DNA of 63,764 nucleotides from Archangium sp. (GTDB lineage Bacteria > Myxococcota > Myxococcia > Myxococcales > Myxococcaceae). The notes beneath the pieces are model-generated. The model was not told the DNA's origin and made no database searches. It worked only from the letters and a program-made list of their open reading frames with translations. Shown piece by piece: positions 1 through 63,764 of this stretch (within the stretch, counting starts at the first letter, position 1; the number at the start of each line of letters is the position of its first letter). The translations under genes were made by a program, and so were the position numbers. The stretch is from positions 1 through 63,764 of the forward strand of contig JAUXRX010000045.1 of NCBI GenBank assembly GCA_030681645.1. Direction: 5' to 3'.

Positions 1-1
1 C

Positions 2-178
2 CAGGCCAACACCATCGTCGCCGACCTCGACCAGAGCGGCGTCAAGGTGGAATGGGACAGCGAGATGGTCGCGCTGATCGCCTACCTGCAGCGGCTCGGC
101 CGCGACCAGGGCGTGGGCTTGAGCGACGCCGCCCCCAAGACCGCTGCCCTGCTCGATGGAAAGGAGGTCTCGCCGTGA
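2..178 (+). CDS. ccoO: cbb3-type cytochrome c oxidase subunit II (CcoO/FixO), C-terminal fragment; partial at window edge
   Basis: Frame 2 translates to ...EMVALIAYLQRLGRDQG..., a typical CcoO C-terminus. Its TGA stop overlaps the GTG start of the next gene (GTGA). Confidence 0.55.
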   Translation, partial: QANTIVADLDQSGVKVEWDSEMVALIAYLQRLGRDQGVGLSDAAPKTAALLDGKEVSP

Positions 179-729
179 GCGCCGTCAACGACCCGAACTC
201 GAAGATCGTTCACCGCTACGACGACATCGAAGAGGAAGACAACCAGCTGCCCAACTGGTGGCTGTTCATCCTCTTCGGCACCATCCTCTTCATGTTCGGC
301 TACTGGCTCGTCTACCACACCACTCACACGCTCCAGGACCCGCGCACCGAGTACAACGCCGAGGTCGCCGACATCAAGAAGGCCCGGCTCGCGCTCACGC
401 CGTTGAGCGATGACGCCATCTCCGCGGTGGTGAATGACCCCGCCCAGGTCGCAGAGGGCAAGCTGGTCTTCGCTTCGACCTGCGCCGCCTGCCACGCTCA
501 GCAGGGCGAGGGCCTCGTCGGGCCCAACCTCACCGACAAGTTCTGGATTCACGGAAACAAGCCCAGCGACATCGCCAGGTCCGTCACCGACGGCTTCGCC
601 GACAAGGGCATGCCCCCGTGGGGCCAGCTGCTCGGCCAGGAGAAGGTGCGGAAGGTCGCGGCCTACGTCGTCACCCTCAAGAACAAGAACGTGCCGGGCA
701 AGGCGCCGCAGGGCGATCCGCTCGAGTGA
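175..729 (+). CDS. ccoP: cbb3-type cytochrome c oxidase subunit III (CcoP/FixP), short mono-heme form
   Basis: The N-terminus NDPNSKIVHRYDDIEEEDNQLPNWWLFILFGTILFMFGYWLVYH matches the FixP N-terminal TM domain. It has a single CAACH haem-c motif and ends GMPPWG. The GTG start overlaps the ccoO stop. The longer track ORF from position 52 looks like an upstream extension. Confidence 0.75.
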   Translation: MSAVNDPNSKIVHRYDDIEEEDNQLPNWWLFILFGTILFMFGYWLVYHTTHTLQDPRTEYNAEVADIKKARLALTPLSDDAISAVVNDPAQVAEGKLVFASTCAACHAQQGEGLVGPNLTDKFWIHGNKPSDIARSVTDGFADKGMPPWGQLLGQEKVRKVAAYVVTLKNKNVPGKAPQGDPLE

Positions 730-811
730 ACGCGATTGATGTCGGCAGCGTCGCTCCGGGCGAGGGTTGCGCCCGTCGAGGCGTCAGCGGCTGGCGAAGA
801 AGAGCGACGCG

Positions 812-3759
812 TCACTGCTTGACGACGCCGAGATCCACGTAGGCCTGGTTCACCATCACCACGTAGGGGCGCTGCTCGAACTTCAGGCCGCCCTCGCCGT
901 CGTGCTCGATGATCTCCAGCTTGCCCATGCCCGCGCCCATCGGCCCGATGGAGTAGTAGTGGGCCTGGAGCGTGTACGGCGCGGCGCGCTTTCCCTTCGG
1001 CAGGCGGATGGTGAAGCACTCCGGGCCGTAGCCGGTGGTGACGTCGGCGTAGAGCTCGCCACCCGACGGCAGCACCTTCGACGAGTAGTACGCGTGGCCT
1101 CCCTTCGCGTCGTAGATGTGGAAGTCGACGTCGTTGGCGTCGGTTTCCCAGTTGAGGACGAAGCGCAGCGAGGGCGCGTTCTCGGTGACGCCGCCGATGG
1201 CCTTCAGCTTCTGCGCGATCTCCGCCTTGCGCGTCGGCTCGGCCTTGCCCCACGCCGCGGCGATGAGGCCCGCGTCTTCGCGCAGAATGCGGTCCACCCC
1301 GAGGAAGCGGCCGCCCGGGTACGTCTGCTTCACGCCCACGGTGATGGCCTCGAAGGCCTTTTCGAACTTGCCGGCGCGCACCAGCGCGAAGGCGAGCAGG
1401 CGGTGACTGGCCGGGTGATCCGCGCGCTGCTCTGCAGCCCTGGCATACGAATCGGCGGCCAGCTCGAGGCCGGTGGCGAGGCGCTCGAGGCGCACGCCGG
1501 CGAAGCGGCGCAGGTCGGCGCGGGCAGGGAAGAGGTCGATGATGCTGCCGTAGGCGCGCGCGGCGGTGCCGAGGTCGCCCGTCTTCTCCAGCGCCTCACC
1601 CAGCGCCACGAGCGCCAGGAGATCGCCGGGCTGCTCTTCGTGCCAGCCGTGCGCGAGGGCGAGCGCCTTCGGGGGGTCACTCTTGAGCCCGTCCATCACG
1701 TCCTTGAACTTGCCGGTGTACGGATCCGGCCCCTTCTCGGGGATCGCCACGGGCGCGGCCGTCGCAGAGGGCGTGGTCACCGGCTGCGGAGAGGGACTCC
1801 TCTCCGAGCGGCGCGGCTCGGGCGCGCGGGGATCAGCCGCGGGCACGCGCATCGACGGGGCCGGCGGCGGCGGGGCGGGAGCAGGGTCGACCACCTCGGC
1901 CTGGGGTTCGGAAGGCCTCTGCTCCGACTCCTTCTCCTCCTCGGCCATCGCCATCTTGGGCGCGTCCATCACGCCGTCTTCGTCGCCGCCCCGCTTGCCG
2001 GCGGACGCGCTGCTGTCCTTCGAGCTGTCCATCTTCTTCTCGGCCTTCAGCTTCTCCATCGGCTTGGCCGGCTTCGGCGTGGGGGGCGGCACCTTCGCCA
2101 CCACCGCCACCACCGACTCGGCGCTGCGCTTCTGGCTCTTCACCTGGCCGTTCTCCACGGTGAGGATGTCGGCGAGCGCGCGGCGATCGATGTTGAAGCG
2201 CGCGTAGTCAGCCTCGGTCTCGAGCACGAGCAGCGCGGTGAGCGACGAGAGCACGCGGCTCTTCACCGACACCTCGACGATGTCCTTCTTGAGCTTCTCG
2301 CGCTGCGGCGCGCCGTCGGCCTGGTCGAGCTGCGCCTGGAGCGAGTCGATGCGCGCCTTCGCCCACGCGCGCTCGAGCAGCGGGCGCTCGATGGACGCGA
2401 GCTGGGCATCGGCCACCGGCAGCGCCTTGCCGCCGACGGAGATCTTGAACTGCGCACCGGGCTTCAACTGCGCGTACACCAGCACCGCGTCACCGGCCTG
2501 CACGCCCGCGAGCATGGTGGGCCAGACCGCGGTGGCGCCGTCGACCTTCACCTCGAGCTTCGACTTCGTGGCGAGGCTCAGGCGGCGCGCCAGTTCGACG
2601 GGCGCGAGGCCTCCATCGAGCACCGCGCCATCGCGGCTGAGCGAGCCGGTGGTGAGCCGCGCCAGCGCCGCTTCGTCGCGCAGGCCGCCCACGGTGATGG
2701 CGTCGATGCGCTGCACGCCCGCGGTCTTCGCCTTGAGCAGCTGGGCGACGAGGTTCGGGCCCTCGGTGACGCCGGCCGTCATCACGCCGTCGGTGATCAA
2801 CAGCGCGCGCGCCGTGGGCTTGCCCTGCAGGTGCTTGAGCGCCAGCTCGACGTTGGACGCTCCCAGCGCGCGGCGGGCCCGCAGGGTCTTCGCCTGGGCG
2901 TCACCGAAGCCGGACGCGGGGCCCGAGTAGATCGGCGCGAGGTCCTGGTCGAACGCCACCACGCTCACCTGCGGCTCCAGGCGCTGCTTCGCGAGCGCGG
3001 CGAGCAGTTGCTGCACCAGCACCACCTGCTCACGCCAGCCCAGCGCGCGCGAGCCGCTGGAGTCGACGAGCACGGTGAGCGCGGTGATCGGGTCAGCGCC
3101 GGTGCCGTCGACGGGAATGACGCGCGCGGCGACGAGGTCACCCGAGCGCACGCCCACCTGGTTGCGCTTCGGCGCGGCCACGAAGTCGGCGTTGGGCACG
3201 AAGCGCTTCTTCGCCAGCACGCCCTCGCCGGTGACCCCGGTCACCTTCACGTCGAGCTCGCCCACCTCGGGCAGGCCCTCGAGGGGCAACACGTAGTTGG
3301 CCGTGGTGGCCACCAGCTCGTGCGAGTACGAGAGCACCACTTCCTTCACGCCCCTGGCGGGAATGGGGAAGACCTTCGCGGTGAACTCGTTGCCGCCGCT
3401 CTGCTCGAGCAGCGCGGGGTCCTGCCGGCGGTGAAGGAAGTCTTCGTACGCGCGGCGCGCGGCCTGGCGCTCGACCACCTCACCTTCCTGCCAACGGCCG
3501 TCGAGCTTCATGGCGAAGCGGCTCACCGTGGCGCCCGCGGGGAGCGTGACCTTGAACTGGCCTTCGATGACGCGGTCGAGCGGGTTCTCGAACGAGAGCG
3601 TCAGCTCGGTGAACGCGAGCGGGTCCATCACCACCGCGCGGGCCTGGAGCTTGATGAGCTTGAGGCCGGTGCCGTCAGACGCGGTCAGCGAAACCGGCGC
3701 ATCGGAAGCGGCGGCGAGCGACGACAGCGACACCACGGCGAGCAGGAGCGGGAGTCTCA
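812..3759 (-). CDS. secreted VIT (vault inter-alpha-trypsin) + von Willebrand factor A + TPR domain protein, ~982 aa
   Basis: The signal peptide MRLPLLLAVVSLSSLAAASD follows an ATG at ~3759. A VIT-like N-domain (KLIKLQARAVVMDPLAFTELTLSFENP...) is followed by a vWA MIDAS-like region (LVDSSGS), a TPR-like region and a C-terminal conserved domain. The track ORF is extended to 5209 by read-through over the divergent gene. Confidence 0.8.
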
Positions 3760-3795
3760 TGGATGACCTTCGACACGCGGAGAAGGGAAAGAGGT

Positions 3796-3813
3796 CCCCT
3801 CTCAGGGAGAGGG
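3796..3813. repeat. short perfect palindrome CCCCTCTCAGGGAGAGGG (REP-like family member)
   Basis: Seen directly in the divergent intergenic region between the VIT-vWA and membrane-protein genes. Confidence 0.6.
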
Positions 3814-3838
3814 CCCAAAGTAGTGTACGAGGGCGCTG

Positions 3839-5266
3839 ATGACTGACGAGGGAAAATCCAGGGGAGCGATCTGGTTGGCGCTGCTGGCAGGAGCGATCGT
3901 GCTGGGCACCGGGCCCGCCGTCCTCGCCTTCCTCCTCTTGCTGGGCTCGGACGGCGCCAGCGGCCTCGCGCAGCTGGTGATGGAAGGCGGCGGCGCCAGT
4001 TATGCCGTGCTCTTCGCAGGCGCGCTGGCCAGCCTCATCGGCGCCGTGCTCGCGGCCCTCTCGGTGCGGCGTCCGGGCCTGCCCGCCTCCCTCGCCCTGG
4101 TGCCCTTCGTCCTGCCGGTGCTCGCTGCGCTGGGTGGAGTCATCGTGGGCATGCGCGGCGTCCTCGACGCGGTGACGCACGTCGCGCCCGCGGACAAGGC
4201 CACCATCCTCGCGGCGGCCACGGGAGAGCTCACCTCGTTGTGCATTCAGTCGCTGGCCTTCGCCGCGGCGGGTGCGCTGGCGGTGGCGGTGGCTGCGTTG
4301 GTGAGCCTGGGCGCGCCGGGCCGTGGGGGCCGGCTCCTGACGGTGCTGGGCGCGGGAACGCTCGGCCTCTCGCTCGGCTCCTCGGCCGCGCAGGACATGT
4401 CGATGCGCAGCGGCTTCATGGCGCTGGCGCACGTGAGCCCGGCTGATCGCCTCACCCTCCTCATGGGCGTCATCGAGGACTGGCAGCGGATGAACCAGGT
4501 CTCCAACGCGCTCTTCCTGCTGAGCCTGGCGGTGACGGTGGTGGGCGCGGCGGTGCTGGCGGCGCGTGGGCAGCGGGGCGCGGGCATCGGGGTCGCGGCC
4601 GGGCTGCTCGTCGCGGCGGTGGGCTTTCGGGGCTTCAACGCCATGTCCGAGCGGCAGCTCGCGGGCGTGCGCGACGCGGCTCCACGGGCCGAGCTGATGA
4701 CGGTCGGTGGCCTGGCTCCCCTGAGCTTCAGCACCGTGGCCCTCGAGGACGATGAGCCGGTGCGAATCGACAACCTGGTGCTGCTCCGCGCGCGGTTGAA
4801 CGAGCCGGGTCAGGCGTGGGTTGGCGTCGAGCTCGGGCTGACGCTCAGGCCCCAGACGGTGCTCCGCGCCCTCCAGGCCGCGCACTTCGTGAAGGCGGAG
4901 GTCGAGCTCGTCGGCCAGGCCCAGAAGAAGAACCTCGAGGCGCCGCCCATCTTCGCGGCGGCCGTGGCGGCGATGAGCGACGTCCAGCTCGCGGCGCCGG
5001 TGCGGGTGCTGTACGCCGAGGAGCCCTGTGAGCAGTGCGTCCTCGCCACGCTGACGCCGGCGGGGCTGAAGGTGGGCGAGGTCGAGTGGAAGCAGGAAGA
5101 GGTGCCCCGCTCGGCGGAGGTCCAGACCTTCCCCCTGGTCGAGTTCGCCTGGTCGAAGAACACCGGCGAGCTCGTGCGTGCCGCCCTCATCGCCCTCTCG
5201 CATCAGCACATCCTGGTGGTGCGGGTGCCCCTGCCGGACCCTCCGGTGGTGCTGCCGGATTATTGA
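3839..5266 (+). CDS. polytopic membrane protein, hypothetical
   Basis: It is a 475-aa ORF whose N-terminal ~300 aa are strongly hydrophobic with multiple predicted TM helices, and whose C-terminal part is soluble. It is divergent from the VIT-vWA gene. Confidence 0.6.
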   Translation: MTDEGKSRGAIWLALLAGAIVLGTGPAVLAFLLLLGSDGASGLAQLVMEGGGASYAVLFAGALASLIGAVLAALSVRRPGLPASLALVPFVLPVLAALGGVIVGMRGVLDAVTHVAPADKATILAAATGELTSLCIQSLAFAAAGALAVAVAALVSLGAPGRGGRLLTVLGAGTLGLSLGSSAAQDMSMRSGFMALAHVSPADRLTLLMGVIEDWQRMNQVSNALFLLSLAVTVVGAAVLAARGQRGAGIGVAAGLLVAAVGFRGFNAMSERQLAGVRDAAPRAELMTVGGLAPLSFSTVALEDDEPVRIDNLVLLRARLNEPGQAWVGVELGLTLRPQTVLRALQAAHFVKAEVELVGQAQKKNLEAPPIFAAAVAAMSDVQLAAPVRVLYAEEPCEQCVLATLTPAGLKVGEVEWKQEEVPRSAEVQTFPLVEFAWSKNTGELVRAALIALSHQHILVVRVPLPDPPVVLPDY

Positions 5267-5338
5267 TCCCGGTCATTGGTGGATCCGCGGCGGCGAGCAG
5301 GGCTACCCTCCCGCCTCCACTCGCAGCCGAGGTTGCCC

Positions 5339-5662
5339 ATGCCCAAAGTCACGTCGAGCCGAGCCAAGACCGTCGCCGCGCCGAAGAAGCCTGCCGCCAG
5401 GCCGAAGGCGAAGGCCACCGAGAAGAAGGTCGCGCCGAAGAGCACGGGCTGGACCGCGAAGGGCGGCACGAAGAAGACCACCGTCGGCGGGCGTGGCAGT
5501 GACGTCTCGACGCGTGACTCGCGCGAGCGCGTCGCGAACCTCTACGTGGGAGGCCGGGGCAGCGACAACTCCACCGCCGACTCGCGCCGCCGCATCGCCG
5601 ACATCTACGCGGGCGGGCGCAGCAGCGGCTCGAGCTACAACGGCGGCGGCCGCGGCAGCTGA
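5339..5662 (+). CDS. small lysine/alanine-rich (histone H1/AlgP-like tail) protein with internal GGRGSD..S..DSRRR.A..Y repeats
   Basis: The ATG at ~5339 gives MPKVTSSRAKTVAAPKKPAARPKAKATEKKVAPK..., followed by two copies of VGGRGSD-ST-DSRxR-A-Y. A REP-like element lies just downstream. Confidence 0.4.
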   Translation: MPKVTSSRAKTVAAPKKPAARPKAKATEKKVAPKSTGWTAKGGTKKTTVGGRGSDVSTRDSRERVANLYVGGRGSDNSTADSRRRIADIYAGGRSSGSSYNGGGRGS

Positions 5663-5667
5663 TCCGT

Positions 5668-5739
5668 TCTCCCTCTCCCTGCGCAGCGGGGAACGGCGAA
5701 CTCGCGCCTCGAGGGGAAGGAGGGCCGGGGTGAGGGGCC
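5668..5739. repeat. REP-like element: CCCTCTCCC..GGGGAA + 20-bp motif + GGGGTGAGGGG
   Basis: The sequence is tccctctccctgcgcagcggggaacggcgaactcgcgcctcgaggggaagg...ggggtgagggg. Confidence 0.7.
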
Positions 5740-6653
5740 CAGTGACGAAACACACCATCCGGTTGCGAGAGTTCGCCGCGAGCAAGCTGAAGCGCCTCGC
5801 GCAACCCGGTGACGCAGTCGCGATCACGGGCTCGGTCGCCAGAGGTAACGCGAGAGCCGACTCCGACCTCGACCTGTGGATCCTCGGGACCCGCAGCGGC
5901 CGCTCCGTGCGCCGCCTCGAGGGAGTGAACGTCACGCTGCTCTGCCAGACGCCGGCGGAGGCAGAGCACTTCGACAACCTCTGCCTCTACGAGGTCGACG
6001 ATCTCGTCGTCCTCGAAGACGGCTCAGGCGCGTTCGCGCACCTCCAGGAGAACTGGCGCAAGCACCGCCGCCGCATCCGCGCTGAGATCATCCGCTCGAC
6101 CGAGGCGCAGGTGCGTTGGGAACTCTCGCGCGCGGAGCAGGGGAGCGCGTTGCACCGGTCGTCCTTCCTCCGCTTCGCGGGTTGGCGGCTGATGTGCCTG
6201 CGCGTGTACATCGATCGCGGCTGGCGGGTGCCGCGGCTGCACACGCTGCGTGAGCAGGTGCCGGCGGCGTTGAGGAAGCACCTCGACGCGACGCTCGGGC
6301 TGCCTTCTGCCCCGGTGTGCCGTCGCGCGGTGAAGTGGATGCCTGCTGCGCTGAAGGAAGTGCAGGCGATCGCCGGGCGCGATGGCTACGCGCTGCCTGA
6401 GTCGATCGCCGAGAAGGCGAAGCTCGCTCCTGAGGAGGCCGCGCTCGTCGCTCGCAAGGAGCTGCTGCTCGAGTTGTTGCCTCGCGTGTTCCGTGAGTAC
6501 GGCATCACGGACGTTCGCGGCGTGGAGTTGCTCGGCGGCGTGGCGCCGAAGTTGCGGGCGGCGTTTCGCGCGCTCGAGCCTCGCGCGGATGCGGCGAGCT
6601 TGAAGCGCCTGCGGGGCCACGTGCTCGCCCTCGAGCGATCGCTGCGGCCCTGA
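5730..6653 (+). CDS. nucleotidyltransferase-domain protein (Pol-beta superfamily)
   Basis: The motif GSVARGNARADSDLDLWIL is a GS-x9-DxD nucleotidyltransferase signature near the N-terminus. The track ORF from 5178 is an upstream extension over the REP-like element. The start is a GTG at 5730 or 5742. Confidence 0.6.
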   Translation: MRGPVTKHTIRLREFAASKLKRLAQPGDAVAITGSVARGNARADSDLDLWILGTRSGRSVRRLEGVNVTLLCQTPAEAEHFDNLCLYEVDDLVVLEDGSGAFAHLQENWRKHRRRIRAEIIRSTEAQVRWELSRAEQGSALHRSSFLRFAGWRLMCLRVYIDRGWRVPRLHTLREQVPAALRKHLDATLGLPSAPVCRRAVKWMPAALKEVQAIAGRDGYALPESIAEKAKLAPEEAALVARKELLLELLPRVFREYGITDVRGVELLGGVAPKLRAAFRALEPRADAASLKRLRGHVLALERSLRP

Positions 6654-6703
6654 GGGTTGCGCGGCCCTCTCCCCGACCCGCTCCTGCTCCGGGAGAGGGA
6701 GTA
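6653..6703. repeat. REP-like inverted repeat CCCTCTCCCCGA..GGGAGAGGG
   Basis: Seen directly immediately downstream of the nucleotidyltransferase stop. Confidence 0.7.
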
Positions 6704-6713
6704 GAGTCCTTCG

Positions 6714-8393
6714 GTGGCCGCCGTCTCGTGGTTCGACAGCCTGGAACCGGACCTGCGCGACTGGCTTCGCTCGAAGATGGCGCCGCTCACGCTCGAGTCC
6801 GGAAAACAGCTCTTCGCCGCGGGCTCGCCTTCCGACTGTCTCTACCTCGTGGTGCGGGGTGCCCTCGGGGCGTTCACCGCGGGCGATGAACTCGTCGGGC
6901 AGATCGTCGCCGGCGAGACGGTCGGTGAGTTGGGCCTCGTCACCCGCCGTCCCCGCAACGCCACCGTGCGCGCCCTGCGAGACAGCGCGCTGCTGCGGCT
7001 CTCCCCCGAAGGCTTCGACGCGCTGTGCCGCACCCACCCCGAGGCCGTGCTCGCGCTCGCCCGCGTGGTGCTCGAGCGCGCCCAGCGCCCCATTCACCAG
7101 CGCCTCGCCGCGCACCCGCGCACCATCGCGTTGCTCCCGCAACGTGACGGGCTTCACGTCGACGCCTTCGCCCGCTGGCTCGCCGAGGCGCTCGGCGGCG
7201 ACTCGAAGGTGGCCATCGTGCACCGGGCCGACGCGCCGACCGACGACGCCCTCGACGCGCTCGAGCGCGACCGCGCGTACGTCATCTACCTCGCCCACCC
7301 GGAAGACGACCCCTGGCGCAAGCGCTGCCTCCGCCAGGCCGACGCGCTCGTCTTCGCGGTCGACCTGGTCGAGCCCTGCTCCTGGTGGTCCGAGCTCGAG
7401 CGCGGCGTGCACGCGCCGCTGCCTCGCCCCGAGCACCTGGTGGTGATGCATTCGGGCGACGTGCCTCCCGGCAGCGGCAAGCCGTGGAAGGACAAGCGGC
7501 CCCAGGCGCAGCTCCATCACCTCCGCGGCGCAGGCGACGCGGCCCGCATCGCGCGCCTCATCGCGGGTGAGCCGAAGGGCCTCGTGCTCTCGGGTGGAGG
7601 CGCGCGTGGCTTTGCGCACCTCGGCGTGCTCCGCGCGCTCGAAGAGGCGAAGGTGCCCATCGACGTGGTGGGCGGGGCGAGCATCGGCGCCATCATCGGC
7701 GCGGGCTACGCGGCGGGCTGGTCGATCTCCGAGATGACGCAGGTCTACCGCTCGTCGTTCATCGCCGAGAACCCGCTCTCCGACTGGACGCTGCCCTTCG
7801 TCTCGCTCGTGGGGGGCCGCGCCGTCTCACGCCTGCTCAAGGAAGCCTACGGCCGCCGCGACATCGAAGACCTGGTGCTCCCGTACTTCTGTGTCTCCAC
7901 CAACCTCACCGCGGGCCGCAGCCTGGTGCACCGCAGCGGCCGGGTGTGGAAGTGGCTGCGCGCCTCCGCGGCGATTCCGGGCGTGTTGCCCCCGGTGTTC
8001 CAGGGCGGCCAGGTGCTCGTCGACGGCGGGGTGATGAACAACCTCCCGGTCGACGTGATGCGCGACGGGCTGGTGGCCGACGTCATCGCCGTCGACATCG
8101 GCGCCGACGACGCGGTGCTCGCGCCGGGGTCCCTGGACGAGTTCGAGCTGCCCAGCATCTGGAAGGTGATGTGGGACTGGCTCACGGGCACGCGGCGGCC
8201 TTCGTTGGCCAAGCTGATGCTCGGCAGCGGCATGGTGAACTCGACGGCGGCGACGTTCGCGGCCCGCGCGGCCTCGTCGCTGGTGCTCACGCCGCCGGTC
8301 TCCGACATCGACCTGCTCGACTGGGACTCGTTCGACGTGGCGATCGAGCGCGGCTACGAGTCGACCTGCCGGGCGCTCGAAGAGCAGCGGTGA
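6714..8393 (+). CDS. cyclic-nucleotide-binding domain + patatin-like phospholipase
   Basis: The N-terminal cNMP-binding fold contains GETVGELGLV...RNATVRA. The patatin part has the oxyanion GGGARGFAHLGVL, a GASIG nucleophile elbow (GxSxG) and a DGGVMNNLP catalytic Asp motif. Confidence 0.85.
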   Translation: MAAVSWFDSLEPDLRDWLRSKMAPLTLESGKQLFAAGSPSDCLYLVVRGALGAFTAGDELVGQIVAGETVGELGLVTRRPRNATVRALRDSALLRLSPEGFDALCRTHPEAVLALARVVLERAQRPIHQRLAAHPRTIALLPQRDGLHVDAFARWLAEALGGDSKVAIVHRADAPTDDALDALERDRAYVIYLAHPEDDPWRKRCLRQADALVFAVDLVEPCSWWSELERGVHAPLPRPEHLVVMHSGDVPPGSGKPWKDKRPQAQLHHLRGAGDAARIARLIAGEPKGLVLSGGGARGFAHLGVLRALEEAKVPIDVVGGASIGAIIGAGYAAGWSISEMTQVYRSSFIAENPLSDWTLPFVSLVGGRAVSRLLKEAYGRRDIEDLVLPYFCVSTNLTAGRSLVHRSGRVWKWLRASAAIPGVLPPVFQGGQVLVDGGVMNNLPVDVMRDGLVADVIAVDIGADDAVLAPGSLDEFELPSIWKVMWDWLTGTRRPSLAKLMLGSGMVNSTAATFAARAASSLVLTPPVSDIDLLDWDSFDVAIERGYESTCRALEEQR

Positions 8394-8474
8394 ACGCGGT
8401 TCGTTTTCGTTGCGGCGCCCGAAACAGAGGCGTACGCACGTCCCGTTGACCGTCGTCATTCCCAAGGGGGCACC

Positions 8475-8879
8475 ATGAAAAACGTCATCGTCGTCGCGCT
8501 GTTCACCCTGACTGCCTTCAGCGCCCAGGCTGCGGATCAGGTCGTCACCGTCACCTTCGAGTCCATCGCGAACACGCCGACCAAGAGCGGCGAGAAGCTC
8601 GACCCGAGCCTCTTCAGCTTCGGGCCTGCGGTCGAGGGCGGTGAGCCCGATGAGTCGAAGGCCAGCAGCAGCGGCTTCGGCAAGCCGAAGGACGAGAGCT
8701 GCCGGTGGGCGCTCCTGGCCAGCTTCATGAAGTTCCAGAACAAGGCGAAGGCGATGAACAAGCGCGTGGTCGGCGTGCGTACCTACGCGGGCTCCACTGA
8801 GAGCGCGAAGGCCGACGCGTGCATCTGCCTGGCGGGCGGCGTCGTCGTGCGCAGCGTCATCAAGGCCAGCTACAAGTAA
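8475..8879 (+). CDS. small secreted protein, hypothetical
   Basis: It has the signal peptide MKNVIVVALFTLTAFSAQA, a good RBS (aaggggg) and a local dip in GC. Confidence 0.5.
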   Translation: MKNVIVVALFTLTAFSAQAADQVVTVTFESIANTPTKSGEKLDPSLFSFGPAVEGGEPDESKASSSGFGKPKDESCRWALLASFMKFQNKAKAMNKRVVGVRTYAGSTESAKADACICLAGGVVVRSVIKASYK

Positions 8880-9477
8880 GCGGCCGGGCTCGAGAAGCGG
8901 CGGTGATCGTTGCGGGCTATGCTCCCCCTCGATGGTCTCCGCCCCGCCCACCTTCGCTGAAGCAGCGCGCGTGCCGCTGCATTGGTCGGCGTTCTGGACT
9001 CGCCTCAGCCAGGCCGCAGGGGGCCCATCGCAGGTCACCAACTGGCTCATCGCGCAGGCGAACGCGCGGGGCTTTCACGGCGCCATCGTCAATCGCGAGG
9101 ATGCCCTCGACGCCTCGCTCGGGCTGGAGGACCTGGTCGTGGGGCTGCTCATGCCTCACGCCGAACTCGATGCGCGGGTGATCAAGCTGGTCGTGCGGTT
9201 GCTTCAGTCGACCCAGATCCCCAGCAACTCGTCCGTCGAGCCGCCACGAAGGACCACCTGTGGCGCGCGAAGCAGAGCTGATCCTCCAGGCGCTCGACAG
9301 ACACCTCGAGGGCCCCGGCACCATCCGCCTCCTCGGCGGTGCGGCGTTGATCCTCGGCTACGGCCTCGACCGGGCGACCGAGGACGTCGATCTCCTCCAG
9401 GACGATGCCGAGGTGCGCGCCCGTGGCCGCGTGCGAAGGCTTCGCTGAGTCTCCTCCTCGCGCGCATGCGCTGAGGT

Positions 9478-18909: not shown

Positions 18910-19365
18910 ATGTTGCGAGAGACGGAAGAAGGCGATCTCCCCGCGCTCTACGAGCACCAGCGCGATCCCGAGGCCGCGCGCATGGCCGCGTTCACCCCGC
19001 GGGACCTGCCCGCCTTCCTCCATCACTGGCGCACGCGGATCCTCGGTGACCCGCGCGTTCGCGCCCGCACCATCGTCGTCGACGAGCGCATCGCGGGCTT
19101 CGTGTCGTCGTGGACCCAGGGCGAGGCGCGCCTCATCGCCTACTGGGTCGCACGTGAGCACTGGGGGCGCGGCGTCGCCACCGCGGCCCTCGCCGAGTTC
19201 GTCGAGCGGGTGGACCCCATGCGACCGCTCGACGCGTTCGTCGCCACCTCGAACCATGGCTCCGTCCGCGTGCTCGAGAAGTGTGGGTTCGGGCTGGTGG
19301 CGGGCTCGGCCGAGACGGGGCCCGACGGCGTCGAAGAAGTGCGCTACCGCCTCGGCTCTCCCTGA
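18910..19365 (+). CDS. GNAT family N-acetyltransferase
   Basis: The acetyl-CoA binding motif WVAREHWGRGVATAAL (R/Q-x-x-G-x-G/A) is present, and the protein is about 150 aa. Confidence 0.8.
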   Translation: MLRETEEGDLPALYEHQRDPEAARMAAFTPRDLPAFLHHWRTRILGDPRVRARTIVVDERIAGFVSSWTQGEARLIAYWVAREHWGRGVATAALAEFVERVDPMRPLDAFVATSNHGSVRVLEKCGFGLVAGSAETGPDGVEEVRYRLGSP

Positions 19366-19393
19366 CCTCGGCCAAAGGTGCGAGGCTCTCCCC

Positions 19394-20002
19394 ATGACGC
19401 ACGAGGTGCGCTTCCAGCCGGAGTTTCGTGCGCGCCTGCTCGACTTCGAGTTCGCCACCCTCGAGCGCGAGCAGCACAGCGTGTTCGCGCTCTCCCCCGC
19501 GCTGGCCCTCGTGTACTTCAACCCCGCGTACTGCGGGTTCGCCGCCAGCAACCACGGTGAGGCCGTGCTCACGAAGTTCCCCGTGGGCGCCAGCCTGCTC
19601 GACGCCGTCAGCGGTGAGCTGAGGCCCTTCTACGAGCAGCGCCTGGCGACCGTGCGCGCCACGCACACCGCCTGGCACCACGACTACGAGTGCTCGAGCC
19701 CGGACACGTTCAGGGCGTTTCGCCAGAGCGTGTACCCGCTCGCGAACGGCCTCGGCTTCGTCTTGATCAACAGCCTCAAGGTCGAGGCGCCGATGCAGAC
19801 GCGGGGCCTCGAGGCCCACGCGCCGCTCGACGAACGCTACCTGCAGCAGACCGGGCTGTTCACCCAGTGCAGCAACTGCCGCCGCACCAGGCGCAACGAC
19901 GGCTCGGAGCAGTGGGACTGGGTGCCGCGCTACGTGAGCGAGAGGCCCGGCAACACCAGCCACTCCATCTGCCTGCCCTGCCGGGACTACTACTGGCGGT
20001 AG
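19394..20002 (+). CDS. hypothetical protein with C-terminal Cys4 zinc-ribbon-like motif
   Basis: The ATG at ~19394 gives MTHEVRFQPEF.... The C-terminus is CSNCRRTRR...CLPCRDYYWR. Confidence 0.5.
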   Translation: MTHEVRFQPEFRARLLDFEFATLEREQHSVFALSPALALVYFNPAYCGFAASNHGEAVLTKFPVGASLLDAVSGELRPFYEQRLATVRATHTAWHHDYECSSPDTFRAFRQSVYPLANGLGFVLINSLKVEAPMQTRGLEAHAPLDERYLQQTGLFTQCSNCRRTRRNDGSEQWDWVPRYVSERPGNTSHSICLPCRDYYWR

Positions 20003-20024
20003 TCGTCCCGGCGGGCGTCCCTGC

Positions 20025-21071
20025 TCAGGCCTGAACGGTGAGGGGCTTCTGAATCAGCGACACCTTGTAGGTGTCGGTGCCGTCCACCATGTTGTCGTAG
20101 AGCTTGGTGCCGGGATTGCGCGAGAAGTTCTTCAGCGCGATCTCCGCCAGCTCGCGGCGCTTGCCGCCCAGCATGGGGATCTTGAAGCCGTGGAACGCCT
20201 TGATCAGCTGCTCCACGTACGAGTCGATGCGCGCCTTGTCTTCGTCGCGCGCCCTGACCGCTTCCTTCGTCACGTCGCACGTCTCGAGCACCTTGAAGCC
20301 GATGCTGTGCAGCAGATCGAAGCACGGCTTCCACGTCGACTCGGGGATGGCGTTGCCCCACACCAGGAAGCCGCCCGGCTTGATCATCCGGTACGCGGTC
20401 TTGAAGAAGCGCTCGTCTTCTTCGGTGGCGCGGCCCGGCATCTCGGTGACGTGCGTCTCGTTGACCGCCACGAAGTCAGCCGAGCCGTCGGGAATGGTGA
20501 GCTTCGTCGCGTCGCCGCACGTCGCCACCAGCCGGCCGTTGAGCTCGGGCACGAACTTGCGCTTGCACGAGTTGATGCCCGCCTGCTGCATGTCGACCGC
20601 TTCGTACGTGCAGGTGGGGATGATCTTCGAGCAGATCAGGTGCGCGCCCGCGCCCGTGCCGCAGCCCATCTCGACGATGTGCACCTTGCCGTCCTTCGAC
20701 TTGATGTACTCCTTCACGAGATCGAAGTGGTACAGGCCGGCGTACGCGTTCTTCCCCATCAGCTGCGGGTCGCTCGGCGAGATCGGCCCCGGGCCCCACG
20801 ACGCCGGCCAGGTGTATCCCCAGGTGTTGAAGGTGAACTCGTACGGCTCGCCGTTGCCCGAACGCACCGTGCCCATCGAGCGGTAGAGCGCGTAGAGCAG
20901 CGAGTAGATGGACGTCTTGTCGTAGTCGTCTTCGGCGATGTCGCCGTTCTTCAGGTCGATCTTCTGCTTCGGCTCGACCATCGCGCTCATCACCCACGCG
21001 CCGACGATCAATTGGAGCTGCGTCTTCGAATAGTCGGACTTGTTGCTCAATGCGGTCAGGAGATCCATGTG
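20025..21071 (-). CDS. class I SAM-dependent methyltransferase
   Basis: The SAM motif I is VEMGCGTGAG. The start is taken at MDLLTALSNK. Confidence 0.8.
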   Translation of the reverse strand, partial: HMDLLTALSNKSDYSKTQLQLIVGAWVMSAMVEPKQKIDLKNGDIAEDDYDKTSIYSLLYALYRSMGTVRSGNGEPYEFTFNTWGYTWPASWGPGPISPSDPQLMGKNAYAGLYHFDLVKEYIKSKDGKVHIVEMGCGTGAGAHLICSKIIPTCTYEAVDMQQAGINSCKRKFVPELNGRLVATCGDATKLTIPDGSADFVAVNETHVTEMPGRATEEDERFFKTAYRMIKPGGFLVWGNAIPESTWKPCFDLLHSIGFKVLETCDVTKEAVRARDEDKARIDSYVEQLIKAFHGFKIPMLGGKRRELAEIALKNFSRNPGTKLYDNMVDGTDTYKVSLIQKPLTVQA

Positions 21072-21167
21072 CACCTTGGAATGGGGGAAACAGCAGCAGC
21101 TGTGACGTGAAGTGGCGGGGCGGCTCACGAAAGGAACGTGAATCGCTACCGACGCGACGCGGGCACC

Positions 21168-22850
21168 TTACAGGCGGTTGTCGAGCATGAACAGCCAGTC
21201 TCCGGTGATCGCCGCGTACGTCAGAGACCCGCTCACCATCGCCCCGCACACGCCCGCCGAGAACGAGTCCTGCCCGGTCAACCAGAGCCCCTCGATGGGG
21301 GTCTTCGGCCGGAGCCAGTGGGTGTCGCGCGTGAAGTGATCTCCCGAGGGCTCGATGCCCAGCGAGCAGCCTCCCCATGCGCGCGGGTTGCAACCCACCG
21401 GAACACCGACGTGCAGCGAGACCGGCTTCTTGTCCTTCAACACTGGCATGTGACGGTGAACCAGCTTCATCATGTTGTCGCGCACGCCCGCGTCGAAGGC
21501 CGGCCGGAACGACGGGTCTTCCCGGTAGCGCTTGACCCAATTGGCGGGCGCCTCGGCGAGCACGGTCACCGTCGACTTGCCGGGGCAGCGTTCGCGGTAG
21601 ACCGGGTCGCGCGCCGACGGGCTGAGCAGGTAGCCGCCCATGCCCTCGAAGCGCATCTCGCCCTTGTAGACCATGTCGGCAGCGTCGAGATCGTACGGGT
21701 CGACGCCCTCGTACGAGGGCATGTGCCAGACGATGTGTTTGGGCAGGTCGATCTCTTCGTCGTAGCCGAGGAACAGGTAGCACATGGCCGGGCTGGGGCC
21801 GGTCTGCTCGAAGCGCTTCGCGTAGCCGTGCTTCTCCCGCTCGGCCTCGGGCAGCAGCTCCATGAAGGTGACCCACGCCGACGCGTCGCTGATCACCAGC
21901 TTGCTGCGCACCTCGGTGCCATCGGCGGTGCGCACGCCCACCGCGCGGCCGTTCTCGATGAGGATCCGTTCCACCGGCGTCGACACGGCGAGCTGGCCAC
22001 CCGCCGCCTCGACGATGGGGATGACGCAGTTGGCGATCTGCGAGGGGCCGCCCACCGGGTAATAGGCTCCGTCGCGGTAGTGGTAGAGGTTGGCCGAGTG
22101 GAACGCGAAGGGCGAGTGCTGCGGCGTGCGCCCGTGGTTCCCGTACATGTACGAGAAGATCGCCGCCAGCCGCTTGGAAAAGCCCAGCTCGCCCATGAAC
22201 ACGTCGGCGGTGGTGCGGTGCATGTACTTGCGCCACTTGCCGCCCAGCGTGGCGTAGAACGCCTCTCTCGCGCTCTCGGGCACCCAGGACGGCGCCATCT
22301 TGGTGATGGCCCACGACCAGGCGTCGAACTGAATCTTCTCCTCGAGGTCGTAGTACTTGCGAACGTTGCCTTCGCCCGGGAACTTCTTCTCGACCCACTC
22401 GATGTTCTTCTCGGGCGACGAGTACCACCAGAACGTCTCGTCGCCGAAGGTACAGGTCTCGTGTCCGTCGGGCATCTTCGCCCACTCGAGCTGGCCGCCG
22501 GTGATGAAGTCGGCCGTCGCGCGGAACAGGCCGCGGCCCACGCGCGGGTCCATGTCGCCGATGCTGTCGACGCCGCTGTTGTATTCGAAGCCGTCCAGCT
22601 CGTGGCAGTGCGTCGAGCCCCCCGGCACCTTCTGGTGCTCGAGCATGAGCACCTTCATGCCCCGCTTCTGCGCCAGCGTGCTCGCGATCGACAGGCCGCC
22701 GATGCCTGTGCCGATCACGATGGCGTCGGGGTTCTCCATCAGCTTCGCGGGCTTCGCGTAGCGCTTCGAGGCGGGGTTTGCGGTGGTGAGGTACGCCGGT
22801 CCGCGATTGGGTTTTCCGGGCGTGTAGAAGAGTTCGGCGTCGGTCTTCAT
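21168..22850 (-). CDS. FAD/NAD(P)-binding oxidoreductase, phytoene-desaturase (CrtI)-like family
   Basis: The dinucleotide-binding motif is DAIVIGTGIGGLSIASTL, and the protein is about 520-560 aa. The alternative start MENPDAIV is possible. Confidence 0.8.
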   Translation of the reverse strand: MKTDAELFYTPGKPNRGPAYLTTANPASKRYAKPAKLMENPDAIVIGTGIGGLSIASTLAQKRGMKVLMLEHQKVPGGSTHCHELDGFEYNSGVDSIGDMDPRVGRGLFRATADFITGGQLEWAKMPDGHETCTFGDETFWWYSSPEKNIEWVEKKFPGEGNVRKYYDLEEKIQFDAWSWAITKMAPSWVPESAREAFYATLGGKWRKYMHRTTADVFMGELGFSKRLAAIFSYMYGNHGRTPQHSPFAFHSANLYHYRDGAYYPVGGPSQIANCVIPIVEAAGGQLAVSTPVERILIENGRAVGVRTADGTEVRSKLVISDASAWVTFMELLPEAEREKHGYAKRFEQTGPSPAMCYLFLGYDEEIDLPKHIVWHMPSYEGVDPYDLDAADMVYKGEMRFEGMGGYLLSPSARDPVYRERCPGKSTVTVLAEAPANWVKRYREDPSFRPAFDAGVRDNMMKLVHRHMPVLKDKKPVSLHVGVPVGCNPRAWGGCSLGIEPSGDHFTRDTHWLRPKTPIEGLWLTGQDSFSAGVCGAMVSGSLTYAAITGDWLFMLDNRL

Positions 22851-23061
22851 TGACCTCGGCCGATACCGGAATTGGGGATGTCAGGAATTGATCGGCGACA
22901 ACGCTTGCCGCGCCCCCGGCGCAGAATCAGCAGCAGGCCGAGCAGGGTGAGGGCGTTTCAGCGCCCTCGATTGACGATAACCTGACTCACTCTCAGGGGG
23001 TTCCATGGTGGACAAGCGGGGCTCACGCCCGGTCGTCAGGCGGAAGATGGGCGGGGACTGA

Positions 23062-23550
23062 GTGCTCGCCCTGGTGGGAGGAGCGCTGGCGCTGCTGGGC
23101 GTGGTGTCGCTGGGCCGCACGCTGGCATCGGCGGGCAGGCGCAAGGGCACCGACTCGTGGCCCGTCGTGCCGGGCGTCATCGTCGCCTCGTCGGTGCAGA
23201 GCGGCGATCGCGCGCTGACCGTCAACGTGCCAGAGCTGAACCCGGGCACCGGCCGCGGCCCACGCGTGCACGTGCCGCGCGTGCAGTACCGCTACCGCGT
23301 CGGTACGCACGACTTCACCTGCGACCGCGTGGAACAGGCGGTCACCACCTACTCGGCCGAGGCGATGGCGGTCGCCGTGGTCAGCCGCTACCCCGTGGGG
23401 GCGACGGTGCGCGTCGCGTACGATCCCGCGAACCCGGCGTCGGCTGTGCTCGAGGTGGAGAGCTCAGGCGTCGCGCGCGACCTGGCGGTGGGGGCGCTGC
23501 TCGTCTTCGTCGGCGGAGGCCTGCTGCTCGGCTCCTTCCTCTTCGGCTGA
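23062..23550 (+). CDS. DUF3592-like membrane protein
   Basis: It has an N-terminal and a C-terminal TM helix flanking a soluble beta-rich segment, with a typical YRY core. Confidence 0.55.
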   Translation: MLALVGGALALLGVVSLGRTLASAGRRKGTDSWPVVPGVIVASSVQSGDRALTVNVPELNPGTGRGPRVHVPRVQYRYRVGTHDFTCDRVEQAVTTYSAEAMAVAVVSRYPVGATVRVAYDPANPASAVLEVESSGVARDLAVGALLVFVGGGLLLGSFLFG

Positions 23551-23802
23551 GCAAGGGTGTCGTCGCCGGGGCAACAGGAGGGCACGCCTCACCTGCTCCA
23601 GGGCCTGCATCGCCTGTTGCCTCAAGGGTCACGGTTTCTCCGGGGCCGAGAAACTCCGCCCTCGTTGCTCTTCGAGCGCTGCGGGTGGCACAGGCACGCG
23701 CAGGCGAAGGCAGCGCAGGTTCCAGCAATCGCGACGGTCTGCCGCTGGCACCAGCCGTGAAGAGGACCCGGGCACGACGTTCACTTCTTCCCGGAGAACC
23801 CG

Positions 23803-24393
23803 ATGCCCCGCCGCCTGCAAAGCTGGTCCGACAAGCCCCTCCCCACCCGAGTCCCCGTGCCCACCAACACCGCCATCGGCAGGCAGATCGCCTCGCTCGT
23901 CCCCGCCGGCGCGGTGCGGCTGGGCCGGTCCGAGGAGCGGGGCGTGGAGGTCGTCGAGACGACCGACACGTTCGATCTCAACGGCGACGGCCGGGCCGAC
24001 GCGCGCCTCCGCACGACGAGCCGCCTCGGCGTCGTCGACAGGGTGATGCTGGAAGTCGAACGCCCCGCGGCCGACCGCCGCCAGGCCTGGTTCGCTCCCG
24101 GGAACGGCAAGGTCGATTCGTTCTTCGATGGCAACGACACCAACGGCACCTGGACCCGGGACGAAGACCGTGACGGGCGCGTCGACGCGGTGCTGATGAC
24201 GGGCGCCGACATGGGGTCCTTCACCCTGGACGGCCATACCGGCCGGCCGATCGATGACCGGGGCCAGCCCATCCCCGTGGAGTCGGGCAAGCTCCCGGCC
24301 GCCATCTTCGCGCGGGGCTTCGACGACACCGACGGCGACGGCAGCTTCGATCAGGAGTTCGTCGGTGGGCCGTGGTGGATCAAGGAGCAGTGA
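23803..24393 (+). CDS. hypothetical protein with Asp-rich Ca-binding-like motifs
   Basis: It carries DLNGDGRAD, DTDGDGSFD and DEDRDGRVD loops, which are EF-hand or thrombospondin-type-3-like. Confidence 0.45.
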   Translation: MPRRLQSWSDKPLPTRVPVPTNTAIGRQIASLVPAGAVRLGRSEERGVEVVETTDTFDLNGDGRADARLRTTSRLGVVDRVMLEVERPAADRRQAWFAPGNGKVDSFFDGNDTNGTWTRDEDRDGRVDAVLMTGADMGSFTLDGHTGRPIDDRGQPIPVESGKLPAAIFARGFDDTDGDGSFDQEFVGGPWWIKEQ

Positions 24394-24394
24394 G

Positions 24395-24943
24395 TCAGCG
24401 CCAATCGCGCAGCGGCACGCGCTCGGCCACGGCTTCCTGCTCGAGGCGGCGCAGGGCGCGCTCGGCCTGCTCCCGCTCGGTGCGGCGCACCTGCAGCGCG
24501 GTCACCATCGCGCCGGTGGCCGTGCCCCGGCGGCATTGCTGCGCGGTCTGCTCGTCGTGGGCCTCGGCGATGACCCGGCCCCGGCGGCGGCTCAGCACGC
24601 GGGCGCTCGCCTTCGCCGTCGCGGTGACGCAGAGCTCGCGCTCGGCTTCGTACACGTCGCGCTGCGCGGCGCTCTCGAGCGCCTGGCTCGCCTGCACCGC
24701 GAGCCGCGCCTGCTCGAAGCGCGCTCGCCACCACGCCGAATCGTCTGCGCGCGAACCCCCATCGGCCAGCACGACGGGCCGGCCATCTGCGTCGATGACG
24801 GAATAGCCGCGCCCTTCGAGCACCGTCGCCCCGTGCGGGGCCTGGTTCGAGGCCACCACGTGCACCACGCCGTGCACGTCGGTCCACATCGAGAGGCCGT
24901 CGAAGCCCTGGGCCAGGGTGATGAGGAGCAGCGCGGTGTTCAC
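24395..24943 (-). CDS. hypothetical protein
   Basis: It is a 182-aa ORF convergent with the previous gene. No domain was recognised. Confidence 0.35.
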   Translation of the reverse strand: MNTALLLITLAQGFDGLSMWTDVHGVVHVVASNQAPHGATVLEGRGYSVIDADGRPVVLADGGSRADDSAWWRARFEQARLAVQASQALESAAQRDVYEAERELCVTATAKASARVLSRRRGRVIAEAHDEQTAQQCRRGTATGAMVTALQVRRTEREQAERALRRLEQEAVAERVPLRDWR

Positions 24944-25024
24944 GGGCCGCTCCGACGGGCGGCGCGGCGCGTTATTCAGCGTGCGCGGGGGCGCGGGCTG
25001 GTTTCACTGGTACCATGCGCGCCC

Positions 25025-26440
25025 ATGAGGCTTCGCGCCGCGCTCGGTGGGTTGTTGCTCGCCGCGGGGTGTGGGCCGGTGATCGATCTCGACGACGCCG
25101 GGCCTCGCATCGACGCGGGGTTCTTCGTGTTCGACGCGGGCCAGCCGGTGGACGCTGGCACGGACGCCGGCGTGGTCGAGCCGGACGCGGGCGTCGACGC
25201 GGGCCCCGATGCGGGCGTGGTCGATGCGGGCCAGCCGGTCGACGCGGGCTTCTCGGTGCTGCGCTACCCGTCGGGCCGTACCCAGTCGCCGCTCACCGCC
25301 GAGGTGGCGGCGCACCTGCGGTCCATCGCCGCGCTCTCGCCCTTGAGGAACGCCGCGGTCTTCTCGAAGATCGGCGACTCCAACACGGTGAACACGAACT
25401 ACCTCGGGTGCTTCGCCGGCGCGGGGGTGGACCTGTCCACGCACACCGCGCTGCAGCCGGCGCTCACGCATTTCCTCGGAGGCATGGTGGGCAGCACCAC
25501 GCCGTTCGATCGCACCAGCCTCTCGGCGACGGTGGGCTGGTTTGCCTCCTCGACACTCGTCGGAATGCCCACGCCGCTGCAGCAGGAACTCGACGCCGCC
25601 TCGCCCCGCTATGCCACGGTGATGTTCGGCACCAACGACGTGGGCCTCGCCGACACGCACACGTTCGGGCGGAACATGTTCACCATCATCGACACGCTCT
25701 CGATGCTGGGCGTGGTGCCGATCGTCTCGGCGATTCCGCCGCGCGACGACAGCGCGACCACCGACGCGTGGGTGCCCCGGTACAACCTGGTGGCGCGCGG
25801 CATCGCGCAGGCCCGGCGGGTGCCCTTCATCGACCTGCACCGCGAGCTGCTCAACGTGCCCGCGCACGGGCTCGGCGCCGATGGGGTGCACCTCAACGTG
25901 TACGTGCCGGGCGCGGTGCGGGGCTGCGCGCTCACGCCCGCCGGGCTGGCCTTCGGTCACAACACCCGCAACCTCGCCACGCTCGAGGGGCTCTCGCGTG
26001 CGTGGGGGGCGGTCAGCTCGGGCACGGCGCCTGACGCGACGGCGCCGCGCATTCAGGGCACCGGGCTGCGGGGCGACGAGATCGTGATCAACTCGCTGCC
26101 CTTCGTCGACGTGCGTGACACGCGCACGGACGGCGCGGCGCGCATCGACTCGTACCCGGGCTGCGCTTCGGCGGCGAACGAGAGCGGGCGCGAGGTGCTG
26201 TACCGGCTCGAGCTGGCGCAGCCGACGAACGTGCGCGTGTTCGTGGTGTCACTGGGGACGGCCGACATCGACGTGCACCTGATGAGCGACACGACGTCGG
26301 GGCAATCGTGCGTGGTGCGCAACGACAAGTTCTTCGTGCGCCAGCTCGCCGCGGGCACGTACTGGCTGTCGCTCGACACCTATCAGTCTGCGGCGGGGGT
26401 GCTGCCCGGCGAGTACCTGGTCGGAGTCATCGCGGAGTGA
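25025..26440 (+). CDS. SGNH/GDSL-family hydrolase lipoprotein with DAG-repeat linker and C-terminal beta domain
   Basis: MRLRAALGGLLLAAGCG carries a lipobox, followed by (DAGxxVDAG)n repeats. SGNH blocks SKIGDSNT, FGTNDV and DGVHL are present. Confidence 0.7.
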   Translation: MRLRAALGGLLLAAGCGPVIDLDDAGPRIDAGFFVFDAGQPVDAGTDAGVVEPDAGVDAGPDAGVVDAGQPVDAGFSVLRYPSGRTQSPLTAEVAAHLRSIAALSPLRNAAVFSKIGDSNTVNTNYLGCFAGAGVDLSTHTALQPALTHFLGGMVGSTTPFDRTSLSATVGWFASSTLVGMPTPLQQELDAASPRYATVMFGTNDVGLADTHTFGRNMFTIIDTLSMLGVVPIVSAIPPRDDSATTDAWVPRYNLVARGIAQARRVPFIDLHRELLNVPAHGLGADGVHLNVYVPGAVRGCALTPAGLAFGHNTRNLATLEGLSRAWGAVSSGTAPDATAPRIQGTGLRGDEIVINSLPFVDVRDTRTDGAARIDSYPGCASAANESGREVLYRLELAQPTNVRVFVVSLGTADIDVHLMSDTTSGQSCVVRNDKFFVRQLAAGTYWLSLDTYQSAAGVLPGEYLVGVIAE

Positions 26441-27532
26441 TTGTCGGGAGAGGGCAAGCCGCTTGCACACCAATCGCCCGTGCTGACCTCCGTCCTGCTG
26501 TTGATCACGAGCCAACTGGTCGACGTCCCGCTCCACAAGTTCAAGGCCTTCGCCGAGCCGAGCACCATCGCGGCCGTGGCCCTGTCGCCCGACGCCCACA
26601 CCGTGTCGGTCTGGACACGCTGGTCAGCGCAGACGCCGTGCATCCGCTGGACCGTCGACGTGCAGACCGGAGCCACCGAAGGCTTCGGTGAAGACGCCTG
26701 CCCCGACATCCCGCTGCCGCCCGCGGTGAAGTGCGAAGCCACGGGCTGCCGCCTGGGCAAGAAGCCGCTGGGAGAGACCACGCTTCAGGGAACTCCGCTC
26801 AGAGAGCAGCTCACCGTGCACCCGGTCGAGCCCGTCATCGCCCTCAACTTCGAGCGCGCGCTCACCTTCGTCTCGAGCGCCGACGGGAAGGTGCTCAGCT
26901 CGTTCAGTCACGCAGGCTTCGCGGTGAAGGGCGTGGCGGCGAGTGAAGGGGAATGGCTGCTCTGGGTGCAGGCGCGCGACGGCGCAGATCACCTGTACCT
27001 CGCGGACACCGCCGAGCTGATCGCCCCGGCCGCCGAGAAGCCGTTCGTCCGCGCGGTCTCGCGCATCCGCCTGCCGTCGTCGTTCGGCTGGAAGCAGGAC
27101 ACGCGGGGGCTCACCGATTCGCCGTGCGACTTCTTCGAGCGCGGCGTGATGGCGGGGGACGACGTGCTCTTCCTCGACTGGCGCGCGGACGCGAAGCCCC
27201 TTTCCCCTCGAGGCGCGAGTTCGCACTTCGATCTCTACGTGCGAGGGCAGGGCAGGCAACTGCAGAAGTGGAAGGTCGACGTCTCCAACCCGACCGCGGT
27301 GGCGGGCCTGCATATCGAGCGCATGCACCTCGCGAAGCAGGGGCGGTGGCGGCTGAAGATCACGCTGCCGTTCCCCATCGACTCCCTCGCGATCGCCGAG
27401 GGTGGCGTGAAGGTGGCGCGGCTTCGCCCCATCGCCTGGCCGCTGAGCACGCGCAGCACCGAGCCGAGCTGCGTGTTCGTCGACGGCGAGCTGCAGCCCG
27501 AGCGCTTCATGCTCGATTCCCTGCTTCGCTGA
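26441..27532 (+). CDS. hypothetical protein (TTG start per track)
   Basis: It is a 363-aa ORF immediately after the previous stop, and it contains one copy of the 20-bp motif in-frame. Confidence 0.4.
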   Translation: MSGEGKPLAHQSPVLTSVLLLITSQLVDVPLHKFKAFAEPSTIAAVALSPDAHTVSVWTRWSAQTPCIRWTVDVQTGATEGFGEDACPDIPLPPAVKCEATGCRLGKKPLGETTLQGTPLREQLTVHPVEPVIALNFERALTFVSSADGKVLSSFSHAGFAVKGVAASEGEWLLWVQARDGADHLYLADTAELIAPAAEKPFVRAVSRIRLPSSFGWKQDTRGLTDSPCDFFERGVMAGDDVLFLDWRADAKPLSPRGASSHFDLYVRGQGRQLQKWKVDVSNPTAVAGLHIERMHLAKQGRWRLKITLPFPIDSLAIAEGGVKVARLRPIAWPLSTRSTEPSCVFVDGELQPERFMLDSLLR

Positions 27533-27582
27533 GGGCGCCCCCCCGCTCGGGGTGCACGGTGATGAGCTCGATCGCGATTCGA

Positions 27583-29562
<1,980 letters not shown>

Positions 29563-29582
29563 TTTCGCCCGGGTCCGCTGGT

Positions 29583-30413
29583 TCAGGGCGGGAGGTCGAG
29601 CGGGCGCCCTGTTCGCGAGAGCTTCGGCCAGGAGAAGTGAATGACCTCGGCGACGCCTTTCACGTCCTCGAGCGGCACCGGACCATTCGAGCGGCTGTCG
29701 AGCGAGTTGTCGCGGTTGTCGCCGAGGGCGAACACGTGGCCCTGCGGCACGTCCCAGCTTCCCGGCAGCGCGAGCTGGCCGGTGATCACGCGCCACCTGT
29801 GCCTTCCGCGTCGCTCGGTGTGGCAGCCGCTGGGCTCTTCCGGCTCGCACGGCCCGGTGGGAAGCGGCGTGCCATTGATCGTCAGGGTCGCGCCGTCCCA
29901 GTCCACGCGATCGCCTTCGAGGCCCACGGCCCGCTTCACGAAGTCGAAGCCGCTCGTCACATCGCGGTAGACGATCACCGAACCGCGCTCCACCGGGTTC
30001 CGGTCGCGATCGGTGAGGACGTAGAACTGGTCTCCGGAGATGAGCGTGGGCCTCATGCTCTCCGCGGGCGTGTTGAACGGGGCGAGCCGGGAGCCAAAGA
30101 GCTGTCCGACGAGGTTGTTGAGCACGAGCACCCCGAGCGTGAACGCCAGCACCGCGGGCCAACGCGCCACCGCCTTGCGAGCGGCGAGGGCGCCGAGCAC
30201 CGCCTGGACGAAGTACGCGCAGACCACCACCACCACCGCGAAGACCACCAGCCACACGAACTTCCGGGGCGCGAAGCTGAAGACGAAGAGCGCGCCCGGG
30301 AGAGGGAGGATCGCCAGCGAGGACGCGATCGCGAGCTGCGGCTTTCCCGCGCGCCAGAACCCGACCCCGGGAGCAAACAACGAGAAGAGAAACCAGCGCA
30401 GGACCAGGAACAC
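29583..30413 (-). CDS. lepB: signal peptidase I
   Basis: It has the SMRPTL (box B Ser) and GDNRDNSLDSR (box E) motifs, plus an N-terminal TM. Confidence 0.85.
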   Translation of the reverse strand: MFLVLRWFLFSLFAPGVGFWRAGKPQLAIASSLAILPLPGALFVFSFAPRKFVWLVVFAVVVVVCAYFVQAVLGALAARKAVARWPAVLAFTLGVLVLNNLVGQLFGSRLAPFNTPAESMRPTLISGDQFYVLTDRDRNPVERGSVIVYRDVTSGFDFVKRAVGLEGDRVDWDGATLTINGTPLPTGPCEPEEPSGCHTERRGRHRWRVITGQLALPGSWDVPQGHVFALGDNRDNSLDSRSNGPVPLEDVKGVAEVIHFSWPKLSRTGRPLDLPP

Positions 30414-30453
30414 GCGGGCACTCTTTCCGCGACGGCGTCCAGCCGCAAGCAGC

Positions 30454-31644
30454 TCAGCCCCGCGCGGATTCCTCGGCGTCGGTCTTGTCGGCGATCTGCC
30501 CCGCGACCTCGGCGGCGGCGTGCGCCGTCACCCCCGCGGTCTGGCGCTCGTATTCACGCTGATCGCTCGCGTCCTGCTGCTGCACCAGGTGGCCGTCGTG
30601 GTCTTCGCCGGGTAGCTCGACGCGCAGCTCCTCGAACAGCATGCGCAGCGCCGCGGCCACCGGGAGCGCGATCACCGCGCCGATGATGCCCAGCAACCGG
30701 CCGCCGATGAGCAGCGCCACCACCACCACCACCGACGGCAACCGGAGGATGTGGCCGTACACGCGCGGCACGAGAATCCGGCTCTCGAACTCCATGTAGA
30801 CGAACATCGCCACCAACACGATCACGCCCACCCATGGGCCCACGGCGACCGCGGCCAGGGTGGCCGGCGTCATCGCGATCAGCCCGCCCACGAAGGGGAT
30901 GACGTCGGTGAGCCCCGCGAACGCCGCCAGCGCGAGCGCGCCCGGCACTTGACACGCGGTCAGCAACGCCCAGGTGAAGAGGAAGATCGCCACCGAGGTG
31001 ATCAACTGCCCGCGCATGTAGCCGCCGACGATGGTCTCCAGCCGGTTGAGGATGTGGGCGAGCCGAACGTGGTGACCACGCGGCACGAGGGAATAGAGCC
31101 CTCCCCGCACCCGCTCGCGATCGGCGACGAAGTAGAGCGCCAGCACCAGGCTCGAGGCGAGGTAGCCGAGAAACTCCAGCACCCCGCCCGAGGCCGAGGC
31201 GAGCCGGGTCACCCCTCCGGTCATCAGCGTTCCCGGGTCGAAGTTCTTCACCGCTTCCGAGGCCGAGCTCAACGAGCGGAACTCACCGAGCGCGGCTGCG
31301 AGGCTCGCCTGCAGCTCCGGCACCTTCGCCGCGTAGTTGAGCAGCTGCTCGGTCAACGAGGGGAAGATGAGCAGGGCCAGCGCTCCCACCACGAGCGCGG
31401 ACACCCCGAAGACCACCACCAACGCGAGCTCCCGCCGCACCTGGTGCCGCTCGAACCACTGCACCGCCGGGTTGAGCGTGCCGGCGAAGATGAGCGCGAC
31501 CACCAGCGCCAGCGCCACGGGCACCAGCGTGATCAGGATCCAGGTCCCGGCCAGCACCGCCACGGCGAGCAGCATCGTCTTGAGGCTCACCTCGATGCGC
31601 AGGGTGGGGTTGGGGCCTGACGGGGGGGTCACACCCCCCGTCAC
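30454..31644 (-). CDS. AI-2E family transporter (PerM/UPF0118)
   Basis: It has about 8 TM helices with characteristic AI-2E topology and length. Confidence 0.8.
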   Translation of the reverse strand: MTGGVTPPSGPNPTLRIEVSLKTMLLAVAVLAGTWILITLVPVALALVVALIFAGTLNPAVQWFERHQVRRELALVVVFGVSALVVGALALLIFPSLTEQLLNYAAKVPELQASLAAALGEFRSLSSASEAVKNFDPGTLMTGGVTRLASASGGVLEFLGYLASSLVLALYFVADRERVRGGLYSLVPRGHHVRLAHILNRLETIVGGYMRGQLITSVAIFLFTWALLTACQVPGALALAAFAGLTDVIPFVGGLIAMTPATLAAVAVGPWVGVIVLVAMFVYMEFESRILVPRVYGHILRLPSVVVVVALLIGGRLLGIIGAVIALPVAAALRMLFEELRVELPGEDHDGHLVQQQDASDQREYERQTAGVTAHAAAEVAGQIADKTDAEESARG

Positions 31645-31715
31645 TGCAAACCCCGCGCGCGTCGCAGGCGCCGGGATTCAGGTGTTCCCAGCGGCGCTTT
31701 CCGCACCCAGCTCCA

Positions 31716-32507
31716 TCAAGATGACGTGCGCTCCATCATCCCGGGTGACTTCTCACGTGCGTGCTCCGCCAGCGCTGCGTGGAACTTCTGGGGGTGGGTG
31801 AGGGGCCCCATGTGCCCCGTGCCCGCGACCTCGACCGCCCGGGCGTGCGGGTTGTGGCGGCCCAGCGCCTTGACGGTCTCCCGCGAGCCGGTGGGGCTGC
31901 GCTCGCCCATCGCCAGGGTCACCGGCACGCGCGGCAGCGGGTGCGCCTCGAAGGTGCGCGACGAGAAGAACACCGAGCGCACCTCCTGGAACATCTTCCA
32001 GCCCACCTCGAGGTTGTGGTTCCGCATCAGGTCCGGCAGCCGCGCCCACGAGCCGGGCCGGTTCCAGAAGTCGATGAAGAGCTCCAGCCAGGGCTCCGTG
32101 CCGCCCTGCTCCGTGTCGGTGAGGAACCAGGGGTTGCCCATGAACTCGTGCACCTGGGCGATGGCGTCAGGGTCGGCCGACGGCTCCTTCGCCAGCGCGC
32201 CGAACATCACCGGCTCCCAGAGAAAGAGCGAGCGCAGGCGGGCCCCGAGCAGGGGGATCAGCTCGAGCGCGAGCAGCCCTCCGTACGAGTGCGCCACCAC
32301 GTCCAACCGGCCCTCCCGCGGGAGCTGCGCCACCAGGTGGGCCGTGTCTTCGCCCAGTGATACCGGCGTGCCCCGCGCAACCGGCGCGTGGGGTGGGTAG
32401 CCGAGGTTCGACGGTGCGAGCCGCTGGTCCGCCGGGATGAGCTCGTCGGGGATCGAGTCCCACATGAAGGGGGCCGTGCCCGTGGAGTGGATGAGGAGCG
32501 TGGTCAT
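31716..32507 (-). CDS. alpha/beta hydrolase
   Basis: A VVAHSYGG nucleophile elbow is present, and the protein is about 260 aa. Confidence 0.75.
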   Translation of the reverse strand: MTTLLIHSTGTAPFMWDSIPDELIPADQRLAPSNLGYPPHAPVARGTPVSLGEDTAHLVAQLPREGRLDVVAHSYGGLLALELIPLLGARLRSLFLWEPVMFGALAKEPSADPDAIAQVHEFMGNPWFLTDTEQGGTEPWLELFIDFWNRPGSWARLPDLMRNHNLEVGWKMFQEVRSVFFSSRTFEAHPLPRVPVTLAMGERSPTGSRETVKALGRHNPHARAVEVAGTGHMGPLTHPQKFHAALAEHAREKSPGMMERTSS

Positions 32508-32580
32508 AGCTGAGTTCTAATGAGCTACTCAGGTGGTGTCACTGGGTTGTTGAATGCAACTCAGGTGGTAGGGTGAGTGT

Positions 32581-33084
32581 ATGGAACGGACCGAGCTGCT
32601 CGCGATGCCCCGTGAAGGTTGTCCCGTGGCGGGTGCGCTGGAGATCGTCGGTGAGCGCTGGACGGTGTTGATCATTCGCGAGGCGTTCTTCGGGTTGCGC
32701 CGCTTCGATGAGTTCCAGCGCGCCGTCGGCTGCGCCCGGAACCTGCTCACCGCCCGGCTGGCGACGCTGGTGGAGCACGGCGTGATGCAGAAGGTGCCGT
32801 ACCGCGACGAGGGGCAGCGCGAGCGCTTCGAATACCGGCTCACCCCGAAGGGCCATGAGCTGTACCCGGTGCTGCAGGCGCTGAGGCAGTGGGGCGATCG
32901 CTGGCTGTACGACGGCGCGGGCCCGCTCGAGGTGTTCCATCGCGAGTGTGGTGGGCGGGTGTTCGCCGAGGTGCGCTGTGAGCATGGCCATGGGCCGCTG
33001 GCGGCGCGCGAGACCGACGCGGCGCCGGTCAAGCGCGGGAACAGGGGCAGGCAGCGCCGCGTGGGTGGACGCTCGAGGTCTTGA
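32581..33084 (+). CDS. HxlR-family winged-helix transcriptional regulator
   Basis: The motif CPVAGALEIVGERWTVLIIREA is present. It is divergent from the hydrolase gene. Confidence 0.8.
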   Translation: MERTELLAMPREGCPVAGALEIVGERWTVLIIREAFFGLRRFDEFQRAVGCARNLLTARLATLVEHGVMQKVPYRDEGQRERFEYRLTPKGHELYPVLQALRQWGDRWLYDGAGPLEVFHRECGGRVFAEVRCEHGHGPLAARETDAAPVKRGNRGRQRRVGGRSRS

Positions 33085-35933
<2,849 letters not shown>

Positions 35934-35934
<1 letters not shown>

Positions 35935-37355
35935 TGTCGCTCCTCCACGCGCGCTTCCTCGAGCCGGAGTCCCTGCGCGAGCAGCTGCGCGCGGTGCCGC
36001 ACAGGGTGCTCGAGGCGACCTTCGACACCGGCACGCTCGGTGACGAGGCGGCGGCGGCGCTGGCCGCCACCATCTTCCGCGCCGGTGAGCCGGGCGGGGT
36101 GCTCGACCTCGAGGGCGCCAGCAACTGGGAACAGCGCTTCCACCTCATCGCCTCGCTCGCGCTGACCGACGACGCGCTGGCCACGCAGCTGCTCGAGGGC
36201 GGCTGGCTCGATCGCCGCGGGGTGGGCGCGTTCGCGTTCGGCTCGCTCCCCCTGCGGGTGGTGGCCCGGCAGGTGAACAAGACCTCGCTGCGCCAGGCGC
36301 GTGAGGCGGTGCAGTTCGGGTGGGAATCAGAGCTGCTCAACGTGCTCGAGAGCAGCGCGATGCGGGCCGAGCGGGCGCCCGAGGAGCACGTGGTGCTGCT
36401 GCGCCGCGGAGATCTGTCCAGCCCCCAGCCTTCGCGCACCGAGGCGCTGCAGATCTCCACCCTGCTCAAGGAAGTGCGCGCGCACGGCGCGACCGATCTC
36501 ACCCTCACCGTGGGGCTGCCTCCGACGCTGCACGGCGCGTTCGGCAGCAAGGCGCTGGGTGAAGCGCTGCTCACGCCAGATGAAGTGGCTGACCTGGTGA
36601 GCCCGGTGTTGCCCTCGTCGCTGCTCGCCGCGCGCGGGCCGGTGGTCCACTCCGTGGCGTCGACCGAGCTGGGGCGCTTTCGTGTCACCGTCACCACCGA
36701 GCGCACCTTCCGCGCCGCGACCTTCCGCGCGCTGCCGTCGGCGATCCCCACGCTCGATGAGCTCGGGCTCTCTCCGTTGGTGCAGGGCCCGCTGCTGCGC
36801 CTCGAGCGCGGGCTGCTGCTGCTGAGCGGCGAGCCGGGCAACGGGCGGAGCACCCTCTACTCGGCGCTGCTGCAGCGCTTCGTGGCTGACGGGCGCCACG
36901 TCGCTTCGCTCGAGGAACCGCTGGGCCTCCCGCTCCGTCCCGGACCGGGCGCGGCCCGGCAGTCGATCCTCGGCATGGACGCCGACCTGTCCGACTTCGC
37001 GCGCGCGACGCGGCTGCAGCCGCTCGACGTGGTGGGCTTCGACCTGGTCGACGACGCGCAGGCCCTCGATCTCGCGCTCGACGCCGCGATGGACGGCCGC
37101 CTCGCCGTCTGCGTCTTCCGCGCGCCCAACGTCACCGCCGCGATTCACCGCGCGGGCGTGCTCGACGGCAAGCACCACCGCCGCCGCCTTTCCGAAGGGC
37201 TGGCCGCTTTCATCTACCAGCGGCTCTTCCCGCTCGACGGCAAGCACGTGCTCGAGGTCGACTTCCACCTCCCCTCGATGGCCCTGCGCCGCCACGTGCG
37301 CGCGCACGAGACCCCGCCGCCGCCGATCGTGTTCGAGACCGACTCAGTCGGCTGA
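35934..37355 (+). CDS. PilT/PilU-like secretion-ATPase paralog with degenerate Walker A (likely catalytically inactive)
   Basis: The PilT N-domain-like region is TDLTLTVGLPP...GRFRVTVT. Walker A reads GEPGNGRST (Lys to Arg), and the Walker B/Asp box lacks the catalytic Glu. The ATG overlaps the gyrB stop (TGATG). Confidence 0.7.
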
Positions 37356-37361
37356 ACGAGT

Positions 37362-37414
37362 GTCTCCCTCTCTCCGAGGGGAAGGGCGAACTCGCGCCTC
37401 GAGGGAGAGAGGAG
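37362..37414. repeat. REP-like element with embedded 20-bp motif between convergent PilT-like and recF
   Basis: The sequence is tctccctctctccgaggggaagggcgaactcgcgcctcgagggagagagg. Confidence 0.7.
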
Positions 37415-37527
37415 GGCAACGCTACGGTACGTGTCCCGCGATGCCGATGTGCCAGGAGGCCGCCCCTCGACCCCGCTCGGGGTGAGCGGGTTCGCCCCGA
37501 GGGTCAGCGGGGTCCCGGTTCCAGGCC

Positions 37528-38649
37528 TCAGCGGTGCTCGGGCGAGATGCGGCCCGCGTGAACGCGGTACCACTTCGTGTCTGCTCCGGCCGCGCGCGTC
37601 ACCAGCGCCGCGTCGGTGGTGGTGAGCAGCGTCTGGGCGCCGCTGTCGGCGAGGTAGCCCATCAGGAACGCGTTGCGCTCGGGGTCGAGCTCGCTGGACA
37701 CGTCGTCGAGCAGCAACAGGGGCAGAAAGCCGTTCTGCTGCTGCAGGTTCTCGATCTCGGCCACCTTCCAGGCCAGCACCAGCGCGCGGCTCTGGCCCTG
37801 GCTGGCGTAGGCGCGCGCGGGCTTCTCGCCCAGGGTGATGTCGACGTCGTCGGCGTGCGGCCCCACCGACGTGAAGCCGCGCTCGACGTCGCGGGTGAGG
37901 CGCGCGTCGAGGCGCCCCAGCATCTGCGCGGCGAGCTCGGCCTCCGACGCGGTGCCAAAGACGATGCCCTCGCCCAGGTGCGCCGGTTCGTAGCTCCACT
38001 GCGCCTCGAGCGGCGAGCGGCCGATGCGCTGGAACGCCGCGCGCGCCCGCTCGACCAGGCTGACCATCAGGCCGCGGCGCCGCACCCACAGCCGCGCCCC
38101 CAGCTTCGCCAGGGTGGCGTCCCACGCCTGGAGGTGGCTCATGGGCGCGCGGTCCTTGAGCAGCTTGTTGCGGCTCTTGAGCGCGCGGCCGTACTCGCGG
38201 CTCTCGTCGAGGTAGCCGGGCACCACGTTGAAGACGCTGCGATCGAGGAAGGCGCGCCGGCCGTCGGGCCCGCCCTTCACCACCGCGAGATCGTCGGGCG
38301 TGAAGGCCACCACCGACACGCCCCCGAAGTAGGCGTCGAGCGAGTGGGCGCGCTTGCCGTCGACGAAGGCGGTGCGCCCCCCGGGAATGACCTCGACCGA
38401 GATCTCCCGCTCGGCGCCCGCGATGAGGAAGCGGCCCGTCACCTTCGCGCTCGGCTCCCCGAAACGAATGAGCTCGCTGAGCTTGTTCGCGCGCAGCGGC
38501 TTGAGCGTGGCCAGCAGGTACAGCCCCTCGAGCAGGTTGGTCTTGCCCTGGCCGTTCTCGCCCACGGCGATGGTGGCGTGCGGCGACGGCTCGAGCGAGA
38601 TGGGCTCGAGGTTGCGAAACCGCTCGTACGAGAGCGAGAGCAGCTTCAC
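37528..38649 (-). CDS. recF: DNA replication and repair protein RecF
   Basis: The GTG start gives VKLLSLSYERFRNLEP...VGENGQGKTNLLEG, aligning with E. coli RecF MSLTRLLIRDFRNIE...VGANGSGKTSVLEA. The ABC signature and D-loop are present. Confidence 0.9.
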   Translation of the reverse strand: MKLLSLSYERFRNLEPISLEPSPHATIAVGENGQGKTNLLEGLYLLATLKPLRANKLSELIRFGEPSAKVTGRFLIAGAEREISVEVIPGGRTAFVDGKRAHSLDAYFGGVSVVAFTPDDLAVVKGGPDGRRAFLDRSVFNVVPGYLDESREYGRALKSRNKLLKDRAPMSHLQAWDATLAKLGARLWVRRRGLMVSLVERARAAFQRIGRSPLEAQWSYEPAHLGEGIVFGTASEAELAAQMLGRLDARLTRDVERGFTSVGPHADDVDITLGEKPARAYASQGQSRALVLAWKVAEIENLQQQNGFLPLLLLDDVSSELDPERNAFLMGYLADSGAQTLLTTTDAALVTRAAGADTKWYRVHAGRISPEHR

Positions 38650-41000
38650 CGCAGGCTGCGCACGTGCCGCGCCACCTGCAGCACCTGGTCGTCGAGGAAG
38701 AGCAGCAGCCTGTAGGTCTGTTCTTTGCCAACGGGCGGATCCACCGAGACGAACAGCCGGCCGGGCTTCGCTTCCGTCGGGCGGAACAGGCCGCCGTCGC
38801 GCATCCACGGCTTCGGGTTGGCGCCTTCGAGCGTCACCTCGCGCCAGCTCATCGGGCGGTTGATGCCGCCGTCAGGGAAGCGGTTCTGCAGCTTGCCGTT
38901 CACCACGTCCCACCCGGCGATGAAGACGCCGGTGGTGGCGTAGGCGACGGGCCACCCACCGAGGTTCTCGTAGTCGAGCACCTGGGGCGGCACCTCTTCG
39001 TTGGCCGGGAGCGGCTCGGCGAGCTCGTACCCACCCGGCAGCGTGGAGATCTGCCCGTCGCTGAAGCCCACCCGGCCCAGCGCGCTGCGCGTCGAGTCGA
39101 ACCACACCTCGAGCGGCTCGCCGCTGCTCAGCTCGAGCGGCGTCGAAGACCAGCGCAGCGGGTTTCCACCCAGCTCCCAGGCGAACACGTCGCGCGAGGT
39201 GACCAGGTACCCGCGCGCGTAGTCTTCGCCGGTGCCCAGCGGGGTGCGCTCGAGCGCCAGGCTGCGAATCGGCACCGAGGGCTCGGGCGTGAGGTCGGGC
39301 GTCACCACCTCGTCGGAAGGCCGCAGCGAGAGCTGCTGGTCGGGGTTGCTGACCCGGTACAGGCTGTCGTCGGCGGCGAGGAAGAAGATCACCCCGCCGT
39401 CTTCGAGGGTGAAGGACTCGCCGCCGATGGTCGAGCCGATCGGCTCTCCCGACGCGCGCACCAGGGCCGGCCCGAAGCGGGGGAGCGCGGGGCCGGGCTC
39501 GGTCCTCAGCGCCACGAGGTCGCCCGCGGTGCTCACGCCCCAGTTGGCGATGCCATGCACGAAGCCCCCCAGCCTCGCGTCGGGCCCGAACCGCAGCTCG
39601 TCGGGCAGTACGCGCCTGAAGCCGTTGTGGAGGCCGGTCTGGCCCGTTGCCTGCTGCACCGCCACGTAGTCGTCGGTGAGCGCGGCGGTGACGGGCACGC
39701 CCCCGACCTCGCCGGGCGCCACGTCGAGGGGCACCCGGTCCAGGTAGGCGGGCCGAAGCGACGAGATCGACTCGCCCGTCCACACCTGCCCGTGCTGGCC
39801 ACCCAGCAGAATGCCCGCCTGGGAATCCCACGAGGCGGTGGCGAAGCGCCGCGCCTGGGGAAGCAGGTCGATCTCCTCGGTGGTGCACCGGTCGGTCTGG
39901 CTGCGCGCGATGCTGCCGGTCACCACCACGGCGTCGAGGGCACCACACACGAGCTCGATGCGGACCGTTCCGGTGGCGGTCGTCGGTGAGATCTGCGCGG
40001 GCGGGTCGGTCACGTCGCAGGGCCTGCAGTCGGGCCACGCGCGCGTCAGCGTCAGCCCGGCCGCGGTGGACAGCACCTGGAAGGTCGAGAGCACGTTGCC
40101 CCGCTCCACCACCACCACCCGCCCCGCGACGTCGGTTCGGATCGTCCCGGGGAGCGTGCTCATCGGCAGCGGATCCAGCGAGACGTCGGCCGCCTGTCCT
40201 CCATCGAGCGTGTGCAGCTCGAGGGTGTCGTTCTTCAGCATCACCAGCCACAGGGCGTTGACCGTGGGCAGGCCCGCGACGTCGTCGTACCGGCCCGTCG
40301 CGTTCAAGAGGGGCTCGAGGGTCCACGCGTTCGCCGACTGCTGCCGCACCACGCTGACCTGGGTCTGGTCCCACACCACCGGCGTGGCGAGCGACGCCAC
40401 CAGCACCCCGGCGTCGAAGGAAAGCTCGGGAACGACCACGTCGCGGAACTGCCCGGTGGGCAGGGGCGCCACGGTGCCCGTCTCGAGATCGCCGACGGCG
40501 AGCCTCAGCGGGAGGTGGATGAGCACCTTCCGCGCGCCGGTCGCGTCGGTGAAGGGCGCCAGCGGTGGCGGTGGCCCGGGCGGGAGCATCGGCGGGAGGG
40601 CCACCTGGGTGAGCTGCCCCAGGAAGTCGAGCTCGAACACCTGGAGCGCGCCGTTGGCGTCCTTCATCGACAGGAAGGTGCTGCCGCCGGGCAACACCTC
40701 GCGGGTGACGAACTCGACCTTCTGGTTCAACACCAGCGGGTGGAGCACCGCCCCCTCGCCGCTGCCCGGGCCGAACGTCGGCACCGTCAGCCCCAGCCCT
40801 GCCTCGAAGCGTGGGCCCTCGTAGATGTACTTGCGGCACACGTTGTTGATGCCGCACACGTCACCGGGCTGGCAGACCGCGTCGCGGAGCCCCGGCCCTT
40901 CCGAGAAGTCGCACGGGTAGGCGTTGCCCTGCTCGAGGTAGAGGCCGGTGCACGCGGCCGCGGCGACGAGGGGAAGGAGCCACCACAGACGGCGCCACAT
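38646..41000 (-). CDS. large secreted lipoprotein (~785 aa), hypothetical, Cys-rich N-terminus
   Basis: The start MWRRLWWLLPLVAAAACTG carries a lipobox. The stop overlaps the recF GTG start (GTGA). The track ORF is extended to 43706 by an antisense Arg-rich extension. Confidence 0.65.
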   Translation of the reverse strand: MWRRLWWLLPLVAAAACTGLYLEQGNAYPCDFSEGPGLRDAVCQPGDVCGINNVCRKYIYEGPRFEAGLGLTVPTFGPGSGEGAVLHPLVLNQKVEFVTREVLPGGSTFLSMKDANGALQVFELDFLGQLTQVALPPMLPPGPPPPLAPFTDATGARKVLIHLPLRLAVGDLETGTVAPLPTGQFRDVVVPELSFDAGVLVASLATPVVWDQTQVSVVRQQSANAWTLEPLLNATGRYDDVAGLPTVNALWLVMLKNDTLELHTLDGGQAADVSLDPLPMSTLPGTIRTDVAGRVVVVERGNVLSTFQVLSTAAGLTLTRAWPDCRPCDVTDPPAQISPTTATGTVRIELVCGALDAVVVTGSIARSQTDRCTTEEIDLLPQARRFATASWDSQAGILLGGQHGQVWTGESISSLRPAYLDRVPLDVAPGEVGGVPVTAALTDDYVAVQQATGQTGLHNGFRRVLPDELRFGPDARLGGFVHGIANWGVSTAGDLVALRTEPGPALPRFGPALVRASGEPIGSTIGGESFTLEDGGVIFFLAADDSLYRVSNPDQQLSLRPSDEVVTPDLTPEPSVPIRSLALERTPLGTGEDYARGYLVTSRDVFAWELGGNPLRWSSTPLELSSGEPLEVWFDSTRSALGRVGFSDGQISTLPGGYELAEPLPANEEVPPQVLDYENLGGWPVAYATTGVFIAGWDVVNGKLQNRFPDGGINRPMSWREVTLEGANPKPWMRDGGLFRPTEAKPGRLFVSVDPPVGKEQTYRLLLFLDDQVLQVARHVRSLR

Positions 41001-41848
41001 CAGAAACCTCCTGCGAGGACGAAGCCGTTGAGCGAAGGCAGCATGCGCGCGGTGATGCGGGTGCGCGCGTCGTCGGGCGGCAGGAGCCACACCCCGAAGC
41101 CCAGCATCAACGCGCCGGCCGCCATCAGCCCGATGCTCACCGCCTTCTGCAGCGTGAGGGCCTGCTCCTGCTCCACGTAGAAGGTGCGATCGCGCAGGTT
41201 GTTGCCGTCGCAGCGCCCATCGTCGGCCGGCCCGCCGGGGCACAGCTCGTCGTTGAGCTGCGCTTCCTTCGAGAGCGCCAGCAGCCCCACCACGCCGCCC
41301 GAGAGCAGCGTGGCGCCGCCGGTGGCCAGGAGGGTGATGGGCAACACGCGCGAGGGAGGCGGGGGCAGGGGAGAGCCGGTGGCCTCCGACGCGGCGTACG
41401 GCACCAGCGCGCGCACGGCCTCGAGGCTGCCGGCGAGCTTCGAGCTGCGGCTCGCGGTCTGCGCGCGCTCGGTGTCCACCAGCTGCAGGGTGAGCTGGTA
41501 GGCGCTGCCCACGCGCGCGAGCTGGCCCGACAACACGAAGCGCGCCGAGACCAGCTTCGAGAGGTCGACGCTGCAGGCGAGGCTGTCGTCGCCACACGCG
41601 CCCAGGAGCTGCTTCTGCCGCTCGGCCCCGAGGATGGTCTGAATGTCGCGCGCCCCCAGCACCTCGAAGAGGCCGCGCGCAGAGAGATAGGTCACCACGG
41701 CGTCGGTGATGGCCGCCGCCTCTTCGGGCGCGACGCGGAGCGCGGTGAGATCGTTGACGACCAGCCGCGGTTTCTTTTCCGTCTCCGCCGGGCCGGCCGC
41801 GAGGGCGGGCAGGGCCAGGAGCGCCGACAGCACCACAACGATGCGCAT
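41000..41848 (-). CDS. secreted protein with C-terminal TM anchor, hypothetical
   Basis: The start MRIVVVLSALLALPALAAGP is a signal peptide. The stop overlaps the start of the downstream lipoprotein gene by 1 nt. Confidence 0.55.
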   Translation of the reverse strand: MRIVVVLSALLALPALAAGPAETEKKPRLVVNDLTALRVAPEEAAAITDAVVTYLSARGLFEVLGARDIQTILGAERQKQLLGACGDDSLACSVDLSKLVSARFVLSGQLARVGSAYQLTLQLVDTERAQTASRSSKLAGSLEAVRALVPYAASEATGSPLPPPPSRVLPITLLATGGATLLSGGVVGLLALSKEAQLNDELCPGGPADDGRCDGNNLRDRTFYVEQEQALTLQKAVSIGLMAAGALMLGFGVWLLPPDDARTRITARMLPSLNGFVLAGGF

Positions 41849-41969
41849 GGGCGGCACCGTACCTGAACCCGGGCGGCGCGACAGAGCACCGTTCACTCCG
41901 CTCGGGACGAACGGCCGCGGCACTGGTCCCTCGACTCCGCGCCAGATGCGCGGGGTAGAACGGTGACCC

Positions 41970-43112
41970 ATGGCGGAGCGACGCAAGCCGAGCGACGAAG
42001 AGCTGCGCCGCAAGCTCGAGGCCGCCGCGCCGCTGCTCGAGGCGAGCCGCACCCGCTACCGCGCCCTCATCCCGGCGCTGCAGGCCTGGGGGTGGCGCCA
42101 GCGGCTGCGCGAGGTCAGCGACATCGCGCGCGAGGTGGCCCGCACCGACGAAGAGGTGGGCCACGCCCTGGAGCGAGCGAGCCGCCGGGCCGAGGTCGAG
42201 GCATGGCCCGCAGGAGAGGTGCGCACGCTCCTGCAGGACACGACGAAGCTGCGCGGCGAGCTCACCGAAGCCGTGCAGCGCCGGCTCGAACGCGACGCTT
42301 CGGCCGGCGAAGGCCTGCGTGCGCTGCTGGGCCAGGTGCTGGGCGTGCCGCGCCAGGTGGCGATGGGCGAGCGCGAGGCCGCGGCGCAGGAAGCGCTGCA
42401 GCTCGACGAGGCGCTCCTCCCCGCGCTCAGTCGCTTCGGCGGCGCGCTCGAGGCCGTCTTCGGGCGGCCGTTCGCGCGCGGACAGCGGCTGCCCTTCACC
42501 CTGCCCGAGTACGAGGTGCTGCTGGCGGCGCTTCCAGAAGGTGAGCGCGCGCTGGAGCAGGGCTGGGCGCAGGTGACCCGCATCGACACCACCGGCGGGG
42601 TCGAGCGCGAGCTGCGCCGCCGCGCGAAGCGCGCGCCGAAGAGCAGCCGGGGCGCCGGTGGCCCGCGCGCGCTGGTGCACGCGACGTTCTGGCGAGGGGC
42701 GGCCGAGGCGCACGTGGGGGCGATCCTCTCCGAGCGCTTCGCTCCCGTGCAGCTCTCGGAAGACGAGCGCCCGGCTGCGCTGCGCTGGCTGCTGGCGCGT
42801 GAGCTCGACGGCGCCGCGCGGCTCCACGCAGAGTCTGCGCGCGCGGCCCTGCTGATGCTTGCGCACGAGCTGACCGCTTCCCCCGAGGGGCGTGCGCCGC
42901 TCCAGGGCGGGCGTGCGCAGGTGCGGGCGTGGGCGGCGCAGGCAGATGGACTCGAGGGCGATGAAGACTGGCGGCGGCTGCGTGACGGGCTGCGCGCGCT
43001 GGCGGCTCGCAGCTTCCGCTCGGCGCTCCCGCCGCTCTACCGCGTGGGTCGGCCCACCGAGCGCGCGGCCCTGCCCGAGCGGCTGACGGACTTCTTTTCG
43101 GGCGACGGGTGA
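41970..43112 (+). CDS. hypothetical protein (helical, Ala/Arg/Glu-rich)
   Basis: It is a 380-aa ORF divergent from the lipoprotein operon. No domain was recognised. Confidence 0.45.
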   Translation: MAERRKPSDEELRRKLEAAAPLLEASRTRYRALIPALQAWGWRQRLREVSDIAREVARTDEEVGHALERASRRAEVEAWPAGEVRTLLQDTTKLRGELTEAVQRRLERDASAGEGLRALLGQVLGVPRQVAMGEREAAAQEALQLDEALLPALSRFGGALEAVFGRPFARGQRLPFTLPEYEVLLAALPEGERALEQGWAQVTRIDTTGGVERELRRRAKRAPKSSRGAGGPRALVHATFWRGAAEAHVGAILSERFAPVQLSEDERPAALRWLLARELDGAARLHAESARAALLMLAHELTASPEGRAPLQGGRAQVRAWAAQADGLEGDEDWRRLRDGLRALAARSFRSALPPLYRVGRPTERAALPERLTDFFSGDG

Positions 43113-43118
43113 CATGCG

Positions 43119-43703
43119 ATGAGAGAGCGCATGTCGCGTCGGAGCTCGTGGTTGCTGTGCGTGTTGCTGGCGGTGCCCGTGTTCGCGGCGCCGAAGAAGA
43201 AGAAGGGCCCGCCGCCTCCTCGTCCTCCCGTCACGGCGCCGACCGAGAAGGTGACCGAGGCGCTGGGCGACAACGTGCTGGGCTCGCTGGGCGGCGCGTC
43301 GAAGGTGCAGGTGTTCCGCGTGAGCGACTCGGGCGGGCTGCGGCCTGACCCCTCGAAGGCGATCTTGAGTGAGTTCGTGCGCGGCAACGCCGGCAAGGAG
43401 CTCGACCCGAAGCAGCTCGAGGGGCTGCGCAGCGTGCTCTACGACGACAAGAGCTACCGCCTCGAGCAGGACGTGGCGAAGTGCAACTTCGTGCCGCACC
43501 TCTCCTTCCAGATGCAGTCGGGCATCGGCACGCTCGAGGCGCTGGTGAGCTTCTCCTGCAACCAGGTCTTCTTCGTGCTCGGGAAACCCGGCGGGCGCTG
43601 GGTGCCGGGCGGGCGGTTCGACGTCAGGCCCGCGCGCAAGAAGCTGGTCGAGCTGGCGAAGGCCACGCTGCCGCAGGACGCCGAGACTCAGAACCTGAAA
43701 TGA
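43119..43703 (+). CDS. secreted hypothetical protein
   Basis: The signal peptide is MRERMSRRSSWLLCVLLAVPVFAAPKKKKGPPPPRPP. Confidence 0.5.
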   Translation: MRERMSRRSSWLLCVLLAVPVFAAPKKKKGPPPPRPPVTAPTEKVTEALGDNVLGSLGGASKVQVFRVSDSGGLRPDPSKAILSEFVRGNAGKELDPKQLEGLRSVLYDDKSYRLEQDVAKCNFVPHLSFQMQSGIGTLEALVSFSCNQVFFVLGKPGGRWVPGGRFDVRPARKKLVELAKATLPQDAETQNLK

Positions 43704-43769
43704 CAAACGCTCCGGAGTTGCCCCCGGAGCGTCGGCCGTTCACCCCCGAGCGAGGTCAGGGGCCGCTGA

Positions 43770-44294
43770 TCAGAGCTCGCGGCTCATGAGCAGGCGCAGC
43801 TTGCCGCTCTTCTTCGACACCACCGTCGCCACCGTGGTGAAGCCGACCTTGCGGTAGAACGAGACGGCCGGGCCGTTCGCCGGGTCGACGCGCAGGGCGA
43901 GCGTCTTGCGGTTCATGTCGCGCGCGATGGACAGGCCCTGGTCGAGCAGCACGTGCCCCAGGCCCTTCTGGCGGAACTCGTTCTTCACCACGATGTTGCG
44001 CAGGTACGCGGCGCCGGGCACCGGACCATCGCGCTCGATGGTCACGTAGCCGACGAGCGCGCCGTTGAGCTTGCCCACCGAGATGAAGGGCCGCAGCTTG
44101 GTGAGCGCCTCCAGGCTCTCGGCCTGCGTCTCGCCCCGCTGCTTCCAGGGCTCGCTGCCAGAGCGCAGCCCAGCGAGGAGGCCCATGTCCTCGTCGGTGG
44201 GTGACGCAAATTTTACGAGCTTCCAGTCCATCGGAATCGGCATCGGCGGGGTCGGGTTGGTACCCGGCGTACCTTCGAGCTGCTTGTCGGTCAT
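43770..44294 (-). CDS. GNAT family N-acetyltransferase
   Basis: The motif NEFRQKGLGHVLLDQG is present. The start is taken at MTDKQLEG. Confidence 0.75.
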   Translation of the reverse strand: MTDKQLEGTPGTNPTPPMPIPMDWKLVKFASPTDEDMGLLAGLRSGSEPWKQRGETQAESLEALTKLRPFISVGKLNGALVGYVTIERDGPVPGAAYLRNIVVKNEFRQKGLGHVLLDQGLSIARDMNRKTLALRVDPANGPAVSFYRKVGFTTVATVVSKKSGKLRLLMSREL

Positions 44295-44454
44295 CGCCAC
44301 TCCTCCACGGTGTACTTCAACTCGGCCGGTTCTGATCCTAACCACCATCTTCAACGTCGCGCACCCTCAGACATTTCAATGTGGGGGGCGCTGATGTCGG
44401 CTTTCTGCACACCTGCCCGCCCGATGCACGAGTTGTTCTTGGCGGGTCAGGCGG

Positions 44455-45179
44455 TTGGCCCCACAATCCCCCGACGTGCAACTGAATCACGCCCAGCGGG
44501 AACTCACCGTCAAGATCGTCTATTACGGCCCCGGTCTTTCGGGGAAGACGACCAACCTCCAGATGGTGCACCAGCGGACCAGCCCCGAGGTCCGCGGGCG
44601 GCTGCTGACCGTCGAAACCCACGACGATCGCACGCTCTTCTTCGATCTGCTGCCCGTCTTCTTCAGCACCGCCAACGGCTTCAAGGTGAAGGTGAAGCTG
44701 TTCACCGTGCCCGGCCAGGTGATTCACAACGCAACGCGGCGAATCGTGCTCCAGGGGGCTGACGCGGTCGCCTTCATCGCCGACAGCCGCCGCGCCGCCG
44801 CCGCCGAGAACAACGCCTACTGGAAGAACCTCGTCGAGAACATGAAGGAGAACAACCTCGACCCGGCGCAGGTGCCGGTGGTCATCCAGTACAACAAGCG
44901 CGATCTGCCCGACACGAAGACGGACGCGGAGATCGAAGAGACGCGCAAGAAGGGCAAGGAGCCGGTCGTCGGGGCGATCGCCATTCGGGGCGTGGGGGTG
45001 CTCGAGACGCTCTACGCGGTGCTGCAGTCGGCCTTCCGCAGCCTCGAGGCGCGGGCGGGCCTGACCAAGAACATCGGGCTGGGCGAGAAGGAGTTCCTCA
45101 CCCAGGTCTTCGCCAACATCGACATCAGCGGCACCGAGCTCGAGAAGCTGCTGCCTCCGAGGACACCGGGGGCGCGCCC

Positions 45180-45183
<4 letters not shown>
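44455..45183 (+). CDS. MglA-like small Ras-family GTPase
   Basis: [21 protein letters not shown] aligns with MglA [34 protein letters not shown] and IQYNKRDLPD are conserved. An alternative GTG start lies at ~44476. Confidence 0.85.
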
Positions 45184-46655
<1,472 letters not shown>

Positions 46656-46659
46656 TTCT

Positions 46660-46703
46660 TTCTCCCTCTCCCTGCGAAGTGGGGAGAAGGTTGGGGTGAG
46701 GGC
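46660..46703. repeat. REP-like element CTCCCTCTCCCTGCGAAGTGGGGAGAAGGTTGGGGTGAGGG
   Basis: Seen directly between the histidine-kinase stop and glgA. Confidence 0.7.
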
Positions 46704-46715
46704 CCTGACTCCGCA

Positions 46716-48164
46716 ATGAACATCCTCTTCCTGTCCTCAGAAGTCGCACCGTTCGCAAAGACGGGAGGCCTCGGAGACGTCTCCGCCGCGCTGCCCAGGG
46801 CCCTCCATCGCAAGGGCCACGACGTGCGGGTGTTCATGCCGATGTACTCGCGCATCGAGCAGAACAAGTACCGCTTCCGCTCGATCGACTCGCTGCGCGG
46901 CCTGAAGGTGATGTTCGGCACGCGGTCCTTCGAGGTGAGCATCTTCGCGGCGACGCTGCCGGGTTCGACGATGGAGGTCTTCTTCGTCAACTGCCCGCAG
47001 CTCTACGGCCGGCACGCCATCTACGCGCACGACGGAGACGAGCACCTGCGCTTCCTGGTGCTCTGCTACGCGGCCCTCGAGGCGGCGCAGCGCATGCGGT
47101 TCGCGCCCGACGTGGTGCACTGCAACGACTGGCAGACGGCGATGGTGCCGCTGCTGCTCAAGACGCGCTTCGCGTGGGACGGCGCCATCTTCGGCAAGAC
47201 GAAGACGGTCCTCACCATCCACAACCTGAACTACCAGGGCACGTTCCCCTCGAACGTGCTGCCGGACACGGGGCTGCTGCGCTCTGCGCACCTCCTCCAC
47301 CAGGATCAGCTCCACGGCGGCAGGATCAACTTCCTGCTCCACGGCATCCTCTACGCGACCGCGGTCACCACGGTGAGCCCGACCTACGCGAGGGAGATCC
47401 GCACGCCGGAATACGGCGCGGGCCTCGAGCCGTTCCTCAAAGCCCGGGAGTCGACGGTCTTCGGCCTGCTCAACGGCGTCGACTACGACGAGTGGAGCCC
47501 CCAGGCGGATCGCCTCATCCCCCAGCGCTACGACGTCGACGATCTCTCCGGCAAGGAGCGCTGCAAGGCGGCGCTGCTGTCCCGCGCGCACCTGCCCGTG
47601 CTGCCCGGCGTGCCGCTGCTGGGCATCGTCTCGCGGCTCACCAGCCAGAAGGGGTTCGATCTCCTGCCCGACGCGCTCTCGCTGGGGCTGCGCGAGGGCA
47701 AGTTCCAGCTGGTGGTGCAGGGCAGCGGAGAGAAGCGGTTCGAGCGCATGTTCCACCAGCTGCGCGACAAGTACCCGCGGCAGGTGCGGTTCCAGACGGC
47801 GTTCGACAACCCGCTGGCGCACTGGATCCAGGCCGGGTCCGACTTCTTCCTCATGCCGTCGAAGTACGAGCCGTGCGGGCTGACGCAGCTCTACGCGCTC
47901 AAGTACGGCACGGTGCCGATCGTGCGGAAGACGGGCGGGCTCGCCGACACGGTGCAGCTCTGGTCACCGCGTACGGGCGGCGGCACGGGCATCGTGTTCG
48001 ACGACTACGACGCGAAGGCGGTGCACTGGGCGCTCGAGGCCGCGTTCAACATCTACCGCGACCGCCCCGCCTACCGCCGCCTGCAGCACAACGGCATGAC
48101 GCAGAACTTCTCCTGGGATCACCAGGTGCAGAAGTACGAACAGCTCTACTCCAAACTCGTCTGA
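46716..48164 (+). CDS. glgA: glycogen (starch) synthase, ADP-glucose type
   Basis: MNILFLSSEVAPFAKTGGLGDV gives a KTGGL motif, and the GT-B fold is conserved. Confidence 0.9.
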   Translation: MNILFLSSEVAPFAKTGGLGDVSAALPRALHRKGHDVRVFMPMYSRIEQNKYRFRSIDSLRGLKVMFGTRSFEVSIFAATLPGSTMEVFFVNCPQLYGRHAIYAHDGDEHLRFLVLCYAALEAAQRMRFAPDVVHCNDWQTAMVPLLLKTRFAWDGAIFGKTKTVLTIHNLNYQGTFPSNVLPDTGLLRSAHLLHQDQLHGGRINFLLHGILYATAVTTVSPTYAREIRTPEYGAGLEPFLKARESTVFGLLNGVDYDEWSPQADRLIPQRYDVDDLSGKERCKAALLSRAHLPVLPGVPLLGIVSRLTSQKGFDLLPDALSLGLREGKFQLVVQGSGEKRFERMFHQLRDKYPRQVRFQTAFDNPLAHWIQAGSDFFLMPSKYEPCGLTQLYALKYGTVPIVRKTGGLADTVQLWSPRTGGGTGIVFDDYDAKAVHWALEAAFNIYRDRPAYRRLQHNGMTQNFSWDHQVQKYEQLYSKLV

Positions 48165-48173
48165 GGTCCTGAC

Positions 48174-49397
48174 ATGCACGTCGTCTTCATCGAGCCACGC
48201 TTCCCGGTCAACCAGCGCTACTTCGTCAAGGCGCTCAAGGAAGTGGGCGCCACCGTCACCGCCATCGGAGAAGGGTCGAAGGACTCGCTCAGCGGCGACA
48301 TGCGCCAGTGGCTGACGCACTACGAGCAGGTCGACTCGGTGGTGAATGAAGGCGCCGTGCTGCGCGCGGCGAAGTTCATTCACAACAAGAAGCGCATCGA
48401 TCGCATCGAGGCGACGGTCGAGGCGCACATCATGTCGACCGCGAAGGTGCGCGAGGCGATGGGCATCGAGGGCACCTCGGTGAAGACGTCGTGGCTGTGC
48501 CGCGACAAGCCGTCGATGAAGGAAGCGCTGCGCAACGCGGGCGTGCCGTGCGCGCAGTCGACCGCGGCGTCTTCTCTCGAGGAGCTGGTGGCGTTCGCCA
48601 AGCAGGTCGGCTTCCCGTTGATCATCAAGCCGCGCGACGGCGCGGGCGCGTCAGGCACGAGCCGCTGTGACTCGTTGGCAGACCTGGCGAAGGCGGCGTC
48701 GGAGCTGGGCGTCGATCGGGGGCGCTCGGTCGCCGTCGAGGAGTTCATCGAGGGCCACGAAGGCTTCTACGACACCATCAGCATCGGCGGCCGGGTGGTG
48801 CACGAGTTCGTCACGCACTATTACCCGAACGTGCTCGAGGCGATGCGCCACCGGTGGATCAGCCCCCAGTTCGTCAGCACCAACCGCGTGGACTCCGCGC
48901 CCGGCTACCAGGAGCTCAAGGTGCTCGGCGGCAAGGTGCTGCGCGCGCTCGACATCGGCACCTCGGCCACGCACATGGAGTGGTTCAGCGGGCCGAAGGG
49001 CCTCAAGTTCTCGGAGATCGGCTGCCGCCCGCCCGGCGTGCGCGCGTGGGACCTGTACAACGTGGGCAACGACGTGGACCTCTATCGCGAGTGGGCGATG
49101 GCCATCGTGCACGGCCGGCCGGGTGCGCGCCTCTCGCGCCGCTTCGCCGCGGGCATCGTGGCGCTGCGTCCCAGCCAGGACGGCCGCATCGTCGGCTACG
49201 AGGGCGTGGGCAAGGTCGAGCGCGCGTTCGGCCAGTGGATGATCGACGCGCACCTTCCGCCCGAGGGGACGCCGACGCAGCCGGTGTCAGCAGGCTACAT
49301 GGCCAACGCGTGGATGCGCTTCAAGCACCCCGACTACGACCAACTGCGCGAGATGCTCAACGCGGTCGGCGAGACGGTGAAGGTCTACGCGAGGTGA
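48174..49397 (+). CDS. ATP-grasp domain protein (paralog A)
   Basis: ATP-grasp core motifs are present, and it is a 407-aa paralog of the gene at 62306..63526. Confidence 0.7.
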   Translation: MHVVFIEPRFPVNQRYFVKALKEVGATVTAIGEGSKDSLSGDMRQWLTHYEQVDSVVNEGAVLRAAKFIHNKKRIDRIEATVEAHIMSTAKVREAMGIEGTSVKTSWLCRDKPSMKEALRNAGVPCAQSTAASSLEELVAFAKQVGFPLIIKPRDGAGASGTSRCDSLADLAKAASELGVDRGRSVAVEEFIEGHEGFYDTISIGGRVVHEFVTHYYPNVLEAMRHRWISPQFVSTNRVDSAPGYQELKVLGGKVLRALDIGTSATHMEWFSGPKGLKFSEIGCRPPGVRAWDLYNVGNDVDLYREWAMAIVHGRPGARLSRRFAAGIVALRPSQDGRIVGYEGVGKVERAFGQWMIDAHLPPEGTPTQPVSAGYMANAWMRFKHPDYDQLREMLNAVGETVKVYAR

Positions 49398-49466
49398 TGT
49401 TCGGGCAACTCCGGCAACGGCCGCGTCCCTTGAGTTGATCGCGGCCCGGTCTTACTCTTCTGACAG

Positions 49467-49544
49467 ATGAGCAAGACCATGGACAGCCTCACGATCAAGC
49501 TGCCGCCCCAGTTCGAGGTGATCTCCCCCACGCTGCAGCCGTAG
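49467..49544 (+). CDS. small ORF (25 aa) MSKTMDSLTIKLPPQFEVISPTLQP; speculative
   Basis: It lies in the 160-bp lower-GC gap after the ATP-grasp gene. No RBS is evident. Confidence 0.15.
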   Translation: MSKTMDSLTIKLPPQFEVISPTLQP

Positions 49545-49559
49545 ACGCGCAACGATGAG

Positions 49560-51026
49560 CTACCTGCGCTCGCCAAAGACGTCATCCGGAGACGTCACAG
49601 TGCCCGAGTCGCTGGGCGGGGACGCCGGAGCGCGGGCGGGCTTGGGCCGGGGCGCTGTCGTCGGCGCGCGGGCAGGTCCACGAGCCGTCGGCCCGGGAGC
49701 GACCTGAGGGACCACCCCATCGCCTGGGGGGAGCGGCCCGGTCTCGGGTGCATCGACCGTCGCGGGTGCGTCGGCGGTGGGGAGAGGCTGCGCTCGGGGC
49801 GGGGGCGTCACCTCGGTCGCCTCGGTGCCGACCGGGTCGGCTGTCGGCTCCACCGTCGGCCCGCGGAAGACCAGCGCGATCACCGCCGCCAGGGCGAGCA
49901 GGAGGCTTGCCGCCAGCGCCGCCCGCGGGAGCGCGGGGCGGCGAACCACGGGAAGTGGCTCCTGGTCCAGTTCGAGAGCTGCGGCGATCTCGTCCAGCGC
50001 GCGGCTCACCTCGCCGGCAGCGGTGGGGCGGTGCTGGGGGTCCTTGCTCAGGCAGCGATCCACCAGCGCGCAGAGCGCCGCGGGCGCATCGGGCACCAGC
50101 TTGGCCAGCGGCGCGGGGGTGCGGCTCTGGACCGCGTACATCACCTCCACCACGGTGACGCCATTGAAGGGCAGCTCACCGGAGAGCAACTGGTAGAGCA
50201 CCACCCCCACCGCCCAGAGATCGGTCCTGGCGTCGATGGGACTGCCGTGGTCGATCTGCTCCGGGGCCATGTAGGGCGGCGAGCCGATCATCATCTGCGC
50301 GCTGCTGGTGCCCAGGCCCTTCTCGATGTCGGGGTGGGTGGACTTTGCGATGCCGAAATCCAACACCTTGATCACCTCGGAGCCGTCGGGCCGCCGCGCC
50401 AGGAACAGGTTCGCCGGCTTCAGATCGCGGTGCACGATGCCCATCCCGTGGGCTTCGCCGATCGCCTCCAACGCCTGGCGCACCCACGCCACGACCTGTC
50501 GAACGGAGATGGTTCGCTCCCGGCTCAACCGCTGCTCGAGCGTCTCTCCCTCGAGGTACTCCATCACCAGGAACGGCGCGCCGCTGGGGAGCGAGTCCAG
50601 GTCGAGCACCCGCCCTGCGTGGGGAGACTGCAGGCGCACTGCCGCGCGGGCTTCCCGTTGGAAGCGGGCCACGGCCTGGGGGTCCGCCACCAACGCGGGC
50701 AGCATGAACTTCAGGGCCACGCGCTGGTTGAGTTGCAGGTGCCAGGCCAGCACGACGGTGCCCATGCCTCCGGCGCCCAGCGTCCGCTCGATGCGGTACT
50801 TCCCGCCGACCGTCTCGCCGTCACCCACCGGGGAAGGGACTGCCGCGGTCTCCCTCTCTGTGATGGGCTCGGCGCTGGCGTGCGTGTGGGAGAGCGCCGC
50901 GAAGAGGCGACGGCATGGCTCACAGTCGCGAACGTGAACTCGCAGCGCCTCGGCCTCCTCCGGCTGACAGGCACCCCGGGCGTAGGCCTCGACGGTGTCC
51001 TGGTTGAGGTGTCCGGCGCGCGACAT
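49560..51026 (-). CDS. Ser/Thr protein kinase with N-terminal zf-HC2-like zinc finger and C-terminal TM + Pro-rich tail
   Basis: The zinc-finger-like region is HVRDCEPCRRLF. Kinase motifs GAGGMGTV, HRDLKPAN and DFGIA are present. Confidence 0.85.
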   Translation of the reverse strand: MSRAGHLNQDTVEAYARGACQPEEAEALRVHVRDCEPCRRLFAALSHTHASAEPITERETAAVPSPVGDGETVGGKYRIERTLGAGGMGTVVLAWHLQLNQRVALKFMLPALVADPQAVARFQREARAAVRLQSPHAGRVLDLDSLPSGAPFLVMEYLEGETLEQRLSRERTISVRQVVAWVRQALEAIGEAHGMGIVHRDLKPANLFLARRPDGSEVIKVLDFGIAKSTHPDIEKGLGTSSAQMMIGSPPYMAPEQIDHGSPIDARTDLWAVGVVLYQLLSGELPFNGVTVVEVMYAVQSRTPAPLAKLVPDAPAALCALVDRCLSKDPQHRPTAAGEVSRALDEIAAALELDQEPLPVVRRPALPRAALAASLLLALAAVIALVFRGPTVEPTADPVGTEATEVTPPPRAQPLPTADAPATVDAPETGPLPPGDGVVPQVAPGPTARGPARAPTTAPRPKPARAPASPPSDSGTVTSPDDVFGERR

Positions 51027-51086
51027 CGTCAGTGCGCATAGCAGACGCGATGCAGCGCAGGCAAAGCTCCGCGTCGACCAGCCGGC

Positions 51087-53354
51087 TCAGGGACCGCGGT
51101 GGAGGATGGTGCCGCCGCTGCCCACAGCCCAGACATCGCCGGGCCCGCTCCCCCAGATGGCGGTGAGGCCGCGTCCGGTGATGCTCGTCGACGCCGCCCA
51201 GAGGCTGCCTTCCCAGTGGAAGCGGCCCTGGCTTCCGCCGCCGACGGCCCAGACGTCGTTCGCGCCGCTCCCCCAGATGCCTCGCAACGAGAACGTCGTC
51301 GAGGTGGCGGGTGACCACGCCCCGCCGTCCGAGTGGAAGATGAAGTCGGAATCGGACACTGCCCAGAGATCCGACGCGCTGCTCCCCCAGACCCCATAGA
51401 GCACGTACTGCGTGAGGTTGACGGTGTGGGTGGCCCAGGCCGTCCCATTCCAGTGAAGGACGATGCCGCCGCCGCCCACGGCCCACACGTCGGTCGGCCC
51501 GCTGCCCCAGACCGAGTAGAGGCTCGCCGTCGTCCCGCTGATGAAGGGGGTCCAGGCCGAGCCGTTCCAGTGGAGGATGACGCCGGCACCGCCGACGGCC
51601 CACACGTCAGCGGGCCCGCTGCCCCAGACCGAGAAGAGGCCCGCCGTCGTCTCACTGGCGACCCAGGCCGAGCCGTTCCAGTGGAGAGCGGTCTGCATGC
51701 CCACCACCCACACGTCGTTGGGGCCACTGCCCCAGACGCCCGTGAGGTCCTTGGTCGTCCCGCTCGCAGAGTTGGTCCAGGCGCTTCCGGCCCAATGGAG
51801 GATGGTCCCGGAATTGCCGACGACCCAGACGTCGTCGGGGCCGCTCCCCCAGACGCCATTGAGGTTGAGGGTCGTCCCGGTGCTGGCCCGGGACCAGTTG
51901 ATGCCGCTCAACCGCAGCAGGGTCCCCGTGTCTCCCACAGCCCAGGCGTCACCGGCGCCGCTTCCGGAGAGGCCATTGAGCCGGGCCCCCGTTCCGCTGG
52001 TGACGAGGCCCCAGCCCCCCCCGTCGCCGCGGAGCAGGGTTCCGTTGACTCCCACAATCCAGAGGTCAGTCGGAGAGGTGCCCCACACCCCGTTGAGTTG
52101 AGCCGTCGTCGGCGTCGCCGGGATGACGGTCGCCCAACTCGACCCTGTCCAGTGGAGGATGGTGCCGGTCTGCCCGATGGCCCAGACGTCATTCGCGGCG
52201 CTGCCCCAGATGCCGAGGAGGTCGCGCACCGTCCCGCTGGCGACGGTGGCCCAGGTCGTCCCATTCCAGCGGAGGATGGTCCCGCCGTCTCCGACGGCCC
52301 AGGCATCACTCGCGCTCCTGCCCCAGATCGCGTTCAGCCAGGCCGTGCCCACGGTGGACGTCGCCCACGAGGTCCCGTTCCAGTGGAGGAGCGTTCCGCT
52401 GTCCCCGACGGCCCAGACATCGCTCGCGCTGCTGCCCCAGACCCCGGCCAGGAGCTCCGACCCGCTCCGCACGACGCTCCAGGCGCTCCCGTTCCAATGG
52501 ACGATGGTGCCGAAGGAGCCCACGGCCCAGGCGTCGTCGGCCGCCCTCCCCCAGATGCTCGTCAGTCCCACCGTCGTACCGCTTTCGACGCGGGTCCAGG
52601 TGACGCCGTCCCAATGGAGGATCAATCCGCCGTCGCCGACGGCCCAGACGTTCCCCGGGGCGGCGCTCCACGTGCTCCGGAGGTGGTTTCCCTGGGGAAG
52701 GGGGTTGCTCCAGCACCAGCGATCGCCGATACACACCGGGCCTGCGTCGGCGCCGACGGTGATGGTGACGGTGGACGGGCTGAGCGAGGTCACGCTCGCG
52801 GCGTTGGTCACCGTCAGAGAGAAGGTGAGGAGCCCCGAGGCCGGCGCGGTGAAGGTGGCGCTGGCCGTGGCGGCACCGGTCAGCGTCACCGCAGTCCCTC
52901 CCAGTTGGCTCCACGCGTACGCGAGCGGGGTGAGGGCGGGCGTGTTGGGGTCAAGGGAGGCCCGCCCGTCCAACGTCACTGTCGCGCCGGCGGCGACCGT
53001 CTGCGCGGGACCGGCGTTGGCCACCGGCGGCAGCATCACGCAACTGCCCACGCGGCAGGTGGGCGCCGCGGTGCCGCAGGCGCCACAGGCGAGCCCTCCG
53101 CCGCCACATTGGGAGGGGCTCTCTGCCGCCAACTCGACGCAGGTGGCGCCGTTGCAGCACCCGGTGCAGTTCCCGGCGTTGCATGGCTCGCCGCTGTCCG
53201 TGCCGGCGTCCGCGCAGTCGGGGCAGGCGAAGACCTTGCCCTCGCTCGAAAGGTCGAGGCAGCCCATCAGCAGGCTGCACCCCAGCACTGCCCCCCACCA
53301 CGCGTGTCGCGTCATTACTTCCATTCTCCGTCCGTGGAGTCCCTCAAAACTCAC
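51087..53354 (-). CDS. secreted beta-propeller repeat protein (≥14 W-x-V-G repeats) with Cys-rich N-terminus
   Basis: About 40-aa units of the form VWAVGDxGTILHWNGTxWATxTSGT are repeated more than 14 times. An N-terminal signal, a Cys-rich region and an Ig-like region precede them. Confidence 0.75.
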   Translation of the reverse strand: MSFEGLHGRRMEVMTRHAWWGAVLGCSLLMGCLDLSSEGKVFACPDCADAGTDSGEPCNAGNCTGCCNGATCVELAAESPSQCGGGGLACGACGTAAPTCRVGSCVMLPPVANAGPAQTVAAGATVTLDGRASLDPNTPALTPLAYAWSQLGGTAVTLTGAATASATFTAPASGLLTFSLTVTNAASVTSLSPSTVTITVGADAGPVCIGDRWCWSNPLPQGNHLRSTWSAAPGNVWAVGDGGLILHWDGVTWTRVESGTTVGLTSIWGRAADDAWAVGSFGTIVHWNGSAWSVVRSGSELLAGVWGSSASDVWAVGDSGTLLHWNGTSWATSTVGTAWLNAIWGRSASDAWAVGDGGTILRWNGTTWATVASGTVRDLLGIWGSAANDVWAIGQTGTILHWTGSSWATVIPATPTTAQLNGVWGTSPTDLWIVGVNGTLLRGDGGGWGLVTSGTGARLNGLSGSGAGDAWAVGDTGTLLRLSGINWSRASTGTTLNLNGVWGSGPDDVWVVGNSGTILHWAGSAWTNSASGTTKDLTGVWGSGPNDVWVVGMQTALHWNGSAWVASETTAGLFSVWGSGPADVWAVGGAGVILHWNGSAWTPFISGTTASLYSVWGSGPTDVWAVGGGGIVLHWNGTAWATHTVNLTQYVLYGVWGSSASDLWAVSDSDFIFHSDGGAWSPATSTTFSLRGIWGSGANDVWAVGGGSQGRFHWEGSLWAASTSITGRGLTAIWGSGPGDVWAVGSGGTILHRGP

Positions 53355-54303
53355 CGCCCAGCACCACGAGCGGACCGGTCGTGGTGGGGATTACCGCGAG
53401 CGTGCCGCGGGCGCCGCGCGCGTACCAGACGAGCCCGGCAACCGTGGCCGCGGCCCCCAACCCCACCGCGACCCACGACGCGGGGTACTGCCACTGAAGT
53501 TGCTCGAACTGGCTCCGGGTGACCGTGGGGGCGGAGGCGCAGGGGTTGCCCGGCTGTTGGCAGACCGTGCGGTCGTAGGTGGTGAGGGTTAGCGCCAGCC
53601 CCACGCCGCCTGCCACCAGCGCAGCGCCGCCGATCGAGATGAGGGCGATCGCCCCGCCTGGCGCTGCCGGGCCGGGGGCCGGCGCCGTCACCTCGATGGT
53701 CGGTGGCGGCGCGGGCCGGGGCGCGGCGATCTGCGCCAGGGGCGGTACGACGACTGGGAGGACTGAGGTGGACGCCACCGTCACGCGGGTGGACCAGCTG
53801 ACGAAGCCCGGCGCCTCAGCGAGGATCTCGACCTCACCGGCATCGACGGGGACGGACTCCGGCGTCTGCCCGAGGTTCACCCGGAACCCCTGGATGACGA
53901 CGGTCAAGCTGTTGACGGGCGCGGCGGAAGACAGGGCCACCCACGAGAGCTTTGCCTTGAGCGCGGCGGCGCGCTGTCGGGCGACCTCTTCACGTTTGCC
54001 CTCGCGGGTGCGCTGGGCCCACGCGGCCGCCTCGTTGAAGCGCAGGTAGGCCTGTACCAGCTGCCCCGTCTTCTCGCGGCAGTCGGCGAGGTTGAGGAGC
54101 GTTCCGAGCGCCGGGTCGAGCGCGTGGCTCTCTTCGAAGAGGGGGCACGCCTCGGTTGCGCGCCCGGAGCTGAGCAGGTCCCGGGCCTCCCGGAACAGAC
54201 GCTCGGCGTTCCGAGAGGGGGCAGGCCCAGGCCCGGCCGCGGCGAGAACCAACGAGAGGAGCAGCAGCGGCACAGCGGTACCTCCGATGGGCACTTCAGA
54301 CAC
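53344..54303 (-). CDS. TPR-repeat / PEGA-like domain membrane protein
   Basis: It has an N-terminal signal, a TPR-like region and a C-terminal TM. It overlaps the start of the propeller gene by 11 nt. Confidence 0.55.
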   Translation of the reverse strand: MSEVPIGGTAVPLLLLSLVLAAAGPGPAPSRNAERLFREARDLLSSGRATEACPLFEESHALDPALGTLLNLADCREKTGQLVQAYLRFNEAAAWAQRTREGKREEVARQRAAALKAKLSWVALSSAAPVNSLTVVIQGFRVNLGQTPESVPVDAGEVEILAEAPGFVSWSTRVTVASTSVLPVVVPPLAQIAAPRPAPPPTIEVTAPAPGPAAPGGAIALISIGGAALVAGGVGLALTLTTYDRTVCQQPGNPCASAPTVTRSQFEQLQWQYPASWVAVGLGAAATVAGLVWYARGARGTLAVIPTTTGPLVVLGGEF

Positions 54304-54544
54304 CGACTTTGGCCGTTGGGTCCAGTGGCGTCACGGAAAAGAAGAGGAGAGGGCGTCCGTTGATTCCCTGCGCGGCGGAGTTGCCACCTTGATTTGCCAG
54401 TCCGCGAACACGAGTGATTACGGCGAGATGAACGCCCAGTCGTTCAGTGGAGTCTCGCTCCGATCAGCAGAAGTCATGACATGATGACGCGGCCTTGCGA
54501 GAAGCGGCTGACGACTTGACGCGAGCCACACCGGAGCAAACGAC

Positions 54545-55471
54545 GTGAAGGGTGTACTGCTGGGCCCCCAACAGCTGAAGGTCAGTCTCGGCGATGCGGT
54601 GAGCGCGCTCGGTCGCGAGGGGCCCATCGCCCTGGTGACCTGCGGCTGGCAGGAGCGCGAAGACAACGACGAAGACCTGCCAGGTCAGCTCGGGCGCAAG
54701 ACCATCAACCTGAAGCTCTACGAGCGCGGTGAGCAGGTGCTCGCCGCCGACAAGTCCTTCGCGCGCGCCCACCGCGCCCGGCAGGACCAGCTGCGGCAGA
54801 TCCAGGAGTTCTACCGGCTGCGCCTCGAGCGCACCTTCGACGCCGCGCTCGACATCGCGCGAAAGTCGGCCGGCACCGACCTCGAAGCCGACGAGCTGCG
54901 CCTCTCGATGGAGCAGATCCGCCGCATCGACCAGGAACACCTCGAGCGCGTCAGCTCCCTGCGCGAAGCGTACGAGCTGCAGCTGCGCCCGATGGAGCGC
55001 CCGGTGATCGCCAAACACCGCGCCGAGCTCAAGAAGATCCTCGACTCGGTCGGCATCCTCGCGATCGCCGGCGGCCACGTGGCGGTGTTGATGAACCGGC
55101 TGCGCATGTTCGGCCTCAAGGACCTGCTCGACGACCAGGCGCTCGTCGCGTGGAGCGGCGGCGCGATGGTCACCGGTGAGCGCGTGGTGCTCTTTCACGA
55201 GAGCCCGCCAGAAGGCTTCGGCATCAGCGAGGTGCTCGAGCAGGGCATCGGGCTGCACGCCGGCGTGCTGCCGCTGCCCAACCCCAGGCTTCGCCTCAAG
55301 CTCGACGAGCCGCTCCGCGTGGGCTGGCTCAGCAAGCGCTACGCGCCGAGCAAGTGCGTCGCGATGGATCAAGGAGACTTCGTGCTGTTCGAAGACAACA
55401 GGTGGTTCGGCGAAGAGGGCACGGTGTTGCTGAAGGAAGACGGCACCGTCGGCACCGGGTGGACGCATTGA
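54545..55471 (+). CDS. peptidase S51 (cyanophycinase / dipeptidase E)-like protein
   Basis: The region ILAIAGGHVAVLMNRLRMFGLKDLL...VAWSGGAMV is S51-like. Confidence 0.6.
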   Translation: MKGVLLGPQQLKVSLGDAVSALGREGPIALVTCGWQEREDNDEDLPGQLGRKTINLKLYERGEQVLAADKSFARAHRARQDQLRQIQEFYRLRLERTFDAALDIARKSAGTDLEADELRLSMEQIRRIDQEHLERVSSLREAYELQLRPMERPVIAKHRAELKKILDSVGILAIAGGHVAVLMNRLRMFGLKDLLDDQALVAWSGGAMVTGERVVLFHESPPEGFGISEVLEQGIGLHAGVLPLPNPRLRLKLDEPLRVGWLSKRYAPSKCVAMDQGDFVLFEDNRWFGEEGTVLLKEDGTVGTGWTH

Positions 55472-55473
55472 GC

Positions 55474-56613
55474 GTGTCCGACCTCGCCATCGACAAGCTG
55501 AAGAAGGGCCCGCACGACGGCCCGGCGCTCGACGCGTTCATGCACAGCCATTCCTTTCCGCTCGTGGAAGGCGGCAAGGTGACCTTCGTCTTCCGCGGCG
55601 CGGTGGAGGCGGTGCACCTGAAGAGCTGGGTGTACGGCCTGCCCAACAGCCAGCCGCTCCATCACCTCGCGAACACCGATCTCTGGCACCTCACCCTCGA
55701 CATCCCTCCGAAGTCGCGCGTCGAATACAAGTTCGAGATCGTCCGCAACGGCAACGGGCAGTGGATCGAGGATCCGCTCAACCCGTACCGCGCCACCGAC
55801 CCGTTCGGCGCGAACTCGGTGGTGCACGGCGAGGGCTACACCGTGCCGGAATGGACGCAGGTCGACCCCGACGCGCGCCCCGGCACGCTCGAGCCGTGGG
55901 TGGTGAAGAGCAAGGCCTTCAACGACACGCGCGGTTTCCTCGTCTATCTCCCCGCGCGCTTCCGCAAGACGCGGCGCTACCCGCTGCTCTTCGTCCACGA
56001 CGGGCCGGACTACGTGCGCTTCGCCAACTTGAAGACGGTGCTCGACAACCTCATCCACCGGCTCGAGATCCCCGACATGGTGGTGGCGCTGACCGGCAGC
56101 CCCAACCGCATCGGGGAGTACGCCGACGACGAGCGGCACGCGCGCTACGTGACCGAAGAGGCCATTCCCGATCTCGAGGCGCGGCTGCCCCTGCTCGGGA
56201 CTCCACGGGGCCGCTGCCTCATGGGCGCGAGCTTCGGGGGCGTGGCGTCACTGTCGACGGCGGTGCGCTACCCGGGGTTCTACGGGCGGCTCTTGCTGCA
56301 GTCGGGCTCGTTCGCGTTCAGCGACATCGGGCACCAGAACAAGCGCGGGCCGGCCTTCGAGCCGGTGGTGCGCTTCATGAACCGCTTCCGCGAGAACCCG
56401 GTGCTGGTGGCCGACAAGGCCTTCATCAGCTGCGGCATGCACGAGTCGTTGATCTACGAGAACCGCTCCCTCATCCCGATGCTCCAGACCACCGAGCTGG
56501 AGCTCAAGTACGTCGAAGCCCGCGACGGTCACAATTGGGAAAACTGGCGAGATCGCCTGCGCGAGGGACTCTCGTGGTTGTTTCCGGGCCCGCTGCGCAT
56601 GGTCTACGAGTAA
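55474..56613 (+). CDS. esterase (enterochelin-esterase-like N-domain + alpha/beta esterase)
   Basis: The C-terminal esterase region shows a GASFGG nucleophile elbow, and a TTG alternative start lies at 55468. Confidence 0.7.
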   Translation: MSDLAIDKLKKGPHDGPALDAFMHSHSFPLVEGGKVTFVFRGAVEAVHLKSWVYGLPNSQPLHHLANTDLWHLTLDIPPKSRVEYKFEIVRNGNGQWIEDPLNPYRATDPFGANSVVHGEGYTVPEWTQVDPDARPGTLEPWVVKSKAFNDTRGFLVYLPARFRKTRRYPLLFVHDGPDYVRFANLKTVLDNLIHRLEIPDMVVALTGSPNRIGEYADDERHARYVTEEAIPDLEARLPLLGTPRGRCLMGASFGGVASLSTAVRYPGFYGRLLLQSGSFAFSDIGHQNKRGPAFEPVVRFMNRFRENPVLVADKAFISCGMHESLIYENRSLIPMLQTTELELKYVEARDGHNWENWRDRLREGLSWLFPGPLRMVYE

Positions 56614-56634
56614 ACTTTCGCGAAGGGAAAAACA

Positions 56635-57876
56635 GTGGCGAACGTCACCAGAAGCATCGGCCTGTCGCTCGGCGCAGACATCTGCTGGCCCATCTGCTTC
56701 GAGCAGATCATGAAGCGCCTGGCGCTTCGGGTTCAGCACCAGGGCGACACCATCGACTTCGCGGTCGAGCGGGTCACCATCGAGCCCTTCGCGCTCACCC
56801 AGCCCATCAAGTACGACGTGGTGATCGACCGGCTCACGCACTGGTACGACACCACGCGCGAGTGGATCAAGAAGGGCGTGTTGATGGACGGGCTCTACGT
56901 CTTCAACAACCCCTGGTCCGTGCAGTCGATGGAGAAGCACACCAGCTACGCCGCGATGACCGCGCTGGGCATGCCCATTCCCGAGACGTGGATGGTGCCT
57001 CCCAAGGCGTACGAGGCGCTGCCTGACCTGAAGCCGACGCTCAAGCAGTACGCCCGGCTCTTCGACCTCGCGGCGATCGGCAAGAAGATCGGCTACCCGC
57101 TCTTCATGAAGCCGTACGACGGCGGCGGGTGGAAGGGCGTCACCCGCATCGCCGACGAGGCCGCGCTCAAGAAGGCGTACGACGACTCCGGCACGCTGGT
57201 GATGCACCTGCAGAAGGCGGTCGAGCCGTACGACCGCTTCGTGCGCACCATCGGCTTCGGGCCGCAGACGCACTCGGTGCTCTACGACCCCGCCGCGCCG
57301 CTGCACGATCGCTACACCCTGAAGAAGGAATCGGAGTTCCTCGACGCCAGGGACCGCAAGGTCCTCGAGGACACGACGCTCACCATCAACGCGTTCTTCG
57401 GGTGGGACTTCAACTCGTGCGAGTCGCTGCGCAAGGACGGCACCTGGTACCCGATCGACTTCGCCAACCCGTGCCCCGACTCGCAGGTCACCTCGCTGCA
57501 CTACCACTTCCCCTGGATGGTGAAGGCGTACCTCAAGTGGGCGATCTTCACCGCGGCCACCAAGCGGCCGATGCGCAAGGCCTTCGACTGGGAGCCGTTC
57601 TACGCGATCGCGAAGGAGCCGCTGCCGTACGACCAGAAGCTGGCGAAGTACGGCGCGCTGTCCCGGAAGATCCTCGAGGCGGACCAGTTCGAGGAGTTCT
57701 GCGCGAAGAACTTGAAGCACCTCGACGAGGTGGCGTGGGAGTTCTTCTCCACCGACGTGGCGAAGGACGCCATTCGCCAGAAGGTGACCGCGCTCTTCCC
57801 CGCGCACGAGGTGGAGAAGTTCACCGAGCTGTTCTTCAAGCGCATTCAGCAGTGGAGGGCTGATCAGAAGGCATGA
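56635..57876 (+). CDS. ATP-grasp-like amidoligase (family unresolved; glutathionylspermidine-synthase/circularly-permuted ATP-grasp-like)
   Basis: The region YPLFMKPYDGGGWKGV...LVMHLQ is ATP-grasp-like. Confidence 0.55.
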   Translation: MANVTRSIGLSLGADICWPICFEQIMKRLALRVQHQGDTIDFAVERVTIEPFALTQPIKYDVVIDRLTHWYDTTREWIKKGVLMDGLYVFNNPWSVQSMEKHTSYAAMTALGMPIPETWMVPPKAYEALPDLKPTLKQYARLFDLAAIGKKIGYPLFMKPYDGGGWKGVTRIADEAALKKAYDDSGTLVMHLQKAVEPYDRFVRTIGFGPQTHSVLYDPAAPLHDRYTLKKESEFLDARDRKVLEDTTLTINAFFGWDFNSCESLRKDGTWYPIDFANPCPDSQVTSLHYHFPWMVKAYLKWAIFTAATKRPMRKAFDWEPFYAIAKEPLPYDQKLAKYGALSRKILEADQFEEFCAKNLKHLDEVAWEFFSTDVAKDAIRQKVTALFPAHEVEKFTELFFKRIQQWRADQKA

Positions 57877-58619
57877 GGGCTTCCGAGAACAAGACGACGG
57901 CGAAGTGGTTCAGCCAGCGCCTCCAACGCGAGGTGAGCATGGCGCGGTGGGGCTCGTTCGGGCAGCCCGTGCTCCTGTTTCCCACGGCCGGGGGCGACTG
58001 CGAGGAGATCGAGCGCTTCCTCATGATCAAGGTGCTCGCGCCGCTGATCGACGCGGGGAAGATCAAGGTCTACTCGTGCGACTCCGTGGCGGGGAAGGCG
58101 ATGGTCACGCAGGAAGGCTCGCCGGGGCATCGCCAGTGGGTGCTCAACCAGTTCCACCAGTACATCCGCCATGAGCTGGTGCCCGCGGTGCGCAAGGACT
58201 GCGGGTCGGACAGCATCGAGCTGTGGTCCGCGGGCGCGTCGATCGGCGCCTTCCACGCGGCGGCGGTGCTGTGCCGCTTCCCCGACGTGTTCAGCAAGGC
58301 CATCTGCATGTCGGGCACCTTCGACATTCGCCGCTTCATGAGCGCGGACCAGTTCGGCGACGACTTCTGGGTCAGTTCGCCCCTGCACTTCGTGCCGACG
58401 CTGTCAGGCCCACATCTGGAGAAGTTGCGCACCCGCTACGTGTTGATCCCCTCGGGCGAAGGCAAGGCCGAGGACATCAGCGAGTCGTGGGCGCTGGCCC
58501 GGGTGCTGGGGAAGGCGGGCATTCCCAATCGCGTCGACAGCTGGGGAAAAGAGACACCTCACGATTGGATGACGTGGCGTGACATGCTTCCGCGGTACCT
58601 GTCGCAGTGGGTCGCCTGA
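57873..58619 (+). CDS. esterase-family alpha/beta hydrolase
   Basis: A GASIGAFHAA nucleophile elbow is present. It overlaps the upstream stop (ATGA). Confidence 0.65.
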   Translation: MRASENKTTAKWFSQRLQREVSMARWGSFGQPVLLFPTAGGDCEEIERFLMIKVLAPLIDAGKIKVYSCDSVAGKAMVTQEGSPGHRQWVLNQFHQYIRHELVPAVRKDCGSDSIELWSAGASIGAFHAAAVLCRFPDVFSKAICMSGTFDIRRFMSADQFGDDFWVSSPLHFVPTLSGPHLEKLRTRYVLIPSGEGKAEDISESWALARVLGKAGIPNRVDSWGKETPHDWMTWRDMLPRYLSQWVA

Positions 58620-58629
58620 CGGGAGGCTG

Positions 58630-60552
58630 ATGAGTACGGAAACGACGCGAGCGCACAAAGAGATCGATGTGGAGCGCGATGCGAAGACGGGCCGCGCCTT
58701 CACGCGCGCGGTGTTGGCTGATCTTCGGGCGATGGAGCGGATGCTCGCCGAAGGGCACTTCGAGAAGGGCGTCAGGCGCATCGGCGCCGAGCAGGAGATG
58801 TTCCTCACGGATCAGGCGTATCTGCCCGCGCCCGGCGCGCTGGCGATGCTCGACAAGCTGAAAGATCCACACTTCACCACCGAGCTCGGCGCGTTCCAGC
58901 TCGAGATGAACGCCGCCCCGCAGGACTTCACCGGCACCGGCTTCTCTGCGCTCGAGCGGCAGATGACGTCGCTGATGGAGAAGGCCTGGAAGGCGGCCGG
59001 CGATCTCGGCTTGCACGCGGTGCTGGTGGGCATTCTTCCGACGATGCGCAAGGCAGACCTGGGCATGGAGAACATGGTGCCCAGCCCGCGCTACCTGGCC
59101 CTTTCAAAGGCCGTGGCGGCGCTGCGCGGTGGCGACTTCGAGTTCTCCATCAAGGGCCTCGACGAGCTGATCATCGCGCACGACTCGGTGATGGTCGAAG
59201 CGTGCAACTCGAGCTTCCAGGTGCACCTGCAGGTCGACGCCGACGACTTCGCGCGCCAGTACAACCTGGCGCAGGTGCTGGCCGGGCCGCTGATGTCGAT
59301 CTCGTGCAACTCGCCGCTGCTGTTCGGCAAGCGGCTCTGGTCCGAGACGCGCATCGCGCTGTTCCAGCAGTCGGTGGATACGCGCAGCAAGACCCAGCAC
59401 CTGCGTGACGCAGCCGCGCGCGTGACGTTCGGCACGCGGTTCGTGGAAAGGTCGATCACCGAGATCTTCCGCGAAGACATCGCGCGCTTCCGCACCCTGG
59501 TGGGCACGGACCTCGATGAGGATCCGATGGCGGTGCTCAACTCCGGCCAGGCGCCGCAGCTGAAGGCGCTGCGCCTGCACAACGGCACCATCTACCGCTG
59601 GAACCGGGCCTGCTACGGCATCATCGACGGCAAGCCGCACCTGCGCATCGAGAACCGGGTGATGCCCGCGGGCCCCAGCGTGCCCGATGAAGTGGCGAAC
59701 GCGGCATTCTGGTGCGGGCTGATGATCGAGTTCTCGCAGCGGTACGAGGACATCACCCGCCACATCGACTTCGATCACGCGGCGGGCAACTTCTACACGG
59801 CGGCGCGTGAGGGCTACGTGGCGCCCATGCACTGGCTCGACGGCGAGGAAGTGTCCGCCCCGCGGCTGGTGCTCGATCGGCTGTTGCCGGCGGCAGAGGC
59901 GGGGTTGCGGCGTCAGCAGGTCGACGAGGCGGACATCAAGCGGTACCTGGGCATCGTCGAGGCGCGCGTGCGCAGCGGCCGCACCGGGTCGCGGTGGCTG
60001 ACGTCGTCACTGCACAAGATGAAGGACCATGGCAGCGCCGGCGAGCGTCAGTGCGCGCTGGTGGCGGCCACGATCGAGCGACAGAAAGCGGGGCGACCGG
60101 TGTCTGAGTGGGAACCAGCGCGGCTGGATGAAGCAGGCTCGCCGAAGCACACGTACCAGCGGGTGGAGCAGTTCATGACCACCGACCTGTTCACGGTGGA
60201 GGCCGACGACGCCGTCGATCTCGTGGCCAACATCATGAGCTGGGAGCGGGTGCGCTACATCCTGGTCGAGGACAAGGACCACAAGCTGGTGGGCCTCATC
60301 TCGTACCGCGCGGTGCTGCGCTTCCTCGCGGGGGGCGGCGCCACCAAGGACGCGGCGGTGTCCGAGGTGATGAAGCCCGACGTGATGCACGTGACGCCCC
60401 AGACCTCGACCCTCGAGGCGATCTCGATCATGCGAGACAAGCGGGTGGGGTGCCTGCCGGTGCTGCTCGACGGGAAGCTCGTCGGGGTGTTGACCGAAGA
60501 GAACTTCCTGAAGATCGCCCGGGACCTGCTCGAAGCGCAGCTGAGGCAGTGA
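58630..60552 (+). CDS. glutamate-cysteine-ligase family 2 (GCS2/YbdK-like carboxylate-amine ligase) fused to tandem CBS domains
   Basis: The GCS2-like core contains RIGAEQEMFL and the C-terminal part holds two CBS domains. A gggagg RBS precedes the ATG. Confidence 0.8.
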   Translation: MSTETTRAHKEIDVERDAKTGRAFTRAVLADLRAMERMLAEGHFEKGVRRIGAEQEMFLTDQAYLPAPGALAMLDKLKDPHFTTELGAFQLEMNAAPQDFTGTGFSALERQMTSLMEKAWKAAGDLGLHAVLVGILPTMRKADLGMENMVPSPRYLALSKAVAALRGGDFEFSIKGLDELIIAHDSVMVEACNSSFQVHLQVDADDFARQYNLAQVLAGPLMSISCNSPLLFGKRLWSETRIALFQQSVDTRSKTQHLRDAAARVTFGTRFVERSITEIFREDIARFRTLVGTDLDEDPMAVLNSGQAPQLKALRLHNGTIYRWNRACYGIIDGKPHLRIENRVMPAGPSVPDEVANAAFWCGLMIEFSQRYEDITRHIDFDHAAGNFYTAAREGYVAPMHWLDGEEVSAPRLVLDRLLPAAEAGLRRQQVDEADIKRYLGIVEARVRSGRTGSRWLTSSLHKMKDHGSAGERQCALVAATIERQKAGRPVSEWEPARLDEAGSPKHTYQRVEQFMTTDLFTVEADDAVDLVANIMSWERVRYILVEDKDHKLVGLISYRAVLRFLAGGGATKDAAVSEVMKPDVMHVTPQTSTLEAISIMRDKRVGCLPVLLDGKLVGVLTEENFLKIARDLLEAQLRQ

Positions 60553-60597
60553 GGCAGGTCAAGGCGGCGGAAGGCGCGATGAGGCCACAGTGACGCC

Positions 60598-61158
60598 GTG
60601 ACCGAGCCTTCCGCGTACGAGGTCAGCGCGACGTACGCGCGAGGCTTCGCGAAGGCTGCGAAGGACCTCGGCCTGCTCCCCGCGCTGAAGCCCCGCTGTT
60701 CTCCCCAGGCGCTCGAGTTCCTGATGGATCCCGACGCGAACCGCTGGTGGCCGTCCGCGGCGGTCGAGGCCTGCACCGAGCTCATCCACGAGATGAGCGG
60801 CGAGGCCACGCTCTTCGAGGTCGGTTACCGGACGGTGGCCGTCACGGTGGGGCCCGTGCTGCTGCCGCTGGTGAAGGTGTCGCTCACCCTGTTCGGGGCC
60901 ACGCCGGCGACCCTGCTCAAGCGCGTCGCCGACCTGTCGAGCTCCTCGCTGCGCGGGATGATCTCGACCTGGAAGCCCGGCGGTCCACGCGATGGAGAGG
61001 TCACGCTCACGTACCCGACCCAGGTGCCCAGGGGCTACGGCGAGCTGTGGCGAGGGGCGCTCCGCTGGGTGTGTGAGGCGGCCGACGCGAAGGACCCCAG
61101 GGCAGAGCTGCTCAGCCACACGGGCAAGGTGCTCACCTTCAAGGTGACCTGGCGCTGA
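60598..61158 (+). CDS. Myxococcales-restricted TIGR02265/DUF2378-like protein
   Basis: It is about 186 aa. The call rests on overall resemblance to that family and is low-specificity. Confidence 0.5.
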   Translation: MTEPSAYEVSATYARGFAKAAKDLGLLPALKPRCSPQALEFLMDPDANRWWPSAAVEACTELIHEMSGEATLFEVGYRTVAVTVGPVLLPLVKVSLTLFGATPATLLKRVADLSSSSLRGMISTWKPGGPRDGEVTLTYPTQVPRGYGELWRGALRWVCEAADAKDPRAELLSHTGKVLTFKVTWR

Positions 61159-61197
61159 GTTGCCGTGGTGACGTGGTTGTCATACGTTATGTATGAC

Positions 61198-61455
61198 ATG
61201 AGTACCCGAATCAACGCCCGCATCGACGACGAGCTGAGCCGTCAGCTGGAAGAGCTGCGCCGACGCTCGGGCCAGACCCTCACTGAGGTCATCGAGGCCG
61301 CGATCCGCGCGTGGACGCAGGAGCAGCTCGGAAAGCGTCCCTCCGCCGCGGAGGTGTTCGCGTCCACCGGCTTCATCGGGTCGGGCGACGGACCGCGAGA
61401 CCTGGCCCGCAATGCGAAGAAGTACCTCTCTGAGTCGCTCAAGAGGAAGGCGTGA
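61198..61455 (+). CDS. ribbon-helix-helix antitoxin (VapB-like)
   Basis: It starts MSTRINARIDDELSRQLEEL, which is RHH-like, and it overlaps the start of the downstream PIN gene. Confidence 0.6.
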   Translation: MSTRINARIDDELSRQLEELRRRSGQTLTEVIEAAIRAWTQEQLGKRPSAAEVFASTGFIGSGDGPRDLARNAKKYLSESLKRKA

Positions 61456-61874
61456 TCATCGCGGACACAGGGTTCTTCGTTGCGCTGGCCAATCGAGGCG
61501 ACAAGGACAACGAGGCCGCGGTGAAGGCCCTCGGGAAGCTGCGGGAGGGGCTGGTGACGACCTGGCCGGTCGTGACCGAGACGACGCACCTGCTTGCTAC
61601 GCGGTCGGGCACGCATGCGCTGCTGGCCTGGGTGGCGAGCGCTCGCGCGGGCGCCTTCAAGATCTTCGAGCTGAACGCAGGGCACTGGCTTCGGCTCGAG
61701 GGGTTCATGAAGCACTACGCCGATTTGCCAATGGACCTTGCCGATGCGTCGCTCGTGTTGCTTGCCGAGGAGCAGAACGACGGGCGGATCTTGTCGACCG
61801 ATCGCCGCGATTTCCGGACGTATCGCTGGAAGAAGCGGAAGCCTTTCAAGAACCTGCTCGATCTCGAAGACTGA
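61452..61874 (+). CDS. vapC: PIN-domain ribonuclease toxin VapC
   Basis: The N-terminus reads IIADTGFFVAL, conserved acidic residues are present (TETT...D.AD), and it is about 140 aa. The GTG overlaps the upstream TGA. Confidence 0.8.
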   Translation: MIIADTGFFVALANRGDKDNEAAVKALGKLREGLVTTWPVVTETTHLLATRSGTHALLAWVASARAGAFKIFELNAGHWLRLEGFMKHYADLPMDLADASLVLLAEEQNDGRILSTDRRDFRTYRWKKRKPFKNLLDLED

Positions 61875-61883
61875 GGCATTCGC

Positions 61884-62228
61884 TCAGGACGATCGGATTG
61901 CGTCTGAGATGTCGACGACCTTGCTCATCCTTCTGAGGTCGAGCTGCTCGCCTTTCGTGCGCGCGTCGTAGGCGAAGCGCAGCGTGGCGTGCTCGACGAC
62001 CCGGCGAACAATGCGATTCGTAATCACGACCTGACGGATGAGCCTCACGGCTCCTTCGCCGCTGGGGACCTCCGTTTGCCCGTAGTCGAAAGAGCATGTG
62101 ATGGCCGGTCCCGGGAGCTCGCGAGGCCAGATGACCAGCGAGATGTAGCCGTCGTTTCCGTTGGCGCGCCACAGGTACTTGACGTCGTTGACGACGATGT
62201 TTCGTGCGCCGACCTTCGACTTCGCCAT
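61884..62228 (-). CDS. hypothetical small protein
   Basis: It is a 114-aa ORF downstream of ATP-grasp paralog B. No domain was recognised. Confidence 0.3.
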   Translation of the reverse strand: MAKSKVGARNIVVNDVKYLWRANGNDGYISLVIWPRELPGPAITCSFDYGQTEVPSGEGAVRLIRQVVITNRIVRRVVEHATLRFAYDARTKGEQLDLRRMSKVVDISDAIRSS

Positions 62229-62249
62229 CGATGCCTCTCTCGGGGTTTG

Positions 62250-62287
62250 CCCTCTCCCCGACCCTCTCCCCCTCGGGGAGAGGGAGA
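62250..62287. repeat. REP-like element CCCTCTCCCCGACCCTCTCCCCCTCGGGGAGAGGGAG
   Basis: Seen directly downstream of the ATP-grasp paralog B stop. Confidence 0.7.
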
Positions 62288-62305
62288 CACTTTCTTTCTT
62301 TGCTC

Positions 62306-63526
62306 TCAGCCTCCCGCGTAGAGCGTGACGTCCGTCGCGGCGGCGAAGGCGATCTTGTAGGCCGTGTCCCAGTTGGGGTGGCGGATCATGAGGTGGCCGT
62401 CGGAGAGCAGCGTCTGCTTCCAGTTGCGCCGCATCGTGCCCGGGCGCAGCAGCTGCTCCTCGACCACGTAGTCTCCGTACTTGTGCAGGTACTCACGCAG
62501 CCCGGTGATGCGCGTGATGCGCCCCTGGCCCAGCGCGCGCTTGAAGATGATGCCCGCGTTGTACTTGCGCTTGGTCGACCCCTCGAACGACTTCCAGCAC
62601 GCCACCCGCGCCCACTCGCGGAAGAGGTCGACGTCGCCCGTGTAGTTCATCTGGTCCACCAGGTGCGCGCCGCCGGGCCGGCAGCCGATCTCACCGAACA
62701 CCGCCTCGCCCTTCTTCGTCATGAACCATTCCATGTGGGTGAAGCCGTCGCCCATGTTGAGCGCCTTGAGCACCTTCCGCCCCAGCGCGATGCCCGGCTT
62801 GATCTTCGGCTGGTCGAGCTCGCGCACCGTGATGATCACCGGGCTCACCCACTCGTTGCTCCGCGCGATCAACGGCGGCGGCAGGTAGGCCGCCACGTTC
62901 TCGTACAGCGGCTTTCCCCCCACCGAGATGGTGTCGTAGGTGAACTCTTCGCCGTCGATGAACTCCTCGCAGCTGCAGACCTCGACGTGCCTCATCATCG
63001 GGATCGCCGACTCGAGCTCGGCCTTCGAGGACACCTTGTAGGTGTCGGCGCTGCCGGCGCCCGAGATGGGCTTCAAGATGAGCGGGTAGCCGATCTTCTC
63101 CGCCGCTTCGCGGATCTCCCGCTCGCTCTTCACCTTGAAGGCGTGCGGCACGCGCAGCCCCGCCGCCTTCACCCGGTCCTTCATCAACATCTTGTCGCGG
63201 AAGCCCGTGACCGTGTCGACCGACATGCCCGGCAGGCCGAAGCGCTCGCGCAGCTTCGCCGCGAGGATCACCAGCGGCTCCCAGTTCGCCAGGATGCGAT
63301 CGATGCGGCGGCCGCGCAGCCAGGCCGACACGCGCTTGATCACGTCTTCTTCGTCCATGATGCGCGGCACCTGGAGGTAGTCCGCGAGGTACGGCTTGAG
63401 CGTCGGAGGGAGGCCGCGCCGGGAGGAGTCACCCACCCCGAAGACGTTGGCGCCCACTTCGGCGAGGCCACGCGTGTATTGCTGCATCTCTGGCGGGTAC
63501 GAGGGCGCGAGGAAGACGACGTTCAT
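62306..63526 (-). CDS. ATP-grasp domain protein (paralog B)
   Basis: ATP-grasp core motifs are present, and it is a 406-aa paralog of the gene at 48174..49397. Confidence 0.7.
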   Translation of the reverse strand: MNVVFLAPSYPPEMQQYTRGLAEVGANVFGVGDSSRRGLPPTLKPYLADYLQVPRIMDEEDVIKRVSAWLRGRRIDRILANWEPLVILAAKLRERFGLPGMSVDTVTGFRDKMLMKDRVKAAGLRVPHAFKVKSEREIREAAEKIGYPLILKPISGAGSADTYKVSSKAELESAIPMMRHVEVCSCEEFIDGEEFTYDTISVGGKPLYENVAAYLPPPLIARSNEWVSPVIITVRELDQPKIKPGIALGRKVLKALNMGDGFTHMEWFMTKKGEAVFGEIGCRPGGAHLVDQMNYTGDVDLFREWARVACWKSFEGSTKRKYNAGIIFKRALGQGRITRITGLREYLHKYGDYVVEEQLLRPGTMRRNWKQTLLSDGHLMIRHPNWDTAYKIAFAAATDVTLYAGG

Positions 63527-63575
63527 GGGGCCGGAGCATAGCTGCCGGGCTTATGGGTCAGCTGCGCAGAATTTG

Positions 63576-63600
63576 CCCCTCACCCCGGCCCTCTCCCCGC
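63576..63600. repeat. REP-like half element CCCCTCACCCCGGCCCTCTCCCCGC
   Basis: Seen directly; it is followed by a tandem repeat rather than the inverted partner. Confidence 0.55.
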
Positions 63601-63610
63601 TGTCTTTCGG

Positions 63611-63764
63611 GTCGCTTCGCCTTGGCGCACCTTTCGCTTCGCTTCAGTTGCGCTTGTCCAGCGTTCCGCTGGACCGGCTCCGCTCCCTCTCTGGTCGCTT
63701 CGCCTTGGCGCACCTTCCGCTTCGCTTCAGTTGCGCTTGTCCAGCGTTCCGCTGGACCGGCTCC
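63611..63764. repeat. tandem direct repeat, 83-bp unit, ≥1.85 copies (truncated by window end)
   Basis: The unit gtcgcttcgccttggcgcacctt(t/c)cgcttcgcttcagttgcgcttgtccagcgttccgctggaccggctcc... is repeated with one mismatch. Confidence 0.8.

What the first reader, a model, noticed from the sequence alone, without database searches (positions are those of the whole stretch)
3796..63600. Family of REP-like intergenic inverted repeats (CCCTCTCCC...GGGAGAGGG ± GGGGTGAGGGG)
At least nine copies of a GC-rich palindromic element occur, almost all in short gaps at gene 3' ends or between convergent genes. Their positions are 3796, 5668, 6653, 10419, 15498, 37362, 46660, 62250 and 63576. Stem sequences are near-identical while loops vary. 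Several carry a flanking CCCCTCACCCC/GGGGTGAGGGG arm. This matches the behaviour of repetitive extragenic palindromes, which act as bidirectional transcript-stabilising or terminating hairpins and as binding sites for REP-associated transposases or gyrase. One copy overlaps the stop codon of the EF-G-like gene.
Basis: seen in the sequence. Interest (0 to 1): 0.55.

Follow-up and report, generated by a model that had tools for sequence, protein, structure and literature searches.

The report
BoxC-like triplex-motif repeats after genes
The nine GC-rich palindromes are real copies of a long-known but still unexplained bacterial repeat (BoxC, also called the intrastrand triplex motif), found here in a myxobacterium just after gene ends; they are not classical REP elements.

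Summary
CCCTCTCCC occurs 15 times against 1.1 expected. All nine listed sites are intergenic and seven start 2-21 nt after a stop codon. The full unit is CCCTCTCCC, a loop, GGGAGAGGG, 3 nt, then GGGTGAGGG. This is the E. coli BoxC / PIT / TM-ECO motif (Holder 2015), here with a 12-bp stem in an Archangium-like MAG contig. The same unit occurs across many phyla with unrelated flanks and is almost absent from viral contigs. Across 110 copies it favours convergent gaps over divergent ones (odds ratio 12.6) in either orientation. No transposase or RAYT is on the contig, there is no GTAG head, and no T-run follows the hairpins. The "flanking arm" is a mirror repeat. When a stem pair changes from C-G to T-A, the arm changes G to A at the mirror position. 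This held for 5 of 5 existing variants and in a prospective test (23/30 against 3/152). That is the rule of a purine-motif DNA triplex. It is not predicted by a hairpin-only, G-quadruplex or alternative-hairpin model. Copies turn over quickly and lie at synteny breakpoints. The kind is known, this is a new member, and its function is still unknown.

The parts
10417..10461 (-). Complete three-block unit: CCCTCTCCC, TGC-GAA-GCG, GGGAGAGGG, CCG, GGGTGAGGGG. It fills the 44-nt gap between the stop codons of the hydrolase gene (9478..10416, plus strand) and the EF-G-like gene (10461..12518, minus strand).
   Evidence: CM 68.7 bits, E=6e-16. RNA fold -26.2 kcal/mol on the G-rich strand and -21.0 on the other. 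Pfam for the flanking genes.
15498..15542 (+). Complete three-block unit in a convergent gap, 10 nt after the stop of 14309..15490 (plus strand) and 14 nt before the stop of the R2K ATP-grasp gene 15555..16370 (minus strand). It sits at one edge of a 3-gene block that relatives lack.
   Evidence: CM 67 bits. Fold -30.7 kcal/mol, z=-3.2. Synteny comparison.
46661..46705 (+). Three-block unit with decay: the purine block reads GGGAGAAGG (uncompensated change) and the third block GGGTGAGGGC. It lies in a tandem gap, 8 nt after the histidine-kinase stop and 13 nt before the glycogen-synthase start.
   Evidence: CM 57.8 bits.. Pfam.
62247..62287 (-). Three-block unit of the short-loop type: CCCTCTCCCC, GAG, GGGGAGAGGG, TCG, GGGAGAGGG. 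The third block has A instead of T. It starts 21 nt after the stop of the ATP-grasp gene 62306..63526 (minus strand). This copy matches the published TM-ECO pattern exactly.
   Evidence: CM 44.5 bits..
5671..5737 (+). Three-block unit whose purine block is interrupted by a 27-nt insertion (5693-5719) with core GGCGAACTCGCGCCTCGAGGG. It lies in a tandem gap, 8 nt after the stop at 5662.
   Evidence: Alignment to the canonical copy. CM partial hits. The orthologous gap in L109 is 12 nt and has no element.
6662..6702 (-). Degenerate unit. The hairpin CCCTCTCCC...GGGAGAGGG (6665-6699) has a 17-nt loop. Read on the minus strand, that loop is a decayed middle block. It lies in a tandem gap, 11 nt after the stop at 6653.
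   Evidence: CM 28.5 bits, E=1.6e-5 on the minus strand. Fold -22 kcal/mol. Absent from the orthologous gap in L109.
63574..63600 (-). Truncated copy. Only the purine block and third block remain (plus strand CCCCTCACCCCGGCCCTCTCCCCGC). The partner arm is replaced by an 83-nt tandem repeat that runs to the contig end.
   Evidence: I23, D7; E=0.009.
37365..37419 (+). Related but divergent hairpin, CTCCCTCTCTCCGAGG...CCTCGAGGGAGAGAGGAG, with no third block. Its loop and 3' arm contain the 21-mer repeat. It lies 10 nt after the stop at 37355, in a convergent gap with the recF-like gene.
   Evidence: CM E=0.35. Fold -32.6 kcal/mol, z=-2.5..
3797..3815 (.). Short remnant hairpin CCCTCTC-AGG-GAGAGGG between the divergent starts of the VIT-domain gene (812..3760, minus strand) and 3875..5266 (plus strand). 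In relative L107 a hairpin-only copy lies between the EF-G stop and this same VIT gene.
   Evidence: CM E=1.8. Fold -12.7 kcal/mol, z=-1.1..
26446..26454 (+). Solitary GGGAGAGGG block 5 nt after the stop at 26440. It is a possible remnant of a unit.
   Evidence: No partner block is present.

Best explanation
The nine sites are copies of the BoxC / PIT / TM-ECO dispersed repeat. This is a non-coding, non-autonomous three-block unit made of a pyrimidine block (CCCTCTCCC), its Watson-Crick complement (GGGAGAGGG), and a third purine block (GGGTGAGGG) that is a mirror image of the second.

The copies lie on a contig of an Archangium-like myxobacterial MAG. In this lineage the stem is extended to 12 bp around a 3-nt loop.

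Shown:
- The family is strongly over-represented and strictly intergenic. It sits just after stop codons in either orientation and avoids divergent (promoter) gaps.
- Each strand can form a hairpin of -21 to -31 kcal/mol.
- The third block co-varies with the stem by the triad rule of an antiparallel purine-motif triplex (C.G*G, T.A*A or T.A*T).
- Copies are gained, lost or remodelled between strains that share 85-98% protein identity. They coincide with gene-content breakpoints.

Inferred:
- The fold under selection is a single-stranded DNA fold, hairpin plus third strand. According to the literature this triplex type does not form in RNA.
- Copies are spread or maintained by some copying process that needs this fold. 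The lineage-specific signature (T at stem position 10 in all myxobacterial copies, C elsewhere) points to copying from master copies rather than independent origin at each site.
- The elements persist at gene 3' ends because only there are they tolerated. As by-products they give mRNAs a stable 3' hairpin and make the site prone to replication stalling and rearrangement.

No dedicated enzyme is known.
For: Identity with the known family:
- The block pattern matches the 23 E. coli K-12 TM-ECO sequences and the published consensus.
- The window unit hits 4448 of 5426 E. coli genomes. Nearly all places are chromosomal, and the listed top hits lie in unannotated DNA.
- One example, the phnP/yjdP convergent gap, is a four-block BoxC.
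- The G-rich 21-mer equals K. pneumoniae KP-PGQ-5.

Enrichment.

Distribution:
Flanks are unrelated and loops vary.
- Only 1 hit occurs in 2.9 million viral contigs.

Position:
- Gaps with an element: 26 convergent, 3 divergent, 34 tandem. Background gaps in the same loci: 51, 74 and 293. Fisher p=2e-6.
- The median distance to the nearest stop codon is about 15-24 nt for single units.

Pairing: stem position 10 is C-G, T.G or G-C in different lineages.

Triad covariation:
- Compensated T-A pairs at positions 1, 3 and 9 all have A at the mirror index of block 3. This is 5 of 5, against 6 of 354 at C-G positions (p=1e-8).
- In a prospective metagenome scan for hairpins with T-A at position 8, with block 3 left free, 23 of 30 have A at position 8. 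Canonical hairpins have A or T there in 3 of 152 (p=5e-20).
- The variant third block is GGGAGAGAG, the mirror of the purine block. It is never GAGAGAGGG, the direct copy.

Turnover, seen at the site just 3' of the EF-G stop:
- full unit in the window;
- a different variant in L111 (98% identity);
- a degenerate hairpin in L112 (93%);
- hairpin only in L107 (85%);
- nothing in L113, L109, L110 and L108.
- The downstream gene differs in almost every relative.
- Orthologous gaps of 12 nt in L109 lack the elements present in the window.
Against: - No copying mechanism or enzyme is identified, and the contig has no transposase.
- No target-site duplication is visible at the two insertion sites compared.
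- Holder 2015 found no triplex signal for the double-stranded sequence in vitro and none in in-vivo DMS footprints. Any triplex would therefore be transient.
- Three or four of the nine window copies lack a usable third block, so the third strand is not needed for persistence.
- The covariation counts are not corrected for shared descent of subfamilies. Independent events number about four positions, not 28 copies.
- 7 of 30 position-8 variants keep G in block 3.
- A position-specific RNA function (3'-end protection) cannot be excluded from sequence alone.
Confidence: 0.6

Rival explanations
1. Classical REP/REPIN system. The palindromes are recognised and mobilised by a REP-associated tyrosine transposase (RAYT) encoded elsewhere in the genome. 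They also serve as gyrase-binding or transcript-stabilising sites.
For: - The family is extragenic, palindromic and present in many copies, with conserved stems and free loops.
- It shows a 3'-end and convergent-gap bias like REPs.
- 36 of 110 copies in other genomes form inverted pairs resembling REPIN doublets.
- Presence/absence polymorphism occurs between close relatives.
- The T-versus-C lineage signature suggests copying from master copies.
Against: - No Y1_Tnp/RAYT or any transposase is found among about 52 proteins of the 63.8-kb contig.
- There is no GT[AG]G head. The foot of the stem is preceded by CT or TCT.
- The sequence is near-identical across phyla, whereas REPs are lineage-specific and co-evolve with their RAYT (own knowledge: Nunvar 2010; Bertels and Rainey 2011).
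- E. coli has both REP/BIME with its RAYT and BoxC as separate families.
- A REP model does not predict the mirror-repeat third block or its covariation.
Confidence: 0.12
2. Locus-by-locus selected RNA elements. The hairpin directly after the stop codon acts as a terminator without a U-tract, as a barrier to 3'-5' exonucleases, or, like REPs within 15 nt of a stop codon, as a brake on terminating ribosomes. The G-rich tail is accessory.
For: - Seven of nine window copies begin 2-21 nt after a stop codon.
- Across genomes the median stop-to-element distance is about 15 nt, and convergent gaps are favoured.
- Stems are very stable, and the G-tail strand is 5-7 kcal/mol more stable thanks to a conserved U.G pair.
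- REP elements close to stop codons are reported to reduce translation through ribosome stalling (own knowledge: Liang, Rudd and Deutscher 2015; not verified in the library).
Against: - Single units show no orientation bias in tandem gaps (12 against 9). An apparent polarity disappeared once inverted pairs were set aside.
- No T-run follows the hairpins.
- PIT elements had no terminator or promoter activity in E. coli.
- Orthologous sites in close relatives lack the element or carry a different variant. This argues against a conserved per-gene function.
- Triad covariation of the third block is not expected for an RNA hairpin, and purine-motif triplexes are reported not to form in RNA.
Confidence: 0.2
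3. G-quadruplex/hairpin switch. The two purine blocks supply four G3 tracts that fold into a G-quadruplex competing with the hairpin. This would act as an ion- or state-dependent regulatory switch (Kaplan 2016).
For: - GGGAGAGGG-NNG-GGGTGAGGG fits the pattern of four G3+ tracts separated by 1-7 nt.
- The identical 21-mer forms a G-quadruplex in vitro (KP-PGQ-5, Tm 58.6 C).
- CD evidence supports a hairpin/G-quadruplex transition for the E. coli motifs.
Against: - Variant subfamilies replace G with A in both purine blocks at mirror positions, for example GAGAGAGGG / GGGAGAGAG and GGGAGAAGG / GGATGAGGG. This destroys the G3 tracts but keeps the triad rule.
- Hairpin-only copies persist (6662, L107).
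- No functional data exist.
Confidence: 0.05
4. Compositional chance. The C/T-rich and G/A-rich runs are what a 70% GC genome produces, and the palindromes are ordinary terminator-like hairpins with no common origin.
For: Single blocks also occur inside genes (30298, 31796, 52928). Shuffled sequences of this composition also fold well, giving modest z-scores.
Against: - CCCTCTCCC occurs 15 times against 1.1 expected, with 0 of 100 shuffles reaching 15.
- Copies 42-48 nt long are 85-95% identical within the window (I1, I2, I23).
- CM E-values reach 1e-15.
- The identical unit occurs in more than 100 other genomes with unrelated flanks.
Confidence: 0.01

Closest known systems
BoxC / PIT (potential intrastrand triplex) / TM-ECO motif of E. 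coli and other Proteobacteria (Bachellier 1990s; Hoyne and Maher 2000; Holder et al. 2015, PMC4666352)
   Same: - It has the same three blocks in the same order and the same 3-nt second loop of type B (CCG/TCG).
- It is always intergenic.
- It occurs as single units and inverted pairs.
- Copy numbers vary strongly between related genomes.
- It is associated with local genomic variability.
- It is absent from phages and small mobile elements.
- Direct sequence similarity is about 84% over 44 nt.
   Different: - Here the stem is extended to 12 bp (CCCTCTCCCTGC-GMA-GCGGGGAGAGGG) with a conserved T.G pair. With 9-nt blocks the first loop is therefore 9 nt, outside the published N3-6 pattern. Only the 62247 copy fits that pattern literally.
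- The host is a myxobacterium, a group not mentioned in that paper.
- Density in this contig is high, about one per 7 kb.
- In E. coli the motifs were reported more often upstream than downstream of ORFs. Here and in 110 other copies they follow stop codons and avoid divergent gaps.
REP / BIME / REPIN elements with RAYT transposases
   Same: Both are short extragenic GC-rich palindromes present in many copies at gene 3' ends. Both occur as inverted doublets in some genomes and show presence/absence variation between strains.
   Different: This family has no GTAG head, no RAYT on the contig, and a cross-phylum identical sequence instead of a lineage-specific one. Its third block is a mirror repeat that REPs lack.
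HPGQ 'G-quadruplex-hairpin-duplex switch' motifs of E. coli (Kaplan et al. 2016, PMC5100583)
   Same: These are the same E. coli sequences viewed as four G-tracts with a C-rich 5' flank. They are intergenic and often occur in opposed pairs.
   Different: That model rests on the G-tracts. The variant subfamilies found here lose the G-tracts but keep mirror symmetry.
H-DNA-forming mirror repeats (homopurine/homopyrimidine tracts)
   Same: Both have mirror symmetry of a purine tract and the triads C.G*G, T.A*A and T.A*T. Both are linked to replication blockage and instability in the literature.
   Different: H-DNA needs a long uninterrupted mirror repeat in duplex DNA under supercoiling. This unit places all three strands on one DNA strand, joined by two short loops (intrastrand, class II).

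Membership tests
BoxC / PIT / TM-ECO intrastrand triplex motif | A 9-nt pyrimidine block CCCTCNCCC followed by its complement GGGNGAGGG | tested here: met
   Exact blocks are present at 5671, 6665/6691, 10432/10450, 15501/15519, 46664 (purine block with 1 mismatch) and 62262/62276.
BoxC / PIT / TM-ECO intrastrand triplex motif | First loop of 3-6 nt | tested here: inconclusive
   The 62247 copy has a 5-nt loop between 9-nt blocks and fits literally. Copies 10417, 15498 and 46661 have 9 nt between the 9-nt blocks, but 6 of these pair, leaving a 3-nt loop on a 12-bp stem.
BoxC / PIT / TM-ECO intrastrand triplex motif | A 3-nt second loop followed by a second purine block GGGNGAGGG | tested here: met
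   Present in 10417, 15498, 46661, 5671, 62247 and the truncated 63574. Absent or decayed in 3797, 6662 and 37365.
BoxC / PIT / TM-ECO intrastrand triplex motif | The third block obeys purine-motif triad rules relative to the stem (mirror symmetry) | tested here: met
   5 of 5 compensated variants, and 23 of 30 in a prospective scan against 3 of 152 controls.
BoxC / PIT / TM-ECO intrastrand triplex motif | Always intergenic; not carried by phages or small mobile elements | tested here: met
   9 of 9 window sites are intergenic. There is 1 hit in 2.9 million viral contigs. Plasmid hits are mostly rhizobial megaplasmids or chromids.
BoxC / PIT / TM-ECO intrastrand triplex motif | Sequence similarity to the E. 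coli copies | tested here: met
   4448 of 5426 E. coli genomes are hit, at about 84% identity over 44 nt. The phnP/yjdP example was read directly.
BoxC / PIT / TM-ECO intrastrand triplex motif | [quoted passage not shown] | not testable with these tools
   Shown by CD and NMR for the E. coli sequence only (Holder 2015).
REP / REPIN-RAYT | Short imperfect extragenic palindrome in many copies | tested here: met
REP / REPIN-RAYT | Conserved GT[AG]G tetranucleotide at the 5' foot of the hairpin | tested here: not met
   The bases before the stem are CT, TCT or variable in 110 copies.
REP / REPIN-RAYT | A RAYT (Y1_Tnp) gene in the genome, typically flanked by the REPs | tested here: inconclusive
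   None is found among about 52 predicted proteins of the 63.8-kb contig. The rest of the genome could not be searched.
REP / REPIN-RAYT | Sequence specific to a species or genus | tested here: not met
   The same 39-nt pattern occurs in at least eight phyla.
Intrinsic (Rho-independent) terminator | GC-rich hairpin immediately followed by a U/T run | tested here: not met
   The hairpins are present, but none of the 5 terminator-like sites found in 3000-17000 coincides with an element. The tails are G-rich or mixed.
Canonical G-quadruplex motif | Four G3+ tracts separated by 1-7 nt, conserved as such | tested here: inconclusive
   Canonical copies meet it by sequence. Variant subfamilies lose the tracts yet keep the architecture.
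MITE | Terminal inverted repeats plus a target-site duplication | tested here: not met
   No duplication is seen at the two filled-versus-empty sites compared with L109. Units are 40-45 nt.

The most novel reading that the evidence does not exclude
The intrastrand DNA triplex is the fold that selection actually sees. The three-block unit would then be maintained or copied, in many bacterial phyla, by a process acting on single-stranded DNA that reads hairpin plus third strand. Candidates are a still unidentified structure-specific nuclease or recombinase, or a replication-restart or priming factor. The mirror-position covariation would be the first comparative-genomic proof that a DNA triplex is biologically relevant in bacteria.
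Probability: 0.3. Interest if true: 0.8.

Novelty: new member of a known kind. Interest (0 to 1): 0.45.

Why it matters
BoxC/PIT/TM elements have been known since the 1990s, and no function has been assigned to them. This window adds a myxobacterial lineage with a high density of an extended-stem version. Together with the scans, it shows that the unit reaches far beyond the Proteobacteria originally reported.

The practical consequences are modest. These repeats break metagenome assemblies (L111 ends inside one). They get translated into spurious PLSP..GERVGVRG peptide tails. They also mark places where gene order changes.

The scientific point is the mirror-position covariation. It separates the triplex model from the hairpin, G-quadruplex and alternative-hairpin models using sequence data alone. 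It also turns an old question, whether the triplex is real in vivo, into a test that can be run over all genomes and checked with a handful of oligonucleotides.

Tried and rejected
1. Polarity. At first the pyrimidine-block side appeared to sit closer to a co-oriented stop codon (median 15.5 against 72 nt, p=1.6e-4; in convergent gaps 22 against 5). This was an artefact. 36 of 110 copies have an inverted partner within 140 nt on the G side. For single units the difference is not significant.

2. Rfam. There is no match at gathering score or at E<=1.

3. RAYT or transposase. Pfam scans of about 52 predicted proteins found none.

4. Canonical terminators. No T-run sites fall at the elements.

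5. Replication-strand bias. I counted by hand from Table 1 of Holder 2015, taking oriC near 3.92 Mb and dif near 1.59 Mb from my own knowledge. Of 13 unpaired E. coli units, 8 lie on the lagging-strand template and 5 do not, which is not significant.

6. Extending the window past its right end. The ATP-grasp protein 62306..63526 is not on record. The window later proved to be a whole contig.

7. First triad-anchoring script. It allowed 8 of 9 pairs and slipped the register by one base. I redid it giving priority to 9 of 9 pairs.

8. Integron attC sites and MITEs. I considered and dropped both. The elements are dispersed in both orientations among housekeeping genes, with no integrase and no target-site duplication.

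9. Literature. Searches for a later functional study of BoxC/TM elements found only reviews.

Full report

Yes. CCCTCTCCC occurs 15 times on the two strands, against 1.13 expected from dinucleotide-preserving shuffles. None of 100 shuffles reaches 15. GGGGTGAGGGG with at most one mismatch occurs 10 times against 2.7 expected.

Reading the nine listed sites shows the motif at every one. A relaxed block search and a covariance model run with filters off find the same sites and nothing else convincing.

- Seven are robust copies: 10417(-), 15498(+), 46661(+), 62247(-), 6662(-), 5702(+) and the truncated 63574(-).
- Two are weak relatives: 37365 (E=0.35) and 3797 (E=1.8).
- Copies 42-48 nt long are 85-95% identical to each other (I1, I2, I23).

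**2. Where do they sit?**

I built a gene map from codon statistics and checked about 52 products against Pfam. The window is 90% coding, yet all nine sites are intergenic, with a chance probability of about 8e-10.

- Four lie in convergent gaps (10417, 15498, 37365, 62247).
- Three lie in tandem gaps (5671, 6662, 46661).
- One lies between divergent gene starts (3797).
- One lies at the contig end (63574).
- Seven start 2-21 nt after a stop codon.

The copy beside the EF-G-like gene (10461..12518, minus strand) starts 2 nt from the stop codon. It fills the whole 44-nt gap to the stop of the convergent hydrolase gene. It abuts the stop codon rather than overlapping it.

**3. What is the unit?**

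The complete unit has three blocks, not two arms plus an optional flank. It reads CCCTCTCCC, TGC-GMA-GCG, GGGAGAGGG, YCG, GGGTGAGGG(G).

A full-text search for the block sequences led to Holder et al. 2015 (PMC4666352). Their Table 1 lists 23 E. coli K-12 "TM-ECO" sequences, for example CCCTCTCCCTGTGGGAGAGGGTCGGGGTGAGGGC. Their consensus is CCCTCNCCC, N3-6, GGGNGAGGG, N3, GGGNGAGGG.

The motif is the BoxC repeat of the 1990s and the "PIT" element of Hoyne and Maher. According to that paper:

- It was found 3610 times in 262 proteobacterial genomes.
- It is always intergenic.
- It is not linked to phages, plasmids or transposons.
- It has no promoter or terminator activity.
- It forms a triplex as an isolated strand in vitro but gave no in-vivo footprint.
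- It is associated with elevated local variability.

The same E. coli sequences were also described as a G-quadruplex/hairpin switch (PMC5100583). The 21-mer GGGAGAGGGCCGGGGTGAGGG, identical to the tail of the 10417 copy, forms a G-quadruplex in vitro as KP-PGQ-5.

Direct comparison confirms the relationship. The 53-nt window unit hits 4448 of 5426 complete E. coli genomes. Nearly all places are chromosomal, and the listed top hits lie in unannotated DNA. One hit I read out, in the phnP/yjdP convergent gap, is a four-block BoxC. Rfam has no family for it.

**4. Source organism and distribution**

A protein search returned a 100% match from an NCBI "Archangium sp." MAG whose longest contig is 63,764 bp. 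The window is therefore a whole contig. EF-G orthologues at 85-98% identity also come from Archangium or Myxococcales MAGs.

Hits came from:

- Myxococcota;
- Alpha-, Beta- and Gammaproteobacteria;
- Acidobacteriota;
- Chloroflexota;
- Verrucomicrobiota;
- Planctomycetota;
- Omnitrophota.

The flanks are unrelated and the loop triplets differ, but the stems are identical. Stem position 10 is T (a T.G pair) in the myxobacterial copies, mostly C (C-G) elsewhere, and G-C in two Polyangiales copies. The window shares nothing with these loci except the element.

Only one match exists in 2.9 million viral contigs. Plasmid matches are mainly rhizobial megaplasmids and chromids.

**5.

I called genes in the fetched loci and classified 110 copies. 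Gaps holding an element are 26 convergent, 3 divergent and 34 tandem. The other gaps of the same loci are 51, 74 and 293. The convergent-versus-divergent odds ratio is 12.6, p=2e-6.

In tandem gaps both orientations occur (17 against 15). In both cases the element lies nearer the upstream stop codon than the downstream start.

An apparent polarity proved to be caused by composite elements. The pyrimidine side had looked closer to the stop codon (p=1.6e-4). However, 36 of 110 copies have an inverted partner within 140 nt on the G side, as in E. coli BoxC pairs. For single units there is no significant asymmetry.

So the elements behave like REPs in where they lie. There is no evidence for a strand-specific transcript function.

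**6. Folding**

As RNA the canonical copies fold at -21 to -31 kcal/mol, with z-scores of -2 to -3.2. The strand carrying the G-tail is 5-7 kcal/mol more stable because of the wobble pair.

None has a T-run. None of the terminator-like sites found between 3000 and 17000 coincides with an element.

**7. What the third block is**

I used the covariance model to collect 52 further copies from the fetched loci that had not been selected by the exact pattern. I set the register from Watson-Crick pairing of blocks 1 and 2 only. Block 3 then follows block 1 index by index: C gives G, and T gives A or T.

Every copy in which a stem pair had changed from C-G to T-A carries A at the same index of block 3:

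- position 1: L044;
- position 3: L027 and L081;
- position 9: L057 and L034.

That is 5 of 5, against A at 6 of 354 C-G positions (p=1e-8). The two A/T positions of block 3 toggle only between A and T (GGGTGAGGG, GGGAGAGGG, GGGTGTGGG).

I then made a prospective test. A metagenome scan looked for hairpins with T-A at position 8 (CCCTCTYTC, N3-9, GARAGAGGG), leaving block 3 free. Block 3 has A at position 8 in 23 of 30 copies. Canonical hairpins have A or T there in 3 of 152 (p=5e-20).

The variant third block is GGGAGAGAG, the mirror image of GAGAGAGGG. It is never the direct copy.

Mirror symmetry with these substitutions is the rule of an antiparallel purine-motif triplex (C.G*G, T.A*A, T.A*T). 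The other models do not predict it:

- A hairpin-only model makes no prediction for block 3.
- An alternative hairpin between blocks 1 and 3 needs a direct copy of block 2.
- A G-quadruplex needs G-tracts, and these variants lose them.

Holder's text contains no covariation analysis. The counts are not corrected for shared descent, so the independent evidence is about four positions. According to the literature, purine-motif triplexes do not form in RNA. This points to a constraint acting on single-stranded DNA.

**8. Turnover and synteny**

I fetched EF-G orthologues and their contigs. Directly after the EF-G stop codon:

| Source | EF-G identity | What lies after the stop |
|---|---|---|
| window | - | full unit |
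| L111 | 98% | a different short-loop variant; the contig ends inside it |
| L112 | 93% | a degenerate hairpin |
| L107 | 85% | a hairpin-only copy |
| L113 | 90% | no element |
| L109, L110 | 87% | no element |
| L108 | 80% | no element |

The gene downstream of EF-G differs in almost every relative.

Compared with L109, the window shows several differences:

- It has elements in two gaps that are only 12 nt long and element-free in L109 (at 5671 and 6662).
- It has a three-gene insertion between the R2K ATP-grasp gene and EF-G, with the 15498 unit at its edge.
- It has different genes between the patatin gene and EF-G, with the 10417 unit at the edge.

In L107 the block between EF-G and the VIT-domain gene is missing, and a single hairpin copy sits at the junction. 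The window has a full copy and a remnant (3797), in the same orientation, at the two ends of that block. No target-site duplication is visible.

The relatives carry 0-2 elements per 12-22 kb, against 9 in 64 kb here.

**9. Conclusion on mechanism**

The family identity is secure. The best-supported account is a non-autonomous repeat whose single-strand fold (hairpin plus third strand) is under selection.

The lineage signature at stem position 10 points to spread by copying from master copies. The copies are tolerated just after genes and excluded from promoter gaps. They turn over fast and lie at rearrangement points.

RNA-level effects, such as a 3' hairpin or an obstacle to the terminating ribosome, are plausible side effects but are not shown. 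The REP/RAYT reading fails two defining features and cannot be fully tested without the genome.

What copies the elements, and whether the triplex ever forms in cells, remains open.

**10. Side observations**

A 21-mer, GGCGAACTCGCGCCTCGAGGG, occurs five times, against 0.09 expected for its 20-nt core. It is the core of a 27-nt unit that appears in four settings:

- It interrupts the purine block of the 5671 element.
- It lies within the 37365 hairpin.
- It forms an in-frame nine-codon insertion (ELAPRGQNG, 17131-17157) in a major-vault-protein-like gene. Orthologues at 98% identity from other assemblies lack this insertion.
- It forms another in-frame insertion (SPRGASSHF) in gene 26480..27532. 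Six homologues lack it, but an 87%-identical orthologue from a different metagenome shares it, with 25 of 27 nt conserved.

A separate 24-nt in-frame insertion in the vault-like gene is polymorphic among the same strains. I could not explain these insertions. They may be more novel than the finding I was given.

Noticed in passing
window 5693-5719, 16388-16408, 17131-17157, 27197-27223, 37385-37405: A 21-mer, GGCGAACTCGCGCCTCGAGGG, occurs 5 times exactly (0.09 expected for its 20-nt core). It is the core of a 27-nt unit. One copy interrupts the triplex-motif element at 5671 and another lies inside the 37365 hairpin. Two copies are in-frame 9-codon insertions in genes. ELAPRGQNG in the vault-like gene is absent from 98%-identical orthologues. 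SPRGASSHF in 26480..27532 is absent from 6 homologues but shared, 25/27 nt, with an 87%-identical orthologue from another metagenome. Junctions show microhomology with the target. This may be a tiny templated-insertion or mini mobile unit. The core is absent from 829 kb of other fetched loci.
   Followed up: partly
window 17953-17976: A second, unrelated 24-nt in-frame insertion (PSTPLGPG; DNA CCCTCGACTCCCCTCGGGCCAGGC, able to form a small GGCCC/GGGCC hairpin) lies in the same vault-like gene. It is present in one 98%-identical orthologue (Logan assembly) and absent from another (ENA).
   Followed up: partly
window 63597-63762: Two tandem copies (94% identical) of an 83-nt unit run to the contig end, directly after the truncated element at 63574-63600. 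The unit is not found elsewhere in the window or in any fetched locus (D7, 82). It probably caused the assembly break.
   Followed up: partly
L111 7066-7085 (contig end): The contig of the closest relative (EF-G 98% identical) ends inside a triplex-motif element 13 nt after the EF-G stop. These repeats fragment metagenome assemblies.
   Followed up: no
protein P0143 (Myxococcaceae MAG), C-terminus: The vault-like protein of another MAG ends in ...PLSPDGERVGVRGD..., which is the translation of a triplex-motif unit. The called ORF reads through an element, giving either an annotation artefact or a real C-terminal extension.
   Followed up: no
window 12519-12660 and 63560-63575; L111, L112, L113 upstream of EF-G: A conserved upstream stretch (GCAGAATTTGCG ... 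GAACTCCCC.GAAACAG.GACGGTAC...GCTGCAC) precedes the EF-G-like gene in the window and three relatives. GCGCAGAATTTGC also precedes the element at 63576. It may be a promoter or leader motif.
   Followed up: no
window 51087-53315 (minus strand): A 742-aa protein with a PKD domain has about 13 coding repeats of 114-120 nt (about 39 aa), resembling beta-propeller blades. It is the largest direct-repeat family in the window (D1-D3, 55).
   Followed up: no
window 61165-61874; L113 2196-2734: Toxin-antitoxin pairs (RHH+PIN in the window; RHH+PemK directly after EF-G in L113) lie beside triplex-motif elements of the C-block/C-block/G-block type. This fits these junctions being sites of gene gain.
   Followed up: no
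window 33520-38649: gyrB (33520..35934) and a recF-like gene (37528..38649, minus strand) are convergent and separated by a T2SSE-like ATPase gene. This differs from the usual dnaA-dnaN-recF-gyrB order. The gyrB region is 92% identical to L107 but lies in a different neighbourhood there.
   Followed up: no

Follow-up and report, generated by a model that had tools for sequence, protein, structure and literature searches.

ATPases of the PilT/VirB11 family share an active site in which Walker A contacts the phosphates, the Glu of the Asp box coordinates Mg, an atypical Walker B (hhhhG) is followed by the catalytic Glu, one His of the His box contacts the gamma-phosphate, and two arginine fingers are donated by the neighbouring packing unit (PMC5424180). 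The Walker A Lys, the catalytic Glu, the arginine fingers and the Asp-box Glu are described as universal in the family (PMC5424180), and the activity of PilT-family proteins reportedly requires the His box along with the Walker A Lys and the catalytic Glu (PMC5065972, PMC5424180). The PilT paralogues of Myxococcus xanthus described in PMC13584747 share 58-66% identity with PilT, and their motifs are canonical without exception. By full-text search of the literature, we found no description of a natural pseudo-ATPase in the PilT/VirB11 family. PINA (PDB 5F4H) is an archaeal PIN-domain PilT-like ATPase that is described as a RuvB-like Holliday-junction helicase. ArlH/FlaH (PDB 4YDS, 4WIA), a protein of the RecA superfamily, binds ATP with little or no hydrolysis and modulates the PilT-like motor ArlI/FlaI.

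Here, we analysed the ORF that lies directly 3' of gyrB (the target) in a stretch of 63.7 kb with 49 ORFs (the window; Table 1). Its ATG start and its product of 473 aa were confirmed, and a GC content by codon position of 0.77/0.49/0.93 indicates that it is coding. The best PDB matches of the target are PilT and PilU; with the single sequence the best match is Aquifex PilT (2ewv, E=1.4e-22), and with a profile of the family PilT is matched with E=1.8e-44. Similarly, the best NCBIfam model is pilT_fam (E=6e-25). The N2D and RecA-like CTD fold of PilT/VirB11-like ATPases is present, and the AlphaFold monomer model predicts the fold confidently. The target is about 26-27% identical to PilT/PilU (TIGR01420, PF00437; Aquifex aeolicus 2EWV/2GSZ) and, unlike these, stays below the curated cutoffs, i.e. 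far below that of TIGR01420 (88.2 vs 319.1 bits) and below the gathering score of PF00437 (T2SSE; 22.4 vs 24.9 bits). These matches uphold the PilT origin proposed in an initial annotation of the locus, and all of the stretches quoted there were located in the product, i.e. TDLTLTVGLPP (residues 187-197), GRFRV (within LGRFRV, residues 246-251), FRALPSAIPTLDELGL (residues 264-279), GEPGNGRST and VVGFDLVDD (the latter within DVVGFDLVDD).

Table 1. Features of the target gene and its surroundings (window coordinates; residue numbers are those of the target)
Feature	Position	Strand	Description
gyrB (DNA gyrase subunit B)	33400..35934	+	TIGR01059, 956.8 bits vs cutoff 882.4; Pfam gyrase B domain set
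TGATG stop/start overlap of gyrB and target	35932..35936	+	Last letter of the gyrB stop (TGA) doubles as first letter of the target ATG
Whole target gene	35934..37355	+	473 aa plus stop; PilT-derived, catalytic motifs substituted
Family-specific N-terminal alpha/beta domain	35934..36410	+	Residues 1-159; AlphaFold domain model, conserved residues
Variable low-confidence linker	36411..36443	+	Residues 160-170; pLDDT <50; length varies in the family alignment
PilT N-terminal (N2D-like) domain	36444..36743	+	Residues 171-270; aligns to PilT ~5-105
Candidate arginine fingers	R250, 36681-36683; R265, 36726-36728	+	In the N2D-like domain
Walker A / P-loop GEPGNGRST	36828..36854	+	Residues 299-307; Arg305 replaces the universal Lys
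Asp box LEEPLGL	36909..36929	+	Residues 326-332; Glu E327 retained; aligns to IEDP
Walker B region DVVGFDLVDD	37026..37055	+	Residues 365-374; Asp370-Leu371 at the positions of the PilT Gly and catalytic Glu
His-box position DGRLAVCVFRA	37092..37124	+	Residues 387-397; aligns to TGHLVFGTLHT; R389 and R396 replace both His
C-terminal segment	37281..37352	+	ALRRHVRAHE (residues 450-459), then conserved tail TPPPPIVFE...
Hairpin of ~20 bp	37364..37414	+	9 nt past the target stop, between target and recF; RNA fold
recF	37528..38808	-	Convergent with gyrB and target; TIGR00611, 297.1 bits vs cutoff 172

The register of the active-site motifs was taken from alignment to five PilT chains from three species, for which single-sequence and profile alignments agree, and motif states were counted over 46 full-length homologues. 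The alignment confirms what the initial annotation had read as catalytic degeneration, i.e. the Lys, the Glu and the His-box residues are all substituted. Alternative registers were considered and rejected; none has a Lys or a Glu at the catalytic positions, and an intact Lys/Glu in another register, which that annotation had named as the case against its reading, was not found. Arg305, which the alignment places at the GPTGSGKST Lys of all five PilT chains, is present in 46/46 homologues, and so are Asp370, Leu371 and Asp374 of the Walker B region. In the AlphaFold model, strand E366-370 ends at Asp370. At the His-box position, Gly388 is invariant (46/46), Arg389 is found in 39/46 homologues with Lys in four more, and Arg396 is found in 45/46. 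More distant members carry G(P/A)AGSGRTT at Walker A, and the deepest members (P0067-69) already show ...GSGRTT and ...LDHVD. In one member (P0061), Val replaces Arg305 and, therefore, even this residue has an exception in the wider family. As a counterpoint to a dead motor, some hydrolysis could persist with a P-loop Arg and with Asp370 closing the Walker B strand.

Other parts of the active site are retained. The P-loop glycines and the Ser/Thr are also fixed in the target family; in the Asp box, E327 and P329 are present in 46/46 homologues and E328 in 44/46. R250 and R265 are likewise invariant (46/46) and align to the arginines of GRFR and LRSLP in PilT, and their spacing of 15 residues equals that of the PilB fingers R271/R286 (PMC5424180). 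Based on alignment and spacing, we consider R250 and R265 to be candidate arginine fingers. Retention of the Asp-box Glu together with both candidate fingers argues for retained nucleotide binding. These retained residues had been overlooked in the initial annotation.

We identified at least 46 full-length homologues of the target with 38-96% identity. All named ones are Myxococcota MAGs, no family member whose source is named stems from a cultured organism, and the ORF is intact even in homologues at about 35-40% identity. By the NG86 method, which is approximate in a genome with 93% GC3, dN/dS of the target against three relatives was 0.115, 0.141 and 0.171 in an overall range of 0.08-0.17, with none of the three domains reaching 0.26, values of 0.08-0.15 in the ATPase domain, and bootstrap 95% intervals from 0.05 to 0.22. 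Judged by its sequence, we conclude that the target is a genuine gene that is maintained by selection and in which the key catalytic residues of the motor have been lost. From the fixed catalytic losses, the purifying selection and the conserved fold, we infer the pattern of a pseudo-enzyme.

The AlphaFold model predicts that residues 1 to ~160 of the target are a separate folded domain ahead of the PilT N-domain, and this domain is previously undescribed. The model of the domain has a pLDDT of 85.9 and a pTM of 0.83, and its invariant residues include T32, G33, G89, G90, L92, D93, G103, L105, P106, R108, W130 and E150. Searches of Pfam at E<=10 across 20 members returned noise only, and a PDB sequence search gave no match. 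By two independent methods, the two best fold matches are YfbM (PDB 1RYL), the function of which is unknown, and Neisseria DMP12 (PDB 3W1O); these matches are weak and not significant (Foldseek E=0.29-0.51, probability ~0.2, TM ~0.36), have no sequence-level signal, and are thus a lead for the domain and not a classification. The domain is mildly acidic (pI ~5) and is present in only 17 clusters (50% identity) among 1.84 billion representative proteins; with these 17 clusters, the target family is small. A second architecture, in which the domain is fused to an AAA-lid segment (P0055), was rejected because it lies on a 2 kb contig that is most likely a chimeric assembly. The initial annotation, which described the product as having PilT/PilU architecture, had overlooked the N-terminal domain.

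At the other end of the protein, the alignment stops near residue 310 of the 372 residues of PilT. ALRRHVRAHE occupies the position of AIRNLIRE in PilT, with the A-L-R..L-R pattern kept and invariant, and the ~55 PilT residues that follow are absent. L451, R452, R453, H454, R456, P463 and E468 are found in 46/46 homologues. Like PilT/PilU, the target keeps the P-loop glycines and Ser/Thr, the Asp-box Glu, the arginines at the finger positions and the A-[IL]-R-x-x-[IL]-R helix; unlike PilT/PilU, its family has fixed the changes from Lys to Arg, from Gly-Glu to Asp-Leu and from both His-box His to Arg, it has an extra N-terminal domain of ~160 residues, it ends in a short PPPP-containing tail in place of the last ~55 residues, and it has no pilus-gene neighbourhood.

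The initial annotation reported that the target ATG overlaps the gyrB stop, and TGATG is indeed read there. No Shine-Dalgarno-like motif was found within 45 nt upstream of the target ATG. The same stop/start overlap is present in five related loci (L001, L002, L003, L005, L014), and in four others (L007, L009, L012, L020) the gap between gyrB and the target is 1-12 nt. The longest gyrB ORF has a GTG start at 33400; the true start is likely the ATG at ~33451 (MDTPTPQ...), which is conserved, and relatives begin with MDT.... Similarly, the true start of recF is likely near residue 54 of its ORF, the point from which relatives align. The hairpin downstream of the target is possibly a bidirectional terminator that lacks a T-run; it was not reported by a consensus terminator scan, and folding over the whole 181 nt is unexceptional (z=-1.5). 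Scans for promoters and terminators detected no sigma-70-like promoter and gave terminator-like matches at chance level.

In the closer clade (clade A), whose proteins share about 51-87% identity with that of the window, gyrB is found upstream and in the same orientation in 13/13 informative loci. No other adjacency is common to all 13, both outer flanks being variable. In one locus (L010), an unrelated 2.9 kb G8/beta-helix gene lies between gyrB and the target. No gyrB is nearby in eight deeper-branching loci, around three more distant members, or on the short (2.4 kb) contig of a fourth. Thus, the gyrB-adjacent position on which the initial annotation relied is conserved in clade A and absent from deeper branches, and this distribution indicates that the linkage is derived, with a single origin inside the family, and is not family-wide. 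Of the replication-gene neighbourhood proposed in the same annotation, gyrB and the convergent recF stand, while Pfam detected no dnaA or dnaN domain among the 49 ORFs of the window. recF lies 0.2-5 kb away in clade A and also in two deeper loci (L015, L023). In the deeper clade, an FAD/FMN oxidoreductase gene is found ~1 kb upstream of the target homologue together with various histidine kinases, and the most distant members adjoin radical-SAM or CheA-like genes. We found no conserved partner gene across the target family in the loci examined. Membership in a defence system was considered and rejected, i.e. the target has no PADLOC match, and the matches of a neighbouring ORF are to generic SMC/AAA proteins, that ORF being recF.

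The low dN/dS, the invariant replacements, and the retained Asp-box Glu and arginine fingers are together best explained if the target is a derivative of PilT that is no longer a motor and is kept as a nucleotide-binding scaffold or switch with very slow or no hydrolysis, a reading to which we give slightly better than even chances. Judged by the conserved residues, such a protein would assemble like PilT with nucleotide at the subunit interfaces and would be locked in the nucleotide-bound state without cycling. A partner may be engaged through the N-terminal domain and through the C-terminal LRRHxRA...PPPP..FE tail, which is invariant. In the source organism and in clade A, the target would share a transcript with gyrB, and its translation would probably begin by termination-reinitiation at TGATG, in which case its level would follow gyrase B expression. 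By ancestry, the default partner would be a component of the type IV pilus; the operon would suggest gyrase or DNA as the alternative. We use ArlH/FlaH as a working analogy for such a non-cycling protein; unlike the target, ArlH/FlaH is KaiC-like, has a single domain and is not PilT-derived, and the FlaH gene lies within the archaellum operon while the target adjoins no filament machinery.

The scaffold or switch could act on type IV pili, i.e. as a brake or adaptor that regulates them by co-assembling with PilT/PilU/PilB or by competing against them for the PilC platform. PilT/PilU is the sole detectable ancestry of the target, the arginines of the packing unit are kept, the A-L-R-x-x-L-R helix sits where PilT has AIRNLIRE, and multiple PilT paralogues with auxiliary roles exist in Myxococcota (PMC13584747). 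However, no pilus-family domain was detected by Pfam in the 49 ORFs of the window, which also holds no second PilT-like gene, and in related loci the neighbours that were inspected include no pilus gene. Moreover, the ~55 C-terminal residues of PilT are absent from the target, and the M. xanthus paralogues are canonical and much closer to PilT (PMC13584747) than the target is to Aquifex PilT. We consider a role in pilus regulation possible, if rather unlikely.

Alternatively, the target could act on gyrase or DNA topology, i.e. it would be made together with GyrB, bind gyrase or, as a ring, DNA, and modulate supercoiling or replication-linked repair. The overlap with gyrB, the persistence of this adjacency in all informative clade-A loci while the flanks change, the proximity of recF in clade A and two deeper loci, and the best fold matches of the N-terminal domain, which include the DNA mimic DMP12, are consistent with such a role. 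This reading casts the domain as a DNA-mimic-like or protein-docking module. PINA offers a precedent for a link to DNA; unlike the target, it keeps its catalytic motifs, is an active ATPase and has an N-terminal PIN domain, and its likeness to the target is limited to the shared fold (17% identity). Against a role at gyrase, the gyrB linkage has a single origin and is missing in deeper branches, a G8/beta-helix gene intervenes in L010, and the pI of the N-terminal domain is unlike that of typical DNA mimics. Moreover, proximity of recF and gyrB is the ordinary ancestral arrangement in bacteria and, therefore, the location of the target may be simple hitch-hiking. Altogether, we regard an action on gyrase or DNA topology as distinctly unlikely. 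A bolder version has a PilT-derived ring that moved, in one Myxococcota lineage, from pili to being a nucleotide-sensing, non-hydrolysing partner of gyrase or DNA; the protein would be co-translated with GyrB, and contacts to gyrase or DNA would be made by the orphan, faintly YfbM/DMP12-like N-terminal domain and by the C-terminal helix, which is rich in arginine. We hold this version to be highly improbable; if true, it would link the ATP status of the cell to supercoiling or replication-associated repair.

It could also be argued that the target is still an active ATPase in which Arg305 stands in for the Lys, Asp370 serves as a classical Walker B Asp and another acidic residue, e.g. E328, activates water. 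Lys-to-Arg mutants in the P-loop of RecA-like ATPases, e.g. RecA K72R, bind ATP and hydrolyse it hundreds of times slower, and this slow hydrolysis speaks against an active enzyme, as does the invariant Leu at the position of the catalytic Glu. With the change from Gly to Asp, Walker B again has the hhhhD form that is classical in other ASCE ATPases (PMC5424180), an Arg stands at each of the three sites that lost a basic or polar catalytic residue and keeps positive charge around the phosphates, and the purifying selection covers the ATPase domain; however, activity in the PilT family reportedly depends on the Lys, on the catalytic Glu and on the His box (PMC5065972, PMC5424180). Retained catalysis is, in our assessment, improbable. 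Finally, the suggestion in the initial annotation that the target is a decaying paralogue, i.e. a pseudogene that is merely still open, could draw on scores below the curated cutoffs and on the lost catalytic residues, and has practically no chance in the face of the low dN/dS with bootstrap upper bounds <=0.22, 46 intact full-length homologues with invariant substituted residues, codon-position GC typical of expressed genes and a confident AlphaFold fold.

If truly non-catalytic, the target is possibly the first natural pseudo-ATPase found in the PilT/VirB11 family. Its lineage has fixed replacements of the catalytic features while keeping those that hold the nucleotide, and it would thus be a natural experiment that separates the parts of the active site needed for binding and assembly from those needed for hydrolysis and coupling. 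Homologues of the target are labelled "twitching motility protein PilT" or "pilus retraction ATPase" by their sources, and with such PilT-type labels, Myxococcota genomes seem to encode more retraction motors than they do.

The window (63,764 bp, G+C ~70%) carries the PilT-like gene as an ORF with a codon-position G+C (0.77/0.49/0.93) as in a real gene. The peptides quoted in the initial annotation were each found at their position in the protein, and the claimed overlap of its ATG with the gyrB stop codon was seen, the ATG and the upstream TGA having one A of TGATG in common. The upstream ORF is gyrB, with a score exceeding the NCBIfam equivalog cutoff, and is preceded by a gene for an HxlR-type regulator; the convergent recF downstream likewise exceeds its NCBIfam cutoff. 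Pilus genes and a second PilT-like gene were not detected in the window. A hairpin of ~20 base pairs, 9 nt past the stop codon and within the 172-nt gap before recF, has no T-run and was absent from the output of a consensus terminator scan. Upstream of recF, a 661-aa ORF had no match in Pfam, NCBIfam or PADLOC; it failed a codon-bias filter in the window and passed it in relatives, in which conservation is limited to the C-terminal ~140 residues and the homologue always adjoins recF.

Alignment to five PilT chains from three species gave an identical register in all five, and the suspected Walker A, Walker B and His-box substitutions were present against each chain: R305 is opposite the Walker A Lys, D370-L371 opposite the Gly-Glu of the atypical Walker B, and R389 and R396 opposite both His-box histidines. 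E327 is opposite the Asp-box Glu. The protein scored far below the curated PilT/PilU threshold (88 vs 319 bits) and slightly below that of Pfam T2SSE (22.4 vs 24.9 bits). Moreover, PilT's last ~55 residues are missing, and the position of AIRNLIRE is occupied by an invariant LRRHxRA followed by TPPPPxxFE. Because several defining features of PilT/PilU are lacking, neither classification nor annotation as a retraction ATPase is warranted; the protein belongs to the PilT/VirB11 fold family as a variant.

A protein search recovered 56 relatives with 37-100% identity, almost every one of them full length; each named source is a Myxococcota MAG. Among 46 aligned homologues, the replacements R305, D370, L371, D374 and G388 are each fixed (46/46), as are the nucleotide- or Mg-holding residues E327, P329, R250 and R265, while R396 is present in 45/46. 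PilT-like ATPases universally conserve the Walker A/B residues, the catalytic Glu, two arginine fingers, an Asp-box Glu for Mg coordination and a His-box His for γ-phosphate contact and inter-chain coupling (PMC5424180, McCallum et al. 2017). As judged from sequence, the features for binding are retained in this family, and those for hydrolysis and coupling are replaced. R250 and R265 are 15 residues apart, the same spacing as in the PilB fingers R271/R286. The Gly-to-Asp change restores a classical hhhhD Walker B, without a catalytic base behind it. Arg now occupies each of the three lost Lys/His positions, so that the positive charge persists. In the deepest members, ...GSGRTT and ...LDHVD are present already and, therefore, the motif change is old. 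Even so, Arg305 is not absolute, since one homologue (P0061) has Val at this position.

The gene had also been proposed to be a decaying paralog. NG86 dN/dS against three close relatives was 0.115, 0.141 and 0.171, and 0.085 between two of these relatives; bootstrap 95% intervals for the gene were within 0.05-0.22, each of its three domains was below 0.26, and gyrB gave 0.14-0.21 in the same genome pairs. Although the ratios are approximate at a genome GC3 of 93%, purifying selection together with the substitutions fixed in the 46 homologues refutes decay.

Scanning a single genome from each GTDB species recovered 26 loci, all from Myxococcota MAGs except a weak match (28% identity) in a Thermaceae MAG (L024), which we take to be an ordinary PilT. 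In the closer clade (clade A, ~51-87% identity), gyrB is upstream on the same strand in 13/13 loci with upstream sequence, with a 1-nt overlap in five loci as well as in the window, a gap of 1-12 nt in four, ~105-120 nt in two, 545 nt in one (L008), and 2.9 kb in one (L010, MAG STL-MYX2). In L010, a gene for a 954-aa G8/CEMIP β-helix protein is inserted and, thus, the PilT-like gene must be expressed there without the translational coupling to gyrB that the overlap would provide elsewhere. The outer flanks, 5' of gyrB and 3' of the PilT-like gene, vary, leaving this pair as the sole constant adjacency in the clade. The closest relatives (L001, L003 and L011) have three additional minus-strand genes between the PilT-like gene and recF, one for a cadherin/Big_9 repeat protein; none of these is in the window. 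By contrast, gyrB was not found within 5-6 kb in eight deeper-branching loci (35-42% identity), which instead have an FAD/FMN oxidoreductase gene ~1 kb upstream and, frequently, histidine kinase genes. At the loci of still more distant members, the neighbours are unrelated and gyrB is absent, although the P0067 contig spans only 2.4 kb. In a rough neighbour-joining tree, compared with the gene contexts of members other than P0061, the gyrB-linked genes are all within one derived clade. In clade A and in two of the deeper loci, recF is at most a few kb away, as would be expected if an ancestral recF-gyrB region had simply been retained. We conclude that the coupling to gyrB is real, though restricted to one clade.

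The initial annotation overlooked the N-terminal domain. In the predicted structure, a separate α/β domain spans residues 1-159, and residues 160-170 behind it are a disordered linker; modelled alone, the domain reached a pLDDT of 85.9 and a pTM of 0.83. It had no sequence match in Pfam or PDB, and an exhaustive profile search of 1.84 billion representative proteins returned only 17 clusters, all with the same ~430-540 aa architecture or fragments of it. Thus, the domain is known solely as a fusion with the PilT-like module. P0055, a 276-aa protein on a 1989-nt JGI contig, has the domain at residues 2-160 followed by an AAA-lid-like segment (PF17862) with the PilT module absent; most probably, it reflects a short, chimeric assembly and not a second architecture.

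Several other genes were noted in the window. The vault-shoulder gene encodes the shoulder domain of the major vault protein and a Vault_3 repeat. Of two genes close to it, one encodes a protein of 1465 aa with a VIT domain (E=1.7e-23), the other an ATP-grasp protein of the R2K type; by their domains, the three resemble a cluster of bacterial genes for vault-like proteins. In the EF-G-like GTPase, the GTP-binding domain begins only at residue ~172; unless its start codon was called wrongly, the protein is therefore a paralogue of EF-G that is considerably extended at the N terminus. A 4-nt overlap of the Arf/Ras-like GTPase gene with the start of the PocR-sensor histidine kinase gene suggests a coupled pair, and a 4-nt overlap between the ribbon-helix-helix and PIN-domain genes is the arrangement of a putative VapBC-type toxin-antitoxin pair.

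Coordinates of features in the window and, for the last row, in locus L010
Feature	Position	Strand	Detail
PilT-like gene	35934-37355	+	473 residues
gyrB stop/PilT-like start	35932-35936		TGATG
Hairpin	37364-37414		
ORF upstream of recF	38872-40857 (window 38808-41000)	-	
Vault-shoulder gene	16447-18759	+	770 aa; shoulder domain E=6.5e-30
Vault-neighbourhood genes	812-5209; 15555-16448	-	
EF-G-like GTPase	10461-12998	-	845 aa
Arf/Ras-like GTPase	44455-45183	+	
PocR-sensor histidine kinase	45180-46655	+	
Ribbon-helix-helix gene	61165-61455	+	
PIN-domain gene	61452-61874	+	
G8/CEMIP gene (L010)	3119-5983	+	

With the fold, the motif states and their invariance, purifying selection and, in the closer clade, the operon arrangement directly established, the best-supported reading is that the protein may be a PilT-derived pseudo-ATPase or a very slow ATPase. 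It would retain nucleotide binding and probably assemble through PilT-type packing units, while the hydrolysis cycle could not run; it would then act as a scaffold or switch, with specificity residing in the orphan N-terminal domain and the C-terminal tail. An active ATPase with unorthodox chemistry is conceivable. As for the partner, descent from PilT would suggest the pilus machinery, and the operon arrangement gyrase or DNA; neither has support across the whole family. Of the initial interpretation, PilT ancestry and the gyrB overlap stand, while decay does not and gyrB linkage is limited to one clade.

The PilT paralogues of M. xanthus, at 58-66% identity to PilT, keep all four motifs (PMC13584747), as do the four Geobacter PilTs (PMC5065972). 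In the limited full-text collection searched, we found no description of a natural pseudo-ATPase of the PilT/VirB11 family. In total, the protein is an unusual, cleanly defined candidate pseudo-motor with an orphan domain, confined to uncultured Myxococcota.

Follow-up and report, generated by a model that had tools for sequence, protein, structure and literature searches.

A conserved five-gene cluster in Archangium and other bacteria, combining a divergent ATP-grasp enzyme, a GCS2-CBS fusion, an S51-fold protein and two esterases, as a candidate amidoligase/hydrolase system

Comparative genomics has delineated conserved gene neighborhoods in which amidoligases are combined with peptidases (Iyer, Abhiman, Burroughs, Aravind 2009, Mol Biosyst 5:1636; cited in PMC4431377). 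In the part of that account drawn upon here, ATP-grasp and GCS2/COG2170 ligases are encoded in one conserved operon with peptidases or amidohydrolases of unrelated folds, as they are at the locus described below, for which the same logic would predict the making or recycling of peptide metabolites or tags. Glutathione biosynthesis (GshA/GCS plus GshB) likewise joins a ligase of the glutamine synthetase (GS) fold with an ATP-grasp enzyme; this two-step logic suggests sequential ATP-dependent formation of peptide bonds. In the cyanophycin system, the synthetase CphA is paired with CphB, a hydrolase of the S51 family.

The cluster analyzed here consists of five genes, g1 to g5 (positions 54545-60552), in a stretch of 63,764 nucleotides from Archangium sp. 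(GCA_030681645.1, JAUXRX010000045.1:1-63764), hereafter the window. Compared with the neighborhoods of Iyer et al., as far as the part of their account used here extends, the core ATP-grasp enzyme falls outside all Pfam families, the GCS2 domain continues into a CBS pair, the operon has two PF00756 esterases as integral members, the S51 triad is partly eroded, and a canonical glgA gene is linked. We propose that the operon is part of a cytoplasmic amidoligase/hydrolase system that makes and turns over an acidic (Asp/Glu-type) peptide or polyamide, and assign a probability of roughly 0.5 to this function jointly with the co-transcription of g1-g5. An earlier sequence-only reading of the window had likewise considered these genes an amidoligase or peptide-metabolite cluster with two types of ligase, and this interpretation is supported by the presence, in one operon, of a predicted ATP-grasp enzyme (g3) and a GS-like GCS2 ligase (g5), two unrelated folds, along with a CBS pair, an S51 fold and two esterases.

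In the proposed pathway, g5 and two L-amino-acid-ligase-type enzymes encoded nearby (AG1 and AG2) would produce short peptide units via acyl-phosphate intermediates, with the CBS pair of g5 gating the first step according to adenine-nucleotide status; g3, together with its ancestral S51-fold partner g1, would perform a family-specific ligation or elongation; and g2 and g4 would hydrolyze the product or intermediates, assisted in other genomes by the AstE/AspA-like and FGase-like amidohydrolases of orthologous clusters. Its link with glycogen synthesis would be functional, and the whole would probably serve as a reserve pairing carbon with nitrogen or as a stress-metabolite module. The analysis shows the gene structure, the folds and families, the conserved motifs of g2-g5 and the synteny across phyla, glgA included; we infer the substrates, the order of steps, what a CBS ligand does and how glycogen is coupled, and each chemical step is deduced from family membership. 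An acidic product is favored because the S51 fold and the AstE/AspA-like and FGase-like hydrolases belong to families that act on Asp or Glu derivatives.

Third-position GC content (0.88-0.96) singles out five plus-strand genes that, as originally called, are co-directional and tightly spaced, the junctions being +2 nt (g1/g2), +21 nt (g2/g3), -4 nt (g3/g4) and +10 nt (g4/g5); the overlap of the g4 start with the g3 stop is the ATGA of the sequence-only reading and can be read directly from the DNA. Ribosome-binding sites accompany the junctions: the GTG start of g2 lies 2 nt past the g1 stop, GAAGGGA precedes the GTG start of g3, and GGGAGG precedes an ATG start of g5, for which reason g5 is taken to encode 640 aa, although the longest ORF would give 657 aa. 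Inside the g1-g5 block, no terminator-like or promoter-like sites were found above shuffle expectation. A co-transcribed, translationally coupled operon is the best explanation of this arrangement, and the junctions, ribosome-binding sites and lack of internal terminators, along with the synteny across phyla, count in favor of the proposed system. So does the failure to find the components of other kinds of loci: the junctions leave no room for a precursor-peptide gene, such as adjoins the ATP-grasp gene in graspetide and other RiPP systems, a survey of 80 loci turned up no small ORF family that is conserved, riboswitch searches gave no matches, and the PADLOC defense-protein models gave 0 matches for g1-g5, g6, AG1 and AG2.

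At a GC content of about 70%, the window has numerous spurious long ORFs on both strands. This composition would be compatible with g1-g5 being unrelated neighbors or high-GC ORF artefacts, but the GC3 pattern selects exactly the five frames, all five proteins have homologues in the hundreds or thousands, and the genes retain both their order across phyla and the tight coupling of starts and stops. That explanation is refuted by synteny and homology, and we consider its probability negligible.

Synteny was counted over 80 loci from different species, with only loci possessing enough flanking sequence included in each denominator. The g2 gene adjoins g3 in 60 of 73 loci, g1 is present in 55 of 67, g4 is adjacent in 54 of 75, and g5 is present in 34 of 62, far beyond the expectation by chance. 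The gene order is common to Myxococcota, Eisenbacteria, Steroidobacteraceae, Binatia and Bradymonadia and was found in at least 593 species genomes. Hosts of the conserved operon include hundreds of species of soil and freshwater bacteria; we found no literature on this cluster. The original interpretation was staked on synteny in related genomes and on its family assignments: several phyla share the order, and the families are upheld by HMM searches in the case of g2, g4 and g5 and, for g1 and g3, by the predicted folds. The pair of S51 and g3 genes recurs in distant lineages with otherwise different neighbors (loci L081, L088/L089 and L092) and is the evolutionary core of the system. Many loci contain g1-g2-g3 only, for example in Sandaracinaceae, and in Steroidobacteraceae no g5 is found nearby; therefore, the full pathway as drawn is not universal.

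The most conserved gene of the cluster is g3 (56635-57876, plus strand), which encodes a 413-aa protein with a C-terminal helical domain, 66-72% identical between phyla and invariant at 164 of 413 positions. Its predicted structure has the ATP-grasp fold, in agreement with the assignment of an ATP-grasp-like ligase from the sequence; the more specific proposal of a CP_ATPgrasp or GSP_synth family did not hold, as no Pfam family, these two included, was matched. Nine of 10 divergent g3 homologues similarly lack a Pfam family, the tenth having a single sub-threshold match to Dala_Dala_lig_C, and the best NCBIfam matches reach about 20 bits against cut-offs of 143-965. The weak NCBIfam alignments span residues 130-190, which include the invariant K159 and G163-G165 (KPYDGGGW); D275 and N278 (IDFAN) are invariant as well. 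These residues are candidates for the ATP-binding Lys, the Gly-rich loop and the metal-binding acidic/Asn motif of ATP-grasp enzymes. We conclude from these comparisons that g3 represents a separate, undescribed ATP-grasp family. RimK, the carrier-protein-dependent LysX/ArgX and TTL-type enzymes are among its structural neighbors, but g3 is only 9-17% identical to ligases of the RimK, LysX and graspetide types, equally close to synapsin and inositol-phosphate kinases, outside all Pfam and NCBIfam cut-offs, and extended by the helical domain. That g3 lies as far from ligases as it does from ATP-grasp kinases, ITPK1 and PPIP5K among them, counts against the proposed system. The high conservation, unusual for a small-molecule enzyme and expected if a macromolecule is recognized, also raises the question of reversible protein tagging in the manner of RimK or TTL, in which g3 would add amino acids (e.g., Glu or Asp) to a conserved target and g1, g2 and g4 would trim or remove them. 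The structural neighbors fit such a role, and the helical domain of g3 and a long coiled-coil insert in g1 would suit protein-protein contacts; however, the neighborhood contains no conserved target or carrier gene, such as LysW, and GCS2 and L-amino-acid ligases argue for free small-molecule intermediates, so we regard tagging as rather unlikely.

The fusion of a GCS2-type ligase with tandem CBS domains, recognized from the sequence at the outset, is borne out for g5 (58630-60552, plus strand). Its N-terminal part (58630-60153) is a carboxylate-amine ligase domain of the glutamine-synthetase fold that scores 35 bits against Pfam GCS2 (PF04107; gathering threshold 21), aligning only with profile positions 2-111 of 291; GCS2 is matched in 16 of 17 orthologues (best E-value 3.5e-13), and E54-x-E56, E85, E92, N94, H199 and R339-x-E341-x-R343 are invariant. 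The C-terminal part (60154-60552) is a Bateman module: two stretches match PF00571 (80.7 bits), and CBS-pair proteins of known structure are hit strongly. Given this gene content, the product might be expected to be a low-molecular-weight thiol or a gamma-glutamyl peptide akin to glutathione, with GCS2 forming a gamma-glutamyl dipeptide, the ATP-grasp enzyme attaching the next residue in the manner of GshB, and the PF00756 proteins serving as thioesterases. Both ligases of the two-step scheme are present and conserved, PF00756 includes S-formylglutathione hydrolases, and FGase-like and AstE-like enzymes fit the breakdown of an N-acyl or gamma-glutamyl compound. Unlike YbdK/EgtA-type ligases, g5 passes only the generic Pfam model, carries the CBS fusion and has no match to the NCBIfam GshA, EgtA or YbdK models at E <= 0.01; a sequence profile search detected no solved relative of its ligase domain, and g3 is not specifically GshB-like. 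Given also that many genomes keep g1-g3 with no g5 at the locus, and that the S51 protein and glgA are left unexplained, a thiol or gamma-glutamyl product is improbable.

The S51-fold protein encoded by g1 (54545-55471, plus strand; 308 aa) resembles cyanophycinase and dipeptidase E: its predicted structure matches the alpha/beta fold of CphB and PepE, interrupted by a helical hairpin of roughly 100 residues (residues about 58-166). The window protein scores 18.6 bits against PF03575, under the gathering threshold of 23.9, which is passed by some orthologues and divergent partners (e.g., 47 bits in L092). Ser204, in AWSGGAM, aligns with Ser120 of PepE (GWSAGAN), the nucleophile at the elbow; across 67 g1 orthologues, this position is occupied by Ser (51), Cys (7), Ala (5) or Thr (4). 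At the position of the canonical catalytic His, His157 in PepE, the window protein has Asn246 (LPLPNPR). His occupies it in 21 of the 67 orthologues and in the divergent partners (FPHAD), and another His nearby in the sequence, H218, is almost invariant (63/67) and a candidate substitute. Thus, the S51-like fold of the sequence-only reading stands as a prediction, whereas a conventional peptidase role is doubtful because of Asn246, and, with the variable nucleophile, g1 may be no hydrolase at all, which counts against the proposed system.

The pairing of S51 with g3 mirrors the hydrolase/synthetase logic of cphB/cphA and as such counts for the proposed system, one sub-case of which would be a split, CphA-independent route to a cyanophycin-like branched polyamide reserve, with one ligase extending a poly-Asp or poly-Glu backbone, another adding side chains, and the S51 protein and alpha/beta hydrolases depolymerizing the product. 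Consistent with this, g1 keeps an Arg-rich segment past the canonical His position (R250 in 64/67 sequences) that resembles the CphB substrate pocket, a paired carbon/nitrogen reserve fits the glgA linkage, and an alpha/beta hydrolase akin to PHB depolymerases is known to act on poly(aspartate), namely poly(aspartate) hydrolase-1 of Sphingomonas KT-1. Against it, the multi-domain CphA with its Mur-ligase-type M domain is missing, the canonical triad is eroded in many orthologues, including that of the window, and reports of a polymer from these lineages, most of them uncultured, are lacking; we consider this sub-case unlikely, if conceivable. The cluster further departs from the cyanophycin system in that g3 shares with CphA only the generic ATP-grasp core and g1 carries the helical insert.

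Both esterases named in the sequence-only reading match PF00756 and retain their catalytic residues. The 379-aa product of g2 (55474-56613, plus strand; 72 bits) is a Fes-like serine esterase with an N-terminal E-set domain (Enterochelin_N/CBM48-like) followed by an alpha/beta hydrolase domain, in which the Ser of GASFG and the His of DGHNW are conserved over 68 sequences. The 248-aa product of g4 (57873-58619, plus strand; 34.2 bits) is a short esterase with the Ser of GASIG and the His of HDW conserved over 58 sequences. These conserved residues count for the proposed system; nevertheless, PF00756 members are typically esterases or thioesterases, not amidases, so a simple polyamide fits poorly. 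The structures nearest to g2 are Fes (2b20) and feruloyl esterases, and it shares the Enterochelin_N plus PF00756 architecture of Fes and CE1-type esterases with E-set N-domains, but it falls short of the Fes equivalog (NCBIfam NF007758) at 89 bits against a cut-off of 222, and its context lacks siderophore biosynthesis or transport.

The cluster extent of 54545-60552 is correct for g1-g5, but the functional unit is larger and includes GlgA and AG1, encoded on the plus strand at 46716-49397, with about 5 kb of unrelated genes on the minus strand between them and g1. GlgA (46716-48164; 482 aa) is an ADP-glucose-type glycogen synthase with the KTGGL motifs FAKTGGLGDV and RKTGGLADTV, scoring 260.8 bits against Pfam Glyco_transf_5 and 546.5 bits against NCBIfam TIGR02095 (cut-off 328.45). 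AG1 (48174-49397; 407 aa) is a canonical L-amino-acid-ligase-type ATP-grasp enzyme (Pfam ATP-grasp, CPSase_L_D2); among proteins of known structure, its best match is the L-amino-acid ligase RizA (4wd3, E-value 2e-15). Orthologues of AG1 (61-79% identity) directly precede g1 in 33 of 60 loci. In 28 of 59, glgA, in either orientation, is next to the AG1 orthologue no more than 7 kb upstream of g3. Hence, glgA belongs to the conserved neighborhood elsewhere and is displaced from g1 by an insertion in the window. The linkage is kept after rearrangement in Steroidobacteraceae (L051, L070), and glgA is also found near a divergent g3 homologue in L084-L086; its survival through changes of gene order counts for the proposed system and suggests a connection to storage metabolism that was absent from the sequence-only reading, although the adjacency could reflect co-regulation instead of shared chemistry.

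Such recurrence in three different gene arrangements could also point to decoration of glycogen itself. The ligases would build an amino acid or short peptide, g3 would esterify it onto alpha-glucan hydroxyls of the GlgA product, and the esterases, g2 docking to the glucan via its CBM48-like E-set domain, would remove it. In line with this scheme, g2 and g4 are bona fide serine esterases, not classical peptidases, CE1 sugar-ester esterases bearing isoamylase-N domains are among the solved structures closest to g2, and the g2 N-domain weakly matches CBM_20 (19/23 orthologues) and CBM_48 (10/23) as well as the AMPK-beta glycogen-binding module (hhalign probability 54%, E-value 1.3e-4, with an approximate sequence of the module). 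However, this domain finds its best match in Enterochelin_N (matched in 23 of 23 orthologues) rather than in an established carbohydrate-binding module; glgA is missing from the vicinity of half of the loci that have enough flanking sequence, the minimal g1-g2-g3 module occurs apart from glgA, and aminoacylated glycogen is, to our knowledge, without precedent in bacteria. Glycogen decoration is accordingly a long shot. The proposed amidoligase/hydrolase unit also extends downstream, to a second L-amino-acid-ligase-type ATP-grasp enzyme, AG2 (62306-63526, minus strand; 406 aa; Pfam ATP-grasp, ATPgrasp_N). AG2 is a paralogue of AG1 (about 34% identity). About 20 loci have an orthologue of it (about 65-85% identity) downstream in opposite orientation, often beside a third ATP-grasp gene.

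Long open reading frames are plentiful on both strands of the window, which has a GC content of ~70% and derives from a metagenome-assembled genome of Archangium sp., so frames were chosen by GC content at codon positions. The coding pattern (GC3 of 0.88-0.96 with low GC2) delineates exactly five plus-strand genes within 54545-60552: g1, encoding an S51-fold protein (54545-55471; junction read directly); g2, a Fes-like esterase (55474-56613; GTG start, 2 nt past the g1 stop); g3, a divergent ATP-grasp (56635-57876; GTG start preceded by GAAGGGA); g4, a short esterase (57873-58619); and g5, a GCS2 ligase fused to a CBS pair (58630-60552). The ATG of g5 lies downstream of GGGAGG, giving a product of 640 rather than 657 aa. 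Direct reading of the junction places the ATGA overlap predicted by the sequence-only reading at g3/g4. Inside the block, no terminator-like or promoter-like sites rise above shuffle expectation, and g1-g5 form a translationally coupled operon. By eye, the N-termini read are devoid of obvious signal peptides, and all products appear cytoplasmic. A search for an upstream riboswitch or other RNA element returned a single, chance-level CRISPR-DR match (E 0.89), and no tRNA genes were found. A defence role was dropped for want of any match to the PADLOC models, and a RiPP or graspetide pathway because a precursor gene has neither space nor conservation.

The ATP-grasp g3, identical to the NCBI locus tag Q8L48_32200, where it is annotated as "hypothetical protein," is the most conserved component. 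The sequence-only reading had called it ATP-grasp-like, which holds, and had named CP_ATPgrasp and GSP_synth as profiles to search; g3 produced no match above cut-off in Pfam or NCBIfam, so that these two assignments and RimK were all dropped. The family is large, with more than 6830 homologous clusters at 90% identity; an exhaustive HMMER search recovered 1516 representative clusters at E <= 1e-3, 301 of them at E <= 1e-30, and a sequence-pattern scan in which each species was represented by a single genome confirmed at least 593 g3 loci. The hosts belong to many families of Myxococcota, to Eisenbacteria, Steroidobacteraceae, Binatia and Bradymonadia, and one g3-bearing contig carries the label Acidimicrobiales. 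Across phyla, g3 retains 66-72% identity, with 164 of 413 positions invariant among 20 diverse sequences, whereas over the same range g1 falls to ~40% and g2, g4 and g5 to 50-65%; g3 is therefore under strong constraint and not recently transferred. Protein tagging of the RimK/TTL type, a rival reading of the cluster, would account for this extreme conservation. Among 10 divergent full-length members scanned, nine had no Pfam family and one a single sub-threshold match, and we found no Pfam model, solved structure or literature for the family. Six metagenomic representative proteins (P0350, P0271, P0258, P0387, P0265 and P0281) are single chains joining g2 to g3 or g3 to g4; these could be genuine fusions, that is, Rosetta-stone evidence of a complex, or frameshift or gene-calling artefacts, and were left out as evidence because of the latter possibility.

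Synteny was counted over 80 retrieved loci from different species, scoring only those with enough flank. The g2 gene adjoins g3 in 60 of 73 loci, g1 is found in 55 of 67, g4 is adjacent in 54 of 75, and g5 is present in 34 of 62. The family assignments of the sequence-only reading (PF00756 for g2 and g4, GCS2 plus CBS for g5, the S51 fold for g1) likewise hold and, given this synteny across loci, neither failed assignments nor absent gene order count against the cluster. Variants also occur: Sandaracinaceae are among the lineages with g1-g2-g3 only, some Archangium-like MAGs lack g1-g2 and have g3-g4-g5, and Steroidobacteraceae have g1-g4 followed by AG2 (minus strand), glgA and AG1, without g5. 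The neighbours of minimal g1-g2-g3 loci (DUF4331, DnaJ, DsbA-like, cyclase and sigma-54 activator genes) are mutually unrelated and lineage-specific, and were set aside as offering no functional clue.

Clustering of all genes called in the 80 loci, followed by a renewed search with added queries, identified further members. AG1 (48174-49397) encodes a canonical ATP-grasp that, among solved structures, comes closest to the L-amino-acid ligase RizA (E 2e-15), and its orthologue lies directly upstream of g1 in 33 of 60 loci. The glycogen synthase gene glgA (46716-48164; TIGR02095 546 bits against a cut-off of 328, with KTGGL motifs) adjoins AG1, in either orientation, in 28 of 59 loci. AG2 (62306-63526, minus strand), a second L-amino-acid-ligase-type ATP-grasp, is located downstream in ~20 loci, often together with a third ATP-grasp. 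An AstE/AspA-like amidohydrolase gene follows g5 in 15 of 56 loci, and an FGase-like amidohydrolase gene precedes glgA in 10; L057 and L023 are examples of full-length loci with the AstE and FGase genes. In Steroidobacteraceae, an S9 prolyl-oligopeptidase-type peptidase gene with a beta-propeller lies on the opposite strand shortly upstream of g1 (L054 1956-4178; L063 2-1666; L066 2698-4830), with one or two small ORFs intervening in L063 and L066.

The contexts of divergent g3 homologues (~25-45% identity) extend this picture. In L081, L088/L089 and L092, an S51 gene directly precedes the g3-like gene; the encoded proteins (464-505 aa; the L092 one, which was scanned, matches Pfam S51 at 47 bits) are homologous to g1, part of its helical insert included. 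The presence of this pair in such distant contexts indicates that S51 plus g3 is the ancestral module. In L084-L086, glgA lies 1.8 kb from a divergent g3 homologue in an otherwise unrelated context, a third, independent arrangement tying the g3 family to glycogen synthase; the 207-aa protein between the two genes in L084, considered as an S51 candidate, is a HAMP-domain protein. No informative neighbours were found in L082, L083, L087, L091, L093 and L094. A DUF3806 gene stands divergently upstream of the S51 plus g3-like pair in L081 (3654-5211), L088 (4768-6375) and L092 (6092-6451), accompanied in L081 and L088 by a HEAT_2 repeat protein, which makes the DUF3806 gene a possible further conserved partner there. 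NfeD/YqiJ-like and Band_7/flotillin genes adjoin the cluster in the Steroidobacteraceae locus L070 (9074-11071) and also occur beside the divergent pair in L081 (981-3633 and 9432-11027); this proximity may be fortuitous or may reflect a connection to membrane microdomains.

Placement of g1 in the S51 fold required a fold search: by sequence, with the helical insert removed, the g1 profile matched only PepE among PDB entries, and marginally (E 0.4). Ser204 of g1 ("AWSGGAM") aligns to residue 120 of PepE, the nucleophilic Ser in "GWSAGAN." The 67 g1 orthologues have Ser (51), Cys (7), Ala (5) or Thr (4) at this position, variation that suggests relaxed constraint or an altered role; the Ala-bearing loci are L019, L020, L025, L026 and L071, and their close same-clade relatives retain Ser. 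The canonical His position is occupied by Asn246 in the window and by His, within "LPLPHARRRL," in 21 of the 67 orthologues, and reads "FPHAD" in the S51 partners of divergent g3 homologues; L057 and L034 are among the orthologues whose Ser/His pair is intact. Another histidine, H218 ("LFH[DE]"), and R250 are near-invariant. Thus, g1 is an S51 protein by fold that, judging from these residues, is in the window lineage either rewired or non-catalytic.

Both esterases match PF00756 in Pfam (g2 at 72 bits, g4 at 34 bits), and the G-A-S-x-G serine and the C-terminal His-(N/D)-W histidine are kept in 68 g2 and 58 g4 orthologues. The architecture of g2 is of the Fes type, with an Enterochelin_N E-set domain in all 23 orthologues compared and weaker matches to CBM_20 (19/23) and CBM_48 (10/23); among solved structures, it is closest to Fes, to feruloyl esterases and to CE1 esterases that have isoamylase-N domains. 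With 89 bits, where the NCBIfam Fes equivalog requires 222, g2 is not an Fes orthologue, and a siderophore function was dropped on account of this score and the absence of a siderophore context. The N-terminal domain of g2 aligned with an AMPK-beta CBM48 sequence with an hhalign probability of 54% (E 1.3e-4). These features bear on a rival scheme in which the ligases would provide an amino acid or assemble a short acidic peptide, g3 would esterify it onto the GlgA alpha-glucan, the two esterases, one CBM48-like, would strip it off, and the CBS energy sensor would gate the process. Such glycogen decoration would account for the esterases, the g2 E-set domain and the glgA linkage, and the AMPK-beta comparison points the same way, but we consider it improbable; if true, it would represent a previously unknown reversible aminoacyl or peptidyl modification coupling nitrogen to carbon storage.

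The GCS2 domain of g5 scores 35 bits (Pfam threshold 21), and 16 of 17 orthologues also match GCS2; the two CBS domains of g5 score 80.7 bits. When the orthologues are aligned, E-x-E, E, E/N, H and R-x-E-x-R prove invariant, residues that resemble the metal and catalytic set of the GS fold. None of the NCBIfam GshA, EgtA and YbdK models matched, the GCS2 domain profile detected nothing in the PDB at E <= 1, and the full-length profile recovered CBS proteins only; g5 is accordingly a divergent GCS2-type ligase. A glutathione-like gamma-glutamyl peptide is a further rival candidate for the product.

Taken together, the cluster comprises between three and five carboxylate ligases, all ATP-dependent and belonging to two folds, two serine esterases, and hydrolases of families that act on Asp/Glu derivatives (S51, AstE/AspA and FGase). 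Such a combination is the hallmark of a pathway that synthesises a peptide or amide stepwise, without the ribosome, and also turns it over. Along with the lack of precursor space, riboswitch or defence matches, this content supports the amidoligase/peptide-metabolite proposal of the sequence-only reading. The best explanation is a system that would make and degrade an acidic peptide or polyamide, with g5 gated by the CBS pair, which by family would bind adenine nucleotides, and with coupling to glycogen storage, the product probably being a stress metabolite or a store of carbon and nitrogen. Literature searches on this cluster found no paper, and Iyer et al. 2009 may catalogue a related architecture. 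An amidoligase plus peptidase neighbourhood is a kind of system already known; as far as can be told, the core ATP-grasp family, its S51 partner with a partly eroded triad, the fusion of GCS2 to CBS domains, the esterases as integral members and the glgA linkage are undescribed. The g3 family is exceptionally conserved and central to a 5-10 gene cluster kept across Myxococcota, Eisenbacteria, Binatia and Steroidobacteraceae, and identification of the product would simultaneously give functions to several enzyme families. The carriers are abundant in soil and freshwater but for the most part uncultured, and knowledge of the product could bring to light a novel peptide metabolite, storage polymer or modification of glycogen in them; the recurrent glgA linkage with a CBS sensor yields testable hypotheses on the coordination of carbon and nitrogen storage.

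In the window, ~5 kb of mostly minus-strand genes (49560-54303) part glgA-AG1 from g1: the gene of a Ser/Thr protein kinase that has a zf-HC2 at its N-terminus (49560-51026), a PKD-domain protein gene (51087-53354, minus strand) and a TPR/PEGA protein gene (53344-54303). Because glgA-AG1 and g1-g5 are contiguous in most other genomes, this segment has the look of an insertion particular to the lineage; in the close relative L003, the place is taken by a single 258-aa gene. The coding strand of 51087-53592 is ambiguous, with the minus ORF 51087-53354 (GC3 0.89) opposing plus ORFs 51333-53522 and 52123-53592 (GC3 0.86-0.88), which belong to no family; only the minus ORF has a Pfam match (PKD). 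Between g5 and AG2, a 186-aa ORF without a family (60598-61158) is not kept in other loci, and a 96-aa ORF (61165-61455) overlaps a PIN-domain gene (61452-61874), forming a VapBC-like toxin-antitoxin pair. Directly upstream of glgA and on its strand lie two genes, one for a small Arf-like GTPase (44455-45183) and one for a PocR-HisKA-HATPase sensor kinase (45180-46655); the mainly histidine-kinase-like family that includes this kinase was found in 8 of 80 loci, and a regulatory link to the cluster is possible. Finally, the contig carries gyrB (33400-35934) and a RecF-like SMC_N ATPase gene (37528-38808, minus strand), and so may lie near the chromosomal replication origin.
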